In this document: positions 1 to 64,000 of the stretch, piece after piece
Position numbering within the stretch: position 1 is the stretch's first letter
Layout: every line of letters starts with the position of its first letter
Assembly (NCBI RefSeq): GCF_018320785.1
Contig: NC_054879.1
Coordinates: 26,520,546 to 26,584,545 of the forward strand
DNA length: 64,000 nucleotides
Origin: Cheilinus undulatus
Lineage: Eukaryota
Direction of reading: 5' to 3'
Position numbers and translations under genes: made by a program
Notes under the pieces: model-generated
The model's input: only the letters and a program-made list of their open reading frames with translations
Databases searched by the model: none
What the model was told of the DNA's origin: nothing

Positions 1-539
1 CCATCACTGATTTCAATGCTAATACTGTGTCCTGACTGGTGAAAAACCCATGCAAGAAACAGTTCTTAGTTTTGATCCTCAGGCAGGACAACACTTGTCA
101 AAAGAACACCACAGATTTAACTAGAAAAGCACTCGAAGAGCGCAGACCTCCGCCATTAGCCCTGTCTCCCAGTAGTAAAGAATCCTTAAAAAGATTCCTG
201 GATTAGACGGTGATCTGGATCACTCCCAAAATCAGTTCTTCCTTATGCCATTTCTGACATTTCCTGAAAATGTCATCAAAATCTGTCCAGAACTTTTTGA
301 TTTATGTTGCTAACAAACTAACTAACAAACAAACTAACAAACCCTGCCGATCTCATAACCTCCTTGGCGGAGGTAATAAAGAATGAACTGATGATTATGT
401 GTATCTTATTTGTCAATAATGGCTGACTTTTTTATCTGAACTGTTTTTCTTTTTTTTATAAAGATACCTGATAGACAACATATTTTTTCCTCTGAATATT
501 TCTGAATTTGAAACTGTTCTGGGGGCTGGATGGGAAGAT

Positions 540-840
540 GGGGAGAGCCTGACCTGGCCCTAAGGCTCCAGTTGATGATCACTGGCCCAGGGTATCGTTT
601 GGGCAGGTAGTAAGGGTTGCCACAAGCACCTCATTGTGCTGTGGATGCCCAGAGGGCTCAAAAACCACTGGTAGTCTCCAGGCATAGATACCAAAATGAA
701 AAGGCCATCAAGCCTGAACTTGGCTGCCAAGTGACATACGGGGTTGACATGTGTCAAGCTTGACTTTGGCTGTCCACCTTCTCCAGCCCCAGGTTGTTGG
801 ACATCGGGCCCTACATGCCTAAAACTTCTGTATGTACATG
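540..840. repeat. Dispersed repeat (second copy at 21330-21700)
   Basis: ccagccccaggttgttggacatcgggccctacatgcctaaaac here matches tagccccaggttgtggcacagtgggccctacatgcctaaaag at 21655-21700. Upstream parts are also similar. Confidence 0.6.
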
Positions 841-3559
841 AATGTATTTGGCTAAAACTGAAAGAAATTAGATCCAAATCAACAAACTGGAAACGAACAT
901 CATGCTGTTGCGTTAGCTCTGCAGCTTGTGGTTTGCAGAAATAGATACAACATAAAAAACAGTCTTCATCGAGCAAGCATACTTAATTAAGGGGGGAAAA
1001 AAAATGGCAGTCATTTGATGCTGCTTTTGAGCCAAGGTCGTTGATCCAGCCACACATGAAAAAGTTGTGCAAATGGACTTGAGGAACACCCCCTTTAATA
1101 TATTTTCTTTTGATATTAATTACCATATTATGCAGTCCAGTTACATCGGGATATATTCATGCTCAAGGACACTTGTAGGGTTTTAGCTGGGTTATTTGTG
1201 GTTAAAGCTAGTAAAATTTGTACAGGTACTTTTGGGGAAACCGTGCAGTCTTTCTGACACACAGCTGCACACACATTGAAGATGCCAGCTCGTGTGATGC
1301 CTCACTAAGCTGATGTGCTTGTGTTCTCATGTTTTCAGAGGTAAAAGTTCATTAAATTAAGCCCATACATGCCTAGAAGTCCCTGTTTTTGTTAAGGTGT
1401 GCAACAACATCTTATCTGCACTCTCAGAGCTCCAATCTCCTGTATTGTAGACAAGCAAAAGTCTTTGGAGGGGCAGAGTCTCAGATCTGTATGCCTGAGC
1501 TGAAAACGTCACCAGGATGTTACTGAGGAGATTTTAACTCTACAGTTTTACAGTACATGAAGCTCTCTAACTGTACCATATCATATACAGTAAACTGAGT
1601 TCTCTTGTTCTCCCTAAGGGAGGTGATGGCGCAGCACTCTTGTGCCCCCTACCGACTGATAGACTGAAGGGAGAGGTTTTCAGTCCTTTCAGTAACCTTC
1701 ATGGCAGTCTGTACCAGACTAAATCATGGTTTTGATAATCAGTAGAGTGGATTTTTATGCAGGATATCCCTCCAGGCTGTTTAACAATCATATAATTTCT
1801 GCCACAGTTTTTGGAGTATTAAACCCATGGTAGAATAGTTTCACAGACTTCTCTCTGTCCTTCACTGTTTGTCCATCAGTGATCTTTCATTTCTACAGCC
1901 TATCAGAGGCTCCGGAGGTCTCTGGTTCACTACAACAATGATGATGATGCAGGTTCTGGCAGGCAGAAACGACAGCTGTGAAAATCCCCACCGGGCTGCT
2001 GCTTGTGCGAGTGCGTCAGGGTTGATTTAATTCTGTGTTTCAGCTTTAAGCAATTACAGGGTGAGAGGAAGCTCTGATTGTGATGAACATCCTGTTGCTC
2101 TCTCTGTCAATCTGCCACCACGTGTTCCTCTGCAGCACCATGCATACGTTGATTTGTCACACAGGTATTTTATTAGACAGCTTCTCCCACATCTTCAGTC
2201 ACTCACACCGTCAATATTTGAAGCCGGCAGTGTTAAATTTCTCAGCTAAGGCCTTGTCCGCAGAGACGAAAACAATATATTTCTGTTTCGTTTTGAAAAA
2301 GTATTCTGTAAATACGGGACTGTTTCAGGAAATATCCGTGTAACCACGGAAACGACTGAAAACGCTGTAGTATATCTATGCCAAGCCTGTACGTGGCGCT
2401 GTGTTACTTCCATGAAAATGCACCAAAAGAGAGAAGAAGATCACAGAAAACTGCCCCAAATTTTGACCTAGTTTCCCTCCCAGTTGTTCTCCGCGGTGGA
2501 TTTAAGAACATCTGGTGTATGCTGTCCGCGGTGGTGGTAAAGGAGCATCAGATTTTGGTGTAAAAGCCTTAATAAGCTCAGTAGCTTCTGCAGCACAAAC
2601 ACAACCCCGTAATCCGCCATTGTTGTTTTGGTTCGACAGCACATGCAGGTAAGTGGTCTATGCTATGTATGACATAATTGTTTCAAGAAAGATGAGGTTG
2701 GCTGCCCATACGGACACAAAACAGTAAGCATTTACAGATTTGTTCACCCTGGGACCCGGTTTCAAGAAGTAGCGTTTATAGCCTCTCAAAATGGCGTTTC
2801 CAAGTGGATGAAACGCCGGTACAACAAAAAACTTTTGCGTATGCTCCTGAATTCATCTCTGTGTGGACGGGGCCTTTGTCACGTCCTACTGTATTAGGAT
2901 GAGAGTGATGTACACATCATTTATTCTCTGGTTTTGTTGTTGCTGCCATGTTGTGCTTCTCAGCTTAGTCAGCATAATCAGAAAGAAGCTGAACAAAGCA
3001 GTTAGAATCTCCAGGGTTCAGACAGTAATTATGTTAGAAGAAAGCATCACAGCTTGTTGTGGACGTCAGCGTGACTCTGAGTATTTATAAAGGAAGGGTA
3101 GAGGAAATCTCACACATTTTTACTAAATAGTGGATTATTTCCATGTAGACAAAGTCATTGTGAACCGGATCATGAAGGTCGGCTTTTTTGGCTCTCAAAT
3201 ATCTCTTGATTTAGTACTTTTTGGCCTTCATCAACCAAACTTAGCCATGATTAACATGATTAATATGTATACATATGCTCTCGATTTATTCATTGCATTT
3301 ATACAAAACCTTGTGACTCTCAAATATCATTATTTTACATGATGTTTGGTGAAGCATCAGTGTTAACCATTAAACACTAGTCATCATGTGTACAGAAGTG
3401 TTTATTTACTGTATGCCAAATGCTGACAGTATTGTCTCACTTCAAACAGTACACAGAGTGCAGCTGGTCTACTGTGATATCTGTATCAAATAAAATATCA
3501 TAAAAAATAGATATGAATCAGTCTATTCATGTTCACAGGAGCCTGTCTTTCTCTTTTAT

Positions 3560-4843
3560 TTGATCCGTACAGTCCTCCGTGTCTGTAAAGGCTTTTTGAT
3601 CCTGCTGTTTATGATGACTCTGTCTTGCCAATTTTGTTGCCATGATGTTAAAATAAATCCAAACACAGAACCTTGTGTGACCATCACATCTTGTCTGATT
3701 CATTTTTTGATGTGCCAGAAGTCCTCTATTGGTGATTGGTCTGGACTGCAGGCAGGCCAGTTCAGCACCCGGACTCTTCTGGGAAGCCATCCTGTTGTGA
3801 TGGATGTAGTTTAGCATTGTCTTGCTGAAATAAGAAAGGTCTTCCCTGAAAGAGGCATAGTCTGGATGGGAGCATATGTTGCTCAGCATTGATAGTCCCT
3901 TTCAGATGTGTAAGCTGCCCACGCCATAGGCACTAATGCAACCACATCCCAGAGATGCTGGCTTTGGAACTGTGCCAGGATAACAAGTTGGATGGTCCCT
4001 CTCCTCTCTAGTACACAGGACATGGCGCCCATGGTTTCCAAAAGAATTTCAAATTTTATTTCACCTGACTCCACAACAGTTTTTCCATTTTGCCTCAGCC
4101 CATTTCAAACAAGCTCTGACCCAGACAAGACAATGGCTTTTCTGGATCATGTTCACATATGGCTTCTTCTTTTCATGATGCAGCTTTAACTGTCAATTAT
4201 GGATGGCATATTGAACAGTGTCGACATACAGCGATTTCTGTAAGTGCTCCTGAGCCCATGCAGTGATTTTCAGATCAGAATCATGCCTGATTTTAGTGCA
4301 GTGCTGCCTGAGGGCCCCAAGACGACCAGCATCTAATATTGACAATTCGCCCTGCCCCTTGCTCACACAGATTTCTCCTGATTCTCTGAATCTTGGGATG
4401 ATATGTACTGTTGATGTTAGGGTTTTCAAAGTGTTTGCAATTCACCATTGTGGAACATTTTTGTGAAATTGTTCCATATTCTTCAGATGGTGTTTTTGCA
4501 GACTGGTTAACCTCTGCCCATCTTGACTTATGCTCATTTTATACCCACTCATGTTACTGACCTATTGCTAATTAACCTCATTTGTTGCACAGTGCTCCTC
4601 AAGCTGTTCTTCATACCTACTGACTTTACCACTGTTTTATTGCCCTGTCCCTACCTTTTTGAAATTTGTTGCTACTGCCAAATTCAACATGATCTAATAT
4701 TTTTCATGAAATGGTTAAATGTCCGATGTGTTATTTATGTTATATACTGGATAAAATATAGGTTTATGAGATTTGAAAATCATTGCACTGTTTTTATTTA
4801 CATTTTACACGCCGCCCCAACTTTTTTGGAATTTGGGTTGTAA
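3560..4843 (-). mobile_element. Tc1-like DNA transposon, family A copy (internally degraded)
   Basis: Minus-strand transposase fragments include ...ITAWAQEHLQKSL... at 4193-4429. Terminal sequence ccaaaaaagttggggcggcgtgtaaaatg (reverse complement) at 4800-4843 is shared with copies at 30690, 43151, 58738 and 60775. Confidence 0.7.
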
Positions 4844-7179
4844 AAACAAGTGACATCATGTAATCAAACTCACATCTGGCAGGGATTAAATTCCTGGAAA
4901 TGCTTTGGTATTTTTTTGTTGTTGTTTTTTTTAATCAGGATTGAAGTTGATTTAAAGATTTAACCCATCACTGGTCACCCTCTACATCCGTCAGTTAGTA
5001 TATACAAATTTTAAACCAAAAAAATCTCAAAAATATGCTAAACATCCTCAGTCAGGGTTAAAATTAGTTTAAAAATGCAATGTTTTTGCATTCCCTGAAA
5101 AGTGGTGATTTTTCAGATAGGAGGTTTTGGCCTGATGCCAGCAATGAAATATTTGCTGAATGTTTTAGAAGTAAACATTTTGTCCTTAATGGCTTTAAAG
5201 GGTAGCAAATTTGTATATAATGTGTTATAAACAGTTATGTTTACTTTCTTATTGAAATCTGATTTCTAAGTTGATTAAGATAAAACACTCATGTGAAAAA
5301 AAAAAAACATTTCATTTGTAGTAACACGACCAAAGTGACTGCAAAATAAAACATGAAAAATGACTTATTTGGACCGAAAATATGTGTACTGTCACCAGAG
5401 GGTTAACACGGCGTTTTGTCAAGCAGGAAAAAAATCACAAAGGATTAAAGGAAACAGGTTTCTCTCCATCAAATACAACAAGAGCTGCCTCAAAGAACTG
5501 ACTTGTCTCCTACAACACATCACTATTAGTCAGTCTATGCTGCTCCTGCGTAGTTTGTCCCTTTCCCCTCTCTGTATTTGTTTCCATCTCTTTGGGTAAA
5601 GTAAATTTTAGAACAATGATGTTCACCTGCCCTCAGTGCTTACAACTCCAGAGCTGTTTTCAGCAGCAGGAGCTTCTGGAGTGAGGATTGTGGAGTGTTC
5701 TGCCGCTCAGAAATATTTTTGTGCCTCTGCTGTATTGATGTAATTTGTTGGTTTTGTCCCTCTTTTTTCTGATTCAACACTTTGTTTGAAAAAATCCGTA
5801 TTACTTCTTCAAGGTGTTGTGTAACATGAATGTTTACGTTCTTATGAGGTTGGTTGTCACTCCCTTAGAGCCCCTCTATGTGGGCCATAACAAAGATCAA
5901 CCATATGACTGTGCCATTGCTGGAACTTAAGCTCATGTCTTCAACTTTGTGATGATGCATTTCACTACAAAGCCAAAGTATCCACTTCATTCTCTAACTT
6001 ATCATTAACATTTATCCCTTAAATCACCAAATCTGCTGACACATGCTTTTCTCTGTCTAAGAAGTGTGTGAAATACTGATATTGGAGTACTGGAGTAAAA
6101 TATCAGTGACATGCCTCTGAGGTTTAATGGAGTTTAAGATGAGACAAAGAGAAAATATCTGATAACATCAGTGCCTCAAATGAGGTTCAGTTTCAAAAGA
6201 TTGGATTCAGTTTAATTCTCCTTATTATACCGTATCTCAGTTACATCTATTTAGAAAAATTCTTTTTAGAAAAATTCAATCAGAAAGCAGAAGCTTTAAC
6301 AGCATTATGATGTTTGACCAAGAAGCCAAATAACCAACAGACTATACTTTGTACAGAAGCATAAAAGCATGCATGTACAGGAGGTAAGAGAGGGAGAATG
6401 CAACACAGGAAATACAGCCTTTTAACAGGAGAAGAGGGATTTTATGTTTTTATACGCCCCCTTGTGGATTACTCTGTCATGTCCATGTCCAGGATTTCTC
6501 CATGGCATTACTTGATTCCTTTTTTGTGTTGAAGATCTGTTAATGAATCCTGACGTTAAGTTTTAAGTAGCCTTGCTGTGCATTAAGGTCAATGTGACAA
6601 ATCAGAAAATTAATATTATTGGCGTGAAGGAGACTTGTTTTTCTTCACTGAAACTCATCAAAATGCGTATCATTTTTAAGATACATGTGCCTTGTTTATT
6701 AACAACTTCTTAGAGTATAAAAATGAGTGCATTTTAGTAAAAGGTGGTGAATATTGCTCCTCCTGCTCTTGTTGATGTGAAATACTCCTTAATGAACTCA
6801 CTCATTAGTTAAATTCCCCACAGACCGCCTTCAGGAATACAACATTGCATACTGAATTATTTTTACCTTTTTATTAGCATCATGACTGCTGTTGTTAGAG
6901 AAAATATGAGTCATCTAGAGCAGCAAAAAGCTTTCTTAATATTTCATTATAAAGTTGCTGCAAACAGAAGCAGAGCAAGACCAACAAGACAAACTTGTTT
7001 TGGACATCAGCCTGAAAAGTTTTTTGCTGCTGTAGAGTCAAATTCAAGATAATAAATGTTTATTGACTCAGATGTAGGCATAAATGTGTGACAGCTTTTG
7101 CAAAAGTATGAATCTCCATTATAAAGTAGATCTGTCAAGATTATTCAGATTAATGGAATTAGTGCTGTTAGTGGGGCAT

Positions 7180-7450
7180 CATGAAAACATCTTATCTAGA
7201 AGGTAGTCACTGAAATAGTTTTTAACATCAAACAAGAAGCAACAGTAAGTGTGTTTCAATACATTTAAGTAGCCTGTGTATCTCCTCTATATCATTTTCT
7301 TTTTGGCCTACTTAGTCTAACATTAAAGAGAAACCCTTTAAGCATAATTATAGAACAATAATATCCTCATTTACATATCAGACCACACACAGGCCTGCAG
7401 CCAGTTACGTAGTTACTCCTTGTTGCACATCGGCTACATTTGTGTGTCTT
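7180..7450. repeat. Dispersed repeat (pairs with 11030-11230)
   Basis: ...tttggcctacttagtctaacattaaagagaaaccctttaagcataattatagaacaataatatcctcatttacatatcagaccacacacaggcctgcagccagttacgtagttactccttgttgcacat is about 85% identical to 11085-11225. Confidence 0.65.
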
Positions 7451-8689
7451 TGCCAGTTTCAGGAAGTGTTAATGCAGATCAATTTGTCCAAACATTTCAG
7501 GCCTCCAAACTATTCTGTTTATAGCTCATCTCTTCCTACAGAGGGGGGAGTGCAGCCCTTTGGCTGTGCTGTAAATGGAGCAGCACATTTGGATTTACTG
7601 GAACTTGAATTGAACCAGGAAGAAAGCCACTGACTCACAACATGAAGTCGTAGTCAGTGACGCCAAATCTGTTTCCTGTCTTGTGACTTTACTTTCAAAG
7701 TAAAAGTGAGACATAAAGAGTTTTATGACTGAACTAAATTATTTTAAATTCCTAGACCCTGAATGCTCATATGAGGACATTCTGGATTTCCTGCAACATA
7801 TTTAACTGTCCACTGTCCATCAGATTTGCTGAATATTTTGACTTATTTTAGACGCCTGTAAAACCATATGCATAAAGCCTCAATGTAATTTTAATTGGTG
7901 TCTTGCGTATTTTTGTTTCTCTGTTGTGCCAAATGATAATATGATTTTCTGTTATCTTTGTTTTCTAGCTCTCTCATTTTGGTGTGTGAATAATTTTGAA
8001 ATAGTTTTTTAAACGTGATATATAAATTACTACTAAGTTCGATTCGCTAAACAGTAAAGTGAAAAGTGGTACGTTAGTGAATGTCTTCAGGAAAAAAACT
8101 CACATTATCATTTATAACTTATGCTGGTAGCTAAATTCACCAACTTGTTATGGTTTTGTTTCTCAATGCTTGATTAAGCATCAACACTCTTTGTTGCGTT
8201 TATATGAGTATTTGGTCGAACTATTGATATTAGTTATGCTTTCTGTTTTCTGTACGTGTTCCTTCACCGTAAAAAAAAAATAGATTTGACAGAAAGCGTC
8301 TTTAAAACGTCACAACTTTTATTTTGAAGACACACCGGAAATGGAAGCATCCCTGTTGTTACCTTGAAGTAAACTTCCCTGATAGAAAACAGAGTGTCAT
8401 ATGTGCATTTTCCAGAGAGCTCAGGTGATAGACAGAGCTATTATCATCTCGAACTGTTGGAAAACAACGGAGAGGACTTGTCTGCATGCCTGAATTAAAG
8501 TAAACCTCCACAATTTCTCTTTTTAACCGGACGTTAGCTAGCGATATACTTGGCTCATACAATTTGCTGCAAAATGTTATACAAAACTAAACGTTTATGC
8601 CAAAATTGCGCATTCCTTTAATGTATTAGACATTTTAGGACAGTGTGGTTTAGGTGTTTTTTCTTTTTGCTTAATAGTTAGAGTGTATT

Positions 8690-8900
8690 CTGCTATATTA
8701 TGTTGTTATTTGGAAAACAACCCGTCAATTTTGTCAGTTAACGTTGACGTGACGCAGCTACGTAATGGGACGTTAGTGCTGTTTACAGTGCAGGTCATTG
8801 TGTTTTGTTAAAAGTTCAACTATTTATAAAAGTGGCACATAACCTGCCTGGTTTGAGGATCTGTTTCCGCGTTAGTTTGCCAACGGCCCAGTTTTTTTTT
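8690..8900. promoter_or_regulatory. Candidate PARP4 promoter or untranslated first-exon region, possibly bidirectional
   Basis: It lies upstream of the acceptor-bearing first coding exon. Two TGACGT CRE-like half sites fall in gttgacgtgacgcagctacgtaa near 8745-8765. TATAAAA is at 8826-8832. Candidate donors are CAG|GTCATT at 8794 and CGC|GTTAGT at 8871. Confidence 0.25.
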
Positions 8901-9090
8901 TATCTGTGTGGGTGTGTCTGTTCAATTGAAACTATCTTACATCACTTTTACAATGTACTCTGGTGAACTACATATGAATATCATGGCATTATGGGCATGT
9001 AATGCCTCCAAGAGAGAGAGAAAAGGGGCTGACAACTATCGTTTCTTCCGAAATAACTCCTATGTCTGGGTGTGTCCTCTCTTCGCAGGC

Positions 9091-9216
9091 ATGGCAGTGT
9101 TTGAGAACTGTTCTGTCTTCCTAGACCTGAATAATATACCTTTTAAGAAGAGGAGGAAGCTGAAGGCAGCAGTCACAGACAATGGAGGAAGCCTTTCCTA
9201 TGTGATCAATAAACAG
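9091..9216 (+). CDS. parp4: PARP4 coding exon 1 (start codon; BRCT N-terminus): MAVFENCSVFLDLNNIPFKKRRKLKAAVTDNGGSLSYVINKQ
   Basis: Polypyrimidine tract and AG acceptor at 9087-88, ATG at 9091, donor GTCAGA at 9217. Matches the human PARP4 N-terminus MVMGIFANCIFCLKVKYLPQQQKKKLQTDIKENGGKFSFSLNPQ. Phase 0. Confidence 0.82.
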
Positions 9217-9589
9217 GTCAGAGAAAGGGATCATTTTCTATTTTCTGAGTGTGATGTAACGGTATAAAAATCTCAATAACACCTTGGTAACAAGTCCATG
9301 GTACAGTGTTTAGCTGAGGATCTGACCAGGGTTAACATAGTTATGATGTTGTTATTTTTAAAAACAGCACTTTTCAGCTGAAATAGTGCTGTTTACAGCT
9401 TATTCCCTACTGATCACTCATCCATTCTTCAACTCAGCGGCTGGAACAGCTCAATCAATCAAACAAGACAATTTGATGAAAACACATAACAAGCTATACT
9501 GTGGCACCAGCGGGTTTACTAAACTTCTATAACCTTTGTTGTCCACCACAAAGATAACCTGAGTTAATACAAAATGTAATTTTTAAATG

Positions 9590-10090
9590 ATAATTTCATT
9601 TATTAAGGGGACAAAGCCATCCAAGCCTACCTGGGTCGATGTGAAAAGCAGTTGAGAGGTGAAGTAGGCTAAAAGGATATCAAAAAGCAACACATCATGT
9701 TGACATCTAAAGAAATTCAAAAACAGGTGTGAAACAAAGTCACTGACATCTATCATTCTAGAAAAGAGTTCCAAAACCATTTCTAAGGCTTTGAGACTTA
9801 TTTGAACCATGGTGAGAGCCATTACCCAGAAATGGAAAAACTTGCAGCAGTGGTGAACTTTGACAGGAGTGTCCGGCCAACCAAAATGACTCCAGAAGTG
9901 CATTGACGACTCATCTAGGAGGTCACAAAAGAATTCAGAACATCTAAAGACCTGCAGGCCTCACTTAACTCAGTGAAGGTCAGTGTTCATGATTCAACAT
10001 TAAGAAAGAGACTGGGCAAAAATGGCATCCATGGGAAGGTTCTCAAAAAGAACACAACTTTTAGTCAATGAAATTAACATTGGACAAGAT
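9590..10090 (+). mobile_element. Tc1-like transposase remnant (N-terminal DNA-binding part)
   Basis: Plus-frame translation ...MVRAITQKWKNLQQ..TLTGVSGQPKMTPEV..LI.EVTKEFRTSKDLQASLNSVKVSVHDSTLRKRLGKNGIHGKVLKK resembles the Tc1 paired-like DNA-binding domain. Confidence 0.55.
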
Positions 10091-11029
10091 AGATATTGAT
10101 CTTTTAGGAAATTGTTACATCTGGGGTAAAACTAACACAGCATGAATTTTTCTCTCTACCAGAAAATCCTGACTATACTCGTATTCCTCATCAAATGTGC
10201 CACTGCAGGCTGGCATTTTCTGTGCATTGTTATTTGTTTGTCCATCACCTTTTCTCCTTTTTCATTTCTTGACAAAGGGAAACCAAAATACAGATTAAAA
10301 GTTGCTCCACAATCTCTAAAACTTGTCACTCAGTTCTCCCTCGCCACTTGTCGCATCCACCATTTTCATGCTGGTTAAATCAGGCCAGTGAGTAGAGTGC
10401 AAAGGATGATGGGTTCGCAAGTGCTAATGGTAACAGTAGTTCCCACTTCCCTTTGCTCTAATATACTAAAAAACACTACACTTTTTACCTTGAAGATCTA
10501 TCGTTTGAAACCGTCACACATCCAAGATGTTATTGAGATGCTTCTGTCACCGATAGTAACAATACCATTCCATCTATACTCTCTGGTCTGACTGGGAATT
10601 AACCAGTCTGCAGAAACATCAGGTTCATTAGGATCTTTTATTAAAAAAAGATGAGAAAAAAATTCTGATATGAATCTTTTCTTCCTGCTACCAGTTTTAA
10701 TACAGTCAAATTAAGGCTATTGCTGAATCTCCATCTTCAAAAACCTTCAACCAATTACCCATTTTTTGAAGTGTTGTAAGCTGATACTGGCATCCTTTTT
10801 TGAACCAGTGGTATTGGAGCAACTCTTATGAAATAATATCATTCTGCAACATGTATTTTCGATGATTACTCTGTGTTTTAAGGTTCTACTATTATTTGGA
10901 ATATTGCATAATTACATTTATGACCATATACAACATCCAAACCAGAGGATTATCTTTATTTTGGGAGAGATATAACAGCAATAATTACAACATACTATTG
11001 TACTATCAACTGTCAATGAGATGTAGAAG

Positions 11030-11230
11030 GTGGTCACTGAACATATTTTTAACAATAAAAAAGTACATCAAAAGTGTTTCTCAGTAAGTCCATTTTTGGC
11101 CTACTTTGTCTAAACTCAGAAATAAGCCTTTAAACTTTAAATATAGAACAATAAAGAACATCCTAATTTAAATATCAGACCACACATATGCCTCCAGCCA
11201 CTTAATTACTCCTGTTTGCACATACTTGAT
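11030..11230. repeat. Dispersed repeat copy (pairs with 7180-7450)
   Basis: tttggcctactttgtctaaactcagaaataagcctttaaactttaaatatagaacaataaagaacatcctaatttaaatatcagaccacacatatgcctccagccacttaattactcctgtttgcacat. Confidence 0.65.
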
Positions 11231-12279
11231 TATACTGTAGATTAGGACTCCACATCTGATTGAGTTATGGCTTAATTACAATTATTACCATGTGCAGCAT
11301 CCAAACCACAGGGTTAGCAATGCTTTGGTAAAAATTAAACCGCATTAATTCCGACATATACTATCTATTATTGAGAAGAAGTACAACTGAGATGCCTTTG
11401 GCAACAACCTTTTTTTAGATGAAAGCTACAAAATTTCACATAATCATAATTTAGGTGAAGTGGTTTTTCTCAGGAAAAAAAAAAAGGTTGGGGAGACTGG
11501 GTATGGTTGTAATACTGGGAGAGTTGAAACACCACCATTTCCACAAATCAGGGATAAGTTAGGAGATGCATGATCTTTTTAGTGTTTTCCCACTTTCTCT
11601 CTAATCCCTCATGGTGATTTTTTGAGGCTGAGAACAATCATTTGTGGATTATACAGAGGAAAACCCTAATTTTGACGTAAGTAATTTTTTTTAACAAATT
11701 CTATAATTTTTTTTGTCAAAGATTACATCATAAAACTTATAGAGCATGAAACTGTAGTTCCATTTGGAAATTTAGAATTTACAGTATCCATAGGGGTTGG
11801 AAATAAAACAGACACAAAATCATACAGAGCACAAGAACAGTCCATTACAAAATAAATACATTTGAGACTCACTCAACAGCTTCTAGGATAAGTTAATAAC
11901 ACTGAGAGTTATGAGGGTCCCTGTGTGCATTCTCCATTAACTTTGGTCAATAACATCTTTTGCCCTATTTGCCATTTGGGAACTTGAAGCCAAAGGAAGT
12001 GGATAAAATGCACCCTATGTATTGACTAGGTCTAGCAAGCCTATGAGAGCCATTTGAGAAACAGTGTTCTATGGTGTCTTTAACCATACCATGTCTGCTC
12101 CATTGTACATTTTTATAGTTGTAAAATCAGCAATGACACATCAGAAGCAAAAAAAAAAAACTCTCATCCATGATTTTTATTTATGTAATTTGTCCAGAGA
12201 ACTTCTAAACAATTGAAATTTCCCCACATAGTAACAAAAGCTCCATTCTTCTTTTAATTTCTGTCTACATTCCCCACAG

Positions 12280-12547
12280 TGCTCTCTGATAGTGACCAAT
12301 GCTGCAGCCAACCTGAGTTCCAACCGACTGCGGAGCATTTTGAAATTTCAAACTCCTGTGGTGGGGCTGAATTATTTGAACGACTGTATGGAGAAAGGTG
12401 TTCTTCTTCCTTTGGATGAATACAGGCTGATAGAAAAGGATGACCCCCCTCCACCTGGGCCTTTAATACCTGCCTCTGCCCCTTACCCTGACCCTGTTCC
12501 TGTGCCTGTCCCTCTCTCCTCACCAAAGGAAAGTTCACTCCCCCAAG
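12280..12547 (+). CDS. parp4: PARP4 exon (BRCT C-terminal half): CSLIVTNAAANLSSNRLRSILKFQTPVVGLNYLNDCMEKGVLLPLDEYRL...
   Basis: Acceptor cacAG|tgc, donor caag|GTACTG. Aligns to human CTHIILDNADVLSQYQLNSIQKNHVHIANPDFIWKSIREKRLLDVKNYDPYK. Ends in phase 1. Confidence 0.88.
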
Positions 12548-13287
12548 GTACTGTCCTCAAAAAGTTGCTGCATGTTGTTACCTGTTGTTTCATCTTATAT
12601 GGAGATGATCCTTGATATTTAGTAAAACAAGTAACTGCAAACATCAGATCAACTTAGTATGGTCCAGAGGTGCTGAAAAAGCTTAATAAATTCTATTGCT
12701 TTTTTATAAATGTATGCATTTATAAAATAGCTTAATTTGGATACTATCATGATTATTAACATCTTTATGTTAGATTAGGAAAAGCCTTTTAAATTATGAT
12801 AAAGGGCTGCATTTTTTCATGCTAAATTCAATCATTGCCCCAAAGAGTTTCCACATAATGACCCATTGTGGATCTCGGACATTGCCTTTATTTGCACACT
12901 GCAGCACAGAAACAAGACTCAAGTCTTTTGCCCTTGTTATCACAGGCACAGTAGTCCTCCCATCATTGATTCATTGACATGCAGACACTCTGTTTACAGT
13001 GCATTTAAGCCAGCTATTAGGTTGAACTACATAGTTTTCAGCCCTTGTAATTGGGTGTGTTTGTTCACTGGGTGTGTGTATTGTTTTTCATTTCATGTTC
13101 TGATTTTCTTAAGAACTCATTCAACCATGCAGCAGCTTAGTGCTTACACAACTGATCATACATCAACTTGCATACTTATGTCAGCCAGGTTTACATGTAT
13201 ACAAGTTCCGGTGTATTTATTGCCTAACATCTGAGTTAAAATTGGGTGGGTCTCAAATGTTCTCATGTGTTGTACTGTGCTTTGTAG

Positions 13288-13408
13288 AGTCCAAAGTCCC
13301 AATGAGCAAAGCAGTAGATGAGCCGCTCAAAGTCCCTGCAAAGCCTGAGGAATCTGGGAGCCTGAGTGAGAAGGCAGAGAGGATCAGAAAAGTCCTGGGA
13401 AAGTTCAG
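13288..13408 (+). CDS. parp4: PARP4 exon (linker): ESKVPMSKAVDEPLKVPAKPEESGSLSEKAERIRKVLGKF
   Basis: Acceptor tttgtAG, donor ttcag|GTGTGA. The phase (1 in, 2 out) links the neighbouring exons in frame. This low-complexity acidic linker is comparable to the human linker. Confidence 0.65.
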
Positions 13409-15367
13409 GTGTGAATAATGATCTACTTTTCAACAGCCAGGAGATGCTTTGTTGTATTCATATGTCAAAATAAGGGATGAATTATGACAGAGACATGTGA
13501 CAGATAACAGAATCACACTGAAATTCCCTTCCACAGTGATCTTTACATTTACACTACTGCTGAGTGATGAATATAATTGAAAAATCAATTCAGTATTTGG
13601 TCTTCAGCTGGTCAAGCCACAGGACCCAACAGCACCTCTAAAATAGCAGAGCGTGACCCAAGTCTTTTAAAAAGTTCAACTACTTAAACTTATTAATGAG
13701 GAATGATGTAGTTAGATCAGTCTATCCCCTCTTGATGACTTCAGATCTCATATTGTGTTGTATTTAAATTACATGCTAAATGCAGAGCTGGCCACATACC
13801 ACTTGCTATTATCCCCTCAAAGTAATCGTGTAACACAGACTTTCTGACACAACTTTTTTTTAATTCTCAAGTACAAATCTGTGACATAGGTGTGTTGTGA
13901 AAAAGGCTCCACAACACACTTTTGCATCCTGACCCACAAGTTGAACCATTAGTCTAAAAGCAGAAACCAACTACAATACCAGAGTAGCTATACAGAGATT
14001 GAACAGGAATGGAGTGCCAGTTGAACAGGGGAAGTAAATGTCCATGTGAGACCATGCAATCTAAAGGATGAATTTGTTTTACTGAGGACTTTAATTGGTT
14101 TAAAAAACAATTATCTATCCCAATTTGTTACATAGCACCTAATTCTTTCTCTTAGCTACGTAAGCAAAAAATAATAAAAGAGAGAGTTCTCAGGTAGAAT
14201 TCAAACAAGATTGCTTATTTTAGGTCTAATAAAAATAAGGATTTATTCCCATAAAGTAGGGATGCTTGATATTATTTGCATGATATCAGTATCTGAATAT
14301 TAGCTTATAAAGTTAAGAAGCCAACATTTATTTTGATAGTAACAACCTATTTATTGTCTGCAAATATCAGCCATATATCCAGATAATTTTGAGGAGTTTT
14401 TGGCTGGATCAACAGACGTCAGCTGAGGTTGACATAATAGGTATCGGCAAAAATCCAGTATTGTTGTGCTTTCTTATCAAAAGAAAGTCTTGTCTTCAGG
14501 CTGGCATTATCTAAAAATCTGTTAATAAGAATAAAATGAAAATTAAATTAAAGCAACATTTTAAGTTTTTTTTTTCCAATAATCTACAATACAACTGATA
14601 TGTGAGGGAACTGTGCAGTATTGAGTCACGAAAGACACGGGCAACCTTTAAAAAAATGGCAAAGGCGAGTTCCTAATGAAAATGTATTGCTGTATTTATG
14701 TGTAATTTTAACCCTTCTGAAGAAACTGTGTGAATAAGGGACTGGTATATGGTAAAAAAAAAAAAAGTTTTGATAGCTACATAAAAAAAATTAACAAGAA
14801 AGTGAAGTAGAGGTGAGCTGCCTACCAAGGATCAATGGACAGAGGAAAAGTAGGAAATCTTAATAATGGAAAAACTGACACATTGTTTGAGATTGCAAGA
14901 CACGCTCATTGAAGACAACTGGAAAAATGGGCATTATTCAGGACAAAATGCAGCAACATGATAACACAAAATGTAAGGAAAGAGGAAAGGATTTAGCTGT
15001 TGATACAAGGGGAATGGACAGACACTGGAAGCCTACCTCCCTAAAAGTGCCTTTAATCTTCTTTTAGTTCTTAAAAAACTTTGACTTTATTGTCCATGTG
15101 TTTATCATCGTTCACTACATGTACAAAAATTTAGAAATAATCAATCAAAAAGTTTATGACAAAAATCAATTTGCCTTAAAAAGGACTCATCAGTCATATT
15201 AAAATAAAAGATATTTTTTCTGAAGTGGTGGGGGAAAACCTGAGATGTTATTTTCATAGAATAATACCTTGGCTAAGTTCAGGCTACAGTTTGAAAAAGT
15301 GAAGTCTTTATCATTATGTCATGAGTATTTCCAAATGATTTGAACACAGTCCTTTAAAATTTTCCAG

Positions 15368-15446
15368 AAAATATTCGGAAACTGACCCTGATCTTCCAAC
15401 CTTTCCGGATAATTTCCAGGTGGCCAAGTATTCGATCTTTGAAAAG
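15368..15446 (+). CDS. parp4: PARP4 exon: RKYSETDPDLPTFPDNFQVAKYSIFEK
   Basis: Acceptor ttttccAG, donor aag|GTAAAC. Matches human HLPQDFEVAKYNTLEK. Confidence 0.8.
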
Positions 15447-15531
15447 GTAAACTGTAATTTATGTAAAGCTTATTGCTTCTGCTTTTAAACGTGTAATTGC
15501 CTTACTATTTTTGAAACATCTGTCTCTCCAG

Positions 15532-15636
15532 GTTAATACCAACACTTGGTGTGTGCTTGAGCTGCAGAGTTTCAAAGGAGATGAAGGATGGAAGTATCGT
15601 GTGGTCAGATACTGGAAAGATGATATATCATCCATG
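15532..15636 (+). CDS. parp4: PARP4 exon: VNTNTWCVLELQSFKGDEGWKYRVVRYWKDDISSM
   Basis: Acceptor ctctccAG, donor atg|GTATTA. Matches human VGMEGGQEAVVVELQCSRDSRDCPFLISSHFLLDDGM. Confidence 0.8.
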
Positions 15637-15879
15637 GTATTAAGTCTTTTTTTAATTAACCGCTTTTACTGCATGTAGAATAGAACACTACTTGAATTTA
15701 CGTAATAGCCATTGTTGAGCTTTTATTTAATGCCAGCTCTTGCTCTTGCCACTGCCCCAACAACGTCAGCTGTGTTTCCCTTGTTTAATTTAGTTAAATA
15801 GTATATTGTAGACATTTTTGCTGCTTGCATTAATTGCACTCATAATCCTGCCTTCAGGTTTGTATAACTTGCTTCTTGT

Positions 15880-17270
15880 TGTTTTTTAAAACTTGCATTT
15901 TATATTCATATGGAAAAATAAAAAACCAAGAATAAGATATAAGTTGCTTCAGAGCATTAAAGAAAAGGGTGGACTAAATTTACCTAATATTAAAAAATAC
16001 TACTGGGCATCCCAACTAAGAGCACTAAAAGTATGGATTGATAAGGAGCTTGAGACAGGATGGAGGGAAATGGAGCAAAATTCATGCCCTAAAATGCCCC
16101 TAGAGTCTTTACCATTTGTAACAAAGAAAATACAAAATGATTTAAAAATTAAAAATGAATGGATTAAAGGAACATTAAAAATTTGGACAATAATAAAAAG
16201 AAAGCTAAGAATGTCTGATTCAATCTGCAGGGCCACTAAAATAGCATTAAATCCAGACTTTATACCCTCAATGGAAGGAGGATTCTACAAATGGAAAGAG
16301 AAGGGACTGATATACACTGGATAGCTTTTTGAAGGTGAACATATTAAATCTTTTGAACAGTTAAAAAACGAATTTAGCTTAAATGTACAAGATTTTTATA
16401 AATTTTTACAAATTAGAAATTACCTTACTAAACATAAGGAATGGGAGTATATCTGTAAGAAACCAAAATACTGTGAAGAATTATTAATGACAAATTCATG
16501 TAATACTAAAAAGATTATCTCAAAAATGTATAAAGCCCTGCAGGTTGAATCAGAAGACAACAATCTTGATATTAAGGACAAATGGGAGAAAGAGAGAAAT
16601 ATAATAATTTTAGAGGAAAACTGGGAGGAATCATTTAAAGTAGGACAGAAATTATTAAATAGTATTTCATGGTGAGAGTTTGAATGGAAATCAAAAATGC
16701 AATATTTTATTGTTCCAACTGATACATCAAAATACAATGGAAGATCTGACAAATGCTGGAGGGGCTGTGGTCAGACAGGAGACTATGCACATATATTTTG
16801 GGACTGTCCCATAATTAAAGAATACTGGGACAATGTAAAAAGTAAGATTGAAGATATTTGCAAGGAGAAATTGAATTTGGATTTACAATTATTCTTACTA
16901 GGCATTATACCAAAATCTATATCATTAAAAAATAGGAAAATTATTTTAATTCTGAGTACAATAGCAAAAAAAACTATAACTGTTTCCTGGCTAAAACCAC
17001 AGCCTCCCAGTGTGGATTACTGGTGGGAAAGGGTTAATGAAGTGATGGACATGGAAAGAATGACGGCTAGATTGCAGTTTAAATTGAAGAAATTTGAAGA
17101 GTTATGGTCACCTGTAATACAGGAGACAAAAAACTGACATATACCCTACATTACTTATTTATTATTATTATTATTTTTATTTTATTTTATATTATTATTA
17201 TTATTATTATTGTTATTATTTTATTTTATTATTACTATTTTTTTGTGTGTGTGTCTTTTTTTATTGTTTA
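15880..17270 (+). mobile_element. L1-type LINE 3' fragment (ORF2 C-terminus with Cys-rich CWRGCG..HIFWDCP motif) with (ATT)n tail
   Basis: ORFs 15893-16324 and 16697-17137 resemble the L1 ORF2 C-terminus (FIWKNKKPRI..., CWRGCGQTGDYAHIFWDCP). The fragment ends in a microsatellite tail at 17151-17260 and lies in a PARP4 intron. Confidence 0.75.
17151..17260. repeat. (ATT)n/(TTA)n microsatellite (L1 tail)
   Basis: ttattattattattatttttattttattttatattattattattattattattgttattatt... Confidence 0.9.
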
Positions 17271-17750
17271 ATGTTATTTTTGAGGTGAACTACTACTGTT
17301 GTCAGTAATATTATTACCATTTTTCTGAGCTTGTTTAATGGTGGAGGGTTACTGAATAAGGGCGAAAAAGGGGGGTGGAACAAAATAATGTACAAGTAAT
17401 ATTGAACCACAATATATGTTAATAATAGAATAGAGCTAAATGTAACATATGTTGATAACTATATAGGAAATACCAGTAGTATGTAATGTAAAGTTTTTGG
17501 TGTATATATGAGTACATATGTGTATATTGCAAATGTATTTATCTTTGTATGGAAATATGGACAATGTTACAAAATTAATTAATCATCTGTAATGAAATTG
17601 TACAATAAAATATAGTTAATTCAAAAACTTGGATTTTAAAGAATGTATTGCTAAAGAGTCCACTTTAAGCCCTAGAGTTTCAGTTAATCAAAACAGGAAT
17701 AACATGAAGCAGATCTGAAAACGTGAAGATATCTGTGTTTGTGTCAACAG

Positions 17751-17909
17751 AAGGAGGCAGTGAAGAACACGCTAGTGTTTCTTTCCAAATCAGAGGATGC
17801 TCTGGAGGTGTTCAAATCCTTGAGAGAGACCATGCTAAAAACCGACCTGCAGCTGAGGAGCAACTTTCCTCCACAGGCCCAGACTCTGGGCTCTGCCCCC
17901 CTCCAGGAG
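17751..17909 (+). CDS. parp4: PARP4 exon (PARP helical/regulatory region): KEAVKNTLVFLSKSEDALEVFKSLRETMLKTDLQLRSNFPPQAQTLGSAPLQE
   Basis: Acceptor caacAG, donor gag|GTATGG. Aligns to human ETRRQFAIKKTSEDASEYFENYIEELKKQGFLLREHFTPEATQLASEQLQA. Confidence 0.8.
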
Positions 17910-18847
17910 GTATGGCACACTCAATATACATCACTACAGATAATACTGACAATCTTATTCAAGGCAAGACAGATAAATATGTTAAAAATAAGTTAAGTTC
18001 TATAACTACAAATGTGTCACCTGAATTTGCTGCAAACAAAATTTGTATATCAGTGTCACGTTTTATGTCCACTTAGCTTTTTTTCAATGCTGCACAAGCA
18101 TTAGAGGTCAGAAAATAAAAGTGGCAAGACCAGTCTGCTCTACCCCATAAGCACACAGTGAAACAGTGCAATGTGGGTGGGGCAAGTGAGGTTGAGAGAG
18201 CGCAGCACATAATTCCGCACAGGTGGAGGAAAACGAAGCAAATACTTCAGATGATCATTTGTTCTAATGCAAAAAGTTTACCAGTGAAGCCGTCTGTTAA
18301 AAGACTCATTCTCTCTAAAGCTACGAGCATTCAGTGCATTGTAATCTCTGTGTGTCAGCTCCTTATCCTCAAAGTTCTTTATACTATAAACAATTATAAG
18401 CCATATCTGTAATAAATCCTCTATTAAGATCTCATTTGAACAGATTTTTCAATTTAAAACAACTTAAATGTATGCTGGGTAAATGTTGGGTTTAAATCAG
18501 GCTTGGGCCCTTAATTGCAGTTTAATTGTACAGGCCAGGCTTGGAGAGTTTGTCATAGGCCCAGGTAAGGTTTTGGTCTCAATCTAAGTTCTAACCAGCA
18601 TATGGAGAATATGAACTACACAAAATCTAAAGAACACATATTTAATTAGCACCACTCACTTTTTATTGTATTTTATTTTTGTAAGTTTTGAAGTTACAGG
18701 AGGTTTTATGTTGATTGTGTGTACTAAATGTCTCATGTCTGGATGATATAATTTGTGTTATTTTGCCTAGTAGCACTTAGAAGAACAAACTTGATACGAT
18801 TGAAACATGAAAGTAAAAAAAAGTCTCTCCATAGGCTCTTAATTACA

Positions 18848-19105
18848 CAAAGTATTAACCCATTTTAACCCATTTCTGTCATGTTTTTGTCACTTTTAAT
18901 GCCCTTTAGCCACTGTTTGCCACTTTTAGCCTATTTTTGCTGCTTTTGCACCTTGTATACCACTTTAAACGCATGTCTTCACTTTTTTTCAATGTTTACC
19001 ACTTAAAACCCAATTTTTAAAAATTTTTGCCACTTACAATCCATTTTTGACAAGTTTTGCATTTTTTGCCACTTTTTTGCCTCTTGGAACCCATTTTCAC
19101 CACAT
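18848..19105. repeat. Minisatellite-like array of ~20-22-bp units (TTTGCCACTTTTAACCCATTTT-like)
   Basis: Degenerate tandem units. The same motif family recurs at 19690-20060 and 62840-63260. Confidence 0.75.
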
Positions 19106-19689
19106 CTGTGTAAGGGTGTTCCCAAGTGTCTATTCGGCTAAATGCTCATTTAAATTTCGTTTAACTGACTAGTCTTAAGAGGGGAAAATCCTTAGAAAAT
19201 AGTCAAATTCCTCACAGGGTCATTGTGTTAGCGGGTACAATGTGAGTCTGATTTTCTCTGTACAGCGTGGCTCACATTAAAAGCTAGCTCTGATAGCCTT
19301 CAGTCCTCTATGCAAATTAAAATTAGTAGATTGTGCTCTGATGTTTTGCCTCTTTTCACTTTGATAGTGTAGTTACACATGAGTTCAACCCTTGACAGTC
19401 TACATAGCACTTTATTTGCATTTATTAATTAAAAAACTGTCAGACCGCGCTGTTCCAACTACATGCTAAGTGCTAGGCTACAGCTGAGCTTCTCATTTTT
19501 ACATCCAATGAAGTGCCATTGGATCGCTCAGACAGGAAGGCAGCGGCCATTAACTGAAGCTACAGCGGTCTCTAGTGGCGGGAGTTTCATTATACCAGGA
19601 TTTCAAGACAGTGTTTAAAAAACGATAGGTAATTAGTTTAATCGACTCAGAAATTTTGCGCCAGCCAATTTGATAAACAAATGTAAACC

Positions 19690-20060
19690 TTTAATCAGCA
19701 TATCCCTTCGTTTTTGCCACTTTTTTTTTTCCAATTTTTTTTTTTTCTGGCTTTTTGCCTTTTTCATGGAGAGAGGCTGTGTATACCTGGGCTGCCCACA
19801 TATATGAGGCTTGACCATATCACAAGGCCATTATGCCCAAACTTTTTTTTGGCACTTTTAACCCATTTTTGCCACTTACTGCCACTTTCAACCCAATTTA
19901 ACCAGTTTTTGCCACTTTAAGCCAATTTTTGCCTCTTTAAATCTGTTTTTGTCACTGCTCTTCAGCTTGAACCCATTTAATCATTTTATGACACTTTAAA
20001 TCCATTTTCACAACTTTTTTTTGCAACTTTTTTTTTTAACCAACTTTATTTTTATTTTCT
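19690..20060. repeat. Second block of the GCCACTTTT/AACCCATTTT minisatellite family
   Basis: ttgccactttttttttttccaa...ttttgccacttactgccactttcaacccaatttaacc... The blocks flank a ~600-bp non-repetitive core at 19105-19690, suggesting one composite element. Confidence 0.7.
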
Positions 20061-20558
20061 GGCATCCTGACTTCTGACATTACCTTCAAAATAATTTAGT
20101 CCAATGTGCCCAACTATATTTTAAGGGTAATTCTGTTTTAAGAAAGAGGTTTACATCTTGAAAAGCTATATTGTATATTTGCTGTATTGTCCTACAGCAT
20201 AAATCAAAAATTCATTTTTGTTGCTCTGATAAGAGTGATTATTATTCAGGTTAGGGGTAAAATATGGTCATCACAGCTTTGCTTTACAATGGATCATGAT
20301 TTTGCTGACTTCCGTGGGCCCCCCATTTGCTCGGGCCACCTAGCAAGGCCCCCTTATGGGCGGCCTTGCACACAGGTATTGTACTGCCTAATGTTATACA
20401 TTGTTGTAGCATTAAGAATACAGAAAACAACAGAGAATGTGCAGTACTGTCCTTTTTGTAAAGACAGATCTGTTTGTGTCATTGGGATGTTTGGGTTTGC
20501 ATCTGAAGAATCTAATAAGCTTGTACGTTCATTTTCATTTGCCTTGTTAAAATGACAG

Positions 20559-20696
20559 CTGCTGCTGGAGGAGAAGCTGAACACAGGAAGCTTATCAAAA
20601 GAAGTGGGCACATTTGTGGAGCTGTTGTGGACCGAGGCCTTGGGTTGCCTAAACAACATCCTCAGAGTTTCCATCGACAAGCTCAGTCTCAACGAT
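20559..20696 (+). CDS. parp4: PARP4 exon (PARP helical domain): LLLEEKLNTGSLSKEVGTFVELLWTEALGCLNNILRVSIDKLSLND
   Basis: Acceptor tgacAG, donor gat|GTAAGA. Aligns to human LLLEEVMNSSTLSQEVSDLVEMIWAEALGHLEHMLLKPVNRISLND. Confidence 0.87.
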
Positions 20697-20858
20697 GTAA
20701 GATTCTCAAGAGGGAATTTTTCTGTTAAACCTTTGTCTCTAATCAGATCACATGAGTAGTTCCAGCTGTCTCATCAGCATCTTGTTTGGTTAAGTGCCTT
20801 TTTATTATTCTCACTAGATGTGCATTTTTGCCTCATTCCTTAATCTGTTTATGTGTAG

Positions 20859-21026
20859 GTGAGCAGGGCGGAGGGTTATTTGCTTCAGGCTCAGAAGAAG
20901 CTGAAGGAGGAAAATCATACTGAAGTGGCAGCTCTCATGGAAGAAGTTTACACGTTGCTGCCACACAAAGCACCACCCTCACCTCCCTCTGTAAAACTCA
21001 TCTCTCAGAAACTGGACCTCTGTCAG
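20859..21026 (+). CDS. parp4: PARP4 exon (PARP helical domain): VSRAEGYLLQAQKKLKEENHTEVAALMEEVYTLLPHKAPPSPPSVKLISQKLDLCQ
   Basis: Acceptor tgtgtAG, donor cag|GTAACA. Aligns to human VSKAEGILLLVKAALKNGETAEQLQKMMTEFYRLIPHKGTMPKEVNLGLLAKKADLCQ. Confidence 0.87.
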
Positions 21027-21049
21027 GTAACACTGAATATAGTATACGT

Positions 21050-21215
21050 GTGTGCACAATCTTGTACGATACAGTAGGATACAGTAGGATCGAAGCTAGC
21101 ATAGGGTAGGATAGGACACGATACGATACAATACAGTGGCTTTTGATTTCATACCATGTGATACAGCTCAAGATATGATATGATACGATATGATATGATG
21201 CAATAAAACAGGAGG
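21050..21215. repeat. GATAC/GATATGATAC-rich low-complexity minisatellite
   Basis: gtacgatacagtaggatacagtaggatcg...cacgatacgatacaatacag...gatatgatatgatacgatatgatatgatg. Confidence 0.7.
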
Positions 21216-21329
21216 CCATATGTTACTTTACGGGCAATATGATGTTTTGATGTTTATTGGGGTTTTTTTCTAGCCTTGCTCCTATTGATGTGCACATTTT
21301 TGTACAGTTTACAGCCCTGTGCAGAACTT

Positions 21330-21700
21330 TAAGGCATAGTTTTGGCTGGAAATTGAGGCAGAAGTAAGGCATAAGTGGTGAGTAAGTCCCCCTGAGTCAC
21401 CATCGGGTAGGAAGAAGGACTGACACAACCCCAGTAGAGCTCTGGATATCCTTGCGTATTACCAGGGGCATGAGAAAATAATCTGTTGGAAAAACGAACA
21501 AAGTCCACACCTTTGGGGCAGAGGATGTAGAGGATTTGTAAAGTAAGCACAGCTAAGGGCATTGTCTGGGCCGGTAGTAGGGTTATGACGAGCCCGAGGT
21601 AGTGCTGTGGATCGATATGTGTTGAGCTTGGCTCTAGCCACCTTTCACCCCTTTCTAGCCCCAGGTTGTGGCACAGTGGGCCCTACATGCCTAAAAGTTT
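21330..21700. repeat. Dispersed repeat copy (pairs with 540-840)
   Basis: See 540-840. It lies in a PARP4 intron. Confidence 0.6.
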
Positions 21701-21955
21701 TGCACATGACTATATATAACGTAAAGATGCAAATATGCACTAAATCCAAGCAGGCTTTGAGTCTGTAATGACAGATTCAAGCTGCCTGTATCCTTAAAAA
21801 TTTAAGTTCCAACAGTTTGCAACAAAACAGCTTTTTGAACATCCATCTCATGTCATGTAAAACACATTTCCATATCTGTTAGTGATGGTTGTTGGACTGA
21901 GTGATTCCTGATTTGATTTACATGCTTTGACATTGATTGTGTTCTTTTTGTCAAG

Positions 21956-22107
21956 GTAATCCGTGATATGTTGAATGTAAGTGAGATGACTCAAGGAAGC
22001 CCCATGCCTTCCTCTCTGGGGAAATACCGAGCTCTGAGATGCAGCATTGAGACCATTCCCCCTGGCAGCTCTGAGTTTCATGCTGTGACCGCCACGCTTC
22101 GGGGCAG
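21956..22107 (+). CDS. parp4: PARP4 exon (start of catalytic domain): VIRDMLNVSEMTQGSPMPSSLGKYRALRCSIETIPPGSSEFHAVTATLRG
   Basis: Acceptor tcaAG|gta, donor ggcag|GTAGGG. Aligns to human LIRDMVNVCETNLSKPNPPSLAKYRALRCKIEHVEQNTEEFLRVRKEV. Ends in phase 2. Confidence 0.86.
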
Positions 22108-22453
22108 GTAGGGTACCTCCCACTTCCTGACCCCCAGCTACTATTTTTGCATCACCAGAACCATGTGACTTCAAAGAACCTATTGGCAACAAAATAGGAA
22201 ATAAAAAATGGCTTTGTTTTTCAGGAACTTTTTACCCAGATGAAAAAGTAACTATCTAGCAGATTACCAGACATACAGAAATAACTTCTTGTATTACTCA
22301 TTACAATAAAAAGTAATTTGAGCATGCTAACAGATAACATTTTTAATATCTTACTGCAAATACTACTCCTTATGCATATGTAAATATGTGTGTTTATGCG
22401 GTATGTGTGTTTTTTGTTTCTCATACCCCAACTTTCCCATCTATTCTATGCAG

Positions 22454-22585
22454 CAAAGTGCAGATCAAACAGGTTTTCCGTGTCAGCAGAGGAGTGGAGC
22501 TCCAGATGTTCAAAAGTGAAATCGGGAACGTTCAGCCCCTCCTCCATTCCTCCAGTCCCAGCAACTTTGTAGGAGTGCTTTCTCG
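22454..22585 (+). CDS. parp4: PARP4 exon (catalytic; His of the H-Y-E triad): SKVQIKQVFRVSRGVELQMFKSEIGNVQPLLHSSSPSNFVGVLSR
   Basis: Acceptor ctatgcAG, donor tctcg|GTAAAA. Aligns to human VLQIFRVGRVNETTEFLSKLGNVRPLLHGSPVQNIVGILCR. Confidence 0.86.
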
Positions 22586-22829
22586 GTAAAATCACACTTG
22601 TAAAAACAAACATAAACATCATCAGTCACAAGAACAGCTGCTTTTTAGTGAAAAATGTACTGGTTTATTTTGATGTATCTGCTCTTATTAATATTTAACT
22701 TTTTGAAAAAAATGGTGTATATCTCAAAACATATAGCATTAAAATATTTTGGAATATAATTCAAGCTAACCAGTTATCCTTTAGCTTGTCTTTGAATTCA
22801 CATAATCCTGAGTGAGGAAAATGTTTAGA

Positions 22830-23880
22830 TGATGACAAGCAGTGCTGCCATGGGTCACCATGGAGAAGCGGAATGGAAATGTAAAAGAACCCTACAAGGA
22901 AAAACTATTTTTACACAAAGCAAATGTATTTCAAGAAATTGTGGAGGACTACTACAGTACACTTGTACTAGAAATGTTAAGGTATCCTTTTCTTTAATAA
23001 TATATTACATTGGCCATTAAAATAACATTTTTTTCTCCACTTGGGGGAAAAAGTATCCGATTTCTATTTGGAATTCCTGCTAGATTATAGGATCTGCTAT
23101 GGCAGTCTTTAATACAGCAGCACTCCCCTACCATGTGGATTTTCTGAAGTTATCAAGCCAACACAATGGGTAAATAACAAAGAAAGTATAGGTCAGCTCA
23201 GACTACACAAATTCAGCCAGTTTCTGACCCAAACGCAGCGTCGTAGCTCATTGGCAAACCTCGGGCCTGAATGTGCTTATCGGGCATGACAAATGGACTT
23301 GCAGTGTGACATAATCAACAACGCATCCAAGACGCCCCTCAACCACAACTCAACGAGACGAGTATGTCAGAATTTCTTTTGCATCATTGCTTACTTTGAC
23401 ACCCTGACCTGATGTCCACAACATTAATCCTGACATCTACCAATGGGAGAGCATTTGCTCTTATATTTGTTACTATTTACCAGAGTGATATTAAACAGGT
23501 CCCCACTTTTTCTCCCTCTGGGGATTTATTTCATACAGTTGGCTTTTGTTTTGAGATTTTTGACAACTCCAAACAGACTTTTATGTGTTTTGCACTGTGG
23601 CAAAGCTCCTGCCTAACCCCTCTCCCAAAAAGCCCAGATTGGTGGAGGGCTGCAGTGATGGTTGTCCTTCTAGAAATTTATCCCATCTCCACACAGGATC
23701 TCTGGAGCTCAGTCAGAGTGACCATCAGGTTCTTGAACACCTCTCTTACTAAGACCCCTCTCCTCCAATTTCTAAGTTTGTCCGGGCAACCAGCTCTTGG
23801 AAAAGTCCTGGATGTGCCAAACCTATTACATTGGAGAATTGTGGAGGTCACTGTGAATAGTTAAATAAATGTGATATTTC
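22830..23880 (-). mobile_element. Degraded Tc1-like element remnant
   Basis: Reverse complement of 23690-23740 encodes KNLMVTLTELQS, the Tc1 transposase N-terminal motif. ORF 23412-23864 is its antisense artefact. Confidence 0.5.
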
Positions 23881-23884
23881 ATAT

Positions 23885-24470
23885 TCATGCATTCATCTTC
23901 TTCCACTTATCTGGGGCCAGGTCCTTGCTGTAGCAGGCTAAGCAAGTCCACTCAGACAACCCTTTCCCCAGCAACACCTTCCAACTCCTTCTGAGAGATC
24001 CTGAGGCATTCCCAGACCATACAGGATATGTAATCCCTCCAGCGCATTCTGGGTCTCCTTCCAGTTGGACATGTCTAGAATACCTTCACAGGGAGGTGAC
24101 CAGGAGCCATCCTGATCAGATGCCCAAACCACCTCCCCTCCACTGGCTCCTTTTGATGTGAAAGAGCAGCGGCTCTACTCCTAGCTCCCCCCGGATGTCT
24201 GAACTCCTTACTCCATCTCTAAGGCTGAGTCCAGCCACCCTCCAGAGAAAACTCATTTCGGCCGCTTGTATCCTCGATCTCATCCTCCATGTCATCTGCA
24301 AAAAAGCAGAGACAGAGTTCTAAGGTTCCCAAACTGTAAACTCTCCTTCTCCCCCAGCTGCACCTCAAGATCCTGTCCATAAAAATCACAGACAGAATCC
24401 GAGATAAGGGGCTGAGGCAAAAACACATCGGGAACATGTTCAACTTTGTGCTGGGAATGTGAACACAACT
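23885..24470 (-). mobile_element. LINE (non-LTR retrotransposon) 3' fragment: reverse-transcriptase C-terminus plus conserved tail
   Basis: Minus ORFs encode ...FADDMEDEIEDTSG... and VAGLSLRDGVRSSDIRGELGVEPLLFHIKRSQWRW. The 3' terminus ...ccagcaaggacctggccccagataagtgg (reverse complement) at about 23885 belongs to the same family as 56641 and 63917. Confidence 0.75.
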
Positions 24471-24709
24471 CTCGCTTTAGTTATACAGGGACCTGACGGT
24501 TCGCCTCAGCAGCCTCCTTCATGGTTAAAGAGCAGGTCCACTGTCCCACAGCTAGTACAAAATCTGCATTGTTCCTCCTGTATCCAAAGTTCGACAGGGA
24601 TTTTCAATAAGTGGTTATGTAATAAGAAGCAGCTTCATCTTCAACTTAAATAATTTAAATTAATTGACTTCAGTTTTGTAATAAAGGTTTGTGTTCTGTC
24701 TCTTTTTAG

Positions 24710-24808
24710 TGGTCTGTTGCCGCCGCGTATGGTAGTGGAGGATCATGGGATTGAGAGAACAGACATCGGTAATCTGGGCAGTGGAATCTACTTTAGTGAC
24801 TCTATAAG
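24710..24808 (+). CDS. parp4: PARP4 exon (catalytic; GSGIYFSDS motif): RGLLPPRMVVEDHGIERTDIGNLGSGIYFSDSI
   Basis: Acceptor ctttttAG, donor taag|GTTAGC. Near-identical to human GLLLPKVVEDRGVQRTDVGNLGSGIYFSDSL. Confidence 0.9.
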
Positions 24809-24994
24809 GTTAGCAGCACAGTTTTTGTGTTCAGTGCATGAAACCAGCCTTCAAAACAGACTTTTTAGACAAAAACAAAGTAAGCCAAAGTGATTTTAAG
24901 AACATGCTTACCAGTAAAAATGACATCAAACCATTATCACACAGCCATCTTTAGGCGTTATGACCTTTTTCTTTTTTTTTTAATCAATCCACAG

Positions 24995-25178
24995 GACTAG
25001 TGTGAAATACTCTAAACCCAGCGCGACAGACGGCTCTCGGCTGGTGCTTGTGTGCGATGTGGCATTGGGAAAGTGCATGGATCTCTACAAAAAGGACTTC
25101 ATGCTGACCAAGGCTCCTGAGGGACACAACAGTGTGCATGGTGTTCGCATTACCCGTGGCAATTGTTCTCAGTTTCTG
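24995..25178 (+). CDS. parp4: PARP4 exon (catalytic): RTSVKYSKPSATDGSRLVLVCDVALGKCMDLYKKDFMLTKAPEGHNSVHGVRITRGNCSQFL
   Basis: Acceptor ccacAG, donor ctg|GTACGA. Matches human STSIKYSHPGETDGTRLLLICDVALGKCMDLHEKDFSLTEAPPGYDSVHGV. Confidence 0.9.
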
Positions 25179-25297
25179 GTACGAAATGAGCATCAAGCAT
25201 TATGAAACACATGCTTGTATTATTTAGCTCTAACTACTACTGTATACCGAACATTTCGGCTTGTATGTGAACATGTGAAATCCTCCTTGTGCTGCAG

Positions 25298-25436
25298 GAT
25301 GATGAGTTTGTGGTGTACAGCCCTGATCAGGTGAAGCTGAAGTATTTGGTGCAGTTTACTGTGGAGGGAGACCACCTAAAGGAGTTTAGTCCTGTCATCA
25401 ACACCTCAGCTGAGCGTGTCCTCTCTAATAAGCAAG
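25298..25436 (+). CDS. parp4: PARP4 exon (catalytic Glu; end of PARP domain): DDEFVVYSPDQVKLKYLVQFTVEGDHLKEFSPVINTSAERVLSNKQ
   Basis: Acceptor ctgcAG, donor caag|GTAAGC. Matches human DDEFVVYKTNQVKMKYIIKFSMPGDQIKDFHPSD. Ends in phase 1. Confidence 0.9.
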
Positions 25437-25546
25437 GTAAGCAACAAACACATACAGAATACCTTTATGTATCATTCTCATAAGGATTTCTATGCATGCA
25501 AACAAGCCTTGTGTCATTTTATTTACTTTATAAGAGCTTAGGTCAG

Positions 25547-25677
25547 AGGACGACGGGGTTGATTGTGTTAAAAACCCTCTGGAGGATGTGACGGCTGGAC
25601 TGTTGGACAGCTCTGGTCAGCAGCTCCCTTTGCAGGCTGTTCATGTGAAGTGCAAACTGATAGATCTGCTCTCTCAG
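25547..25677 (+). CDS. parp4: PARP4 exon (start of VIT domain): EDDGVDCVKNPLEDVTAGLLDSSGQQLPLQAVHVKCKLIDLLSQ
   Basis: Acceptor ggtcAG|ag. The alternative AG at 25540 gives an in-frame stop and was rejected. Donor cag|GTGACA. Aligns to human GLQDASGNLVPLEDVHIKGRIIDTVAQ. Confidence 0.78.
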
Positions 25678-25769
25678 GTGACAAAAAGCAGGAAAGTTCA
25701 GTTGTCACAGAAAGTGCTGGTGTTTGCTGGCTTGATTTGAAGTTATGACACTGTAATCTTCTTTTTCAG

Positions 25770-25901
25770 GTCATTATTTTCCAAAAATACACCAATCAGA
25801 GTGCTGTGCCTATTGAGGCAAAATACGTCTTCCCGTTGGATGATTCTGCAGCAGTATGTGGGTTTGAAGCCTTCATCAATGGCAAACATGTGATTGGACA
25901 G
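25770..25901 (+). CDS. parp4: PARP4 exon (VIT): VIIFQKYTNQSAVPIEAKYVFPLDDSAAVCGFEAFINGKHVIGQ
   Basis: Acceptor ttttcAG, donor cag|GTAACT. Matches human VIVFQTYTNKSHVPIEAKYIFPLDDKAAVCGFEAFINGKHIVGE. Confidence 0.92.
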
Positions 25902-26590
25902 GTAACTCATCTTTCTCAGCATGCATTTCTTTCTGTATCTTTTTCTCATGTATTCATTTTCTTTGTGTTGCTGTTAAATCTGCTTCATGAGATTCACTTC
26001 TATATGTTTTGTCCTTCCTAAAGTTGGCTAGTGGGACAAATATGTTAGTATTATGGCTGTTTCAGAATGCTTGTTTGAGTACCAGGTCTGTTTACTTTCA
26101 TTTCATGTTTGCTGTAACAGACAAGACATGTCAGAAAATTTGGGTTTTTCTGTGTTTGACAGATGAATCTTAAACAATGCATTTAACCACTGTGACACAA
26201 GCCCATTGTGCACCAAACCCCAATGTGTGCAAAGGTTTGAAGGCCTGTTCAGTGCTGCTTGCAGCCCTGGTTAGCTTTGTATTTTGTCACATTAAATTTT
26301 GAGTTACCTTTTGCCATTACCAATCTGTATGAGGATAACATCAATTTTAACAAACTGAATCAGTAAATTTTAGTTTTATTTTCCAATCTTTCTTTCCTAC
26401 TTGAACATATGGTGAGCTGGTATTGACTGGCTGCCGTTTTTTATTGGCTGTTCAATGGTGAGACTTCTTTTTCAGCAAGTCATTCTATACTTAGTGTCTC
26501 AAACATTGTCCACCTAGCCAAACTAAACCTAAATGATTGAAGATTTCCACACTGATTCAACTCTGTTGTTTGTGTGTGTTTGGGCCTCAG

Positions 26591-26677
26591 GTTAAGGAAA
26601 AGGAGAAGGCTCGCAAGGAGTACAAGCAGGCTATCGCGAAAGGCCATGGGGCGTACCTCATGGACCAGGATGCCCCA
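26591..26677 (+). CDS. parp4: PARP4 exon (VIT): VKEKEKARKEYKQAIAKGHGAYLMDQDAP
   Basis: Acceptor cctcAG, donor cca|GTAGGT. Matches human IKEKEEAQQEYLEAVTQGHGAYLMSQDAP. Confidence 0.92.
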
Positions 26678-27156
26678 GTAGGTTCCCAGTCTGTTCCCAA
26701 AGTTCAAATCAGTGTTTGATTATTTTTGTCTAAGTTTAGCAATCCTTACTACTAATAACTTTAACTGATCAGTCAATATTTCATATCAGTATTTAGAATT
26801 ACAAAGTTGGAAACAATGTGTTTACATGTGTTACTATTTTCTTTATTCATGTGTTTTAATAACATAATAACATCCTCAATATTAATGACATTTAATTAAT
26901 CCACTTTACACTTGAGAATGCAGGCTTTTATCAGTGTACCTAGGGACCCAAGTTTGTTGTCTTATGTGATAGATACGTTTCTAAAATCAGGGTAAACCTG
27001 TAGATCATTTAATGTTCTAAAACACAGCAATTTTCTGTCATCTGTATCATCTGTATACTGTCTTGTTTAATCCCATTCCAAATCCCTAATTAGTTATGGC
27101 TATGTTTACATACTAAAACATTTCTACCAAAAATCTTTATTAATCCCTCTCTTCAG

Positions 27157-27321
27157 GATGTTTTTACCATCAGTGTGGGAAATCTACCACCTGGAGCGTC
27201 TGTCCTTATCAAAGTGACCTTTGTGTCCGAGCTGATCATCAAGAATGGCAGGATTCTCTTCAGTCTGCCTGGAAGTGTGGCCCCGTGGCAGGAGCTAGAA
27301 GCTCTTAACCAAACAACTCAG
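27157..27321 (+). CDS. parp4: PARP4 exon (VIT): DVFTISVGNLPPGASVLIKVTFVSELIIKNGRILFSLPGSVAPWQELEALNQTTQ
   Basis: Acceptor tcttcAG, donor cag|GTAAGG. Matches human DVFTVSVGNLPPKAKVLIKITYITELSILGTVGVFFMPATVAPWQQDKALNENLQ. Confidence 0.92.
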
Positions 27322-27622
27322 GTAAGGAAAGCCTGCATAGATGGAGGGGAAATAAAGGAAGGGGCCACAAACCCAGATCTGCCACCTTCCTAATGCATTC
27401 TTTTTTTTAATCCTATTGCCTGCTATAAATGTCCAAAGCAGCAAAACACAGCAAACAGTATTGTATTAGAGTATATGCTCTTTCATTTTTCTTTTTTTAA
27501 TCCTTGTTTTTTGATTTGGTAGATGTTTTACTGTTTAAAAAGGCAGGTTATACTGAACTTCATAATGTGTGATTGCTTAGCACTGAAGGTTATTACAAGA
27601 CATATTTATCAACTCACAACAG

Positions 27623-27669
27623 GTCACTGTGGAGAAGGTTACTGTGGATGTTGAGGCTGCAATGAAAAG
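27623..27669 (+). CDS. parp4: PARP4 micro-exon (VIT): VTVEKVTVDVEAAMK
   Basis: Acceptor acaacAG, donor aaag|GTGAGC. Matches human DTVEKICIKEIGTKQ. Phase 0 in and 2 out, as the flanking exons require. Confidence 0.72.
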
Positions 27670-28789
27670 GTGAGCTATTTTCTATCTTCTGACTAATTCA
27701 AGTTTTCATCTTTATTATTAATCCTTTACATTTTAGTTTCCTTCTATCTGACTTAATCTTTTGAGCTGGGTGTTGTCACTTTTTAAAGAGATCCTGGCTA
27801 TAAAACCCTTTGCAAATGCTGTTTCATAAAACAGTTGCCACTGACATTTTGGAAGGCTTCAAACAGTTTTCAAAATCAGAGAAACAGGTGATTTTTACAG
27901 CTTAGCTATGAGTGGAGGCTGCTGTTCTTTTGCTGTTTTCATTGATGTTTTGTGCTGTCTACTTGTGATGGACCTGGAACATTCTCACTTGTTTTTGCTG
28001 TCTGTTGCCTAAGCTCCCCAAATAACTCCCATCCCTTCCACCCTAGACTTCGATAAAACTGTAGCCTCACTGGTCACACATGCAACACTTCTCTCATACC
28101 TTGAACAGCTGCGACAACCCAACTGCAATTTGTTGCTAGCATCAAGGCTACAAACGTCTAACAACAAGTTTGCTAGCTAACAACAACAACAATCTAAATA
28201 TATAAGACCAATGTGTAAAAGCCTACAATAAACATACTCAGGAGCTGAATATTTACAATTTGGCATGAAAACAAGAAAAGTACTCTCACCTCAAGTTCAG
28301 CTGTCCTACTCCAGAGAAGACCATGTGGGTGAGCTGTGATCCCTATTCTGATCCCAACCTTGTTTTCCCCCTGCACTGAATGAAGATAAATGACCGTGGT
28401 ACATATTTTTTGTTTGTTTGTTTTTTGTTGTTGTTGTTGTTTTTAATTAAGAACCTCCTGTTGGTTGAATTTGCATACTGTGTGTTAAACTTGCTGATTG
28501 TTCAGTGATGAGGACGAACACAAGGAGATTTTCTGCTTGAGAGTTGACTGATGTTGAACAACCCTCCAAATTCGGGTGATTAGAAATAAACAAAGGATTT
28601 GTAGAAAAACCTTAGTTGGACCAGTTGATCAACAAGTGAGTAATCAACCACTATTTTAAGGATTTATGAATCAGGTGATATGTTAACTTTTTGAAAATAA
28701 GCTTTCAATCCCTCTACACTTGCCTTGGAGTTCTTTCTTGTATTTATTTCTTCATTACAGCAAAACTCTCTTTGTGGTTTATCCCTCAG

Positions 28790-28871
28790 GGAATTCACCC
28801 TGGACATGTCCATAGAGATGCCAAATTTGATTACAAACTTGCAATGCCTCACTCACAAAGTCAAGATCAAG
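28790..28871 (+). CDS. parp4: PARP4 exon (VIT end): REFTLDMSIEMPNLITNLQCLTHKVKIK
   Basis: Acceptor cctcAG, donor aag|GTAACT. Matches human SFSLTMSIEMPYVIEFIFSDTHELKQK. Confidence 0.85.
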
Positions 28872-29807
28872 GTAACTGAATTGTTTTTGCATGTCACAAA
28901 AATATTGAAGATGCAGATAAAGTAACATGGTTTCCAGTTGTTTTCTCTTTCTCTCTGGGTTTCAAAAAAAGCAAAATATAAAAATGTTGTTCTAACTCGA
29001 ACAGGTTGAAGATGAAGGAAAAACTGAAGATAAATGAGTATCCAAATAAACTTTTGATTTTTTAAAAATCCAGTTTAAACACAGAAGAATTAATTATTGC
29101 ACCGTCTTATCTGTTTGTTTGGGTTTTTTTTTAATCACAAGTTGATTGTTTAAATTTTATTTGCTTCTTACAGCATGTCAGTATAACATGTCTGGTAATA
29201 ATGAAGGATATATGTGTTACAAGAGACTGTGTTATAGGGTTTTCTTCAGCACAATGAACAATAAATGTGTGTGTGTGTGGGGGGGGGGGAGTCCCCAGCT
29301 CCAGCCTGCTACTGCAGAGAGACAAAGAGCATGATTAACTCACAGAAACCACCTGTGTCAATCAGCATTGGCACTGCTTCCCTGAGCCACTTCCACGCCT
29401 TTCTTCCCATGATTTATATTTTTAAAAGTGAAATGAGATTTTCATTCATGAATAAATGCTATAAAGACATGGTCACTTCCCATGTTTGCATTGTTCTCTT
29501 ATTAACATGTGGTTGTCTTTGTTTGATTAAAAAAACCTCTGGTAGGTGTTCTTTAGGACTTGCCATAGTCATATATGATTGATATTTACCTACATAAGGT
29601 ACAATTCATCAAGATATTTTCCAGTTATACATTAAAACTGAATTTCATAAAAAGGTATTGTCAGTTTATAGTTTGAACTAAAAAAAACAAAAACAAATAG
29701 ATAAATAATAATCATAGCACACAAAAGTACTCAAAAGTACTCAGTCTATTCATCATGTTTCATTTTAATTTATGTTCTTCCTGTTGTATTTGTGTTTGCT
29801 CCCACAG

Positions 29808-29945
29808 AAAACTGACTGTAAGGCGGTACTGAGTGTGCTGCCTGGCGAGCTCATGAGTCCAGATGGTTTCCAGCTGTTGGTCACCCTGGATAGGGTCCAC
29901 CTGCCCAGGATGTGGGTGGAGAAACACCCAGACAGTGACAGCCAG
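29808..29945 (+). CDS. parp4: PARP4 exon: KTDCKAVLSVLPGELMSPDGFQLLVTLDRVHLPRMWVEKHPDSDSQ
   Basis: Acceptor cccacAG, donor cag|GTCTTC. Matches human RTDCKAVISTMEGSSLDSSGFSLHIGLSAAYLPRMWVEKHPEKESE. Confidence 0.87.
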
Positions 29946-30036
29946 GTCTTCTCACCTGTCTTTTTGTCCTCCTTTCTCTTTCTCTTAAGCTGGGTTCCTT
30001 CTCTGATCCTTTCCCATTTACTGTTTTCTTCAACAG

Positions 30037-30226
30037 GCCTGCATGTTGGTTTTCTATCCGAATTTTGAGGTTGACAACAGTTCTGGATTTGAGGAAGTCG
30101 TCCTTTTGATCGATACATCTGAGTCCATGAAAGGAGAGTCTCTCCGCATGGCCCAGAAAATCGCCCTGCAGGCTCTCAAAACCCTCAGCCAGTATCTAAG
30201 AATTAACATCATTTTATTTGGCACAG
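30037..30226 (+). CDS. parp4: PARP4 exon (vWA domain start, MIDAS DxSxS): ACMLVFYPNFEVDNSSGFEEVVLLIDTSESMKGESLRMAQKIALQALKTLSQYLRINIILFGT
   Basis: Acceptor caacAG, donor acag|GTCAGT. Matches human ACMLVFQPDLDVDLPDLASESEVIICLDCSSSMEGVTFLQAKQIALHALSLVGEKQKVNIIQFGT. Ends in phase 1. Confidence 0.9.
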
Positions 30227-30689
30227 GTCAGTTTAACCTTTTTCAATGCTACACTGTGAGAAAATGTGAAACTGTCCCACTGTTTAAAGGGAAACTAAAA
30301 ATCAAAGAATTAAGTCAGGTTGCAATAATCAGCAGTTCTTTGTTTCTGTTACATTAACTAAAAGTCTGATAAACTGGCAGCGGACTCGGGCTGCTAATAG
30401 TTCCAAAAGTGTTTATCATTTGCACTAGTGATATTCAAGCAAAATCATGCCAGTGAACTTTTCCTGCTCCACGCAGCTCTTGTTTTGTGTCTGCATCTTC
30501 CTTCTGCACAAATCTGCGTTCTCATGCTAACACAGCACAGTTTCATCCACCTGAAGATGATGAGTTTAAAGAGGAGAAACAGTGTGATGGTTTTTATTTT
30601 GATGCAAGATTTTAATAATATAATATGAATTTCACCATTTAAAATAAAGATTCATCCCTTTATGTAGCCAGCAAGAGCAAGAATAAACC

Positions 30690-31917
30690 TAATTCCAAAA
30701 AAGTTGGCGAACTGTGTAAAACATCTTTAAAAGATGTTTTAATGATTTGCAAATCTGATTAACCCATACTGGATTTACAATAGAACATTAACAACAAATG
30801 TTGAATAATTTTATTATTTCATGAAAAATAGTAGCTGGTTTTGAATTTCATGTCAGCAACACATCTTGAAAATTAGGGACAGGGCAACAAAAGTTTGGAA
30901 AAGTAAAACATCTACAGTCCATAATACCATCAAAATATTCAGAGAATCTGGATAAATCTCTGTGTGCAAGGGTCAAGGCTGAAGGTCAGTATTTGATGCT
31001 TGTGATCTTTGGGCCATCGGGTGGCACTGCATTAAAAAACAGGCCCGATTCTGTCCTGGAAATCACTGCATGAGCTCAGGAACCCATCCAGAAATCACTG
31101 TCGGTCACCACAGTTGGCCATGCCATCCACAAAGGCAAGTTAAACCTGTATCATGCAAAGGAGAAGCCATATGTGAACAGGATCCAGAAATGTGACCGTC
31201 TTCCCTGGGTCAAAGCTCATTTAAAATGAAAAACTGTTCTGTGGCCAGATTAATCAAAGTTTGAAAATTGTTTTGGAAACCACAAATTCAGTGTCCTGCG
31301 GACTAAAGAGGAGACGGACCATCCAGCTTGTTATCCTGTTACAGTTCTAACACTTGCATCTCTGATGGTATGGGGTTGCATTAGCACCTATGGCATGGGT
31401 AGCTTACACATTTGGAAAGGCACTATCAATGCTGAAAAGTAAAGAGAGGTTTGCAACATATGCTCTCATCAATACAATATCATTTCAGGAAAGGCCTTGC
31501 ATATTTAAGCAAGACGATGTTTAACCACATACCACATCCATCACAACAGCATGGCTTCACAGTAGAAGAGTCCAGGTGCTAAACTGACCTGCCTACATTC
31601 CAGAATTTTCTTCAATAGAAAATATTTGAAGCTTCATAAAATAAAAAATTTGACAAAGAAGACTCGTGACGGTTGAGCAGCTTAAATCCTACTTAAGACA
31701 ACAATAGGCCAGCATTTCTCTCCTAAAACTCTAGCAATTAGTCTCTCAAAATGTGCTAATATTTTTTCAAGAAATCCTCAATTGTTTCAGACTAATTATC
31801 TAATATGTTGTTTATGAGCTATTGTAGATAAAATATGGGTTTTTTGAGATTTTTAAATCATTGCTTTCTGCTTTTATTTACATTTTAAACAGAGTCCTTC
31901 TTTTTAAATTGGGGTTA
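30690..31917 (+). mobile_element. Tc1-like family A copy (degraded, + orientation)
   Basis: Left terminus ccaaaaaagttggcgaactgtgtaaaaca. Decayed transposase frames at 31000-31600 include ..MQRRSHM.., ..QLVILLQ.., WYGVALAPMAWVAYTFGKALSM. Right terminus cattttaaacagagtccttctttttaaattggggtt. It lies in the intron between the vWA exons. Confidence 0.65.
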
Positions 31918-32072
31918 CTAAAAAAACCTTCCATGATACATAATACAATACATAATGTATGAAATACATCATTTTTAACATCTACTGTTGATAGTTCAAA
32001 TGAGCGATCATATTCTCAAGGGAAAAGAATATTAAACAATGCTGATTTTTTCTTGTGATTCTTGTCTCCTAG

Positions 32073-32143
32073 ATCATACTGAGGCTTTCTTGATGGCACA
32101 GCCTCTTCTTGAAGCTCGTCAGGCCACCAGGAGCTTCATCAGG
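32073..32143 (+). CDS. parp4: PARP4 exon (vWA): DHTEAFLMAQPLLEARQATRSFIR
   Basis: Acceptor tctcctAG, donor agg|GTGAGT. The phase (2 nt in, 0 out) joins the previous exon (G-T-D...). Weak but colinear with human GYKELFSYPKHITSNTMAAEFIMSA. Confidence 0.72.
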
Positions 32144-32560
32144 GTGAGTTACTAGTGGGAAATATAGGATTTATAAAACAAAACAAAGACGTAATAGAAA
32201 ACAATGCAACAAAATAGTTTAGGCTGATTGGTGTGGGATAGATTTATTTTGTCACCTTAGAGAGTTTGTAACCACTGACATGTTTAAAGAAAAGCTCTTT
32301 TGGTGCTTTTATATTTAAACATTTCTTTTATAATACCTAAAATATGCATAAATAATGTGAAGAAAATGTAAACAAAGTTAAAAAATAAAATAATTAGTAC
32401 TTTTGTTATTCAGAATTTTCATTTAACATGTCATATTAACATGTAAGAAAATGAAAAAGTAACTTAATTCTGTAATGTATACGGGGCCTAAAGTATTCCG
32501 GCACCATGCTGGATTTCCGGCATGCGGCCTTTGGCTGAGGGAAAAAAAAGTCTTATATTT

Positions 32561-32586
32561 AAAAAAAAAAAAAAAAAAAAAAAAAA
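32561..32586. repeat. poly(A) tract
   Basis: A run of 26 A. Confidence 0.9.
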
Positions 32587-33798
32587 CATCTTGATATCAT
32601 CACCATCACTCCCGAGTTTAGGAGTTCGTCTGCCAATGATATGAGAGAGCACAACTTTCCTGCTCTCAAACTAGCATTATCAGCCAGTCAGAAATAAAAT
32701 GGGGCAGGTCTTGAAAAATTTGTGTCAACCGAGTCCTATGCTGCATAGATGCACGAGTAGAGAGACGTCACGTCGAAGGAGAGTAGGATGGAGAGTAAAT
32801 TCATGAATCCTGGGGAAGATGCCCTCCTAGTTCAGGGCTGTACAGTGCGACATATATGTCGCATAATGCTACAAGAAAATTGGTCCGTGCTATGAGGTTT
32901 TCGCTCCTCATCGCATAGGTGGATGACAAAGTGAGAGAGGGGCGTGCATGCCAGGCGCACAGATAAGACTTTAGGTTTAACTTATTGTCACGAAAACTTC
33001 ATTCCTCTGTGTTCTGAGATTTAAAATTCATGCCCAGTCTATTTATTTTATATTTCAGGCACATTTGAAATCCAAACGGATGTTATTTTCTCTTGTAATG
33101 CATAATCCTGTGCGTCTGGAGTGTGAGCGGCCACACTCCACAGCTGATACGATAGTGAGACAGTGACGTGCAGCAGCTCACACAGACAGGGCAGGCTCAA
33201 GGCATACGCAGTACAGGTGGTTATTTTTAATCCAAAGTTTTTTTATTAGGGCACATAGGCTAGACAATGCTAAAAAAAAGTATCTGCTAGCTTACTTCTC
33301 CTTCTCCTCGTCCTCTCCAGTTGTGTGTGGATGGTCAGTGAGGTGGCTGTAAGTGGGATGACAGAGCCCTCAGTCTGCGCTAACTTCTGATTAAAGGTTA
33401 ATGTATCAAACAATACATACAGTCCGATATGACAGGGACAGACAGACAGCAGTGTGACGGAGAGATGAGGGAGAGAGAGAGAAAGGAGGAGTAGATCAAT
33501 CATTTTTCTCACTTTAAGCCCTGTGTGTACCGCAATATTGTGCATTAGTTATATTAAATTGTGATACATGTTCTCCAGAAATACATTACTAATTAAGGTT
33601 GCTTTTAAAGTAAGGAAATATAATACAAAATACATGTCAGTATCTCTAAACAGTGCTGGAGTGAATAAAAGAAAACATTCATTAACAGACTTCTAGTCAT
33701 TAACAACTGAAAATACAACTCTTACAAGAAACAAGTTTCCTTTTAATAATTCCATTTTATTGAGGAGAATCATGCTTTGCTTCTTTCTCTCCCTTCAG

Positions 33799-33986
33799 TG
33801 CTTTTCTCCAGTAGGAGGCAGCACTGAGCTGTGGCGTCCCCTGCGAGCTCTCAGCCTGTTGCCTCCTTCCAGCGGCATCAGAAACTTGCTGCTGCTATCA
33901 GACGGCCACATCCAGAACGCAGAGCTCACCTTGAAGCTGCTCCGAGAAAACACTCAGCACATGCGCCTGTTCACATGTGGCGTCAG
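33799..33986 (+). CDS. parp4: PARP4 exon (vWA): CFSPVGGSTELWRPLRALSLLPPSSGIRNLLLLSDGHIQNAELTLKLLRENTQHMRLFTCGV
   Basis: Acceptor ccttcAG, donor tcag|GTCTGA. Matches human TPTMGNTDFWKTLRYLSLLYPARGSRNILLVSDGHLQDESLTLQLVKRSRPHTRLFACGI. Confidence 0.87.
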
Positions 33987-34219
33987 GTCTGAATGAGTTC
34001 AGGGTGGATAATATTAGCTTTTGATGCCTTAACATTTGAAAGTAGATTGTGGTTTTCTCAAGCGTGTTACAGATTTCAAACCTGCAAAAAAATTCTTCTG
34101 TTAAAAATGCTCTGAGCTGATGATGTATTTTACATTTTTCGTGTAGACCTTTTTGTGTAGTCAGCTTTTGTGTGATTGTAAAAATATTTATTTAGGTGTG
34201 TGTTTCTTTTTTTCACCAG

Positions 34220-34319
34220 CCCAACAGCCAATAGACACATGCTGAGAGCACTAGCCCAGGCAGGGGGTGGAGCCTACGAATTCTTTGACACAAAAACCAA
34301 ACACAACTGGGCAGAGAAG
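34220..34319 (+). CDS. parp4: PARP4 exon (vWA end): SPTANRHMLRALAQAGGGAYEFFDTKTKHNWAEK
   Basis: Acceptor tcaccAG, donor aag|GTGAGA. Matches human GSTANRHVLRILSQCGAGVFEYFNAKSKHSWRKQ. Confidence 0.87.
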
Positions 34320-36154
34320 GTGAGAATGTCAACTTTTACCAGTAAATTAGAATTATCGAACTGTTTTAACAAGGCATGTAACGGTATCAAAATCTCCCTG
34401 TACCGTATTTACCTTGGTGACAAGTCCACGTTACGGTATTTATTGCGATATAAAAAAAAAAAAAAACAAACACTCAGAACAACGGATGAAGACTTCCTTA
34501 AGAGTCTTTTGGCCTGGCCGAATTTTGCTCCTCAAATCTCCATGAAACTTTTTGGAGTGAGGACTTATCAAGTGGCTCCTCATGCTACTCATAGTCCCCA
34601 TGAAGTGTGTCGCTGCGGTCTGGCAGTGTCTGCATACTGCCTTTTTTTTGTCCATCACTTTTTCTCCTTTCTAATTTGTTAACACCAGGAAACCAAAACA
34701 TTTCCACACATCAGATTTAAAAGTCACTGGAGCCTCCGCAGTCTCAAAAACGTTGTCACTCCTCTCTCCCTCGCTTCTCCATGAATCTGCTGTTTTCACA
34801 CTGTAGAATCAAGCAAGCGACTGGAGAGCGTGGTGGGTACACGAGGGCCGATGGGAATTGTAGTTCCTAAGTCTGTTAGCTCTGCTCCACTAAAAGTCTA
34901 CACTTTCTGCCCTGAAGACATAACATTTGATTTAGACGCTTCCGTTATCACAGAACCTCACTATTACTGACACCGTTAAAACCCTACAGCGTATCAATGC
35001 ATTTCTACATCTTATAAAATAATGCAAGATACAATTACAATAAAATTAATCCGCTTAGTGTTTCGTTTTTTGCTCTCACAGCATCAGGATTTCCTGTCTA
35101 CAAGTACATAACTTTACATTTAATGTTGTAGTAAGAAAACAATGCATTCTAGATTAGTTGAAGATTAAATTAATTGTCAAAAGTTAAAACTCCTACACCT
35201 GCAAAATTTCCATTCAGAATTCTTCATTTTGCCCTTGAGTTCGAACGCTGCATGTTTAGTATTTGGCCATATTTAAGTCATGTATTTGTGCATAGTTCTT
35301 AATCATCAATGAAAATGGTGAAATGATAAAATAGAATTTAAAATAGTATTTTTATATATATATTTATTTAATTATTTAATATATGTCAGGACTCAGTGCT
35401 CACAAGAGTTGTCTGTAGTGTCCTTATATTTTATTTTTAGCTGAGGACAAATCACAGATGAGGAAACTTTTAAGTTCATTTTAAGAACACATTTCTTCTT
35501 AGTGTAACTCACCCAACAATGTAAAGATACTTTGGGAGATTGATTTCGGAAGATAAATTACAATGACAATGAGGTAGTGCTTAGCTTGATAGACTTCTCA
35601 CCTCCTTGAGCAAGGGACTGCTTGATACAACTCAAAGTTGCTAATCATACATAAGGTTATTTCCAACAAGAAAATTATGGCTAGTGAAAACAGAAAGTGG
35701 CTGATAACTTCCGAAAACTCCTGGCCACAATGGCTGGTGAGAAAAAAGTAAATGTTAAGCCCTGCCTCTGACAAATATTTGTGTAGCCATTACAGTTTAT
35801 ATAGGCAGATTTTTATAGTCAAAATATCGGTCAGGAAATCATCAGTAAAATATGATATCTGCAGATAAAGATTTTATGCTGATAATATTGTGCATCCCTA
35901 TAAATAACTCTTTTTTTCTGTTACTGTTTATCCATACTATAGACTTCTCTTTACAACTAAAAACAACTTTAAAGGATTCACTGATGAAACCATAACAAAT
36001 GTTAAAGCAAAAGAAGTGTTTTAGTTAAAAAAAGCAGTTGATGTCAATGTTATTTTTGTTGTGTTTTTTAGGAAAAACGTGTTGTCTTAAATATTAACAT
36101 TAGTGTATTTTATTGGTATGTTGTACAGAGACACATCAGATTTCTAACCTAGAA

Positions 36155-36703
36155 AAGCAGATGGATACGCCCGTTTCCCTTTTTCTCATTGGCAAATCCA
36201 TCTGGCAAAGCTCCCGTCTGAACAGATTAGGCTCAGTTAGGAAGTGACAGGACCAATCAGCGACTAGGGGCAGTACTTTCAGGCACGGCCGACCCGTGAC
36301 ATAAGCAAGTAGCAACAAGAGACCGGTGCAATTATGGCGAAAGAGCTTAGCGTGGATGCTGCTTAAGTGTCAGTTTTATCAGAACTTGATGAAATCACTT
36401 CGTTAAAAGAAGAACAAAGAACAGCAGTGATCTGTTTTCTTTTCAAAAACGACAAAAGTCGTGTACTGACATGTCTGTAGTCGCCATGGTTCGCGTTATT
36501 CCTCGGTAGCGGCGCACACGCACCTCGGTAGCAACTACGTCACGTGTTTTGTTGCTCTGATTAGCCTATAAAGATGTGACAGACAGAATGTTTATCCAAT
36601 CACACTCTGAGATTTTTTCAAAGCCTCTGCCCTTTTCCAAATGCTTAGTATTGAAGGTTTTCCAGATGGATGTGTGACACGACTCCATCTGGCGTGTCAG
36701 GTT
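36155..36703 (+). repeat. Dispersed ~0.5-kb repeat, copy 1 (PARP4 intron)
   Basis: aagcagatggatacgcc...gtcgccatggttcgcgttattcctc...ctacgtcacgtgttttgttgctctgatt...tcaaagcctctgcc is about 80% identical, in the same orientation, to 50125-50628. Confidence 0.8.
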
Positions 36704-36854
36704 ATCAGATTTCTGCATTGTAAGAGGAATGTTTAAAATGAATTTACATGCAGACAGCCATCATTATTAAACTTTTTTTCACATTAGTCTCCTTTGCATT
36801 GAATAAAATATTATTTTCTCCTTTTATTATATATTTTTCATTTTCTTTTGACAG

Positions 36855-37025
36855 GTGGCATCTCAGGTGAAGCGTATGGCATCTCCCTGCTGCAGCTCAG
36901 TGTCAGTGAAGTGGCAACAGTTCAGCCAAACAGCACCCTCTCCTGTGCAAGCCCCCAAGCAGCTCAATGCTCTGTTCAATGACAGCCACACACTGGTCTA
37001 TGGCTTTGTGCCGCACTGCACGAAG
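36855..37025 (+). CDS. parp4: PARP4 exon: VASQVKRMASPCCSSVSVKWQQFSQTAPSPVQAPKQLNALFNDSHTLVYGFVPHCTK
   Basis: Acceptor tgacAG, donor aag|GTACCC. Matches human IEDQMTRLCSPSCHSVSVKWQQLNPDVPEALQAPAQVPSLFLNDRLLVYGFIPHCTQ. Confidence 0.87.
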
Positions 37026-37350
37026 GTACCCAGTGTATATTTATCATTGCAGACAGAACTGTTTCTTCTATTTCTTGTAGATTGTTTTATTGTTTTATGA
37101 GCCAATGCTTCATTGTTGTCCAGGGATGCAAATAATTACAAATCAGTATCAACATTGTTGATTTTTTTTCCCTTTATAGTTTCATCTGTACAATACCAGA
37201 AGTTAATGAAAAATGATGTTATACCTTCTGCATGTTTTTTCCATTCAGTAATAGTCACTGATAAAACAAAGATAAAAGTAGCTAACAATCAAATTAAAGG
37301 ATATAGAAGCAAGTATCTGTCATATTTACAGTGATTTTTATTTGATCCAG

Positions 37351-37431
37351 GCTACACTGTTTGGAAACTTGAGCGGTCAGGAGGTTCAGAACATGGTGTC
37401 CACCACAGAGCTGCAGAAGACCAGGGGCACA
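37351..37431 (+). CDS. parp4: PARP4 exon: ATLFGNLSGQEVQNMVSTTELQKTRGT
   Basis: Acceptor gatccAG, donor aca|GTAAGG. Matches human ATLCALIQEKEFRTMVSTTELQKTTGT. Confidence 0.87.
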
Positions 37432-37615
37432 GTAAGGAGACACGCATTGAGCTTTTACTCATACAATACCTATGACAGAAATTGTATGTCTCCTTACAAA
37501 TGTGTTTATAAATTTACTGGTTCACCTGCAGAAAAAAATGCCTTTTTCGAGATTTCAGTGTATTTGTCGATAATTATATGTTATAGTTTGATTTTTTCGA
37601 ACTTAGAGTTTCTTA

Positions 37616-38112
37616 AACTAAGAACAGGGGTGTCCATACTATGGCGCGGGGGCCAGTTGCGGCCCGCCGTTCATGTTTGATTGGCCCGCAGCAAATTCTA
37701 GAAATAAAATGAAATATGGCTCACATGAGATGATGAAGCTTGTGTTCAACTGTATTGTACTTTTTAGTTTCAGTGCTACCATGTTGATTCTTTAAAAATC
37801 ATTTTGACAAGAAGAGATACTGATTAATAATGTCTTGATATATTATTGCAGGAAAAAGCAGCACCAATAGCATTTCAGAGACAGAGCCAAACAGGGCCCT
37901 CTGAAATCTGACCGGCTCCCCCAGATCCTGAAAATGACAATCTATTTGCCTTGTTAGCCATTAACGAGCCATTTAGGTGTGTTCATTCGCCAAGCATGTA
38001 TTAACTTGCGCTGGATTCATTATACCCACAAGGCAAGGAATATGAAAGTGGCCCCACCATGCTTATATATTTCTTTTGGTGGCCCTCAGTGGAAAAAGAT
38101 TGGACACCCCTG
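37616..38112. mobile_element. hAT-like non-autonomous element (miniature transposon) with 8-bp TSD ACTAAGAA
   Basis: Terminal inverted repeats are CAGGGGTGTCCA at the left and TGGACACCCCTG at the right. Perfect 8-bp direct duplication ACTAAGAA at 37608-37615 and 38113-38120. There is no coding capacity. It lies in a PARP4 intron. Confidence 0.75.
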
Positions 38113-38518
38113 ACTAAGAACAATTATTTATCAGAAAAGTTTTGGAGTAGATCAAAAAAAAAATCACAACTTTCCTAAATACTCTCAAATCTCATGGTCT
38201 GCAGTCCTTTGCACATGAGACCTATGCTCTATGTGTATAATGTGGAAATTTTCTGCTCCTCTGAGGCCAGGCTAGTTGACCCTGATGAACCACTCCCTGA
38301 CAACATTTTCTTACTCCTCATCAGGGTATTTTAAGCCATTCCATGCTCAAATAGGAATACAAGACGATGGATGGATGTTAACTTTTAGATGAAACTGTAA
38401 CATCTTCTCACTTTATACACATCACATCTACCCTGCAGGTCCCTACAGAGGAAAACTGAATGGCATGTTAGTAATGTTGATGAAACTGTAATAACAGCAT
38501 GAGTCACTGTGTGTTTAG

Positions 38519-38599
38519 TTTCTTCACAAGCTCACAGCAAGAGCCATAATCAGGGATTTTGAGGACGGAAGCTTGGATACCAACGAAGCGGAACATGAG
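38519..38599 (+). CDS. parp4: PARP4 exon: FLHKLTARAIIRDFEDGSLDTNEAEHE
   Basis: Acceptor tgtttAG, donor gag|GTGTGT. Matches human MIHKLAARALIRDYEDGILHENETSHE. Confidence 0.87.
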
Positions 38600-39199
38600 G
38601 TGTGTGTCTGTTTTAGCATCAAAGTCATATGTAGTGGTTGGGGGCTGTAAATTAAATACTCCAACATCAGCTGGAGCTCAGTTGTCCACAACAGTGTTGT
38701 TTACCCCAGAGGTGATATCCCTCCAGATGTTTTTGATTCCCTTTGATCCCACTTATCAGGCTGACAACAATGTTGCTTCTCTGACCTGAAAGTTGACAGA
38801 AAAACATTCCTTTTTTTTGCCATTATTGTTTACCTTCATGTCACAAACTCTTGCGATCAGCTGTGATCAATCAGGTGCATCTCAAAAAAAAAAAAGATTA
38901 TCATGAAAGTATATTTTCCTGTGTTTTTTTTCTTCAAAAAATGAATTTACATATAAACTATACTTATCACACAAAACGTTTATCATGTAGAAGTCCAATT
39001 AGTCAGTTGTTTTAGTTCCAAAAAGAGCTTTAATCAGCTAATTAACTCCTATCATCTTCAAAGCTTTATTCATTCACTTTTGGTTCATTACACTGTTCAG
39101 AAGACAATCATCAACACCCTCCATTAGGAGGGTAAGCCACAGAAGGTCATTACTGTAAGGTTAGGCTTTTATCAAAGGCTGTATCAAAGCATATGAATG

Positions 39200-39990
39200 G
39201 AAAGTTCACAGGAAAGGAAGAATGTGGTAAGAAAAGGTGCCCAAGCAACAGGGATGAGTGCAGCCTTTAGAATGTTGTCACACAAAGTACATTCAAGAAC
39301 TTAGGGGAGCTTCACAATGAGTGGACTGAGGCTGGAGTCAGTGAATGAAGAGCCACCACACACAGACAGGCCCAGGAGATGGACTATAAGTGTGATCCTA
39401 GTGTGGAGCCACTCCTGAACAACAGACATAATCAGCCTCTCACCTGGGCTGAGATACAGAACGTGACTGTTGATCAGTGGTCCAAAGTTTTCAGATGAAA
39501 GTTTGCATTTTTGTTTGGCAATCAAGGTCCCAGGGTCTGGAAGAAGATCAGAGAGTCTCAGATTTCAAGATTCTTCAAGGTTCCCAAGTCATCTGCTGGT
39601 GTTGGTCCACCGTGCTCCCCATTGAGATCGAGATCTCTTTTACAAGGGCGCTTCATGCTACTATCCACTGAGAAGCTTTAAGGAAACACTGATTTCCTTT
39701 TCCAGCAGGATTTGACATCAGCCCACAGTGAAGGCAAAACTACCAGAAACTGATTTTGCTGACCATGGTATAACTGTAGTTGATTGGCCAGCCAAGTGGT
39801 ATGACCTTAACACTGTGTAGAGTCTCTGAGGTATTGGGAAGAGGAAGATGAAAGACACCAGACTCAACAATACAGATGAGCTGAAGGCTTCTATCAAAGG
39901 ATCCTGGGCTTCAGAAACACTCCAGCAGTGCCACAGACTGATTGCCTTCATGTCACATTAATGTGAAAAGGCGCTTGACCAAGTACTGAG
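39200..39990 (+). mobile_element. Tc1-like transposase remnant (DDE region, stop-ridden)
   Basis: Plus frames WSKVF..FAFLFGNQGPRVWKK, FQQDLTSAHSEGKTT, WPAKW.DLN and LKASIKGSWASETLQQCHRLIASMSH resemble the Tc1 catalytic domain with DDE spacing. Confidence 0.55.
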
Positions 39991-40598
39991 AGCATAAATG
40001 CACATAATTTTTCAGAAAGTTGACATTTATATATATTATATACATTTATATTATACATTTATAAATTTTATATTATAAATCATTTTTATTGGTAATTTGT
40101 AATATAATATTTTGAGATGTGTATTTTTGATTTTTGTTAGATGTGAGATTTAATTTTTGATATTCAAATTATTTAAGATGCACCTGTATAGGGGTCTGAT
40201 TTTTAAATGGCTTTTTTTTTTTTTTTCAGATAAATTTGTCAGCACCCGGTTGTTTAACAGCTGTATTCAGCCAGGACATAGCCAGACTTCAACAGCTAAA
40301 TCTGTACTAGTTTTTCCACCAGATTGATTAAGAGAGCCTGTATGTGCGAAAACACTACAACGTGTTTTTTTGGGCAATTTTTTGATTTTTTTTTTTTTTT
40401 TTCTTTTTTTTTTTTTGCATGGTATGCCCCTGTAAAGTTGAGGCATTTACATCTAGTACCGTCATTGTCCATACTGGCAGAAATGTTTGGGTTGATAATT
40501 AACTTGCAGCTTTTATCTACCAGTACAGATGCATATCACTTCTGTTTCGATGTCTGCTCTGTGCTTCATGAATTGAGATTCAGTGTCTGTTTTTCCAG

Positions 40599-40694
40599 GG
40601 GAAGAAAGCAGAGTTGAAGGACTTTGTCATCAAGTTGAGCAAAGAGTACTCCATCCTGTGTCAGTTCACCAGCTTTGTGGCCATCGAGGAAAGG
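40599..40694 (+). CDS. parp4: PARP4 exon: GKKAELKDFVIKLSKEYSILCQFTSFVAIEER
   Basis: Acceptor tttccAG, donor agg|GTTAGT. Matches human MKKQTLKSLIIKLSKENSLITQFTSFVAVEKR. Confidence 0.87.
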
Positions 40695-40798
40695 GTTAGT
40701 ACAATTTCCCAGCCTTTTGTCACATTTAGTCTTTGGCATATATCCATGATTTGAGAGGTCTGTGCTGTACAAGCAAAATGTATCTGCCCTTTTTTTAG

Positions 40799-40939
40799 GA
40801 CTCAGAACAAACAGAAGAGGGGTTCACGGACATCCCCAAGCTGATCGCAGAGGAAAACGTCGACATCTTGCCTTACATCGGCTGGGAAGAGCAAGCAGAG
40901 AGAAAAAATGAGGATGAATTTTCTGAGGAGTCTGACGAT
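40799..40939 (+). CDS. parp4: PARP4 exon: DSEQTEEGFTDIPKLIAEENVDILPYIGWEEQAERKNEDEFSEESDD
   Basis: Acceptor tttttAG, donor gat|GTGTGT. Matches human DENESPFPDIPKVSELIAKEDVDFLPYMSWQGEPQEA. Confidence 0.8.
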
Positions 40940-41028
40940 GTGTGTAGGCGATCCGGAAAGGAAAGAACATATTTGTTTTGTTGTTCTTACAAGCAATTCA
41001 ATGAGCTGTGGTTGTCTCTCTGTTACAG

Positions 41029-41139
41029 GATGTTGGTTTTGGCTTATTTAGCTCTGATGAAAATGATGAAGATGACATGGGAATGTTTGTAACCTGTTCT
41101 ACGAAAGTGGAGTCATACTCGCCCCAGTATGAACCCACG
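41029..41139 (+). CDS. parp4: PARP4 exon (acidic linker): DVGFGLFSSDENDEDDMGMFVTCSTKVESYSPQYEPT
   Basis: Acceptor ttacAG, donor acg|GTTAGT. Phase 0 on both sides. Sequence is lineage-specific but frame-consistent. Confidence 0.7.
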
Positions 41140-41317
41140 GTTAGTCCTTTTAAAGTATTTTATACAATGTGCTGCTGTTGTGAATGCAAATGCAATGAAA
41201 TAATTGGTGTAAAAAATCCTAATCTAGAAGAAAAAAATCTTTAGCAGTGTCAAAAATATGCAGACATTTGGTTGTAGACTAGAAACTCATTTTGTTTTAA
41301 ACCTTGGCATATGAATA

Positions 41318-42946
<1,629 letters not shown>

Positions 42947-43150
42947 TATGAAAAATACATCCTAATTTCGGTCAGCCAAATGAAAGTGTTTGCTATATAA
43001 ATAATGCCATGCATTAAAACATTTTGCAGCGTAATCATACAAGCAGGACAATGCACTTTTTTTCCTTTGGCAAATTCATGTTACTCTATCAAATTATTGA
43101 TGACTCTCTTCCTACTAAGGTTGTTCAAATGTTTGACACTTGCTTTAAAG

Positions 43151-45597
43151 CTACAACTCCACAAAAGCTTGGGCGCTTTGTAACATGTAATTAAGAACAA
43201 AATGCAATGATTTGCAAATCTCGTAAAACCTACTTTTATTCAAAATAGAACTAAAACAACATATCTGATCTTGAAACTAAGACATTATATCATTTCATGA
43301 AAAATTTAAGCTCATTTGAATTTGATGGCAGCAACACATCTCAGACTGAAAAGTATGGACAGGGCCATGTTAACCGTTGTGTAGCATCCACTCTTAACAA
43401 CTGTCTGTAAATGTCTGGGAAATGAGGAGACCTGTTTTGGGAGAGGAATGTTGTCCCATTCTTGTCTGATGTAGGATTCAAGATGCTCGACAGTTCTGGG
43501 TCTTCTTTGAATGTTTTTTATTTTTTGATCTACCAAATGTTTCTGTTGGTGAAAGGTCTGGACTACAGGAAGGCCAGTTCAGCACTCAGGCTCTTCTACT
43601 TTGAAGCCATGCTGTTGTGATGGATGTGGTATGTGGTTTGGCATTACCTTACCATTTGGCATTGCGAAAATATGCAAGGCATCCCTTAAAGAAACGTTTT
43701 CTGGATTGGGACATATATATGTTGCTCTAAAACCTCTATACTTTCCGCCATTGATAGAACCTCTCCAGATCTGTAAGGTGCCCATAGGCACTAATGCAGC
43801 CCCATACCATCAGAGATGCAGGCTTTTGAAGTGTGCGCTGGATGATCCCTCTCCTCTTTAGTCTGCACAACAGGGTTTCACAGGTTTCCAAAAAGAATTT
43901 TTAATTTGATTAATCTGACCACAGAACAGTTTTTCATTTTATCTCAGTTCATTTTAAATGAGCTTTGGCCCAGAGAAGATTGTGGATCGTGTTTACATAT
44001 GGCTTCTTCTTTGCATGATTAAATTTAACTTGTATTTGTAGATGGGACTGCAAACTGTGCTGACAGACAGAGATTTCTGGAAGTGTTCCTGAGCCCATGC
44101 ACTGATTTCCAGTACAGAATCGCGCCTGTTTTGAATTGCAGTGCTGCCTGTGGGCCCTAAGATCATGAGCATGCCAACCAAACTTCATTCTTTTCCCTTT
44201 CACACAGAGATTTCTCCAGATTCTTTGAATATTTTGATGGTATTATGGACTGTAGATACTGGGATGTTCAAAGTGTGTAATTTTATGTTAAGAAACAATT
44301 TTCTAGAGTTTTTCAACAACTTTTAGACGCAGTTGTTTTTTTGTAAATTGGTAACCCTCTGCCTATCTTTACTTCTGAGAGACTCTGCCTCTCTAAGATG
44401 CTCCTTTTTTACCCTGTCATGTTACTGACCTGTTGCCAATTGACCTTTTTAGGTGTAAAATGCTTCTCCAGCAGTTTTTATTAGTACAATGTAATTTTCA
44501 GCCTTTTGCTGTCCCTACATTTTTTTAGATGAGTTGCTGCCATCAAATTCAAAGTGAGCTAAATTTTTTCATGAAATGGTCAAATGTCACAGTTTCAATA
44601 TATTATATGTTGTTTATGATTTATTGTGAATGAAATATTAGTTTATGAAATCTGCAAATCAATGCATTTGGTTTTTATATACAGTGCTTAACAAATGTAT
44701 TAGACTACCCTAACCCTAACCATGTAAGGTTTATGCCACAGCTGCCCTAAATTAAAAGCATTGGTAATTACTAAAATCATTTTTTATTACTCTGCAATGG
44801 TTAATACACCAATATGTAGAAGCTCTTTAACCCAAATGATATTTTTAATGCTAAAATAAAATATAACTAGAATGGCCGTCTGAGGCGGCAGACCCACGCC
44901 TAAGCAGCGCCACCGAGGAACTCAGCTCCCATTGGTTACTATGATGTTCAAAATTCGAAGTGCGAGAAAAACCAAACGGATGCGCCGATCATCACCAAAA
45001 TTGAATCAGTTCTTCCCTGTCACTATCCCAATATTCCCTGAAAGTTTGGTGAAGATCTGACTTTCCATTCTCGAGTTATCTTGTACACATACAAACAAAC
45101 AAAGAAACGAACAAGCAAAGATACGGAACCCTTTACATAACCCCCTGCCGATTTCATCGGCATGGGTAATAAAATATCACCTAAAATATAATTATTATTG
45201 TTATCCGTGAATTTTCAAATTTACTGATTTACAAAAAAACTGAAAAAATAGTAAAGCACATTAATATTTCTTGATTAATATGTCAAATTATAGTTATTTA
45301 CTTGCATTCCTGAACAGAAAAATGAGTTTTAGTGGTTGAATGTTATGCTTGATTCATTTCTGACTTCTCAGAGAAGCCCAGTGAGCCGGCTCAAATTTGG
45401 GTGAATTCACTTTGAAATTCCTCATTCCTGTTCAAAATGGTAAAACGTGGAGAGCTCACTGAAAATGAAAGAGTCCGCATGAAAGCACTACATGATGCTG
45501 GATGGTCTCTGAGTCAAATATGACAGATGGTCTAATAAATTTGTTAAGCACTGTACATTTTACACAGCACCCAATCATTTTTTAAATTGGGGTTTTT
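43151..45597 (-). mobile_element. Tc1-like family A copy (minus) carrying a nested insertion
   Basis: Left terminus ctacaactccacaaaagcttgggcgctttgtaacatg. Transposase pieces on the minus strand are 43312-43536 (C-terminus ..SYIRQEWDNIP..) and 43949-44203 (N-terminus ..WAKAHLK..). The right terminal repeat resumes at 45555-45597 after an 872-bp insertion. Confidence 0.75.
44682..45553. mobile_element. Nested Tc1/mariner-type non-autonomous element inside the family A terminal repeat
   Basis: 24-bp inverted termini are CAGTGCTTAACAAATGTATTAGAC and GTCTAATAAATTTGTTAAGCACTG, flanked by TA/TA. There is no transposase ORF. It contains ccctaaccctaacc near 44708. Confidence 0.7.
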
Positions 45598-45859
45598 AAT
45601 GATACGCCATAAACTTAACTCAAAGCAGAATGGAGTTTCCACAAGCATTCAGCAGTCTGGTAGGTCTTTATCAAGTTATTGAACATGTTTAATCACCCTT
45701 TTAGATGCAGAATGAGTTGCTTAACTGCACAATTGCATTAACAATGTTAAGGTGCAAAACGCTCAGTTTACAGATGAGGACAAAATTATAAGCACCCTAT
45801 GAAAGTTTCAGTTTTTCTGAAATGTTTTTCAAGGGCTGTTAGAGCAAGGAATTTTTAAC

Positions 45860-47050
45860 AGCTTATCCAACCATCCTAGTGTTATTTTGGATGCTTACAT
45901 TATTTAACTTTGTACACAGAGACAAATTATTTCACAGAAACCAAAAACTACCAGGGTTTTGTATTATTAGCCCCCTGATGCTAATAATCAGTTGTGTTTC
46001 CTTTTTGCTGGATAACAGCCTGCAGTCGTTTGTTGGTTTTCAACAAGTCTCAGACATGTCCCATGAGGAATCCCAACCAATTCCTCTTCAGTGAATGTCT
46101 CAAGCTTGTCCAGATTTGACAATCTACTAGCATGGACCTTGGTCTTCAGTTTACACAGTTTTTCAATGAGATTCAAGTCAGGGTTTTGTGCAGGGCAGTC
46201 AATAACATTCATCTTGGCCTTCTGGAAGTAGTTCTTCACCAGGAGCTATGGATGTTTTGGGTCGTTGTTGTGTTGGAAGACAAATTGACAATCCAGTTCT
46301 AGTTTTGCTGCTGACTGCTTGAGGTTTTCCTTGAAATTCTTCTCGTATCCTTCTCTCTTCATGCTTACCTCAAATTTTATGAGATTCCCAGTTCGGGACG
46401 CACTGAAGCATCTATGCAGTAAAATACCCCCACTTCCGTGATTTACGGTGAGGTTGGTGTTCTGTGGGTTGTACACCTCTCCCTTTTTTCTGCAAATGTA
46501 GAAAAGTCTCTATCATGAAAGAGCTCTAGTTTGGTCTCATCTGACTCTGAGGACATGCTTCCAGTATGCATAATCTTTCTCCAGGTCGTCCTTAGCATAC
46601 TTCAGTCTGGTTTCAGGGTGTCTCTTTTGAGAAGTGGAGTTTTTCTTGGTCTGCAACCTTGCTTGGAGACTACAATGCCCAACTAAGCTAAATCGTCCTC
46701 TGGCATTTTGACAGTTGCTCTTGGATCTTTAGACACATCTCTAACTAGTTTTTCTCCTAGAGTCTTTGTAATCTGTCTCTTCCTACCTCTGCCAGGCTTG
46801 TTCTGAATTATGTGGCTCTCTTTGAATTTCTTAAAGATACTTCTCACTCCAGTTCTTGACACTCAAAAACACTGTGACATTATGTCATACTGTCATTTAG
46901 CAGACACTTTTGTCCAAAGCAATGTACATTTGATAACGTTGTATATCTGTCTCCTGCCTTGTGAGCATCAACAATTCCTTTTCTCAAGTCGACACTTTTG
47001 TTTTTGCCATGATGCTTTCTCCTGTGACAGTTAAACCCCTGAAGTTTTTT
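45860..47050 (-). mobile_element. Tc1-like element, family B (transposase catalytic-domain fragments)
   Basis: Minus ORFs 46246-46476 (HGSGGILLHRCFSASRTGNLIKFEVSMKREGYEKNFKENLKQSAAKLELDCQFVFQHNNDPKH) and 45988-46239 (DCPAQNPDLNLIEKLC..) are classic Tc1 DD34E-region motifs. They are distinct from families A and C. Boundaries are approximate. Confidence 0.7.
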
Positions 47051-47390
47051 CACTGTGTGTAAATTGGAAGATAACCCTTTGTTTAAACTTGATTTAACAA
47101 GCTTTGAGCATTACGAACTTAAGGCACATTATTGCAAATAATAATAATAATGGTGCATAGGCCACAACCAACTTCTTGGATGAAAAGTGGTTTGAAAAAT
47201 GCAACTGTTCTCCAGATTTTATGGTTACTTTTACCTTACTGAGTTCTTCAATTACTCTTCATTTTTGTGGGACCTCCTTGGAACCAGGTAACAACCAGGT
47301 TAACATGAATTTATAGATGGAATGATAGCATTTATTTGAAAACAGATTTAGTGTCTACAGTGAGCTTATTGTGACTTCGTTTTCTTTTTT

Positions 47391-47395
47391 GTGTG

Positions 47396-47428
<33 letters not shown>
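47391..47428. repeat. (GT)n microsatellite abutting the 3' splice site of the large PARP4 exon
   Basis: gtgtgtgtatgtgtgtgtgggtgtgtgtgtgtgtgtgt ends 12 bp before the acceptor AG at 47439-40. Confidence 0.9.
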
Positions 47429-47440
47429 CCTCTGTTGTAG

Positions 47441-48948
47441 AGTCCCATCTGCAACTCAATGAAAATGTCTAAGAAAATCATGCCTGAAGAGGAGATTGGA
47501 GAGTGTGCTGAGTACATGGCTGAGTTTTCTTCAAGTTGGTCTTCTGTAGAAGAGAGTGCTGAAATCATGGAACAGTCTGACCAGGAATTATGCTTCATCT
47601 CTCCTCAACTTGAATTTTTGACCAACCCGACTGAAGTTGAGTTGAGTGATGTATGGGCCGAAACACTTAATCCTCTTCTCGAGAGTCGTAGGCTCCAACA
47701 AGGGTATAGTTCTCCTCTTTACCCCACTGGTCCTCAGGGCATAGCATTTGGTGGTCCTCCAAGTCCTGTCCTAAGTGATCTTCGAGCCAAAGGTGACATA
47801 CCTAGGTCTTCCTCTACTTTGTTTTCAAGCAGGGCACTGGATGGTCCTCCCCCGCCACCTCCTCCTCCTTCTAAATCCACTAAATTTAAGGGCCAAGCAT
47901 TTGGCGTACATACTCCTCCTCCTCCTCCTACTGGTCCTCCAGTCAGATCAATTGATCGTTTTCCTCCACCTCCTCCTCTTTGCGGTCCGCCTCCTCCTCC
48001 TCCTACTGCCGCTGTAACGAAGGGCCCAGCATTTGGCAGACAACCTCTTCCTCCTTCTCCCCCCACTGGTCCTGCAATCAGATCATTTGCTCGTCCACCT
48101 CCTCTTCCTGGAGTTCCTCTCCCTTCCAATGCTCTGCCATTTAGAGCATTTGGCCATCTTCCACCTCCTCAGATTGGGGGTCCTCCCCCTCATTCCCCCT
48201 TCACTGGTCTGTCATTTGCTGGTACTCCTCCTCCCCATCCTCCTTTAGCATTTGGTGGTCCTCTCCCTCCTTTCCTTGATGGTTCATCTCATCCTCACCC
48301 TCTCAGTTTTAAGGCCAACTTTTTTGATAGTCATGAAAGTGCTGGACCAATTATGTTTGGTTCACCCCTCAATCTTTCATATAGATCACTTGCCGTTGAG
48401 GATCCTGAACTTTGCACTGCCAGCTCTGTTATTAAACATGACAAGTCCCCTGCTGCAGAGAAATCTCCAGAAGGTGCTGACATCTTGCTACCAGCTAGTA
48501 ATGAGATTACACCAACACAGGCTGAAAGAAGTCTAAGGAGAAAAATCTCCACTTCTTTAGTTCGTGGAGGCTTGTTCGGTGCAACAGCACCCTTTAGCTT
48601 TGAGAGCAGCAAACCAAGCTATGTAACCCAGCAGAAACAGCAGTCAGGTTTCAGTTTCAGGTGCTCCGAGGTTGAAGCAGACTTGCAGCAAGAAGAACGC
48701 TTCCAACGAGATGAACAAGAACCAAGTATGCGTAAGCTAAAGAAGAAAAGTGCAAAAATGATTGATTTGTGTGCGGAGGAACTTGTAAATGAAAATGAGC
48801 CTTCACCAGAGGAAGATTCATCTGACTCAGAAATAACATATGGATCTAGGGAAGGGTTCGGCATAAGGAGTGGCATAAGGAGTGGCGGCATACGCCGTTC
48901 AACTTTCAAGTCACAGCCACGGAAGCATCTGAGGATTGCACGCTCCGT
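47441..48948 (+). CDS. parp4: PARP4 large exon (~503 codons): acidic N-terminus, polyproline tandem repeats (FH1-like), Ser/Glu-rich C-terminal part
   Basis: Acceptor ttgtAG|AGTCCC sits directly after a (GT)n tract. There is a 1.5-kb open frame (six-frame ORF 47459-48952). Donor tccgt|GTAAGT uses the G of the frame's terminal GTG-TAA, so the stop is spliced out. Ends in phase 2, which the next exon needs. This corresponds to the large proline-rich exon of human PARP4. Confidence 0.82.
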
Positions 48949-49558
48949 GTAAGTCCACTACTTATCTAGACAGTTACTTAAAAATTTTGCAAAGCTTTGG
49001 TAGCCAGAATGACAAAAAGCTAGGTAACCTGAATGTTCATTAAGTGATGGATTCGTCTTTGTGTGTAAGTTTATCCAACAGTGCTTATTAAAGACATTTG
49101 TCAAATGTGAAGATTTTTGTCTGTATGTATTTTAGATTTAAAGGGGACATATTATGCAAAAAACACATTTTCAGGCTTTTCTAGCAAAAAATATGTGCCC
49201 CTGGCCTGTCCACAATCCCCTAAAGTCCCCTCAAGTACCTGATCCTCCTCTCAGCTGGCAGCTGAGAGGAGGATCAGGCGAGCCACAGCCATTTCCTGAG
49301 AGGGGCAGAGTCAGACAGCTCAGTAACATTTAAAGCCACAGACACAGAAACAGCTCATTCTAGGCAGGGCTGAAAAAAAGGGGGGTTTAGACAAAAAAAA
49401 ATCCTTTACTAGAGTGTCTTTTCAGCAACAGACTTCACAGCCATGTTTTTGAGACCTCTGAGACCAATATTAACTTTTCTGAAAAGGGTAAAATATGTCC
49501 CCTTTAAACACATTTTATACTTTCAGGGATATTCATGTAATGTCCTGTCATATTTCAG

Positions 49559-49625
49559 GGAAGAGTCAGCAGATTCTGAGGCACTGAAGGTTAGATGGAC
49601 CAAGATCTTCCAGCTGCAGCATTTA
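49559..49625 (+). CDS. parp4: PARP4 exon: VEESADSEALKVRWTKIFQLQHL
   Basis: Acceptor atttcAG, donor tta|GTAAGA. 1-nt entry phase completes the GT left by the large exon. Comparable to human ...HWQDAVPWTELLSLQTE. Confidence 0.68.
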
Positions 49626-49940
49626 GTAAGAAAAGATCAGATTTTATTGTCTTCATTTAAATGTTGCTAACTAAAACTCCTTCCCCTTTGAAAAGATTAT
49701 AAATTAACCTTGAAAAGTTTGGGCCTTCCCAAACACTTTCTGTGGGAGCTCTCTAGATGAATGTGAAATAAACCCATGCAGTGGATATAAAAACTAATTT
49801 GTAAATGACATACTCAGATGGAGTTTGAAAATATGAACAACAAACACACAAGATAAACTACAAAAACAAGCTTAATTAAAATAGAATACAATCAAATTTT
49901 TAAAGGAATTAAATCATAAACTTTTTTTTCTCTGTTGCAG

Positions 49941-50043
49941 GATGGCTACTGGGAGATAACCAAAGAGCTGGGTGATTTAATAAATGTGGATGTGGACCTG
50001 TTTGCCAACGTTTTCCTGAAAAACAAAGGCATCAACTCTCTTG
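49941..50043 (+). CDS. parp4: PARP4 exon (vault/MVP-interaction region): DGYWEITKELGDLINVDVDLFANVFLKNKGINSL
   Basis: Acceptor tgttgcAG, donor cttg|GTAAGA. Matches human DGFWKLTPELGLILNLNTNGLHSFLKQKGIQSL. Confidence 0.85.
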
Positions 50044-50124
50044 GTAAGAACTCTGAAATCCTTTTCAGGCCGCAGACTGGAATCTAATAATAGAACCTTA
50101 ATGTAATAAGACGTTAACCTTGCA

Positions 50125-50628
50125 AAGCAGATGGATACGCCTGTTTTGTTTTTTTCACTGGCGAATCTATCTTGCAAAGCTCCCATCTGAACCATTTGGG
50201 CTAGAGAGTGGGTTAGAAAGTACTTTCAGGCGCAGCAGAGTCGTGATGCAAACAAGCAGCAGCAAGAGCTGGTGCAATTAAAGAGGAAGAGATTAGCATG
50301 AATGCTACTAAAGCACCAGTTTTATCTGAACTTGACGAAATTTCTTCGTTAAAAGAAGAACAAAGAACAGCAGTGAGCCGTCTTCTTTTCAAAAACGACA
50401 AAAGTCAACTACTTACATGTCTATAGTCGCCATGGTTCGTGTTATTCCTCAGTAGCTGCACACGCGCAGCTCGATAGTGGCTACGTCACGTGTTTTGTTG
50501 CTCTGATTGGCTTATAGAGATGTGACAGATAGAAAGTTCACCCAGTCACAGTCACAGTTTTTTTCAAAGCCTCTGCCTTTTCTCAAACGTTCCCTATTGA
50601 AGCTTTCCCAGATGGCATGTCAGGTCAA
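50125..50628 (+). repeat. Dispersed ~0.5-kb repeat, copy 2 (PARP4 intron)
   Basis: Colinear with 36155-36703 and in the same orientation. Confidence 0.8.
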
Positions 50629-51597
50629 TAAGACGTAGCGTTAGTTCATTAAGGACATGGAAGTCATATGCCCAGCTGTGATCAGCTGATGGCCTGCTGA
50701 TCCCAATTATCATTTTCTAGCCGTCTGCTTTATAGTCTAAACTTTTTTTTGCACCCTCATATTCTGTTTGATGCTACTACTACAAACTAATCTTCACTGA
50801 TTCAATATGCATTGCCATAGATGTATCTAGCTTTATGGGGGTTTCTAGTTATGTGCTCCCTGAAAAGTCAAAGCATGCTGCTTGACTAACCCAGGTAGCA
50901 TCTTTTTGAGCAGAACCTTCTCCACCAAGTAAAACTGCATACCCCTTATGCAAATTAAATGTACGATGAGGGTGTTCCCGACTGAAAAACTTCAGATCCT
51001 GCAATTAAGACAGATGTATTCGAGTGATGCATGATATTGGATTTTTGCCAATATCCAAATTCCTGATTTTCTTTTCCATCATCACTTTGGCCTCACTGGG
51101 TTATGCCAAGCTGTGTCACGAATCGTCCTGGTCTGGAGCTGAGCCCAAGCATGCCAGCCCTGCCTCCAGACATGCTTTGGTCACAACCATGCACCAAATA
51201 AAATACATGCCGGACTACTAAGAAGGAGAAACTTTAAGTAAAAGCAATGGCCAACTCTTAAACAAAACAATGCTTACTGAGAACAAAAATGTTTGTTTCT
51301 ATTGATACTATTTATCATTTTAAGCTAATATCTGCCTTTGCTGATGTTATGAGCACACTAACATTTAGGTCTGTTTACAGTATGCAGTGTATATTGTCCA
51401 AGTATGTAGCTGTCACTAACTGAATATGTGGTTTCCAACACACCTTATTTTAAAAAGGACAAAAGAAAGCTGATTTACTGGGCTAGCTGTCTCATGAATA
51501 TAACACCTGTTAAATATATATCTCAGTTTGATTTCTACCTTTAGTTTTCACCAGTTCTCATCAACACTGAAAGCTAATTTTTGTCTGTACAATGAAG

Positions 51598-51730
51598 GTG
51601 TGACGGCCCGTGACAACATCCTGAGGTTGGTGGCGACCCTGCTGGTTCTACAGTTAATGAGGGTGGAGAAGCTGGAGGAAGGAAAACTTCTCCGCACCCT
51701 CTTCAGTCTGTACGACTCATCTCAGCCCAG
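51598..51730 (+). CDS. parp4: PARP4 exon (C-terminal MVP-interaction region): GVTARDNILRLVATLLVLQLMRVEKLEEGKLLRTLFSLYDSSQP
   Basis: Acceptor aatgaAG, donor cccag|GTCTGT. Matches human GVKGRECLLDLIATMLVLQFIRTRLEKEGIVFKSLMKMDDPSISR. Confidence 0.87.
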
Positions 51731-54122
51731 GTCTGTTCAAACCTGAAAAAAATGTGTATAAATAGTGTGTCATGATGTTTAATTCCTCACTGAATCTAAA
51801 CAGAATTGTGTCAGCCCCATTTAAGTGGGATTCAGTTAGTTAATGTGGTGTCTGTAGCAGCAAGAAGTTGTTGAAAAATGCTCAATATAATGTTTTTAGA
51901 ATTGAACATAAAGGCTTGAATATTGAGAAGAAAATCTCCCCTGTTAAAGGAAGAACTACAAATACAAGCACAATAATTTTTGTATGTATAGGAAGTCATT
52001 TTTAAACTTGACTTTTGTTAACCCCAAGTTTTCGTGAGAGAAAAAGAAGATTACTGTCAGAACTGTGCAAATACTTTTGCAACCCTCCTTCCTCTACAGC
52101 CACTTGAGGTGATTGCGTTTCCACAAAGATGACCACACCTTACCGACAGTTCTGTCTGTCAAAGGTGGAAACATATGAAATACTTACCATCCACAGTTAT
52201 AATATATAATATAAAGCGCTTTAAAAGCTCAGTTAGAAGGCGGGCTCAAGTCGAGCCAGATTTGCACTCAGACATAATACACATCTTCACTTTCTGATTG
52301 GTTATATACTGTATGTTACATGTGTGGCCAGTTTTGCTGTCAAGAATTGCACAAAATTCCCGGTTGTATTTGTTGTGGTTTAATGATGCTCACTGTCAGA
52401 TTGTATGTGCATTTTTAGGCTTTATTATAAGCATAAATATTAGGTTATATTTATAAAACATGGAATTTCTCTGTTTATACATTGCTTTACTGTATTTTTT
52501 TTAAGCAACATCTACCAGAGACATCAGATGTTAATTATCCACTTGCTTTTATCTGGCATATTTACACTGTCTGGTCCTCTACTAGTATAGCTCATCTGCA
52601 GTCACATGATATTCTTCTGGTGATGATGGGGGAAGTAAATGTAGAACAACAGTCAAGGATCAATGGGAATGGAGGAAAGTTAGTATGTTGAAGCTCTAGG
52701 TGGACCTGTATGCTGCAGTTATCATCAGAACATTTCTACATACATCAGGTATGATCCCTAGACCAGTGTTTCCCAACCATTTTTCCTTGAAGCCCCCCCT
52801 ACATGCACCTAAGAAAAGCAGAGCCCCCCCAGGACCCAAAAGTGAAGAAAAAGTGACACACTGACACCAAAAATCAACAAAGATTTGAATTGTTTCAATG
52901 ATAAAACCCTAAAAAAAGGCCTATGAATGTTTTTATTATCTAAAGACCTTTGCATAAACTACTTACTAACTATTTTATCAAGGTTTTAGTCAATATTTGC
53001 ACATCTATTTTTGGCAGCCTCAAAGCAGACAAAGCCTCACGCCCCCCCTTGAGATCTTTGCCTAGACTTTATAAAAAAATGGGATTTTTCTAATGTGTTA
53101 TCCAATTTACCTGGAGTGGATATGATTAATGTAACAGATGATACCTCTATGATATCTAGCTAGATGAAGGAAGACAAGTCTTCAGCAGTCCCTTTAACAG
53201 CTTTTCTCCCTTGTGTTTCCATAAATACACTTTAAATGGAAACACTGGTATACCATTATGCAAATAAACTTCATGGGGTAAGTGACCGAGTGATGGTTTG
53301 TCCTTCACAAACAAGCTGGTTTAGAATGACAGGAGCTGAGGGAGCCAGTTTCCTTTTTTCCATTTTTGATTTTATTTAATGCACATTAAAAAAAAGTCAA
53401 ACTGAGACTGCATCAAGAGCCATTTGGGAGACAGTAAACTGGCTTTTATTCCAGAGCTGAGCGAAATAATCCAAACCTTTAAAAGAGATTTCCCAGTGTA
53501 GTGAAAGAGGCTTGACAGACATCAGCTTAGAAATGCAAGCCGGATCAGGATTTACTGAACTAAACCAGCCCACTTGGTGGAAACTAACCACACACAGATG
53601 TCTGACACCACTCCTCCAGAAGGTAGATGGAGGCTTTTTTTCCATGTCTGCCACTATTCCTCTGCGAGCTTTTAAAGTTTTTCCTGAATATGTCAATACT
53701 TTGGGGACTCAAAAAATAAGCACAAAGGTTTTTTGTTTTTTTTTTCTAGCATCTTGCTGAGTTACAGAGCCATTAGCAGCCTAGAAACTTTGTTGTTTGG
53801 TAGAGCTTCTCCATGCAAATATTACTTCCTTTCCCACATCTGAGGTTTTTTGCTGGGACATGATGTCATCTGCATATAACCCTTTGTTCAATTATGCTTT
53901 TTCTCTTTTAAATATACAGTATTATTCAACCATTTCAGAACTTAACTGCCATTGTATTTGTGCTATGTAGCCAGCGTTGATGAGTTTTCAAGCAGTTTTT
54001 GTGATTAAAATTTAAAAAATAATAAAGGTATTGATAGTAGAACATTAAAGCTTAAAATATGGGTTCATAAGGGCCCAACTCACCATACTCTTCCATTTTT
54101 GATAACTTCTGTTTCCCTCTAG

Positions 54123-54330
54123 GTCCAAGCGCTGGGAGGCGTTAAAGAAGGCAGTGGACTGGGTTTGCTGGGCTGATCGTCAGTACCCCTGCATCTACAG
54201 CCGGCTGGAGTTTGGTTTGAGCTGGGAATCCTCCACCCGTCAGCTGCTGGGATACGAAGCCCTCCCTCCCTTCTCTCCCCTCACCGGTCTGAACCTGCAG
54301 AAGACCCCTGTCCCTCTGCTTGTCCACTGA
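54123..54330 (+). CDS. parp4: PARP4 terminal coding exon: RSKRWEALKKAVDWVCWADRQYPCIYSRLEFGLSWESSTRQLLGYEALPPFSPLTGLNLQKTPVPLLVH*
   Basis: Acceptor ccctctAG, TGA stop at 54328-54330. Matches human NIPWAFEAIKQASEWVRRTEGQYPSICPRLELGNDWDSATKQLLGLQPISTVSPLHRVL. Confidence 0.87.
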
Positions 54331-54710
54331 GCTGGCTGACATAATGGATGCAGGACCAGAAGAGTTAGAGAAATCAAACCTTTTTGCTTTTTTCTGGGAT
54401 TGGATTTTTAGATTGTTTCTAACTTTGATATCCAACTTTTTTTTTAAAGCACTTTGACCCATGGCTTTGGATTCACTTGCACTTACGTAGTCTGATTGTT
54501 GCTGTATATGTTTTATTTTGTTGCATATCAAACAGCTTTTAACAGAAGTACTGTAGGCGAAGTTAATGTATGAAGAAAGCATACCCTCGTTTACGAATGT
54601 CCTTATTCAACATTGAGTGAACATTCAGCTCAGACATGAAGCACTTTTTTTGGTTTTGTAGAAAGTCCTGTTGAGTGATCAATCTGTTTGAATTTTCAAG
54701 CCTTTCGATC

Positions 54711-54807
54711 ATTTTTTTTCTTTTTCTTTTTTTTTTTTTTTTTTTTTTTTACGATTATTGAACTTTAGTTAGTGTTTTTTCCAGGCAAACCCAAATTTAA
54801 GGGTTCC

Positions 54808-54838
<31 letters not shown>

Positions 54839-54897
54839 TACGATTATTGAACTTTAGTTAGTGTTTTTTCCAGGCAAACCCAAATTTAAGGGTTCCA
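54711..54897. repeat. Tandem duplication (2 x ~95 bp) with poly(T) heads in the PARP4 3' region
   Basis: The unit T(20-30)ACGATTATTGAACTTTAGTTAGTGTTTTTTCCAGGCAAACCCAAATTTAAGGGTTCCAT occurs twice head-to-tail. Confidence 0.85.
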
Positions 54898-55128
54898 TGA
54901 AATCAAATGTTTAAGTTCTTCTGTGGTATATGTTTTTTAGGGAAACGCTCTTCCACTTCCTTTTTTTGTTCAACGCTTATGTAAAAAATACCCCTTTGAT
55001 AGGTCTATAGCAGACTGGATTCCTGTTTTGGTTTATTGAAGACACCCATGGAAGGTCTGATGATCTTTGTCTTATCTTTCCTTACATTTCCTCTTAAATT
55101 ACTCCTCTGCTCATCTGGGACAAACAAC

Positions 55129-55134
55129 AATAAA
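55129..55134 (+). promoter_or_regulatory. parp4: Candidate polyadenylation signal (AATAAA) for PARP4
   Basis: This is the first canonical AATAAA after the stop that lies within plausible 3'UTR distance. Another lies near 55612. It is not verifiable without transcript data. Confidence 0.25.
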
Positions 55135-56640
55135 ATACTCCAATAACAGAAAAAAATAGAATGTTTGTCTACTTGGGCCTCTGGTCTCAGACTTTTTGCT
55201 TTAGATTTTTTAAGGCACACTTTCGTGACCCAGTTTTTTGTCCTGAACTACAAGTCGAGATGTAGTGATCTAGAAAACAAGTGTTTCTGAGGAGGAACAT
55301 GAAGAAAATGCAGTTTTAGGATAAGATGACTTCCTTTCTTACTTCCCTTCACTGTCAGAAGTTTTAAAGTGTTGAATGGTGATAACATTTTATGTTTATT
55401 TTCAGACGACTTCTGCTTGGTCAGGGCTTTTTGTGACCTATTTTGAGTCTTTGCTGGTCAAGGTGGTTTGCTTGGAAATTAGATTAAATGATTAAAATTA
55501 CATTAGACAATCATATACAACACAGTGAAATTATACAGCTTTGACATGTGTGACTTGTTTTCTCTTTTATGGTTTGAAAGGTTAAATGTGTGATTCTGTG
55601 GAATCAGGACAAAATAAAGTCCTCTTAAATGTTCCTGTTGTGGTGTTTTCACTCTGAGTTAAACATGAATCTTCATTTAAATTACAACCTAATGCAGCGG
55701 TACTCTACTAAATCCAAAGATAGGTTCAATCTTCTATCCTGATATCTGCTCGATCTGCCATTTCAAAAGGTAGCTATTAAGGAGAAACCCAAATACAAAG
55801 CTTGGAACGTCATGACCGATATGTTGTTTACAAGTCGAGATAAGGTGCTGGCATATAAAATAAGATATTTATAACAGCAGTTAAAGGTCAGGATATGATC
55901 ATGTCACAAGTGATGCCTGAAGTTTTGTTCCTGTTGCACAAGTTAAGTATTAATATCTGGAATCTGGTTTGGCACAACAAGAGAGATGGAAGAAATGTGA
56001 AAAAGACAATTAACTTTGATATGTGTTATATTAAACTGGTGATCCGCCGGTCCATTAAGTGACCAGTACTTTAACTGCGGACATCATTTTGAATACATTG
56101 CATAGAGCAAAATGGCCTATTATTATACTGTAAAACACACTTGATGGCTATATAAGCTTACATTTTGACTTGAGGGCTTTTATTTTGAAATGCTCACCTT
56201 TCGCAATGAGATGCATGACTTACTTTTCCCTAAGTATTTCAATAACACAAGAAAAAATAATGGAATTGAAAAAAACAAAAATTGGCCCCCTTTTAAAAAT
56301 GTTATTGGTTGTTCTATTATTGTCACATAAATGAAAAAAAATATCAAAAAACGACAAGTCCTTTCCTTCCATTTTCTATCAAAAACAAAAAAAACTGACG
56401 AAACAAGAGTTTCTGACAATTTTTGAGTCTGGTTTCAACCAGAAACCACACGGACCCATGATGCAATAGGTTTGATGTTTCCATTTGTCCAGTCAGTACT
56501 TTTGTCTGTATGATGAAGGTGTCCAGTTTGTTTGGGTTTTTTGTTGTTGTTTTTTTGTGTTGTTTTTTTTTTTGTTGTTGTTGTTTTTTTTACTTATCAG
56601 TTAACATAGTAATATTTTTTTAATATTTTTAAGTACAACC

Positions 56641-57570
56641 AAAGTCCATCCATCTATCCATCCATCCATCTTCTTCTGCTTATCCTGGGCTGGGTCGCGG
56701 GGGTAGCAGGTTAAGCAAGTCCACCAAGACCTCTCTTTCCCCAGCGACACTTTCCAAGTCTTTCCGGGGAATACCGAAGCGCTCCCAGACCAGACAGGAT
56801 ATGTAATCCCTCCAGCACATTCAGGGTACCCCGAGGTCTCCTCCCAGACAGACATACCCAGAATACCTCCATGGGGAGGCGACCAGGAGGCATCCTGATC
56901 AGATGCCTGAACCACCTCAACTGGGTCTTTTCAATGCAAAGGAGCAGCAGCTGTACTCTAGCCCCCTCCAGATGTCTGAACACCTCACCCTATCTCTAAG
57001 GCTGAGCCCAGCCACCCTGTGGAGGGAACTCGTTTCGGCTGCCTGAATCCATGATCTCATTCCTTCGGTCATTACCAGGAGTTCATAACCATAGGTGAGG
57101 GTTGGAGGGTAGATCGACTGACAAACTGAGAGCTTTGCTCCTTGGCTCAGCTCCCTCTTCACCACAATGGTCCGGCACAATGCCCGGAGTACTGCTGTGG
57201 CTGCCCCAATCCGCCTTTCAACCTTTTCCCCTCACTCTTGAATAAGACCCCAAGATACCTCAACTCCTTCACCTGAGGCAGACTCATTCCCCTCCCAGAG
57301 AAGGCAATCCATCGTTTTCCTGCAGAGAACCATGCCCTCAGATTTTGGAGGTGTTGACTCTCGTCCTGACCACTTCGCACTCAGCCACAAACCGTCCCAA
57401 TGCCTGCTGGAGGTCCCCAGCTGAGGATGCCAACAGAACCACATTATCTGCAAGAAGCAGAGATGAAATTCTGAGTTCCCTGAACCAGACCCCCCACCCC
57501 CGGCTGTGCCTTGAGATCCTGTCCATGAAAATCACAACCAGAATCGAAGACGAGGGGCAGCCCTGGTGGA
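56641..57570 (-). mobile_element. LINE (non-LTR) 3' fragment: RT C-terminal region plus conserved tail, same family as 23885
   Basis: Minus ORFs encode ...ILVVIFMDRISRHS..LLLADNVVLLASSAGDLQQALGRFVAECE... and VAGLSLRDRVRCSDIWRGL..KTQLRWFRHLIRMPPGRLPMEVF. The 3' end carries (CCAT)n and ...gcttatcctgggctgggtcgcggggg. Confidence 0.8.
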
Positions 57571-57574
57571 AGCC

Positions 57575-57575
<1 letters not shown>

Positions 57576-57606
<31 letters not shown>
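57576..57606. repeat. (CA)n microsatellite
   Basis: acacacacacacacacacacacacacacaca, next to or inside the LINE fragment. Confidence 0.9.
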
Positions 57607-57609
<3 letters not shown>

Positions 57610-58026
57610 CAAGGGGCTTCAAGGACACTCCCTGCAGACAACCAATGTACACCAGTTATTTCTTTATTAACCAGCACATAACAGATAAATGTAACTGATA
57701 CACTTTCTTCCAAAAAGAGAAAACATAGAGTTCTTACAGATCTTTTACATTACAATAATAATGACTTTCATGTAGAGCAGCAATTATATTTTTAATAGCT
57801 GATAAGTTGGCAGCAACACATCTAGAGAGGGCCATGATTACCTCTTTTCTTTTAACAAAAGCCTATAAACAGTGTATATCACCACAACATCACCATGTGT
57901 TTCATGTCAACTGGAAAGTAAGCATAAAGGCTGTGTGTGTCAACATGCCTCAGATGATAACCAGGTGTGGCATATTTCCTGTGGTTTCCTGTCAGGTTCT
58001 GTGGTACATGCTCAGTCATCACCTTA

Positions 58027-58054
<28 letters not shown>
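58027..58054. repeat. poly(T) tract about 110 bp upstream of the lectin ATG
   Basis: A run of 28 T. Confidence 0.9.
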
Positions 58055-58057
<3 letters not shown>

Positions 58058-58161
58058 TCTGAAACTTCTAACTTCCTCATTGGTCAGAAAATAATTCTGA
58101 ACATCAGCATCCACAGTAAATTCAGCAGACAGGACCTTTAAAGAAACAGAAAAAGGCAGCA

Positions 58162-58240
58162 ATGGCAGAAATGCAGGAAATCTACGCCAATATTGAAGAT
58201 GAAATACTTGACTATGGAAAGCCTCGGACCATTCAGACAA
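58162..58240 (+). CDS. Type II C-type lectin (CLEC4/CD209-like) exon 1, cytoplasmic tail: MAEMQEIYANIEDEILDYGKPRTIQT
   Basis: ATG in Kozak context (agcaATGg), donor acaa|GTAAGT, exit phase 1. This is the N-terminus of a four-exon series ending in a C-type lectin domain. Confidence 0.7.
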
Positions 58241-58330
58241 GTAAGTTTGTTCACTTTGACTGAGCTATTCAAGAACAGGTACTACCATTCAGGATTATAA
58301 TCTACCTTAAATGGTTCGGTCTGTGTTCAG

Positions 58331-58432
58331 GTCCTGAGAGCTCACAAAAAACATTTTACGGCCCTATTGCTCTTTTTCTGGGACTGCTAAATGTTCTCCT
58401 GCTGGCTGGGATCATCGTCCTCGGCTTCCTCT
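58331..58432 (+). CDS. C-type lectin exon 2, transmembrane segment: SPESSQKTFYGPIALFLGLLNVLLLAGIIVLGFL
   Basis: Acceptor tgttcAG, donor ctct|GTGAGT, phase 1 in and out. A 23-residue hydrophobic stretch makes a type II signal-anchor. Confidence 0.75.
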
Positions 58433-58737
58433 GTGAGTCAGTTTTACTTACTTTAAACTTTTGCAGGTTGTCAAGTCAAGATTTGCTCAAAAATATTCAC
58501 AGGAGAAGATAATCAAGTGTTCAAATAAAGAAACTAGCAGTGTTTTGATTTCTCAGCTGTTTACATTAGACTCATATAATTTAGTGATTTCTTTTACTTT
58601 CATTCAAAAATAAATCTGTTTTGTTGCAAATGCAAACACTGTGCTGAAAGTATAAATGCTGCTCAGGTTCGTCCACCTCTGCTGCTTATTTCTTGTTATG
58701 CACTGAAGACTGCTAAAAAAAAAGTGTATTCACCACC

Positions 58738-59160
58738 CTAGTTCCAAAAAAGCTGGGGCACTGTGTAGAATGTAAGAAAAACAGAATGAAATGATTTTCA
58801 AATCTAATGTTATCTCATATTAGACTTTGAAAATGAAACATTTTACTATTTCATGGAAAATTTTGATGGCAGCATCACATCTCAAAAAAGTAGGGACAGG
58901 GCCATGTTTACCATTGCGTATCATCTCCTCTTCCTTTAACAGTAGTCTGTAAACGTCTAGGAAATGAGGTGACCGGTTGCTGAGTTTTGGGAGAAAATGT
59001 TGTCCCATTCTTGTCTGATGTAGGATTCTAGCTGCTTCATAGTCCTGGGTCTTCTTTGGCAAATTGTTCTATGGTGGTTTTCTGTTGGTGAAAGGTCTGG
59101 CCTGCCAGCACTCACACAGTGAAGCCATGCTGTTGCGATGGATGCAGTATATGGTTTACA
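58738..59160. mobile_element. Tc1-like family A terminal fragment
   Basis: cctagttccaaaaaagctggggcactgtgtagaatg followed by about 400 bp colinear with the family A terminal regions at 30690 and 43151. No transposase body. Confidence 0.6.
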
Positions 59161-59270
59161 GGGTATATACAGAAAATCTGACATAAGGTTAATACTTTTA
59201 AGGCCCTTTTCAAGACCCTCTTCTTACATTCTAAGACTCTATAACATCTTTAATTTATAATCTACTACAT

Positions 59271-60445
59271 TAACCCTCAGGCATCATAGGGGCATTTTTC
59301 TCCATTTGGCCAAGTTTTTCCTCTTTCTCTGCTCACCATTTTGGCTGTGTTAGTGCATATGGTCTCATTTTTTGCAACAAAGTTTCTTTCTGGTCAAATT
59401 TTTGAATTCTAATTTCAATTGCTCTAACAGGTTAGGGGAACACAGTGAAACAAATTTACTATCCTTTAAAGCCATTAAGGACAAAAATGTCCACTTCCAA
59501 AAAACTGCTGTAAAAACTTAACAGATTCATATTGTTTTCTGCTTTTTTTGCATAAATCTCTTAAAGAACTTCAGCTGTGCTCCAAACTACCAAATATTCA
59601 GTGATTTTGAGGATTTTAACCCTTAAAATGCCAGTTTGATTACTTAAAGTCAATGTTGTTTTTTATGAGAAAAAAAAAGCAAAAAAAAAGGGATATCTTC
59701 CTCAGACCAAATGTTAGATGGCTGGGGCATTATTTCTAAATCCAGCATGGACATGTCAATGATTAGCTAAAATATTGACTTTGATGCATTTTTAGATTTT
59801 GTGTAGCATTCCATTTGAAATTCACTACCCTTTCAAGTCAACATGGACAAAAACAGCAATAAAAATAGTATACATTAATATTTTTTTCTGCTTTATTTTG
59901 GTCGAATCTTTTGATCAACTTCAGTTCTACTTAAAACAATCCATTACTGAATAATTTTCAGGATTTTAACCCTTTAAATACCAGTTTGATCACAGGTGGT
60001 CATATTTTTTCTAAAAAGAACACAAAACAGTAATTATTTTTCAGAAAACTTAGCTGGGGGGTAGGGGGGTGTTTTTTAAATCAGTCCTGGGTGTTTCAAA
60101 CATTAGGCAAAATATTGACTTTGATTCATTATTAGTTTTTATGTAGCATCCGATTCAAAATTTACTACCCTTTCGAGTCACTTGTGGACAACAACATCCA
60201 ATTGACTCCCATTCGACCAACATTTTTTGATCTTAAAGTAATCAAACTGGCATTTAAAGGGTTAAAATCCTCAAAAAGATTGAATGTTTGGTAGTTTTGA
60301 GCACAGCTGAAGTTGTTTCAGAGATGTATGTTAAAAAGCAGAAAAATATGAACCTGTTAAGTTTTTACAGCAGTTTTTTGGAAGTGGACATTTTTGTCCC
60401 TAATGGCTTTAAAGGGTAGTAAATTAAAGAAATGCCTGAGGGTTA
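59271..60445. mobile_element. Foldback-like composite element: ~370-bp inverted arms around a partial direct copy
   Basis: Arm 59271-59650 (taaccctcaggcat...ccctttaaagccattaaggac...) is reverse-complemented at 60100-60445 (...gtccctaatggctttaaagggtag...atgcctgagggtta). The middle, 59780-60010, holds a third partial copy in direct orientation. The same core also occurs at about 5130-5220. Confidence 0.6.
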
Positions 60446-60774
60446 AAAAAACAGACCTATGTAGATTTTTTGTGCTGACAGTAAGACTAGGAAGTGACAA
60501 CAAAGAAAATTCAGGAGGATTTCTTGTTATAGTATGTTAATTAGATTTTTTGGTGGAAGTTTTAGACGAGACTATGAGAAAAAAAAACCTTACATCGGTA
60601 GCGGACATGGAAGGTCCTCATGTATACTTAAGCTGCCTAAAAGTAGTTCTATCAAAATCTATAAGTACCGACAATATTTACAAGCTTTTCACTGCACTTA
60701 AAGTTAAGAAGTAGAACAGCATTTAGGTTTTAGGAACAAAAATATAAGGTATAATTATAATTACATTTTAACTA

Positions 60775-61647
60775 ATGCAGCCCCTTACCATCACAGAAGC
60801 AGAGATGGGATAACAAGCTGGATAGTCCCTCTCCTCTTCAGTCCACAGGCCAAAAAGAAGTTCAAATTTTGATTCATCTGACCACTGAACAGTTTTCCAT
60901 TTTGCCTCAGTCAATTTTCAATGAGCATTGACTCAGAGAAGATGGCAGCATTTCTGGATCATGCTCACATAAACACACACACAAACATGTTCACACAGTT
61001 TGGTAAACTGTGTTGAAAGACAGTGATTTCTGGAAGTGTTCTTGGGCCCATGCAGTGATTTTCCAGTACAGAATCATGCCTGTTTTAATGCAGTGCCACC
61101 TGAGCGCCCGAAAATCACAAGCATCTGACCTTTGGCCTTCTCCTTGCTGCACACAGATCTATCCAGATTCTCTGAATCTTTTGATGATATTATGGACTGT
61201 TAATTATTAGGTATTCAAAGTCTTCTCAATTTATATTGAGAAACATTTTTCTGTTATTGTTCCACAGTTTTTAGATGCAGTTTTTTTGCAGATGGGTGAG
61301 CCACTGCCCATCTTTACTTCTGAGTGACTCTGCCTCTAAATGCTCCTTTTATACCTTATAACCTAATTAGTTGCAAAATGCTTATCCAGCTGTTATTCAT
61401 GAGTACTGCTCACTCTTCCATCCTTCTCTTGTCCTGTCCTTACTATTTTGAGATGTATTGCTACCATCAAATTCAAATTGAGCTAGTATTTTTCATGAAC
61501 TGTTAAATGTCTCAGTTTTAACATCTGATTGGTTGTTTATGTTTCATTGTGGTTAAAATACTGGTTAATTAGATTTGCAAATGCAATGATTTGTTTATAT
61601 TTACATTCTGCACAGAGCCCCAATATTTTTGGAAATGGGGTTGCTCT
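60775..61647 (-). mobile_element. Tc1-like family A copy (5'-truncated)
   Basis: Colinear with 43800-44650, including minus ORF-like ..AQEH.. at 61010-61210. Right terminus cattctgcacagagccccaatatttttggaaatggggttg. Confidence 0.65.
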
Positions 61648-62104
61648 AAAGATGTGATCACTGACCAGTGAACCAACATTTTATTTTTTAAGATACATTT
61701 TTTTGCAGTGTAAATCAGGAAGGGCTCTCTTAACAGCCCGTCTCCCTCTTTGTGTAAAATGTATCCATGAAGCCAAAGTGATGGTTATGTTTCAGTAAAT
61801 ACACCGCATAGGGAACAGGGTTTTTAAGGAACTTGATTCAGAGTAAGAAATTAGAAGCAGAGAAGTCAGAGGTGTGCATCATCTGTCATTATTGTTTTGA
61901 CTGAGAGCCCCCTGATGGTGGAAGTACATATTGTGAATATAAACTTCCACAGTTTAAGTGATGTTAAAAATGCTGTACAAGCATTTTTAACATTTTACCC
62001 TAGCCAGGAAAAGTGTTGAAAATATTTAGACTTGAAGAAACATAACGTAAGATGCACGCAGTTCTTTATTGTTAATAAAACATTTTTTCTTTGAATTATT
62101 TCAG

Positions 62105-62278
62105 ACTCAGCTCGTCATTCATCTGCAGAGCTCTCCACCATCAAAGCCAATCTAACCGACCGCCTCCGGGCCACAGATCAGCAGCTGTCCTTACTGACTG
62201 AACAGAGGGACCTTCTGAATGTCAGCCTCACCAACACGAGGAGAGAGATGGAGAAGCTTCAGAGTTTGTCCAAACAGA
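62105..62278 (+). CDS. C-type lectin exon 3, coiled-coil neck: YSARHSSAELSTIKANLTDRLRATDQQLSLLTEQRDLLNVSLTNTRREMEKLQSLSKQ
   Basis: Acceptor tatttcAG, donor caga|GTGAGT, phase 1/1. Heptad-like leucine spacing and N-glycosylation sequons (NLT, NVS) are typical of CD209/CLEC4 necks. Confidence 0.7.
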
Positions 62279-62839
62279 GTGAGTTTTCTGCTGACCACAG
62301 TGTCATTATTCAGAACATAGGCAATTTTACATTTAAACACCAACAGAACATTTTAGAAGGCTTAGCTTTCCCAAGTCGTATGCACCCGCCATCACTGGGT
62401 GGGCATACAGTCCAGAGCCCTGTTTGGGACTCTTTTCTTAATCCCACTGGATTTCTGACCATAACCGCCCATTCCTACAGTGCAAGCTTTCCACTCCCAT
62501 CTGCACCCACAACAGGTGTGTCATATTCCACCCGCATCCCACATGGATTCTGACAATCCAGGTTAACTATCACACAAAATGTGTTTAGCTTAAGGCAATA
62601 TTGATATGTTCTCTTAAGCACTACCCTTAAGTTTTCTCTCTGAATGAAGGAAACCCGAAGAAAACAACCACAATCCTTGTCATGTGTAACGGCAGGCTCG
62701 CCAAAAGTTTAAGCTGGGCCCCTGAAATACTCAGAGAATCCCCAGTTTTGTTCTTGTATAGTGCCTAAGCATTCCCTCATTTTGGAGGTGAAAAGTGTGT
62801 CAGACTATTAGCGGGCTCTGATGTTGGAATTGTTTATTT

Positions 62840-63260
62840 GTGGTACTTTTTAACCCATTTCACCACTTTTTCCATTCATTATTGCCACTTGGCCACTTTC
62901 AACCCATTTTTGCACATTTTACCCACTTTTGCTACTTATTTTGAATTTTTCACAAGTTTTTGCCTGTTTATGCCACTTTTATCATTGTCCCTGTATGCCA
63001 ATTAATGTCTTTTTGTCTGCTTTTTACCCATTTTGCCACTATTTAACAATTTGCCCTCTTTTTCTATTGGTTTTTGTTGCCACTTTATGCCCATGTATGC
63101 CACCATATGACCTTTTTGCCACTTTTGCCCATTTTGCAACATCTTTTTGCCACTCTTGCATATTTTAGCGGCCTTTCGTGTTTTTTTTTTCCATTTTTGT
63201 CACTTTTCACCCATTTTCACCTTCTTTTCTTGCTGCTTTTTTGCCTGTAAATGCCATTTT
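62840..63260. repeat. Third locus of the GCCACTTTT/ACCCATTTT minisatellite family (lectin gene intron)
   Basis: ttaacccatttcaccactttttccattcattattgccacttggccactttcaacccatttttgcacattttacccacttttgc... Confidence 0.75.
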
Positions 63261-63722
63261 TTTGTTGATGTTTTTTGTTTTCTGTACATTATTGACCCTA
63301 ACACATTGTGAATACATTAAACTGTCTATACTTTAAAAGGCTTACATCCTGGAGGCAGTATAAAGAAAGAAATTCTCCACTACTGCAGATATGTATGACA
63401 GTATAAGAGTCCAAAGAAACAAAAACATACAGTATTAATTAATATTTGTTTTTCTGTAGTTGTCAGGTGATATAAACATGTTGTTTTGAACAGATTGCCA
63501 TGTAGTCAGCCTTTTTTGCCGTTCAAGTCTCCATGTTGTTGCTTGACTAAAAGCTTTGTATCAGACTCCAAGTGAAATAAAAGCCTAACAATCCTGTTTA
63601 CACATCTATAAAACCCAGATCCTAGATCGAATTAGATGTTCAGGATGGTCTTGGACACAATTTTTTGTGAGTGTTTTCTTCTTTTCTGCTCTGTAATGTT
63701 ATTTTTTCATCATGTTTCACAG

Positions 63723-63865
63723 AGAAAACTTGCCCTGCAGGATGGGTGATGTTCCAGTGTTCCTGTTATCTCTTTTCAACACAAAAAACCTCTTGGGACA
63801 GAAGCAGGCGAGACTGCAGAAACAGAGACGCAGATCTTGTGGTCATTGACAGTTCTGAGGAACAG
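63723..63865 (+). CDS. C-type lectin exon 4, first exon of the C-type lectin domain (CTLD): KKTCPAGWVMFQCSCYLFSTQKTSWDRSRRDCRNRDADLVVIDSSEEQ
   Basis: Acceptor tttcacAG, donor cag|GTAATG. This is the canonical CTLD opening CPxGW...CY.FS....W..S...C...A.LVVI.S.EEQ. The gene continues past the window end. Confidence 0.85.
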
Positions 63866-63916
63866 GTAATGTGTTTTTTGTGGAGTTTTCCTCATCAAAA
63901 TCACAGTTTATAGCCA

Positions 63917-64000
63917 TCCATCCACCTATTTAAGTCCACTTATAGATTCATTCATGACAGGCTAAGCAGGTCAGCCCAGGCCTTCCTCTCCCAAGAAGTG
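63917..64000 (-). mobile_element. Start of another LINE 3' tail (same family as 23885 and 56641), truncated by window end
   Basis: ccatccatccacc...cattcatgacaggctaagcaggtcagcccaggccttcctctccc parallels the termini at 23885 and 56641. Confidence 0.55.

Follow-up and report, generated by a model that had tools for sequence, protein, structure and literature searches.

The analysed window, the whole stretch of DNA under study, is 64,000 nt long. Its plus strand carries, at 9091-54330, a gene that we identify from its sequence, with a probability of about 0.95, as an intact PARP4 (vault PARP) orthologue of a percomorph-like teleost, predicted to comprise 35 coding exons and to encode 1,966 aa (Table 1). 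Transcription runs from left to right, and the open reading frame measures 5.9 kb after splicing. The locus is an ordinary PARP4 copy of a spiny-rayed teleost fish, spread over a 45-kb stretch, and the predicted product is assigned to vault PARP, a putative mono-ADP-ribosyltransferase. PARP4 is a kind of gene already known, and since it has been predicted in dozens of teleost genomes, its presence here is standard annotation, routine work rather than a discovery.

The gene model was built anew and independently, with homology, coding potential and splice signals as guides. Seeds from tblastn and a small phase-aware exon-chaining script were used, and weak sites were inspected manually. The rebuilt coding sequence, which starts with the ATG at 9091 and ends with the TGA, comprised 5,901 nt and contained no internal stops. 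All 34 introns were of the GT-AG type (22 in phase 0, 4 in phase 1 and 8 in phase 2), and GC content was 0.50 in exons versus 0.37 in introns. The big exon 31 held an open frame of 503 codons, which at the intronic stop-codon frequency would arise by chance with P ~1e-13. In a phmmer search, the full-length human PARP4 PDB chain 11jf_P/9bw6/9bw7 was matched with E = 0 and 1,226 bits. This match, the 503-codon frame and the GC contrast between exons and introns indicate that the model is far beyond chance.

A preliminary description of the region, made from the letters alone, had also arrived at 35 exons in an uninterrupted frame, and its length of about 1,950 aa roughly agrees with the 1,966 aa found. 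All eight coordinates that it quoted coincided with splice sites or gene ends: 21956, 25547 and 30037 are the acceptors of exons 9, 14 and 21, and 25436, 28871 and 34319 are the donors of exons 13, 19 and 24; 9089 directly follows an AG acceptor and precedes the ATG by 2 nt, and the TGA ends at 54330. It had taken the agreement of intron phases as strong evidence. The phases were indeed consistent, but they support the model less than claimed, because 22 of the 34 introns are in phase 0, exon 5 has two phase-0 donors and exon 30 is a 0-to-0 exon. Phase left the exon-5 donor and exon 30 undecided, and the choice was therefore made by cross-species alignment.

Table 1. Coding exons of the predicted PARP4 gene, in window positions.
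Exon	Position	Strand	Residues (aa)	Content
1	9091..9216	+	1-42	ATG 9091-9093; BRCT first half
2	12280..12547	+	43-132	BRCT second half and Pro-rich tail
3	13288..13408	+	132-172	variable linker; top chain in phase-aware search
4	15368..15446	+	172-198	putative WGR-like region begins (FQVAKYSIFEK)
5	15532..15636	+	199-233	other donor 15603, also phase 0
6	17751..17909	+	234-286	
7	20559..20696	+	287-332	helical (HD) domain begins
8	20859..21026	+	333-388	HD
9	21956..22107	+	389-439	HD/ART boundary
10	22454..22585	+	439-483	ART fold, catalytic His470 (PLLHSS)
11	24710..24808	+	483-516	ART fold, Tyr510 (GSGIYFSDS)
12	24995..25178	+	516-577	ART fold
13	25298..25436	+	578-624	ART fold, catalytic Glu580 (DDEFVVY)
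14	25547..25677	+	624-667	linker and VIT start
15	25770..25901	+	668-711	VIT
16	26591..26677	+	712-740	VIT
17	27157..27321	+	741-795	VIT
18	27623..27669	+	796-811	47-nt micro-exon VTVEKVTVDVEAAMK
19	28790..28871	+	811-838	
20	29808..29945	+	839-884	
21	30037..30226	+	885-948	vWA begins; MIDAS-type DTSES aa 910-914
22	32073..32143	+	948-971	vWA
23	33799..33986	+	972-1034	vWA
24	34220..34319	+	1034-1067	vWA ends
25	36855..37025	+	1068-1124	conserved post-vWA region
26	37351..37431	+	1125-1151	
27	38519..38599	+	1152-1178	FLHKLTARAIIRDFEDG...
28	40599..40694	+	1179-1210	
29	40799..40939	+	1211-1257	acidic tail at end
30	41029..41139	+	1258-1294	acidic segment DVGFGLFSSDENDEDD...SPQYEPT; phase 0-to-0 cassette
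31	47441..48948	+	1295-1797	1,508-nt Pro/Ser-rich big exon
32	49559..49625	+	1797-1819	MINT domain begins (VRWTKIFQLQHL)
33	49941..50043	+	1820-1854	MINT
34	51598..51730	+	1854-1898	MINT
35	54123..54330	+	1898-1966	stop TGA 54328-54330; MINT ends

Most exon junctions (26 of 34) fell in ungapped conserved alignment with at least 18 homologues each, and for most of these the number was 85-160. Among the homologues spanning them, junctions 1/2, 6/7, 26/27 and 27/28 were ungapped in 57/63, 95/108, 101/113 and 111/113, respectively. Crude splice matrices scored the exon 5 and exon 20 donors poorly, and likewise the exon 14 and exon 27 acceptors. The weak acceptor of exon 14 was the sole in-frame AG after an upstream stop codon, and direct reading showed that the AG of exon 27 is supplied by TAG at 38516-38518. 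The donor of exon 2 was weak as well and sits in a variable region; the acceptor of exon 30 scored 7.7. Exon 18 was the sole chain meeting the requirement of phase 0 to phase 2 across the gap, and its peptide VTVEKVTVDVEAAMK aligned to human DTVEKICIKEIGTKQ. Exon 22 was the top chain with the required phases across its gap and aligned to the human segment YKELFSYPKHITSNTMAAEFI.

The N-terminus of the product matched Pfam BRCT_2 at aa 3-91 (35.5 bits, cutoff 27.3) and the Pfam BRCT model (24.3 bits, cutoff 21.3). The human PARP4 BRCT crystal chains 9dfo/9dev were found with E ~3e-7 by phmmer against PDB. As shown by alignment, the first residues of exon 1, MAVFENCSV, are those with which teleost PARP4 proteins begin, and the exon 3 peptide SKVP.SKAV...KGPAKP...VLERFR is common to Dicentrarchus and other teleost PARP4 proteins. 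Pfam gave no WGR match in the PARP4 product. Residues 175-290, the putative WGR-like region, could be aligned to residues 136-250 of human PARP4 at high posterior probability, and phmmer alignments to PARP1 WGR-CAT chains (4dqy_C, 4opx_C, 7s6h_B; E ~1e-14) began at aa 207-209, upstream of the HD. In human PARP4 itself the W-G-R residues are not conserved (PMC10711553). PARP_reg reached 20 bits at aa 323-401, under its cutoff of 26.8 bits. Neither the putative WGR-like domain nor the helical (HD) domain, which lie between BRCT and the ART fold, had been listed in the preliminary description.

The catalytic domain was matched by Pfam PARP at aa 437-598 with 103.5 bits, and the PARP4 HD-ART crystal chain 8sx1 was found by phmmer with E = 1.8e-103. 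The H-Y-E triad was intact (His470, Tyr510 and Glu580). Pfam VIT followed at aa 652-762 (129.5 bits) and VWA_3 at aa 904-1055 (68.2 bits), with the metal-site DxSxS motif of the vWA domain intact as DTSES. The Pfam order along the protein was BRCT, PARP_reg (below threshold), PARP, VIT and vWA. To our knowledge, VIT followed by vWA is a combination found in no other member of the human PARP family. The order BRCT, PARP, VIT, vWA and MVP-binding tail had been proposed beforehand, and it was recovered from the Pfam run and the alignment to human PARP4 structures, including the MINT chain of the vault-PARP4 complex. BRCT was placed correctly in exons 1-2, the catalytic region lay inside 21956-25436 (exons 9-13), and the interval given for vWA (30037-34319) is that of exons 21-24. 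For VIT, placed at 25547-28871, the start was right, but the end lay about two exons beyond the Pfam domain.

The segment between the conserved post-vWA region and the tail is derived mostly from one 1.5-kb exon. This exon 31 is composed of 16% Pro and 13% Ser, the linker is poorly conserved, and the segment is presumably disordered. Downstream, the exon 32 motif WTKIFQ(L/M)QH is conserved in the Lates, Poeciliopsis and Takifugu proteins. MINT has been defined as residues 1562-1724 of human PARP4 (PMC12280208). When the helical MINT domain was searched alone, aa 1808-1951 matched human 1571-1715 with 110 bits and E = 4.8e-31. Two of the three MVP-contact residues named for the human protein (PMC12280208), S1614 and R1689, were kept, and the third, K1618, was replaced by Thr, at a position that also varies (R, K, T) in the PARP4 proteins of other teleosts. 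The C-terminus ...PLLVH ends where teleost homologues end.

It is possible, though unlikely, that the locus is PARP4 and the 35-exon model is not its major transcript, with at least one boundary or cassette being different. The variants considered were use of exon-5 donor 15603 instead of 15636, skipping of exon 30, skipping or shortening of exon 31, and extra 5' non-coding exons. The two exon-5 donors share phase 0 and one Sander lucioperca isoform lacks the extension, but the long form YRVVRYWKDD was found in most teleost homologues. Inclusion of exon 30 is undecidable by phase; it is backed, together with its junction to exon 31, by D(L/M)GFGLF, present in Sparus and Lates proteins, and by PQYSPTSP across the 30/31 junction, present in Lates and Hippocampus. 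In many teleost PARP4 entries, about aa 1257-1288 is followed directly by about aa 1803-1850, without the big exon. However, these may be partial models, the longest returned protein being at most 1,426 aa, and the big exon, open over 503 codons, is the positional homologue of the Pro-rich linker found in the proteins of Lates, Hippocampus and Nematolebias. The boundaries at junctions 2/3, 13/14, 30/31 and 31/32, which lie in low-conservation linkers and rest on splice consensus and a few homologues, are provisional, as is the choice of exon-5 donor. The AG acceptor ending at 9088, 2 nt before the ATG, makes an upstream non-coding exon possible.

It is distinctly improbable that the gene is a PARP4-like paralogue specific to a lineage, for example a duplicate that was retained, and not the one-to-one orthologue of human PARP4. 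Several fish entries carry the name 'PARP4-like', and numerous distinct PARP4 entries exist for carp and for Sinocyclocheilus. Both lineages have undergone an extra genome duplication, however, which together with isoforms fits this multiplicity, and the percomorph matches resemble isoforms of single genes. The complete human architecture, MINT included, is kept end to end, and no sign of a second copy was seen within the window. That the gene is a recently inactivated, still intact-looking unprocessed pseudogene is hardly credible: direct evidence for it is absent, and what weak hints there are come from some poorly scoring splice sites and from K1618T in MINT, a position at which other teleosts also vary. 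The fact that 35 exons and 5.9 kb of coding sequence contain neither stops nor frameshifts, that all introns are GT-AG, that catalytic and metal-site motifs are intact and that exon GC exceeds intron GC (0.50 vs 0.37) argues against it.

We infer by analogy with the human protein that fish PARP4 would be enzymatically active and associated with vaults. MINT would anchor the enzyme to the inside wall of the cage that major vault protein forms, and the ligand of BRCT would be vault RNA or another nucleic acid. Single ADP-ribose units would be moved by the ART fold from NAD+ to the enzyme itself, MVP or cargo, and VIT and vWA would act as protein-interaction modules (PMC12280208, PMC10711553).

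The domain order of the fish protein is that of human PARP4: BRCT, a putative WGR-like domain, HD, ART (H-Y-E), VIT, vWA, a presumably disordered linker and MINT. The structures compared were 9bw6, 9bw7 and 11jf (full-length), 8sx1/8swy (HD-ART) and 9dfo (BRCT). The human protein, or vault PARP, is UniProt entry Q9UKK3. Alignment to human PARP4, which the preliminary description had suggested, was run against the full-length PDB chain and was colinear at E = 0, in three blocks (fish 1-102, 175-1244 and 1808-1951 versus human 3-105, 136-1216 and 1571-1715). With 1,966 vs 1,724 aa, the fish protein exceeds its human counterpart by 242 aa. The linker from the post-vWA block to MINT measures about 564 aa versus about 355 aa in human and holds 209 of the 242 extra residues, in line with the earlier view that the big exon accounts for most of the added length; a Pro-rich insertion after BRCT adds about 42 aa. 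The catalytic His is followed by Ser in this protein (PLLHSS) and by Gly in human PARP4 (LLHGS). Human PARP4 reportedly acts as a mono-ADP-ribosyltransferase with no nucleic-acid activation (PMC10711553). PARP1 has a homologous ART fold and helical domain, with the H-Y-E triad in both, but the fish protein lacks zinc fingers and possesses VIT, vWA and MINT. The VIT-vWA tandem module is shared with the inter-alpha-trypsin inhibitor heavy chains ITIH1 and ITIH4 (ITIH4 chain 9c4f_I matched aa 657-1216, E = 1.3e-11, phmmer), which are secreted and lack BRCT, ART and MINT.

Strong database matches were all named PARP4 or poly(ADP-ribose) polymerase 4. The variable regions were matched by 141 database proteins; of those with a name, nearly all were PARP4 or poly(ADP-ribose) polymerase and of teleost origin. 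No near-identical sequence was present in the searched protein collection. The Pro-rich linker can barely be aligned with other teleost species, and many teleost entries are without the big exon. Teleost PARP4 proteins (e.g., Dicentrarchus labrax A0A8C4EJQ4, Sander lucioperca A0A8C9XNQ1, Astatotilapia calliptera A0A3P8PBF0 and a partial Lates calcarifer protein) showed about 70-76% identity over aa 1-1257/1288 and MINT, and they have in common with the product of this gene the start (MAVFENCSV...), the C-terminus (...LLVH) and the teleost-specific PLLHSSSP.

The gene model was rebuilt independently of the exon list in the preliminary description. A hand-joined PARP-VIT peptide served as the first protein search query and returned about 100 fragments, of which the named ones were nearly all PARP4 of birds, sturgeon and teleosts. 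When these fragments were compared with the window by tblastn, short colinear coding blocks were found between 20.5 and 37 kb. Because all matches were 531 aa or shorter and no full-length reference was among them, the human PARP4 sequence was taken as the tblastn seed for the remaining gene, as a lead only. This seed gave colinear matches from 9091 to 54282, and its residues were the same as those of the PDB full-length PARP4 chain in the aligned regions. Splice sites were set from AG/GT lists around each seed. Gaps between seeds were filled by a small script that chained exons with regard to phase and scored them by codon log-odds derived from the seeds, and the sequence was read directly where crude splice matrices failed.

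The resulting model has 35 coding exons on the plus strand (9091-54330), with a CDS of 5,901 nt encoding 1,966 aa and no internal stops. All 34 introns, 85 to 6,301 nt in size, are bounded by GT-AG. GC content is 0.50 in exons, 0.37 in introns and 0.38 over the window, which is AT-rich vertebrate-type genomic DNA with transposon fragments in between. A complete 35-exon plus-strand PARP4 gene had been called by eye in the preliminary description; its exon count is that of the rebuilt model, its eight quoted coordinates all fall on boundaries of that model and its protein length is within 1% of 1,966 aa, so the by-eye exon calling was accurate against an independent rebuild.

The Pfam scan placed BRCT, PARP, VIT and vWA domains in the order that had been proposed (see table). 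PF26156 and PF26166, which are listed for homologues, were absent from the scanned Pfam copy, and control proteins carrying them also gave no match, so that the lack of a match in the model carries no meaning. Among all PDB sequences the best match was the 1,724-aa "Protein mono-ADP-ribosyltransferase PARP4" (11jf_P, 9bw6, 9bw7; E = 0, 1,226 bits). The alignment to this human chain, for which the preliminary description had called, is colinear in three blocks, model residues 1-102, 175-1244 and 1808-1951 corresponding to human PARP4 residues 3-105, 136-1216 and 1571-1715. The PARP4 HD-ART (helical domain and catalytic fold) crystal chain 8sx1 matched at E = 1.8e-103 and PARP4 BRCT chains at about 3e-7. 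The C-terminal 175 aa alone matched PARP4 only (residues 1571-1715, E = 4.8e-31), within the MINT, the C-terminal domain that interacts with the major vault protein (MVP); cryo-EM work on the human complex of vault and PARP4 sets the limits of this domain at residues 1562-1724 (PMC12280208).

A second protein search, with a query restricted to the variable regions at the two ends of the protein, N- and C-terminal, returned 141 proteins, and again the named ones were nearly all teleost PARP4. The best matches were percomorph (Dicentrarchus, Sander, Astatotilapia, Anabas and Pampus), about 70-76% identical over aa 1-1257/1288 and the MINT. Their N-terminus MAVFENCSV... and C-terminus ...LLVH are those of the model, which indicates that its start and stop codons are correct. 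The source is probably a percomorph-like teleost outside the searched collection; a look-up of the exact ORF sequence of the big exon (exon 31) gave no match. Judged from its sequence, the locus is a complete and apparently functional PARP4 gene of a teleost, and its architecture is the one established for the family.

Domains of the predicted PARP4 protein (aa) and other features of the window (nt)
Feature	Position	Strand	Support or context
BRCT_2	aa 3-91		Pfam, 35.5 bits
PARP_reg	aa 323-401		Pfam, 20 bits, below its cutoff
PARP	aa 437-598		Pfam, 103.5 bits
VIT	aa 652-762		Pfam, 129.5 bits
VWA_3	aa 904-1055		Pfam, 68.2 bits
Three consecutive open frames (144, 116 and 153 aa)	15890-17134	+	Intron 5
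(TTA)n microsatellite	17159-17239		Intron 5, after the L1-like frames
Tc1/mariner-type transposase, N-terminal fragment	42168-42497	-	Intron 30 (largest intron); Pfam HTH_Tnp_Tc3_2, E = 9.4e-14
Perfect 89-bp tandem duplication	54727-54898		1.9 copies, 100% match, TRF score 344; long T run at start
Reverse-transcriptase fragment	56604-57655	-	Downstream of gene; Pfam RVT_1, E = 2.6e-6, below cutoff
Probable C-type-lectin-like first exon, with heptad-like neck (…LTDRLRATDQQLSLLTEQRDLLNVSL…) or CTLD start (CPAGWVMFQCSCYLFS…)	62095-62550 and 63671-63910	+	

Agreement of all intron phases had been offered as strong evidence for the exon structure. The agreement is real, and its weight is less than was stated, as two thirds of the introns are in phase 0 (22 in phase 0, 4 in phase 1 and 8 in phase 2). 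Phase cannot decide the exon-5 donor or the inclusion of exon 30 (41029-41139), since both exon-5 donors (15603 and 15636) are phase 0 and exon 30 is a 0-to-0 cassette; these two choices were settled by cross-species alignment instead. The long exon-5 peptide YRVVRYWKDD is found in most teleost PARP4 proteins, the exon-30 motif D(L/M)GFGLF in Sparus and Lates proteins, and PQYSPTSP, in Lates and Hippocampus, spans the exon 30/31 junction uninterrupted.

To assess the junctions, 177 database homologues were aligned to the model. For 26 of the 34 junctions, 18 or more homologues align across without gaps in conserved sequence, and for most of these junctions the number is 85-160. Support was weak at 2/3, 13/14, 30/31 and 31/32, all within linkers poorly conserved among species, and these boundaries could still shift. 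Individual homologues (Lates, Hippocampus and the database protein P0133) are ungapped across 30/31 and 31/32, and the exon 14 acceptor at 25547 is the sole in-frame AG past an upstream stop codon. The short exon-5 donor at 15603 and an exon-2 donor at 12397 were rejected because homologues have the longer peptides. The exon-32 donor at 49589 was rejected in favor of 49625, VRWTKIFQLQHL being conserved, and the exon-27 acceptor at 38531 in favor of 38519 after sequence reading. The chaining script also proposed mini-exons in intron 30 (42192-42247, 44118-44149, 44529-44553 and 44892-45048). Their scores were near zero, homologues run continuously over the exon 30/31 junction, and the overlap of one candidate with the opposite-strand Tc1-type transposase fragment counts against it; all were discarded. 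The model may differ from the major transcript at the exon 5 donor, in whether exons 30 and 31 are included, and in a possible 5' non-coding exon joined to the acceptor at 9088/9089.

The predicted protein exceeds human PARP4 by 242 aa. According to alignment block coordinates against the human PDB chain, the fish protein has about 564 aa from the last conserved post-vWA block to the MINT where human PARP4 has about 355 aa, and this difference of 209 aa bears out the earlier attribution of the extra length mainly to the big exon (exon 31). The post-BRCT linker differs by 42 aa (73 aa versus 31 aa). The big exon (47441-48948) encodes 16% Pro and 13% Ser with several polyproline runs, and is barely alignable to other fish, whose Pro-rich linkers occupy the corresponding position. 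The probability that its 503-codon frame stays open by chance is about 1e-13. Directly upstream of its acceptor, a (TG)n microsatellite (47390-47428, about 19 copies) replaces the typical polypyrimidine tract.

Many annotated teleost PARP4 entries (P0103-P0111 and others) lack the big exon, with the acidic region (about aa 1257-1288) joined straight to the MINT (model aa 1257-1850). These could reflect real skipping, incomplete models or a length ceiling of the collection; the homologue search yielded no protein longer than 1,426 aa. The linker exon contains about six degenerate units of the form "AFG ... PPPPP ... GPP" with FH1-like polyproline tracts. That the enlarged exon is a teleost-specific platform for profilin, SH3, WW or EVH1 domains, tethering PARP4 on the vault to partners from the cytoskeleton or from signalling, with exon skipping as an on/off switch, strikes us as very improbable. 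If it were true, skipping of the linker exon, apparent in many annotated fish isoforms, would toggle the platform function.

The intron-5 frames presumably derive from an L1-type LINE, as we take them to resemble the C-terminal part of ORF2; they had no Pfam match. Peptides similar in appearance to the Tc1-type fragment (…GLQ.GQFST…VVMDVV…) recur near 3.7, 43.5 and 59.1 kb, as would be expected of several decayed copies. One peptide of intron 10 (…FPSNTFQLL…TGYVIPPAHSG…; 23934-24400, plus strand) resembles by eye one at 56707-56895; blastn detected no DNA-level similarity at E < 1e-10 between this element and the downstream retroelement, and if related, they are old copies. The tandem duplication lies about 400 nt past the stop codon of PARP4, within what is probably its 3' UTR, and the first canonical AATAAA past the stop, a candidate poly(A) signal, is at 55129. 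Towards the right end of the window, two plus-strand segments are, by their sequence, probably the first exons of a C-type-lectin-like gene; the Pfam Lectin_C match reached no more than E = 0.0037, since the window ends within the domain. Nothing resembling a real gene was found on the minus strand inside the PARP4 gene, and scanning of the entire window revealed neither Rfam families nor tRNAs.

PARP4 is a well-described vertebrate gene with predicted teleost orthologues already public for dozens of species, and the significance beyond correct annotation is small. The clean full-length teleost model now includes the long linker exon missing from many database entries, and could be of use in comparative studies of vault biology or of the fast-evolving linker of PARP4.

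The catalytic residues His470, Tyr510 and Glu580 are present, as are the TSVKYS motif and the vWA DxSxS motif (DTSES), all in the forms most common among teleosts. Directly after the catalytic His (aa 470-472, nt ~22546-22554), the fish model has Ser and human PARP4 has Gly (LLHGS). In PARP1, the corresponding Gly contacts nicotinamide through its backbone. PLLHSSSP occurs in 52 database proteins, and by this comparison the Ser is a teleost-wide feature, not a defect of this copy. By homology to the human protein (PMC12280208, PMC10711553), the MINT would likely dock the enzyme within the MVP cage and the BRCT bind vault RNA, the H-Y-E ART fold would likely carry out mono-ADP-ribosylation damped by BRCT and WGR, and VIT and vWA would act as interaction modules. 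Of the residues that contact MVP in human PARP4, S1614 and R1689 have conserved equivalents in the fish MINT. Human K1618 pairs with MVP D214 in a salt bridge (PMC12280208), whereas its equivalent in the fish (aa ~1856, exon 34, nt ~51600) is Thr, with R, K or T at this position among aligned fish.

Follow-up and report, generated by a model that had tools for sequence, protein, structure and literature searches.

The largest PARP4 exon of Cheilinus undulatus, counterpart of human exon 30, encodes a proline-rich linker predicted to be disordered

PARP4 gene structure and its largest exon

The window, a stretch of 64,000 nt from Cheilinus undulatus (NC_054879.1, positions 26,520,546 to 26,584,545, forward strand), contains a gene that was identified from its sequence as PARP4 (vault PARP), as had originally been proposed. 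Pfam domains were detected upstream (Table 1), with a VIT and VWA (ITIH-like) region following the catalytic domain, and a PARP4-like protein of Sardina maps onto window exons from 34.2 to 40.9 kb. Downstream, window exons 49559 to 54330 are 96% identical to the PF26156 (PARP4_MVP-ID)-annotated part of a spliced sister-species transcript contig (P0001/L001), and the C-terminal domain of P0001 matches human PARP4 1571-1715 (E=1e-29; PDB 9bw6/9bw7/11jf). P0001 gave no match against the local Pfam copy, and neither did the intronic ORFs 15890-17134 and 23400-23861 against Pfam.

The 1508-nt exon is the longest open reading frame in a plus-strand scan of the window. Its frame is open for 503 codons from 47441; the preceding in-frame codon is a TAG that includes the acceptor AG (47439-47440). 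GTAAGT at 48949 serves as donor, and the frame continues across the junction to the exon at 49559 only if this exon ends at 48948 (phase 2). The originally predicted boundaries proved exact. About 502 aa are encoded, forming a linker, predicted to be disordered, from the ITIH-like region to the MVP-binding domain, whose exons lie directly 3'. That the region is a single coding exon agrees with the sister-species contig, which covers the 3' 940 nt of the exon (65-70% identity) and joins the MVP-binding domain exons in frame.

Table 1. Features of the PARP4 locus, in window coordinates (aa, residues of the exon-encoded linker)
Feature	Position	Strand	Evidence and remarks
Putative N-terminal BRCT domain (BRCT_2)	8857-9264		Pfam, 18.1 bits, under the cut-off of 27.3; one exon fragment
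PARP catalytic (ART) domain	24984-25202		PF00644, 42.6 bits (cut-off 26.7)
PARP catalytic domain, last strand	25271-25480		PF00644, 21.5 bits
VIT domain	25749-26018		Pfam, 48.6 bits (cut-off 26.5)
VWA_3	30007-30354		Pfam, 26.3 bits (cut-off 27); single partial exon
Candidate preceding exon, DVGFGLFSSDENDEDDMGMFVTCSTKVESYSPQYEPT	41029-41139	+	Inferred; end phase 0, donor GTTAGT, fits the phase-0 start at 47441
Intronic (TG)19.5 microsatellite	47390-47428	+	Tandem Repeats Finder and sequence; ends 12 nt before the acceptor AG
Largest PARP4 exon	47441-48948	+	1508 nt; start phase 0, end phase 2; splice sites AG/GTAAGT
Proline-rich core, aa 89-290	47705-48310	+	32% proline; [A/S]F[G/A] motifs alternate with P3-P8 runs
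Antisense Gly-rich ORF, 131 aa	47734-48129	-	Mirror of CCN codons
P8 run, aa 136-143	47846-47869
Repeat unit 1, aa 138-182, PPPPPPSKSTKFKGQAFGVHTPPPPPTGPPVRSIDRFPPPPPLCG	47852-47986	+	Repeat search, alignment
P5 run, aa 159-163	47915-47929
P5 run, aa 175-179	47963-47977
P6 run, aa 183-188	47987-48004
Repeat unit 2, aa 183-227, PPPPPPTAAVTKGPAFGRQPLPPSPPTGPAIRSFARPPPLPGVPL	47987-48121	+	Repeat search, alignment
Degenerate AFG/PPP units	48122-48310	+	RAFGH-LPPP, GG-PPPHSP, LSFAG-TPPPHPP, LAFGG-PLPP
Distal linker half	48311-48948	+	Ser/Glu/Lys-rich; FG/FSF motifs, acidic EEDSSDSE patch
12-nt tandem duplication, GIRSGIRSGGIR	48860-48886	+	In the distal linker half
Next exon, start of MVP-binding domain, EESADSEALKVRWTKIFQLQHL	49559-49625	+	tblastn of P0001; junctions
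MVP-binding domain exon	49941-50043	+	tblastn of P0001; junctions
MVP-binding domain exon	51598-51730	+	tblastn of P0001; junctions
Last PARP4 coding exon	54123-54330	+	tblastn of P0001; stop TGA 54328-54330

Proline-rich core and tandem duplication

The core (GC 0.53-0.57, GC skew -0.45) holds four polyproline runs (P8, P5, P5 and P6) inside 53 residues (aa 136-188), matching the runs of 5-8 prolines first described. CCT accounts for 53/82 proline codons (65%), in microsatellite-like runs. The only FPPPP (EVH1-core) motif lies in repeat unit 1 (47960-47974, aa 174-178).

About 135 nt (45 aa) are duplicated head to tail (units 1 and 2 in Table 1). The repeat search paired 47855-47928 with 47987-48060 (76%) and 47914-47974 with 48049-48109 (80%), at a spacing of 132-135 nt, and gapped local alignment of the units gave 97/130 identical nucleotides with three in-frame indels. 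The nucleotide alignment score was 94 vs 27.7 +/- 4.2 in 500 codon shuffles (z=15.8), and the protein alignment score was 117 vs 56.5 +/- 8.7 (z=7.0). Self-comparison of the exon, as had been suggested, showed self-similarity with two clear copies. The direct DNA repeat earlier placed at 47870-48000 and 48010-48130 is this same pair, with coordinates about 20 nt off. Tandem Repeats Finder (minimum score 30) did not report the 135-nt period, since two copies of 75% identity with indels fall under its threshold; it returned only (CTC)n/(TCC)n microsatellites instead.

The later units have the AFG motif in common (5 observed vs 0.14 expected, p<0.0002), and to this extent the further degenerate AFG/PPP units of the original prediction are real. 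In a 12-aa dot plot RAFGH-LPPP, LSFAG-TPPPHPP and LAFGG-PLPP did not exceed the local-composition null, and the clearly homologous copies are two only.

The antisense ORF was rejected as a gene. It is a reverse-complement artefact of the CCN codons, as its earlier description as a mirror image with Gly runs implied, and the same mirror ORF is found in Scomber (L002).

Disorder, rate of evolution and variation among fishes

With a 27-sequence alignment, AF2 modelled residues 1-505 without secondary structure (pLDDT 33-63). The MVP-binding domain (residues 510-650), serving as internal control, was helical (pLDDT 80-97). The exon-encoded linker is thus predicted to be intrinsically disordered.

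Compared with the sister-species transcript L001 (dS~0.11), linker dN/dS was 1.55 by NG86 (bootstrap 1.04-2.56) and 0.94-1.78 over four methods with the dubious 5' end of L001 excluded (LWL85 0.94, the other three 1.4-1.8). For the proline-rich part it was 1.1-2.3, depending on method, and for the MVP-binding domain 0.16-0.25 (four methods). Other pairs give the same contrast: between Dissostichus and Trematomus the linker is 79% identical with 86 gap positions, and the MVP-binding domain is identical at 157/157. The linker thus appears to evolve at or above the neutral rate, with a ratio of about 1 or higher that comes from one species pair.

Repeat unit 2 is identical to the sister species at 133/144 nt. 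The sister-species transcript L001, truncated inside unit 1, retains unit 2 and the end of unit 1. Since these parts are kept, and since the copies differ by 25% vs 8% for unit 2 between the species, the duplication probably predates the split. Replacements in the sister species, at dS~0.1, include FPPPPP to FSAVNS and GPPPPPP to DLPPPRPP.

Protein homology search with the whole exon matched P0001 only, polyproline words saturating the candidate list; the non-proline N-terminal 135 aa gave no match, and an exhaustive representative search yielded P0001 and a weak low-complexity match (P0002) only. Teleost linkers could not be aligned before the MVP-binding domain, and conservation in the multiple alignment starts at W516. 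The repeat is shared with one sister species and is not alignable with other teleosts, which bears out the proposed lineage-specific expansion. When PARP4 of other teleosts was compared, as the original prediction had advised, repeats were found to differ in period and copy number between lineages. The corresponding exon has different CCT-rich repeats in Scomber (48/87 nt, 88-96% matches) and a 78-nt repeat in Dicentrarchus (x2.7, 89%), each in one open reading frame, which fits a location in the same large exon as here. The linker-bearing single open frames measure at least 199 aa (Scomber) and at least 298 aa (Dicentrarchus), much shorter than the 502 aa here. Judged from the different periods in these two fishes, repeat expansions in this exon are recurrent and independent among teleosts.

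Polyproline runs of 5 or more were found in about 10 teleost fragments, and many linkers have no such run (e.g. the sister-species transcript, Megalops and Sardina). Strict FPPPP was absent from all 38 teleost fragments examined. FG dipeptides across teleost linkers numbered 41 vs 14.4 expected; constrained repeats of the FG-nucleoporin kind are not claimed, as the sister species retains only 3/6 of the FG sites that can be compared (alignment reading). Automated annotation is affected in this region: PARP4 of Dicentrarchus is annotated as two separate gene models, and a Poecilia mexicana fragment was named 'formin-like protein 20' by the NCBI pipeline.

Interpretation and comparison with known systems

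The teleost exon corresponds to exon 30 of human PARP4, which encodes a hypervariable disordered linker. The largest PARP4 exon has been described as disordered and variable in sequence and length among vertebrates, with a human vs rhesus dN/dS of 1.75 (Daugherty et al. 2014, PMC4038475). A disordered ITIHL-MVPID linker in PARP4 was noted by Suskiewicz et al. 2023 (PMC10450202), and the MVP-bound C-terminus of PARP4 is anchored near the vault waist, with long disordered regions bridging folded domains in the lumen (PMC12280208). In the literature searched, which deals with mammals and birds, neither fish PARP4 nor proline repeats are mentioned. The original prediction did not place the exon in this context. 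Its statement that human PARP4 has no such poly-P blocks was correct: the 180 residues before the human MVP-binding domain (1391-1570) contain 9.9% proline, with PP as the longest run. With phmmer, the exon showed no similarity to human PARP4, and a PDB sequence search with the exon returned chance matches only (E>1), none of them to human PARP4.

The exon is probably a large disordered tether that evolves at or above the neutral rate and owes its proline modules to duplication and CCT slippage, and not an FH1 module. The tether would run from the folded body (BRCT, WGR/HD-ART and the VIT-VWA ITIH-like region) as far as the MVP-binding domain at the C-terminus, by which PARP4 is anchored on the vault inner wall. 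AFG...PPPP modules would have arisen by in-frame tandem duplication of about 135 nt together with slippage in CCT-codon runs. Polyproline may serve as an extended, stiff (PPII) spacer offering at most opportunistic docking sites, and having a long flexible linker would count far more than its exact sequence.

Some observations count against a tether. The dN/dS above 1 in the proline-rich part could mean selection for change, a reading more in line with a recognition interface than with an inert tether. FG enrichment in teleost linkers hints at some sequence-level constraint, and recurrent polyproline runs could reflect selection and not mutation bias alone. Transcript support is confined to the 3' part of the exon, short of the first 500 nt and the acceptor.

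A rather unlikely alternative is recurrent positive selection on the exon as an interface of host-pathogen recognition, its repeats being adaptive in binding or evading a pathogen factor. A study of primates, bats and birds reported the same pattern and model (PMC4038475); repeats turn over recurrently and in a lineage-specific way, and three of the four methods, together with the NG86 bootstrap, put linker dN/dS above 1. However, this is one pairwise comparison only, the LWL85 value is compatible with neutrality, dS may be depressed in CCT-rich sequence, and no pathogen partner is known in any species. Such an interface would be compatible with, and not exclusive of, a tether.

Unlikely, too, is that the tracts are functional short linear motifs docking profilin, Ena/VASP EVH1, SH3 or WW domains, with FH1/VASP-like coupling of PARP4 or vaults to actin regulators. 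The clustering of the four runs, the FPPPP core (DRFPPPPPL), a single PPLP, SH3 consensus matches of class I and class II (one each), the recurrence of polyproline in several teleost linkers and the name given to the Poecilia fragment all fit this reading. In mouse dendritic cells, moreover, a GST-VASP-EVH1 pull-down recovered Parp4 and Mvp, and an FPPPP-site inhibitor abolished their recovery; the authors counted them as not known interactors, among hits needing future verification (PMC9581539). However, the exon matched no Pfam family even at E<=1, and neither FH2 nor any other actin-related domain is present in the gene, with more linker and then the MVP-binding domain downstream. Class I EVH1 ligands follow [D/E]FPPPPx[D/E][D/E], usually in several conserved copies, and the exon has DRFPPPPPLCG once, without the acidic C-terminal flank. 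The sister species has FSAVNS for FPPPP and LPPPRPP for the P6 run, the other teleost fragments lack the strict motif, and many linkers have no long run. The lumenal position of vault-bound PARP4 (PMC12280208) would further limit access of cytoskeletal partners. The FH1-like or WASP/VASP-type function of the original prediction is not supported as worded, given the absence of a Pfam match and an FH2 domain, runs unconserved at dS~0.1 and 65% CCT codons; the FH1 resemblance is compositional only. More doubtful still is a wider proposal, that polyproline modules arose in teleost PARP4 several times independently, under selection for docking of host (profilin, Ena/VASP EVH1, SH3/WW) or pathogen proteins. 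If true, they would give the vault PARP a lineage-tuned link to actin machinery or invaders, and the mouse pull-down (PMC9581539) would be a mammalian echo of polyproline docking.

That the region is a CT-rich low-complexity intronic stretch or decaying pseudo-exon, open by chance, is highly improbable: the sequence is of low complexity, the mirror ORF is likewise open for 131 codons and gene models of other fishes break here, but the 503-codon frame lies exactly between canonical acceptor and donor with compatible phases on both sides, the spliced sister-species transcript has its 3' 940 nt in frame with conserved exons, and the indels between the repeat copies are all in frame.

These findings do not overturn current understanding. 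In mammals and birds, evolutionary analysis has pointed to the hypervariable exon alone within PARP4. The pattern known there (disorder, about neutral or faster evolution, length variation) is extended to teleosts, with a mutational route of CCT-codon slippage and in-frame tandem duplications whose periods differ by lineage. Annotators should expect this exon to break or mislead automated annotation, as in Dicentrarchus and Poecilia.

Several known systems can be set beside the exon. Homopolymer tracts driven by trinucleotide repeats (codon-repeat slippage) resemble its CCT-dominated imperfect (CCT)n arrays (Tandem Repeats Finder), which vary in copy number and period by lineage; here, however, a longer unit of 135 nt is also duplicated, with copies diverged to 75% identity. 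Formin FH1 regions share several 5-8-residue polyproline tracts with short Gly/Phe/Ala-containing spacers in a disordered segment, but the exon has neither an FH2 domain next to it nor a Pfam match, is not homologous to FH1, does not conserve its tracts between sister species, and belongs to an ADP-ribosyltransferase of the vault lumen. The FPPPP core, preceded here by D-R, recalls Ena/VASP EVH1 ligands; it is present as a single copy with no acidic residues after it and is absent from the sister species and the other teleost fragments. Unlike human exon 30, the fish exon carries P5-P8 runs, AFG motifs and a tandemly duplicated unit of 45 aa. In both, the exon is the largest of the gene and lies directly before the MVP-binding domain exons, disorder is predicted, dN/dS is about 1 or more vs flanking domains under purifying selection, and length and sequence differ between species.

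Gene identity and exon boundaries

Upstream + strand exons gave Pfam matches to PARP (42.6 bits) and VIT (48.6 bits), both above cut-off, to VWA_3 (26.3 bits, a single partial exon) and, weakly, to BRCT_2 (18.1 bits). Protein homology searches with the proline-rich exon found one strong database relative, P0001, a 485-aa sister-species protein encoded by a 2654-nt Logan contig (L001, run SRR19345933). This contig was collinear with five window exons without introns and is therefore a spliced transcript. PF26156 (PARP4_MVP-ID, the MVP-binding domain) was present at the P0001 C-terminus, and P0001 matched human PARP4 residues 1571-1715 (E=1e-29; vault-PARP4 cryo-EM entries 9bw6/9bw7/11jf). The window gene is PARP4.

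Features of the PARP4 locus (nucleotide coordinates are window positions; aa are counted from the exon start)
Feature	Position	Strand	Description
PARP4	~9 kb to 54.3 kb	+	
Intronic ORFs	15890-17134	+	144, 116 and 153 aa
Candidate upstream exon	41029-41139	+	...SPQYEPT then gttagt; phase-0 end, matching the phase-0 start at 47441; carries FG (DVGFGLF)
(TG)19.5 microsatellite	47390-47428		ends 12 nt 5' of the acceptor AG
Proline-rich exon	47441-48948	+	
Repeat unit 1	aa 138-182	+	PPPPPPSKSTKFKGQAFGVHTPPPPPTGPPVRSIDRFPPPPPLCG
Repeat unit 2	aa 183-227	+	PPPPPPTAAVTKGPAFGRQPLPPSPPTGPAIRSFARPPPLPGVPL
Downstream exon 1	49559-49625	+	canonical AG/GT splice sites
Downstream exon 2	49941-50043	+	canonical AG/GT splice sites
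Downstream exon 3	51598-51730	+	canonical AG/GT splice sites
Downstream exon 4	54123-54330	+	canonical AG/GT splice sites, TGA stop
Lectin-like match	63671-63910	+	PF00059 start, weak (18.4 bits, below cut-off)

The frame starting at 47441 was open for 503 codons in the ORF scan. The in-frame codon directly before it was TAG, containing the acceptor AG (47439-47440), and GTAAGT directly followed 48948. In junction translations, only this donor kept the frame into the next exon (...RIARS-V-EESADSEALKVRW...); a GT two bases earlier led to a stop codon. Since open frame, acceptor, donor and phase all fit, the exon coordinates of the original prediction were exact.

The (TG)19.5 microsatellite occupies the expected site of the polypyrimidine tract and branch point. 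A similar tract, TG(m)T(n), precedes CFTR exon 9 and promotes TDP-43-dependent skipping of that exon. Skipping of the 1508-nt exon would frameshift PARP4 and delete the vault-anchoring domain. Three successive long ORFs inside a PARP4 intron, with a simple AT-rich repeat after them, suggest a remnant of a retroelement; a Pfam search of these ORFs gave no match. A weak match to the start of a C-type lectin domain lies ~9 kb beyond the PARP4 stop codon. In Dicentrarchus labrax, a Lectin_C gene is also located directly downstream of PARP4 (sequence L003, 12547-15258), and this neighbourhood appears conserved between both loci.

Polyproline runs and tandem duplication

Proline accounted for 32% of the core (aa 89-290), with runs of P8 (aa 136-143), P5 (159-163), P5 (175-179, directly preceded by F) and P6 (183-188). 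A repeat search of the DNA detected direct repeats spaced 132-135 nt with 76-80% identity. Gapped alignment of 47846-47986 with 47987-48130 gave 97 identical bases out of 130 and three in-frame indels. Because alignment scores were far above those of shuffled controls (DNA: 94 vs 27.7 +/- 4.2 for codon-shuffled controls, z=15.8; protein: 117 vs 56.5 +/- 8.7, z=7.0), the proposed tandem repeat is a genuine head-to-tail duplication of ~45 aa that exceeds low-complexity noise. Further degenerate units had also been proposed. Their common AFG motif held (5 observed, 0.14 expected), but in a 12-aa dot plot the best true diagonal (56, at offset 45) stayed below the local-composition null maximum (58).

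In the exon, Tandem Repeats Finder reported nothing beyond (CTC)n/(TCC)n and one perfect tandem duplication of 12 nt at 48860-48886 (GGCATAAGGAGT x2.2, encoding GIRSGIRSGGIR). The sister species carries a shorter version of the latter (GARVGLRSGRMRR), which is read as another small in-frame length change within the exon. CCT made up 53 of the exon's 82 proline codons, as imperfect trinucleotide arrays. The Gly-rich antisense ORF is, as suggested, a mirror of CCN codons, with an identical artefact in Scomber. FG dipeptides exceeded expectation both in the exon (8 vs 2.0, p=0.0006) and across teleost PARP4 linkers (41 vs 14.4; P0001-P0033); only around half the FG positions persist in the sister species.

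Linker turnover, disorder and evolutionary rate

The sister transcript contains unit 2 (133/144 nt identical to the window) and the tail of unit 1, where the contig is truncated, behind a Nextera adapter remnant (L001 1-60, TATAAGAGACAG). As divergence is 25% between the two window copies and 8% between the orthologous copies of unit 2, the duplication probably predates the species split. Within the first 13 codons of L001, 8/15 nt differed from the window exactly over the FPPPPP codons, compared to far lower divergence (~8-15%) in the rest of the exon. Either the contig end is unreliable or a very short stretch was genuinely replaced.

The expansion is lineage-specific, as predicted: the repeat differs from other teleosts' linkers, and such turnover is the rule for this exon. 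Scomber japonicus has FLGSSHPPPPPPPP x5 inside one open exon (48 nt x4.4, 88% matches, or 87 nt x2.4, 96%), D. labrax SIGAPIVGQSFSYDPSSPPPxPPP (78 nt x2.7, 89%), Poecilia mexicana VVSGAPPPPFPGAILAPP units and Culter P8, P6 and P7 runs. Runs of at least 5 prolines occurred in about ten teleost fragments; the Megalops linker is FG-rich without polyproline. Turnover is not limited to polyproline, because Trematomus bernacchii (P0009; ~200-aa internal duplication), Sardina pilchardus (P0032; acidic AESDEEETYENVEKT repeats) and Sinocyclocheilus grahami (P0027; MSDRLPPPAAY x3) carry other repeat types. Public gene models split or fuse at this exon (L003 1-9258; proteins P0016, P0036, P0037, P0028). 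D. labrax PARP4 is split into 1340-aa and 458-aa models, and the MVP-binding domain is fused to a C-type lectin in Trematomus, a TAAR receptor in Neolamprologus and Ig domains in Cirrhinus. The NCBI pipeline calls the fragment from P. mexicana 'formin-like protein 20'.

For AlphaFold2, the spliced C-terminal 672 aa were used with a 27-sequence alignment. Residues 1-505 (the entire exon) were predicted without secondary structure (pLDDT 33-63); residues 510-650 formed a helical domain (pLDDT 80-97), serving as internal positive control. The multiple alignment of teleost fragments was conserved from W516 on, where the MVP-binding domain begins; upstream, only P0001 was alignable.

Between the two close species (dS~0.11), NG86 dN/dS was 1.55 for the whole aligned linker (bootstrap 1.04-2.56), 2.55 for its proline-rich part and 0.17 for the MVP-binding domain (96% aa identity). 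Four methods gave 0.94-1.78 (aa 187-502) and 1.10-2.25, both with the doubtful first 13 L001 codons left out, and 0.16-0.25, respectively. At the protein level the contrast is the same in other species pairs: Dissostichus and Trematomus linkers were 79% identical with 86 gap positions, their MVP-binding domains 157/157 identical.

Function of the exon and its human counterpart

The exon probably encodes a hypervariable disordered tether. Its proline-rich modules would have arisen through duplication and slippage at CCT codons, with constraint that is weak or diversifying; polyproline may at most stiffen and extend the tether. The mutational route is visible as imperfect CCT arrays and unequal-exchange duplications with periods from 48 to 135 nt. 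A positively selected interface for recognising pathogens, which has been proposed for mammals, would be compatible with a tether and is considered unlikely; signatures of positive selection were described in primates, bats and birds (PMC4038475).

A proline-recognition docking platform, FH1/VASP-like in function, is quite improbable. It survives because Parp4 and Mvp were recovered with GST-VASP-EVH1 in a pull-down from lysates of mouse dendritic cells, and no longer so when the FPPPP-binding site was blocked by an inhibitor; the authors list both as interactors not known before, among hits still to be verified (PMC9581539). However, the exon matched no Pfam family at E<=1, and the linker leads into the MVP-binding domain, without FH2. 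Its single FPPPP core lacks an acidic C-terminal flank and reads FSAVNS in the sister species, where the adjacent P6 is LPPPRPP; FPPPP was found in none of the other teleost fragments examined. That the exon is not coding is hardly credible. The observation behind the original prediction is confirmed and its interpretation partly supported: FH1/WASP-VASP is fair as a description of composition, but as kind or function it fails the available tests.

The exon is the teleost counterpart of the hypervariable disordered region of human PARP4 exon 30, a kind already described. This ~360-aa region is encoded wholly by the largest PARP4 exon and almost entirely disordered; its human-rhesus dN/dS of 1.75 compares with 0.63 over the full gene (Daugherty et al. 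2014, PMC4038475). It connects the ITIH-like region with the MVPID and is intrinsically disordered (Suskiewicz et al. 2023, PMC10450202). In vault-PARP4 cryo-EM, the C-terminus is anchored near the vault waist and long disordered regions bridge the folded domains in the lumen (PMC12280208). The Daugherty paper and its text supplements make no mention of fish PARP4 or of proline repeats (PMC4038475). New here are the teleost member of this kind and its polyproline/AFG content, undescribed in the literature that could be searched. Human PARP4 indeed differs in having no poly-P blocks in the last 180 residues of its linker, which contain 9.9% proline with a longest run of two, compared to P5-P8 in the window exon.

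Follow-up and report, generated by a model that had tools for sequence, protein, structure and literature searches.

Organization of the locus

The window, a 64,000-nucleotide stretch of DNA from the humphead wrasse Cheilinus undulatus, carries PARP4 and, downstream on the same strand, the 5' two-thirds of an intact six-exon gene whose product is a group II C-type lectin receptor with type II topology and a single membrane pass. The lectin gene is ordinary and already annotated. The features of the locus are the following:

24.6-34.7 kb, PARP, VIT and VWA exons of PARP4
54106-54330, + strand, last PARP4 coding exon (open reading frame), so that PARP4 coding stops some 3.8 kb upstream of the start codon of the lectin gene
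56645-57560, - strand, antisense LINE fragment between PARP4 and the lectin gene (RVT_1, E = 2.1e-7)
57576-57607, (AC)16, following the antisense LINE fragment
57976-57991, + strand, TTCCTG doublet, with copies at 57976 (-186) and 57986 (-176)
58027-58054, + strand, poly-T tract (28 T) separating the TTCCTG doublet from the conserved box and peculiar to the promoter region of Cheilinus undulatus
58061-58065, + strand, GAAAC, 10 nt upstream of the ACTTCCTC box
58071-58078, + strand, ACTTCCTC (reverse complement GAGGAAGT), candidate ETS/PU-box core at -91 from the ATG
58162-58240, + strand, coding exon 1 (79 nt), opened by the ATG, preceded by in-frame stops and followed by a GT donor; its product is the cytoplasmic tail MAEMQEIYANIEDEILDYGKPRTIQT with the family-conserved I-Y-x-N core (Y8, N10)
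58331-58432, + strand, coding exon 2 (102 nt, phase 1 on both sides), which encodes one uncharged transmembrane signal-anchor together with the adjoining juxtamembrane residues
58433-62104, + strand, intron 2 (3.7 kb), mainly transposon debris
62105-62278, + strand, coding exon 3 (174 nt, phase 1 on both sides), which encodes a helical neck
63723-63865, + strand, coding exon 4 (143 nt, starting in phase 1 and ending in phase 0), KTCPAGW...SSEEQ, the first of three CTLD exons
63911-64000, - strand, antisense non-LTR retrotransposon within intron 4, represented by its 3' tail and continuing past the end of the window
Beyond base 64000, exons 5 (104 nt) and 6 (151 nt), known here through the RefSeq protein and not as DNA

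The upstream gene matches human PARP4 (E = 2.8e-78) over two stretches including the C-terminus, and the tail-to-head arrangement of the two genes, as proposed in the first-pass annotation, is borne out. PARP4 followed by a lectin gene on the same strand also occurs in Halichoeres and Chaetodon. The wrasse lectin gene is the first after PARP4; in related fishes more lectin genes come next, and each of the seven loci examined contains Lectin_C clusters.

Identity and exon structure of the lectin gene

The four exons recognized earlier stand where they had been placed, with canonical AG acceptors and GT donors throughout, and the 498 nt obtained by joining them translate into exactly the peptides already reported. 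The 166-residue product, completed by 84 C-terminal residues, is identical at every residue to the RefSeq protein XP_041662854.1 (CD209 antigen-like protein C isoform X1, Cheilinus undulatus, 250 amino acids), of which exons 1-4 encode residues 1-166. The product name is an automatic Gnomon one, and the orthology that it suggests is putative. In addition, 154 fish lectins match the product, with E-values down to 5e-70, and this together with the exact RefSeq identity excludes chance. The Pfam domain Lectin_C covers residues 140-250 with 71.8 bits (cut-off 22.6), and the Lectin_N stalk domain reaches 16.5 bits, under its cut-off of 28.3. The assignment to type II C-type lectins of the CLEC4/CD209-like group is thereby upheld: the RefSeq protein implies further CTLD exons downstream and the peptide matches the lectin family, so that neither of the two outcomes named beforehand as speaking against it applies.

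One exon each encodes the cytoplasmic tail, the membrane anchor and the neck helix, and three build the long-form CTLD. The view that all exons are in phase 1 is correct for introns 1-3; exon 4 ends in phase 0, since 498 nt make 166 complete codons, and the last intron (intron 5) is in phase 2, as judged from homologues. Six exons with intron phases 1,1,1,0,2 recur in four labrid homologues, all four of which also share the 102-nt exon 2 and the 143-nt exon 4.

Transmembrane anchor and neck

Exon 2 accounts for the transmembrane segment previously attributed to it, with a 19-residue Kyte-Doolittle maximum of 2.86 at residues 39-57. Charged residues are absent from this segment in the wrasse protein and in 109 of 111 homologues, which argues against coupling to FcRγ or DAP12. 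Isoform X2 (XP_041662855.1) corresponds to the same gene minus exactly the 102-nt exon 2, and skipping of this symmetric exon would yield an isoform devoid of an anchor. Splice isoforms of DC-SIGN without a transmembrane segment were reportedly described by Mummidi et al. in 2001.

The neck consists of a single helical exon of 58 residues (exon 3) with a heptad pattern, in which the hydrophobic fraction at positions a and d amounts to 0.53, versus 0.36 ± 0.05 in shuffled sequences (P = 0.013), and N-glycosylation sequons occur at N76 (NLT) and N99 (NVS). The AlphaFold2 model (mean pLDDT 84) displays an unbroken helix from residue 37 to 117, followed by a CTLD with values above 90. These features agree with the coiled-coil neck with sequons anticipated from the DNA, a region through which the receptor probably forms oligomers.

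The 5' flank

Labrus, Halichoeres, Micropterus and Chaetodon have the exact ACTTCCTC 8-mer between -94 and -113, Notolabrus and Seriola have one-base variants of it, and the flanks of the box are poorly conserved. A GAGGAAGT box conserved in this position, some 90-115 nt before the ATG, suggests an ETS/PU.1-driven, probably myeloid, expression; the box could also be located in the 5'UTR. The two TTCCTG copies, on which myeloid expression had been argued originally, do exist and form the sole such pair of the window (expectation 0.58 per 64 kb), but they are located at -186 and -176 rather than at about -150, and seven related loci lack the doublet where they align. At the position of the poly-T tract, the other loci contain unique sequence instead.

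The cytoplasmic tail

The tail, predicted to be disordered, does contain the YANI motif (residues 8-11) and the EDE cluster (residues 12-14) reported earlier; the latter is, however, not kept among 111 homologue tails. Over 60 sequences N10 is invariant, and I7 and Y8 are conserved at 90% or more. Among the 111 homologue tails, the tyrosine is preceded by E/D at Y-3 (102 tails) and Y-2 (99) and by I at Y-1 (97), so that the family-wide element reads (E/D)(E/D)-I-Y-x-N-(V/I)-(E/D).

Endocytic receptors that recycle are numerous among group II lectins, and the ASGPR possesses a tyrosine-based tail motif. In this respect, YANI fits a YxxΦ signal, with V, I or M at Y+3 in 84 of the 111 homologues, and the tyrosine of an otherwise identical lectin might serve solely for AP-2-dependent internalisation as in the ASGPR, without any phosphotyrosine signaling. 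Such an exclusive role is possible though rather unlikely: Y+2, which is free in YxxΦ, is Asn in 106 of the 111 tails; roughly a quarter of them have A, T, D, G or E at Y+3, the position on which YxxΦ is supposed to depend; the motif lies 4-8 residues from the N-terminus; and the acidic E-E-I stretch before the tyrosine is also conserved, resembling the c-Src substrate peptides AEEEIY(G/A)EF in use (PMC7298416). The SH2 domain of Grb2 recognizes pY-x-N, its high-affinity ligands being pYVNV and pYVNI (PMC9279350, PMC6435016, PMC2709368). The conserved element points to a putative Src-type substrate combined with a Grb2 SH2 (pYxN) site, which it would fit at least as well as an AP-2 sorting signal of the YxxΦ type. 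Because YANI also fits YxxΦ, AP-2-mediated uptake may coexist with this signaling; YANI equally meets a loose hemITAM pattern, in which YxxI is preceded by acidic residues, and the role of the tail is ambiguous since both of these patterns are satisfied as well.

The sugar-binding site and relationships to known lectins

The peptide encoded by exon 4 matches CLEC4C (2.5e-9) as well as Mincle, DC-SIGN and others, and Foldseek retrieves the CRDs of Mincle, MGL, DC-SIGN and ASGR1 at TM 0.84-0.90, with rmsd of 1.4-2.3 Å and 38-44% identity. The sugar site QPD...EDCAHF...WND lines up column by column with MGL and ASGR1, and the Ca2+ site is predicted to comprise Q207-P-D209, E219/E220 and W235-N-D237. 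The homologues contain QPD in 95 cases out of 121, and EPN in 10. The CRD would accordingly bind sugar through its conserved Ca2+ site as a galactose-type domain closest to MGL and ASGR1. However, the Trp residue of ASGR1 and MGL that stacks against galactose (QPDDW) is replaced by Gly, which makes the fine specificity uncertain: QPD without its stacking Trp may confer a weak or altered specificity.

Human MGL (CLEC10A) and ASGR1/2 share with the wrasse protein the type II topology, the helical neck, the long-form CRD and the QPD...EDCAHF...WND site. Among single-CRD sequences they match best, at 2.9e-28 with the whole protein and 7e-10 with the sugar-loop half, and the CRDs of MGL and ASGR1 are 41-44% identical to that of the wrasse, at TM ~0.86. 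Unlike them, the wrasse protein exhibits the Gly substitution, a sub-threshold Lectin_N, the I-Y-x-N tail motif and an extra seventh Cys (C131).

The NCBI product name "CD209 antigen-like protein C" would suggest a true DC-SIGN/CD209 orthologue, i.e., a mannose/fucose-binding endocytic receptor with DC-SIGN-type sorting signals. DC-SIGN and DC-SIGNR (CD209/CLEC4M) are likewise type II group II lectins with a three-exon CRD, which matches that of the wrasse (E ~1e-26, 38-43% identity, TM ~0.85), and the tail offers a YxxΦ motif followed by an acidic run. This orthology is nevertheless improbable. The check for EPN or QPD recommended at the outset reveals QPD in the RefSeq protein, not the EPN of DC-SIGN, and the sugar loop is best aligned to MGL and ASGR1; Mincle, MGL and ASGR1 score equal to or above DC-SIGN. 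The neck is a single 58-residue exon devoid of the 23-residue tandem repeats of DC-SIGN, the wrasse tail contains no di-leucine (LL) motif and its EDE cluster is unconserved in the fish family, so that the "DC-SIGN-style" character once ascribed to the gene and its sorting tail is abandoned. Moreover, the wrasse gene adjoins PARP4, a position that human CD209 is not known to occupy. Automatic Gnomon "CD209-like" labels on fish proteins have also been shown to mislead (PMC11929736). Judged by its QPD sequence, the wrasse lectin is a galactose-type lectin and not a true DC-SIGN.

Mincle (CLEC4E) is the top structural match (TM 0.88-0.90, rmsd 1.4-1.6 Å, 41% identity), several homologues are labelled CLEC4E-like and a genuine fish Mincle exists (PMC11929736). 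An activating receptor of the Mincle/Dectin-2 type, acting through an ITAM adaptor (FcRγ or DAP12), is nonetheless very hard to reconcile with the uncharged transmembrane segment, with QPD in place of EPN, and with the conserved tyrosine motif of the tail, whereas Mincle depends on FcRγ for its surface expression and the intracellular region of fish Mincle is short and without signaling motifs (PMC11929736).

Retrotransposon environment and integrity of the gene

The two arms of a 200-nt inverted repeat, 90.6% identical, lie in intron 2 at 59453-59653 and 60227-60425, and fragments of this intron recur at 3.9-4.8, 30.7-31.9 and 43.1-44.7 kb in a self-BLAST of the window. The LINE fragment at 56645-57560 is 77% identical to 23882-24283. 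The LINE tail noticed earlier right after exon 4 is genuine: it begins 46 nt after the exon and aligns to the starts of the antisense LINE copies at 56645 and 23885 with a score of 53, against 24 ± 4.5 for shuffled sequences (z ~6). Introns so crowded with transposon fragments, a LINE tail this close to exon 4, a lineage-specific insertion in the tail and the 28-T tract of the promoter could evoke a tandem duplicate that is decaying or has lost its function (a pseudogene), or else a gene model distorted by mis-assembly, a most improbable reading given the open frame through all exons, the canonical splice sites, the nearly invariant family residues retained (Cys, WIGL, QPD, WND, Y8, N10), the exon lengths of 102 and 143 nt shared with homologues, the two isoforms modelled by RefSeq and the conserved promoter box.

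A putative signaling role for the lectin

Taken as a whole, the locus is best explained, with a probability of about 0.88, by an intact gene for a group II lectin receptor with a galactose-type CRD, a putative pYxN site in its tail and a putative ETS/PU-box promoter. Type II lectin-family receptors tied to Grb2 are known: prolectin (CLEC17A), which has SH2-binding sites of the YxNx type, co-purifies with Grb2 (PMC2709368), and a Grb2 interaction was reported for the ITIM2 motif of avian CD72 (bioRxiv 10.1101/180158). The fish consensus EEIY(A/V)NV fits the same pY-x-N rule; the likeness is an analogy of mechanism alone, in which Grb2 binding by the fish protein is putative and no sequence relationship between the tails is claimed. 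According to this mechanism, a Src-family kinase would phosphorylate the tyrosine of the tail, and Grb2-type SH2 adaptors would then be recruited to the receptor.

Structure of the lectin gene

The lectin gene, already annotated by NCBI and carrying the same family label in RefSeq ("CD209 antigen-like protein C"), begins in the window with four of its six coding exons:

58162-58240, + strand: lectin exon 1, coding part, 79 nt; ATG with in-frame stops upstream, donor GTAAGT
58331-58432, + strand: lectin exon 2 (transmembrane), 102 nt; canonical splice sites
62105-62278, + strand: lectin exon 3 (neck), 174 nt; canonical splice sites
63723-63865, + strand: lectin exon 4 (first of three CTLD exons), 143 nt; canonical splice sites

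They correspond to the four exons of the first-pass annotation; their boundaries on the + strand are now exact and their splice sites canonical. Their spliced sequence of 498 nt (166 codons) reads MAEMQEIYANIEDEILDYGKPRTIQT / SPESSQKTFYGPIALFLGLLNVLLLAGIIVLGFL / YSARH...SLSKQK / KTCPAGW...DSSEEQ. The phase 1 attributed to all exons holds for introns 1-3 but not for the intron following exon 4, which is in phase 0. A search of 5.8 billion proteins with the window product returned 154 matches, all of them fish type II lectins, as anticipated for this peptide. The best match, P0001 (Cheilinus undulatus "CD209 antigen-like protein C isoform X2"), reaches only 79% identity because the 34 residues of exon 2 are absent from it, exons 1, 3 and 4 being identical. 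The full product was assembled from the 166 window residues and the last 84 residues of P0001, then submitted to an exact sequence look-up; the joined 250-aa sequence exactly matches XP_041662854.1 (isoform X1), and the proposed type II C-type lectin with further CTLD sequence is borne out by these 84 additional residues. Together with the stop, they correspond to 255 nt, equal to the 104 + 151 nt predicted for the two remaining lectin exons. Given the exact match, the window, which is vertebrate (teleost) DNA, most likely derives from the humphead wrasse. Isoform X2 omits the symmetric 102-nt transmembrane exon (58331-58432) and would encode a lectin devoid of both signal-anchor and signal peptide, which may be either a product or splicing noise.

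Exon lengths in the relatives were obtained by an exact splice-model search of four labrid loci, tblastn having missed the short exons. All four share the same plan, consisting of a tail exon of 61-70 nt, a transmembrane exon of 102 nt, a neck exon of 141-168 nt and CTLD exons of 143, 104 and 136-157 nt, with intron phases 1, 1, 1, 0, 2. The gene reported in the first-pass annotation is right in substance and ordinary, related fish lectins being already characterized; published work on similar ones treats them as pattern-recognition receptors (PMC11084180, PMC7080814).

Genomic environment of the lectin gene

Most of the window, upstream of the lectin, is filled by PARP4:

12200-54330, + strand: PARP4 gene
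about 24.6-25.5 kb, + strand: PARP catalytic exons (PARP match)
25.7-27.4 kb, + strand: VIT exons (VIT match)
30.0-34.7 kb, + strand: VWA exons (VWA match)
49.9-54.3 kb, + strand: C-terminal exons, the last coding exon ending near 54330

Human PARP4 matches these upstream exons, C-terminus included (E=2.8e-78), and the tail-to-head arrangement of PARP4 and the lectin on the same strand, previously suggested, is confirmed by this match and by the PARP, VIT and VWA exons. PARP4 also contains a 503-codon open stretch (47441-48949) that includes a proline-rich low-complexity run and gave no Pfam match.

The lectin neighbourhood was compared with seven homologous loci, all from other fishes. Halichoeres (L002) and Chaetodon (L007) likewise have a lectin next after PARP4 in the same orientation, and all seven loci harbour more than one Lectin_C gene, with neighbours on both strands. 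In Cheilinus, at least four more lectin paralogues reside on the same 49-Mb chromosome, each sharing 67-69% identity with the window lectin, whereas the PARP4-adjacent lectins of other species share less, 57-61%. The closer relationship of the Cheilinus paralogues suggests a lineage-specific duplication or gene conversion among the lectins of this species.

Three antisense segments represent copies of a single non-LTR retrotransposon family:

23882-24412, antisense to the genes: retrotransposon copy ending some 240 nt short of a PARP4 catalytic exon
56645-57560, antisense: LINE fragment in the PARP4-lectin spacer (RVT_1, E=2e-7), followed by (AC)16 and then a 28-T tract
63911-64000, antisense: LINE tail starting 46 nt past lectin exon 4

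The stretch 63911-64000 aligns with the starts of the copies at 56645 and 23885 with a score of 53, as compared to 24 +/- 4.5 for shuffled sequences, which confirms the LINE tail noticed earlier right after the first CTLD exon.

Intron 2 of the lectin gene consists mostly of transposon debris. It contains a 200-nt inverted repeat (59453-59653 / 60227-60425, 90.6% identity), probably a MITE-like insertion, whose two arms could pair into a long pre-mRNA hairpin; the spacer of this repeat is itself partly repeated (59500-59855 resembles 59849-60196). Dispersed fragments, about 70% identical, occupy both this intron (58743-59157, 60771-61645) and several PARP4 introns (3978-4840, 30688-31919, 43158-44683). 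By eye, they resemble a Tc1/mariner-type DNA transposon; Pfam detected no transposase domain in the Tc1-like intron fragment submitted. An AT-rich block on the + strand (15890-17134, GC 0.31-0.33), with strong positive GC and AT skew, carries three ORFs in succession, 144, 116 and 153 aa long, which by eye recall the C-terminal portion of an L1-type ORF2; a Pfam search of these L1-like ORFs at 15.9-17.1 kb gave no match. In intron 3, the T-rich stretch 62850-63260 displays many loose repeats of GCCACTTTT / CCCATTTT units, the sole array recognized there by Tandem Repeats Finder being a 20-nt one at 63078-63132, and sequence of this kind recurs at 19847-19929. Neither Rfam nor the tRNA scan gave a hit anywhere in the window.

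Architecture and fold of the lectin

The lectin displays the organization of a group II type II receptor, namely a cytoplasmic tail, a single signal-anchor, a neck and a C-terminal CRD encoded by three exons. Pfam recognizes Lectin_C (PF00059) at residues 140-250 of the 250-aa product with 71.8 bits (E=9.3e-20, cut-off 22.6). The window-encoded part alone scores 16.3 bits, under the threshold, as the window ends at base 64000, after only the first of the three CTLD exons. A single strongly hydrophobic, uncharged segment occurs at residues 39-57 (KD19 = 2.86). In the AlphaFold2 model (mean pLDDT 84), the tail (residues 1-35) is disordered, the membrane span and the neck form one unbroken helix (residues 37-117), and the CTLD exceeds a pLDDT of 90. 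The neck, described as a coiled coil in the first-pass annotation, shows a heptad pattern, 53% of the a/d positions being occupied by L/I/V/M versus 36 +/- 5% in shuffled sequences (P=0.013). N-glycosylation sequons are located at N76, N99 and N186.

The CTLD possesses the cysteines of the long form (122, 133, 150, 222, 240 and 248) and a WIGL motif at residues 178-181. An extra seventh cysteine, C131 (window 63757-63759), is a family feature, part of a C-x-C ("FQCSCY") within the first beta strand, and may either stay unpaired or form an interchain bond. According to Foldseek, the CRD is about equally near to Mincle (TM 0.88-0.90), MGL, DC-SIGN(R), SRCL and ASGR1, within a TM range of 0.84-0.90. 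Among single-CRD chains, the sequence search ranked MGL first (2.9e-28), followed by Mincle (4.7e-27), DC-SIGN (1.3e-26) and ASGR1 (5.6e-24).

The predicted carbohydrate-binding site

Instead of the EPN expected for a DC-SIGN-type lectin, the site reads QPD (residues 207-209) and WND (235-237), which settles in favour of QPD the alternative left by the first-pass annotation. The residues of Ca2+ site 2 (Q207-P-D209, E219/E220 and W235-N-D237) occupy the same alignment columns in MGL and ASGR1, the two lectins that give the best alignment to the CRD's sugar-loop half (WKWxDGT...GQPD..GH..G.EDCAHF...WND..C...W.CE). QPD occurs in 95/121 homologues, and EPN in 10/121. As a rule, EPN is associated with mannose and QPD with galactose (PMC11084180, PMC7080814). 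The stacking Trp that follows QPD(D) is absent, the sequence QPDNGGG presenting a Gly in the column aligned to the Trp of QPDDW in MGL and ASGR1. Galactose-type sugar binding is accordingly our best guess from these residues, not an assured property, because of this Trp to Gly difference.

Comparison with named receptor classes

The lectin has the CTLD, the residues of the Ca2+ site and a type II architecture with a three-exon CRD, and its mode of action would be that of a group II lectin receptor, endocytic or signalling. The ASGPR/MGL pattern is matched only in part: QPD is held in common, but the galactose-stacking Trp is missing, and Lectin_N (PF03954, the hepatic-lectin N-terminal/stalk domain) scores 16.5 bits (E=0.0077), below the cut-off of 28.3. 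DC-SIGN (CD209) proper was rejected on three of its hallmarks, the synteny comparison covering fish loci, where the neighbour is PARP4. It has EPN where the wrasse lectin has QPD; its neck is built from tandem 23-residue repeats, whereas that of the wrasse lectin is encoded by one 58-residue exon, in which Tandem Repeats Finder detected no tandem array, and is modelled by AlphaFold2 as a single helix; and the DC-SIGN tail combines a di-leucine with a tri-acidic motif, while the wrasse tail is devoid of di-leucine (no LL, no [DE]xxxL[LI]) and its EDE is unconserved in homologues, so that the sorting motifs earlier called DC-SIGN-style do not deserve the name. The "CD209-like" Gnomon labels are automatic, of a kind shown to be misleading in fish (PMC11929736). 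A Mincle-type receptor was rejected for want of both EPN and a charged transmembrane residue: the Mincle/Dectin-2 cluster has an Arg/Lys in the transmembrane region, serving to pair with FcRgamma, and a short motif-less tail, neither of which occurs in the wrasse lectin, and the segment is likewise uncharged in 109/111 homologues, which argues against coupling to FcRgamma or DAP12.

The cytoplasmic tail motif

The tail carries YANI (residues 8-11) followed by EDE (residues 12-14). Both had been pointed out previously; the comparison across homologues changes their meaning, EDE not being conserved and forming, with a five-residue tail insertion, a peculiarity of the Cheilinus gene. An alignment of 60 homologues shows an invariant N10, with at least 90% conservation of both I7 and Y8.

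Residues around the tail tyrosine (Y8) in 111 homologous tails
Y-3: E/D, 102 of 111
Y-2: E/D, 99 of 111
Y-1: I, 97 of 111
Y+2: N, 106 of 111
Y+3: V 66, I 15, A 12, M 3, T 3, others remaining
Y+4: E/D, 86 of 111

This percomorph lectin family has a near-invariant N-terminal element, (E/D)(E/D)-I-Y-x-N-(V/I)-(E/D). A profile of the tail and transmembrane segments alone matched at least 10 short percomorph fragments in the 5.8-billion-protein set, a figure limited by saturation of the candidate filter and uninformative as to how widely the motif is distributed. In a YxxPhi sorting signal, Y+3 is constrained and Y+2 is free. The 111 tails reverse this expectation, with Y+2 held and Y+3 variable.

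Y8-A-N10-I11 fits the pY-x-N pattern, in which Asn occupies +2 and hydrophobic residues are favoured at +3. This pattern is read by the SH2 domain of Grb2, for which pYVNV and pYVNI are high-affinity ligands (PMC9279350, PMC6435016, PMC2709368), and AEEEIY(G/A)EF peptides are in use as c-Src substrates (PMC7298416). Prolectin, a type II lectin, co-purifies with Grb2 (PMC2709368), and a Grb2 interaction has been reported for the ITIM2 motif of avian CD72 (bioRxiv 10.1101/180158). The best reading is that Src would phosphorylate the tail tyrosine to create a docking site for Grb2, and the same motif may double as a YxxPhi signal. The broader proposal, a Src-kinase/Grb2-SH2 module by which a galactose-type group II lectin, expressed in myeloid cells from a PU-box, would signal to Ras/MAPK without any ITAM adaptor, is given roughly one chance in three. 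A literature search turned up no such arrangement among the mammalian ASGPR, MGL, CLEC4 or CD209 receptors, and the tail motif strings occur in no open-access paper text.

Other tyrosine motifs were considered as well. The hemITAM of Dectin-1, CLEC-2 and CLEC9A, a single YxxL close to the N-terminus and behind an acidic stretch, is approached by E-x-x-E-I-Y-A-N-I, with acidic residues preceding YxxI. In the 111 tails, V rather than L prevails at Y+3, and Asn at Y+2 is no hemITAM feature; the literature search on hemITAMs in teleost lectins gave nothing relevant. An ITIM was rejected, Y-2 being Glu instead of I/V/L/S, as was an ITAM, the second Tyr sitting in YGKP.

The promoter region

Control by ETS/PU.1 had been suggested on the basis of two TTCCTG copies, located at -186 and -176 relative to the ATG. 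No other such pair occurs in the window (0.58 expected), and the seven other fish loci lack a counterpart. The idea survives, as a prediction, on another box, ACTTCCTC (reverse complement GAGGAAGT, an ETS/PU-box core), at 58071-58078 (-91). It recurs at -94 to -113 in Labrus, Halichoeres, Micropterus and Chaetodon, and as one-base variants in Notolabrus and Seriola, within sequence otherwise poorly alignable. GAAAC lies about 10 nt upstream of the box in the window and in 4/7 other loci (Labrus, Notolabrus, Chaetodon and, displaced, Halichoeres). No ETS-IRF composite element is claimed, the orientation and spacing of GAAAC being wrong for the canonical GGAAnnGAAA.

Significance for the lectin family

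The gene is of minor importance beyond annotation; three points may help specialists. The name "CD209-like" hides a QPD, MGL/ASGPR-like sugar site. The position next to PARP4, common to fishes of two families, Labridae and Chaetodontidae, can anchor orthology amid messy automatic names. Only the logic of the I-Y-x-N tail and the promoter box kept across loci are mildly new, both as hypotheses, and the tail motif and the GAGGAAGT box offer simple hypotheses on how these lectins may signal and in which cell types they may be expressed.
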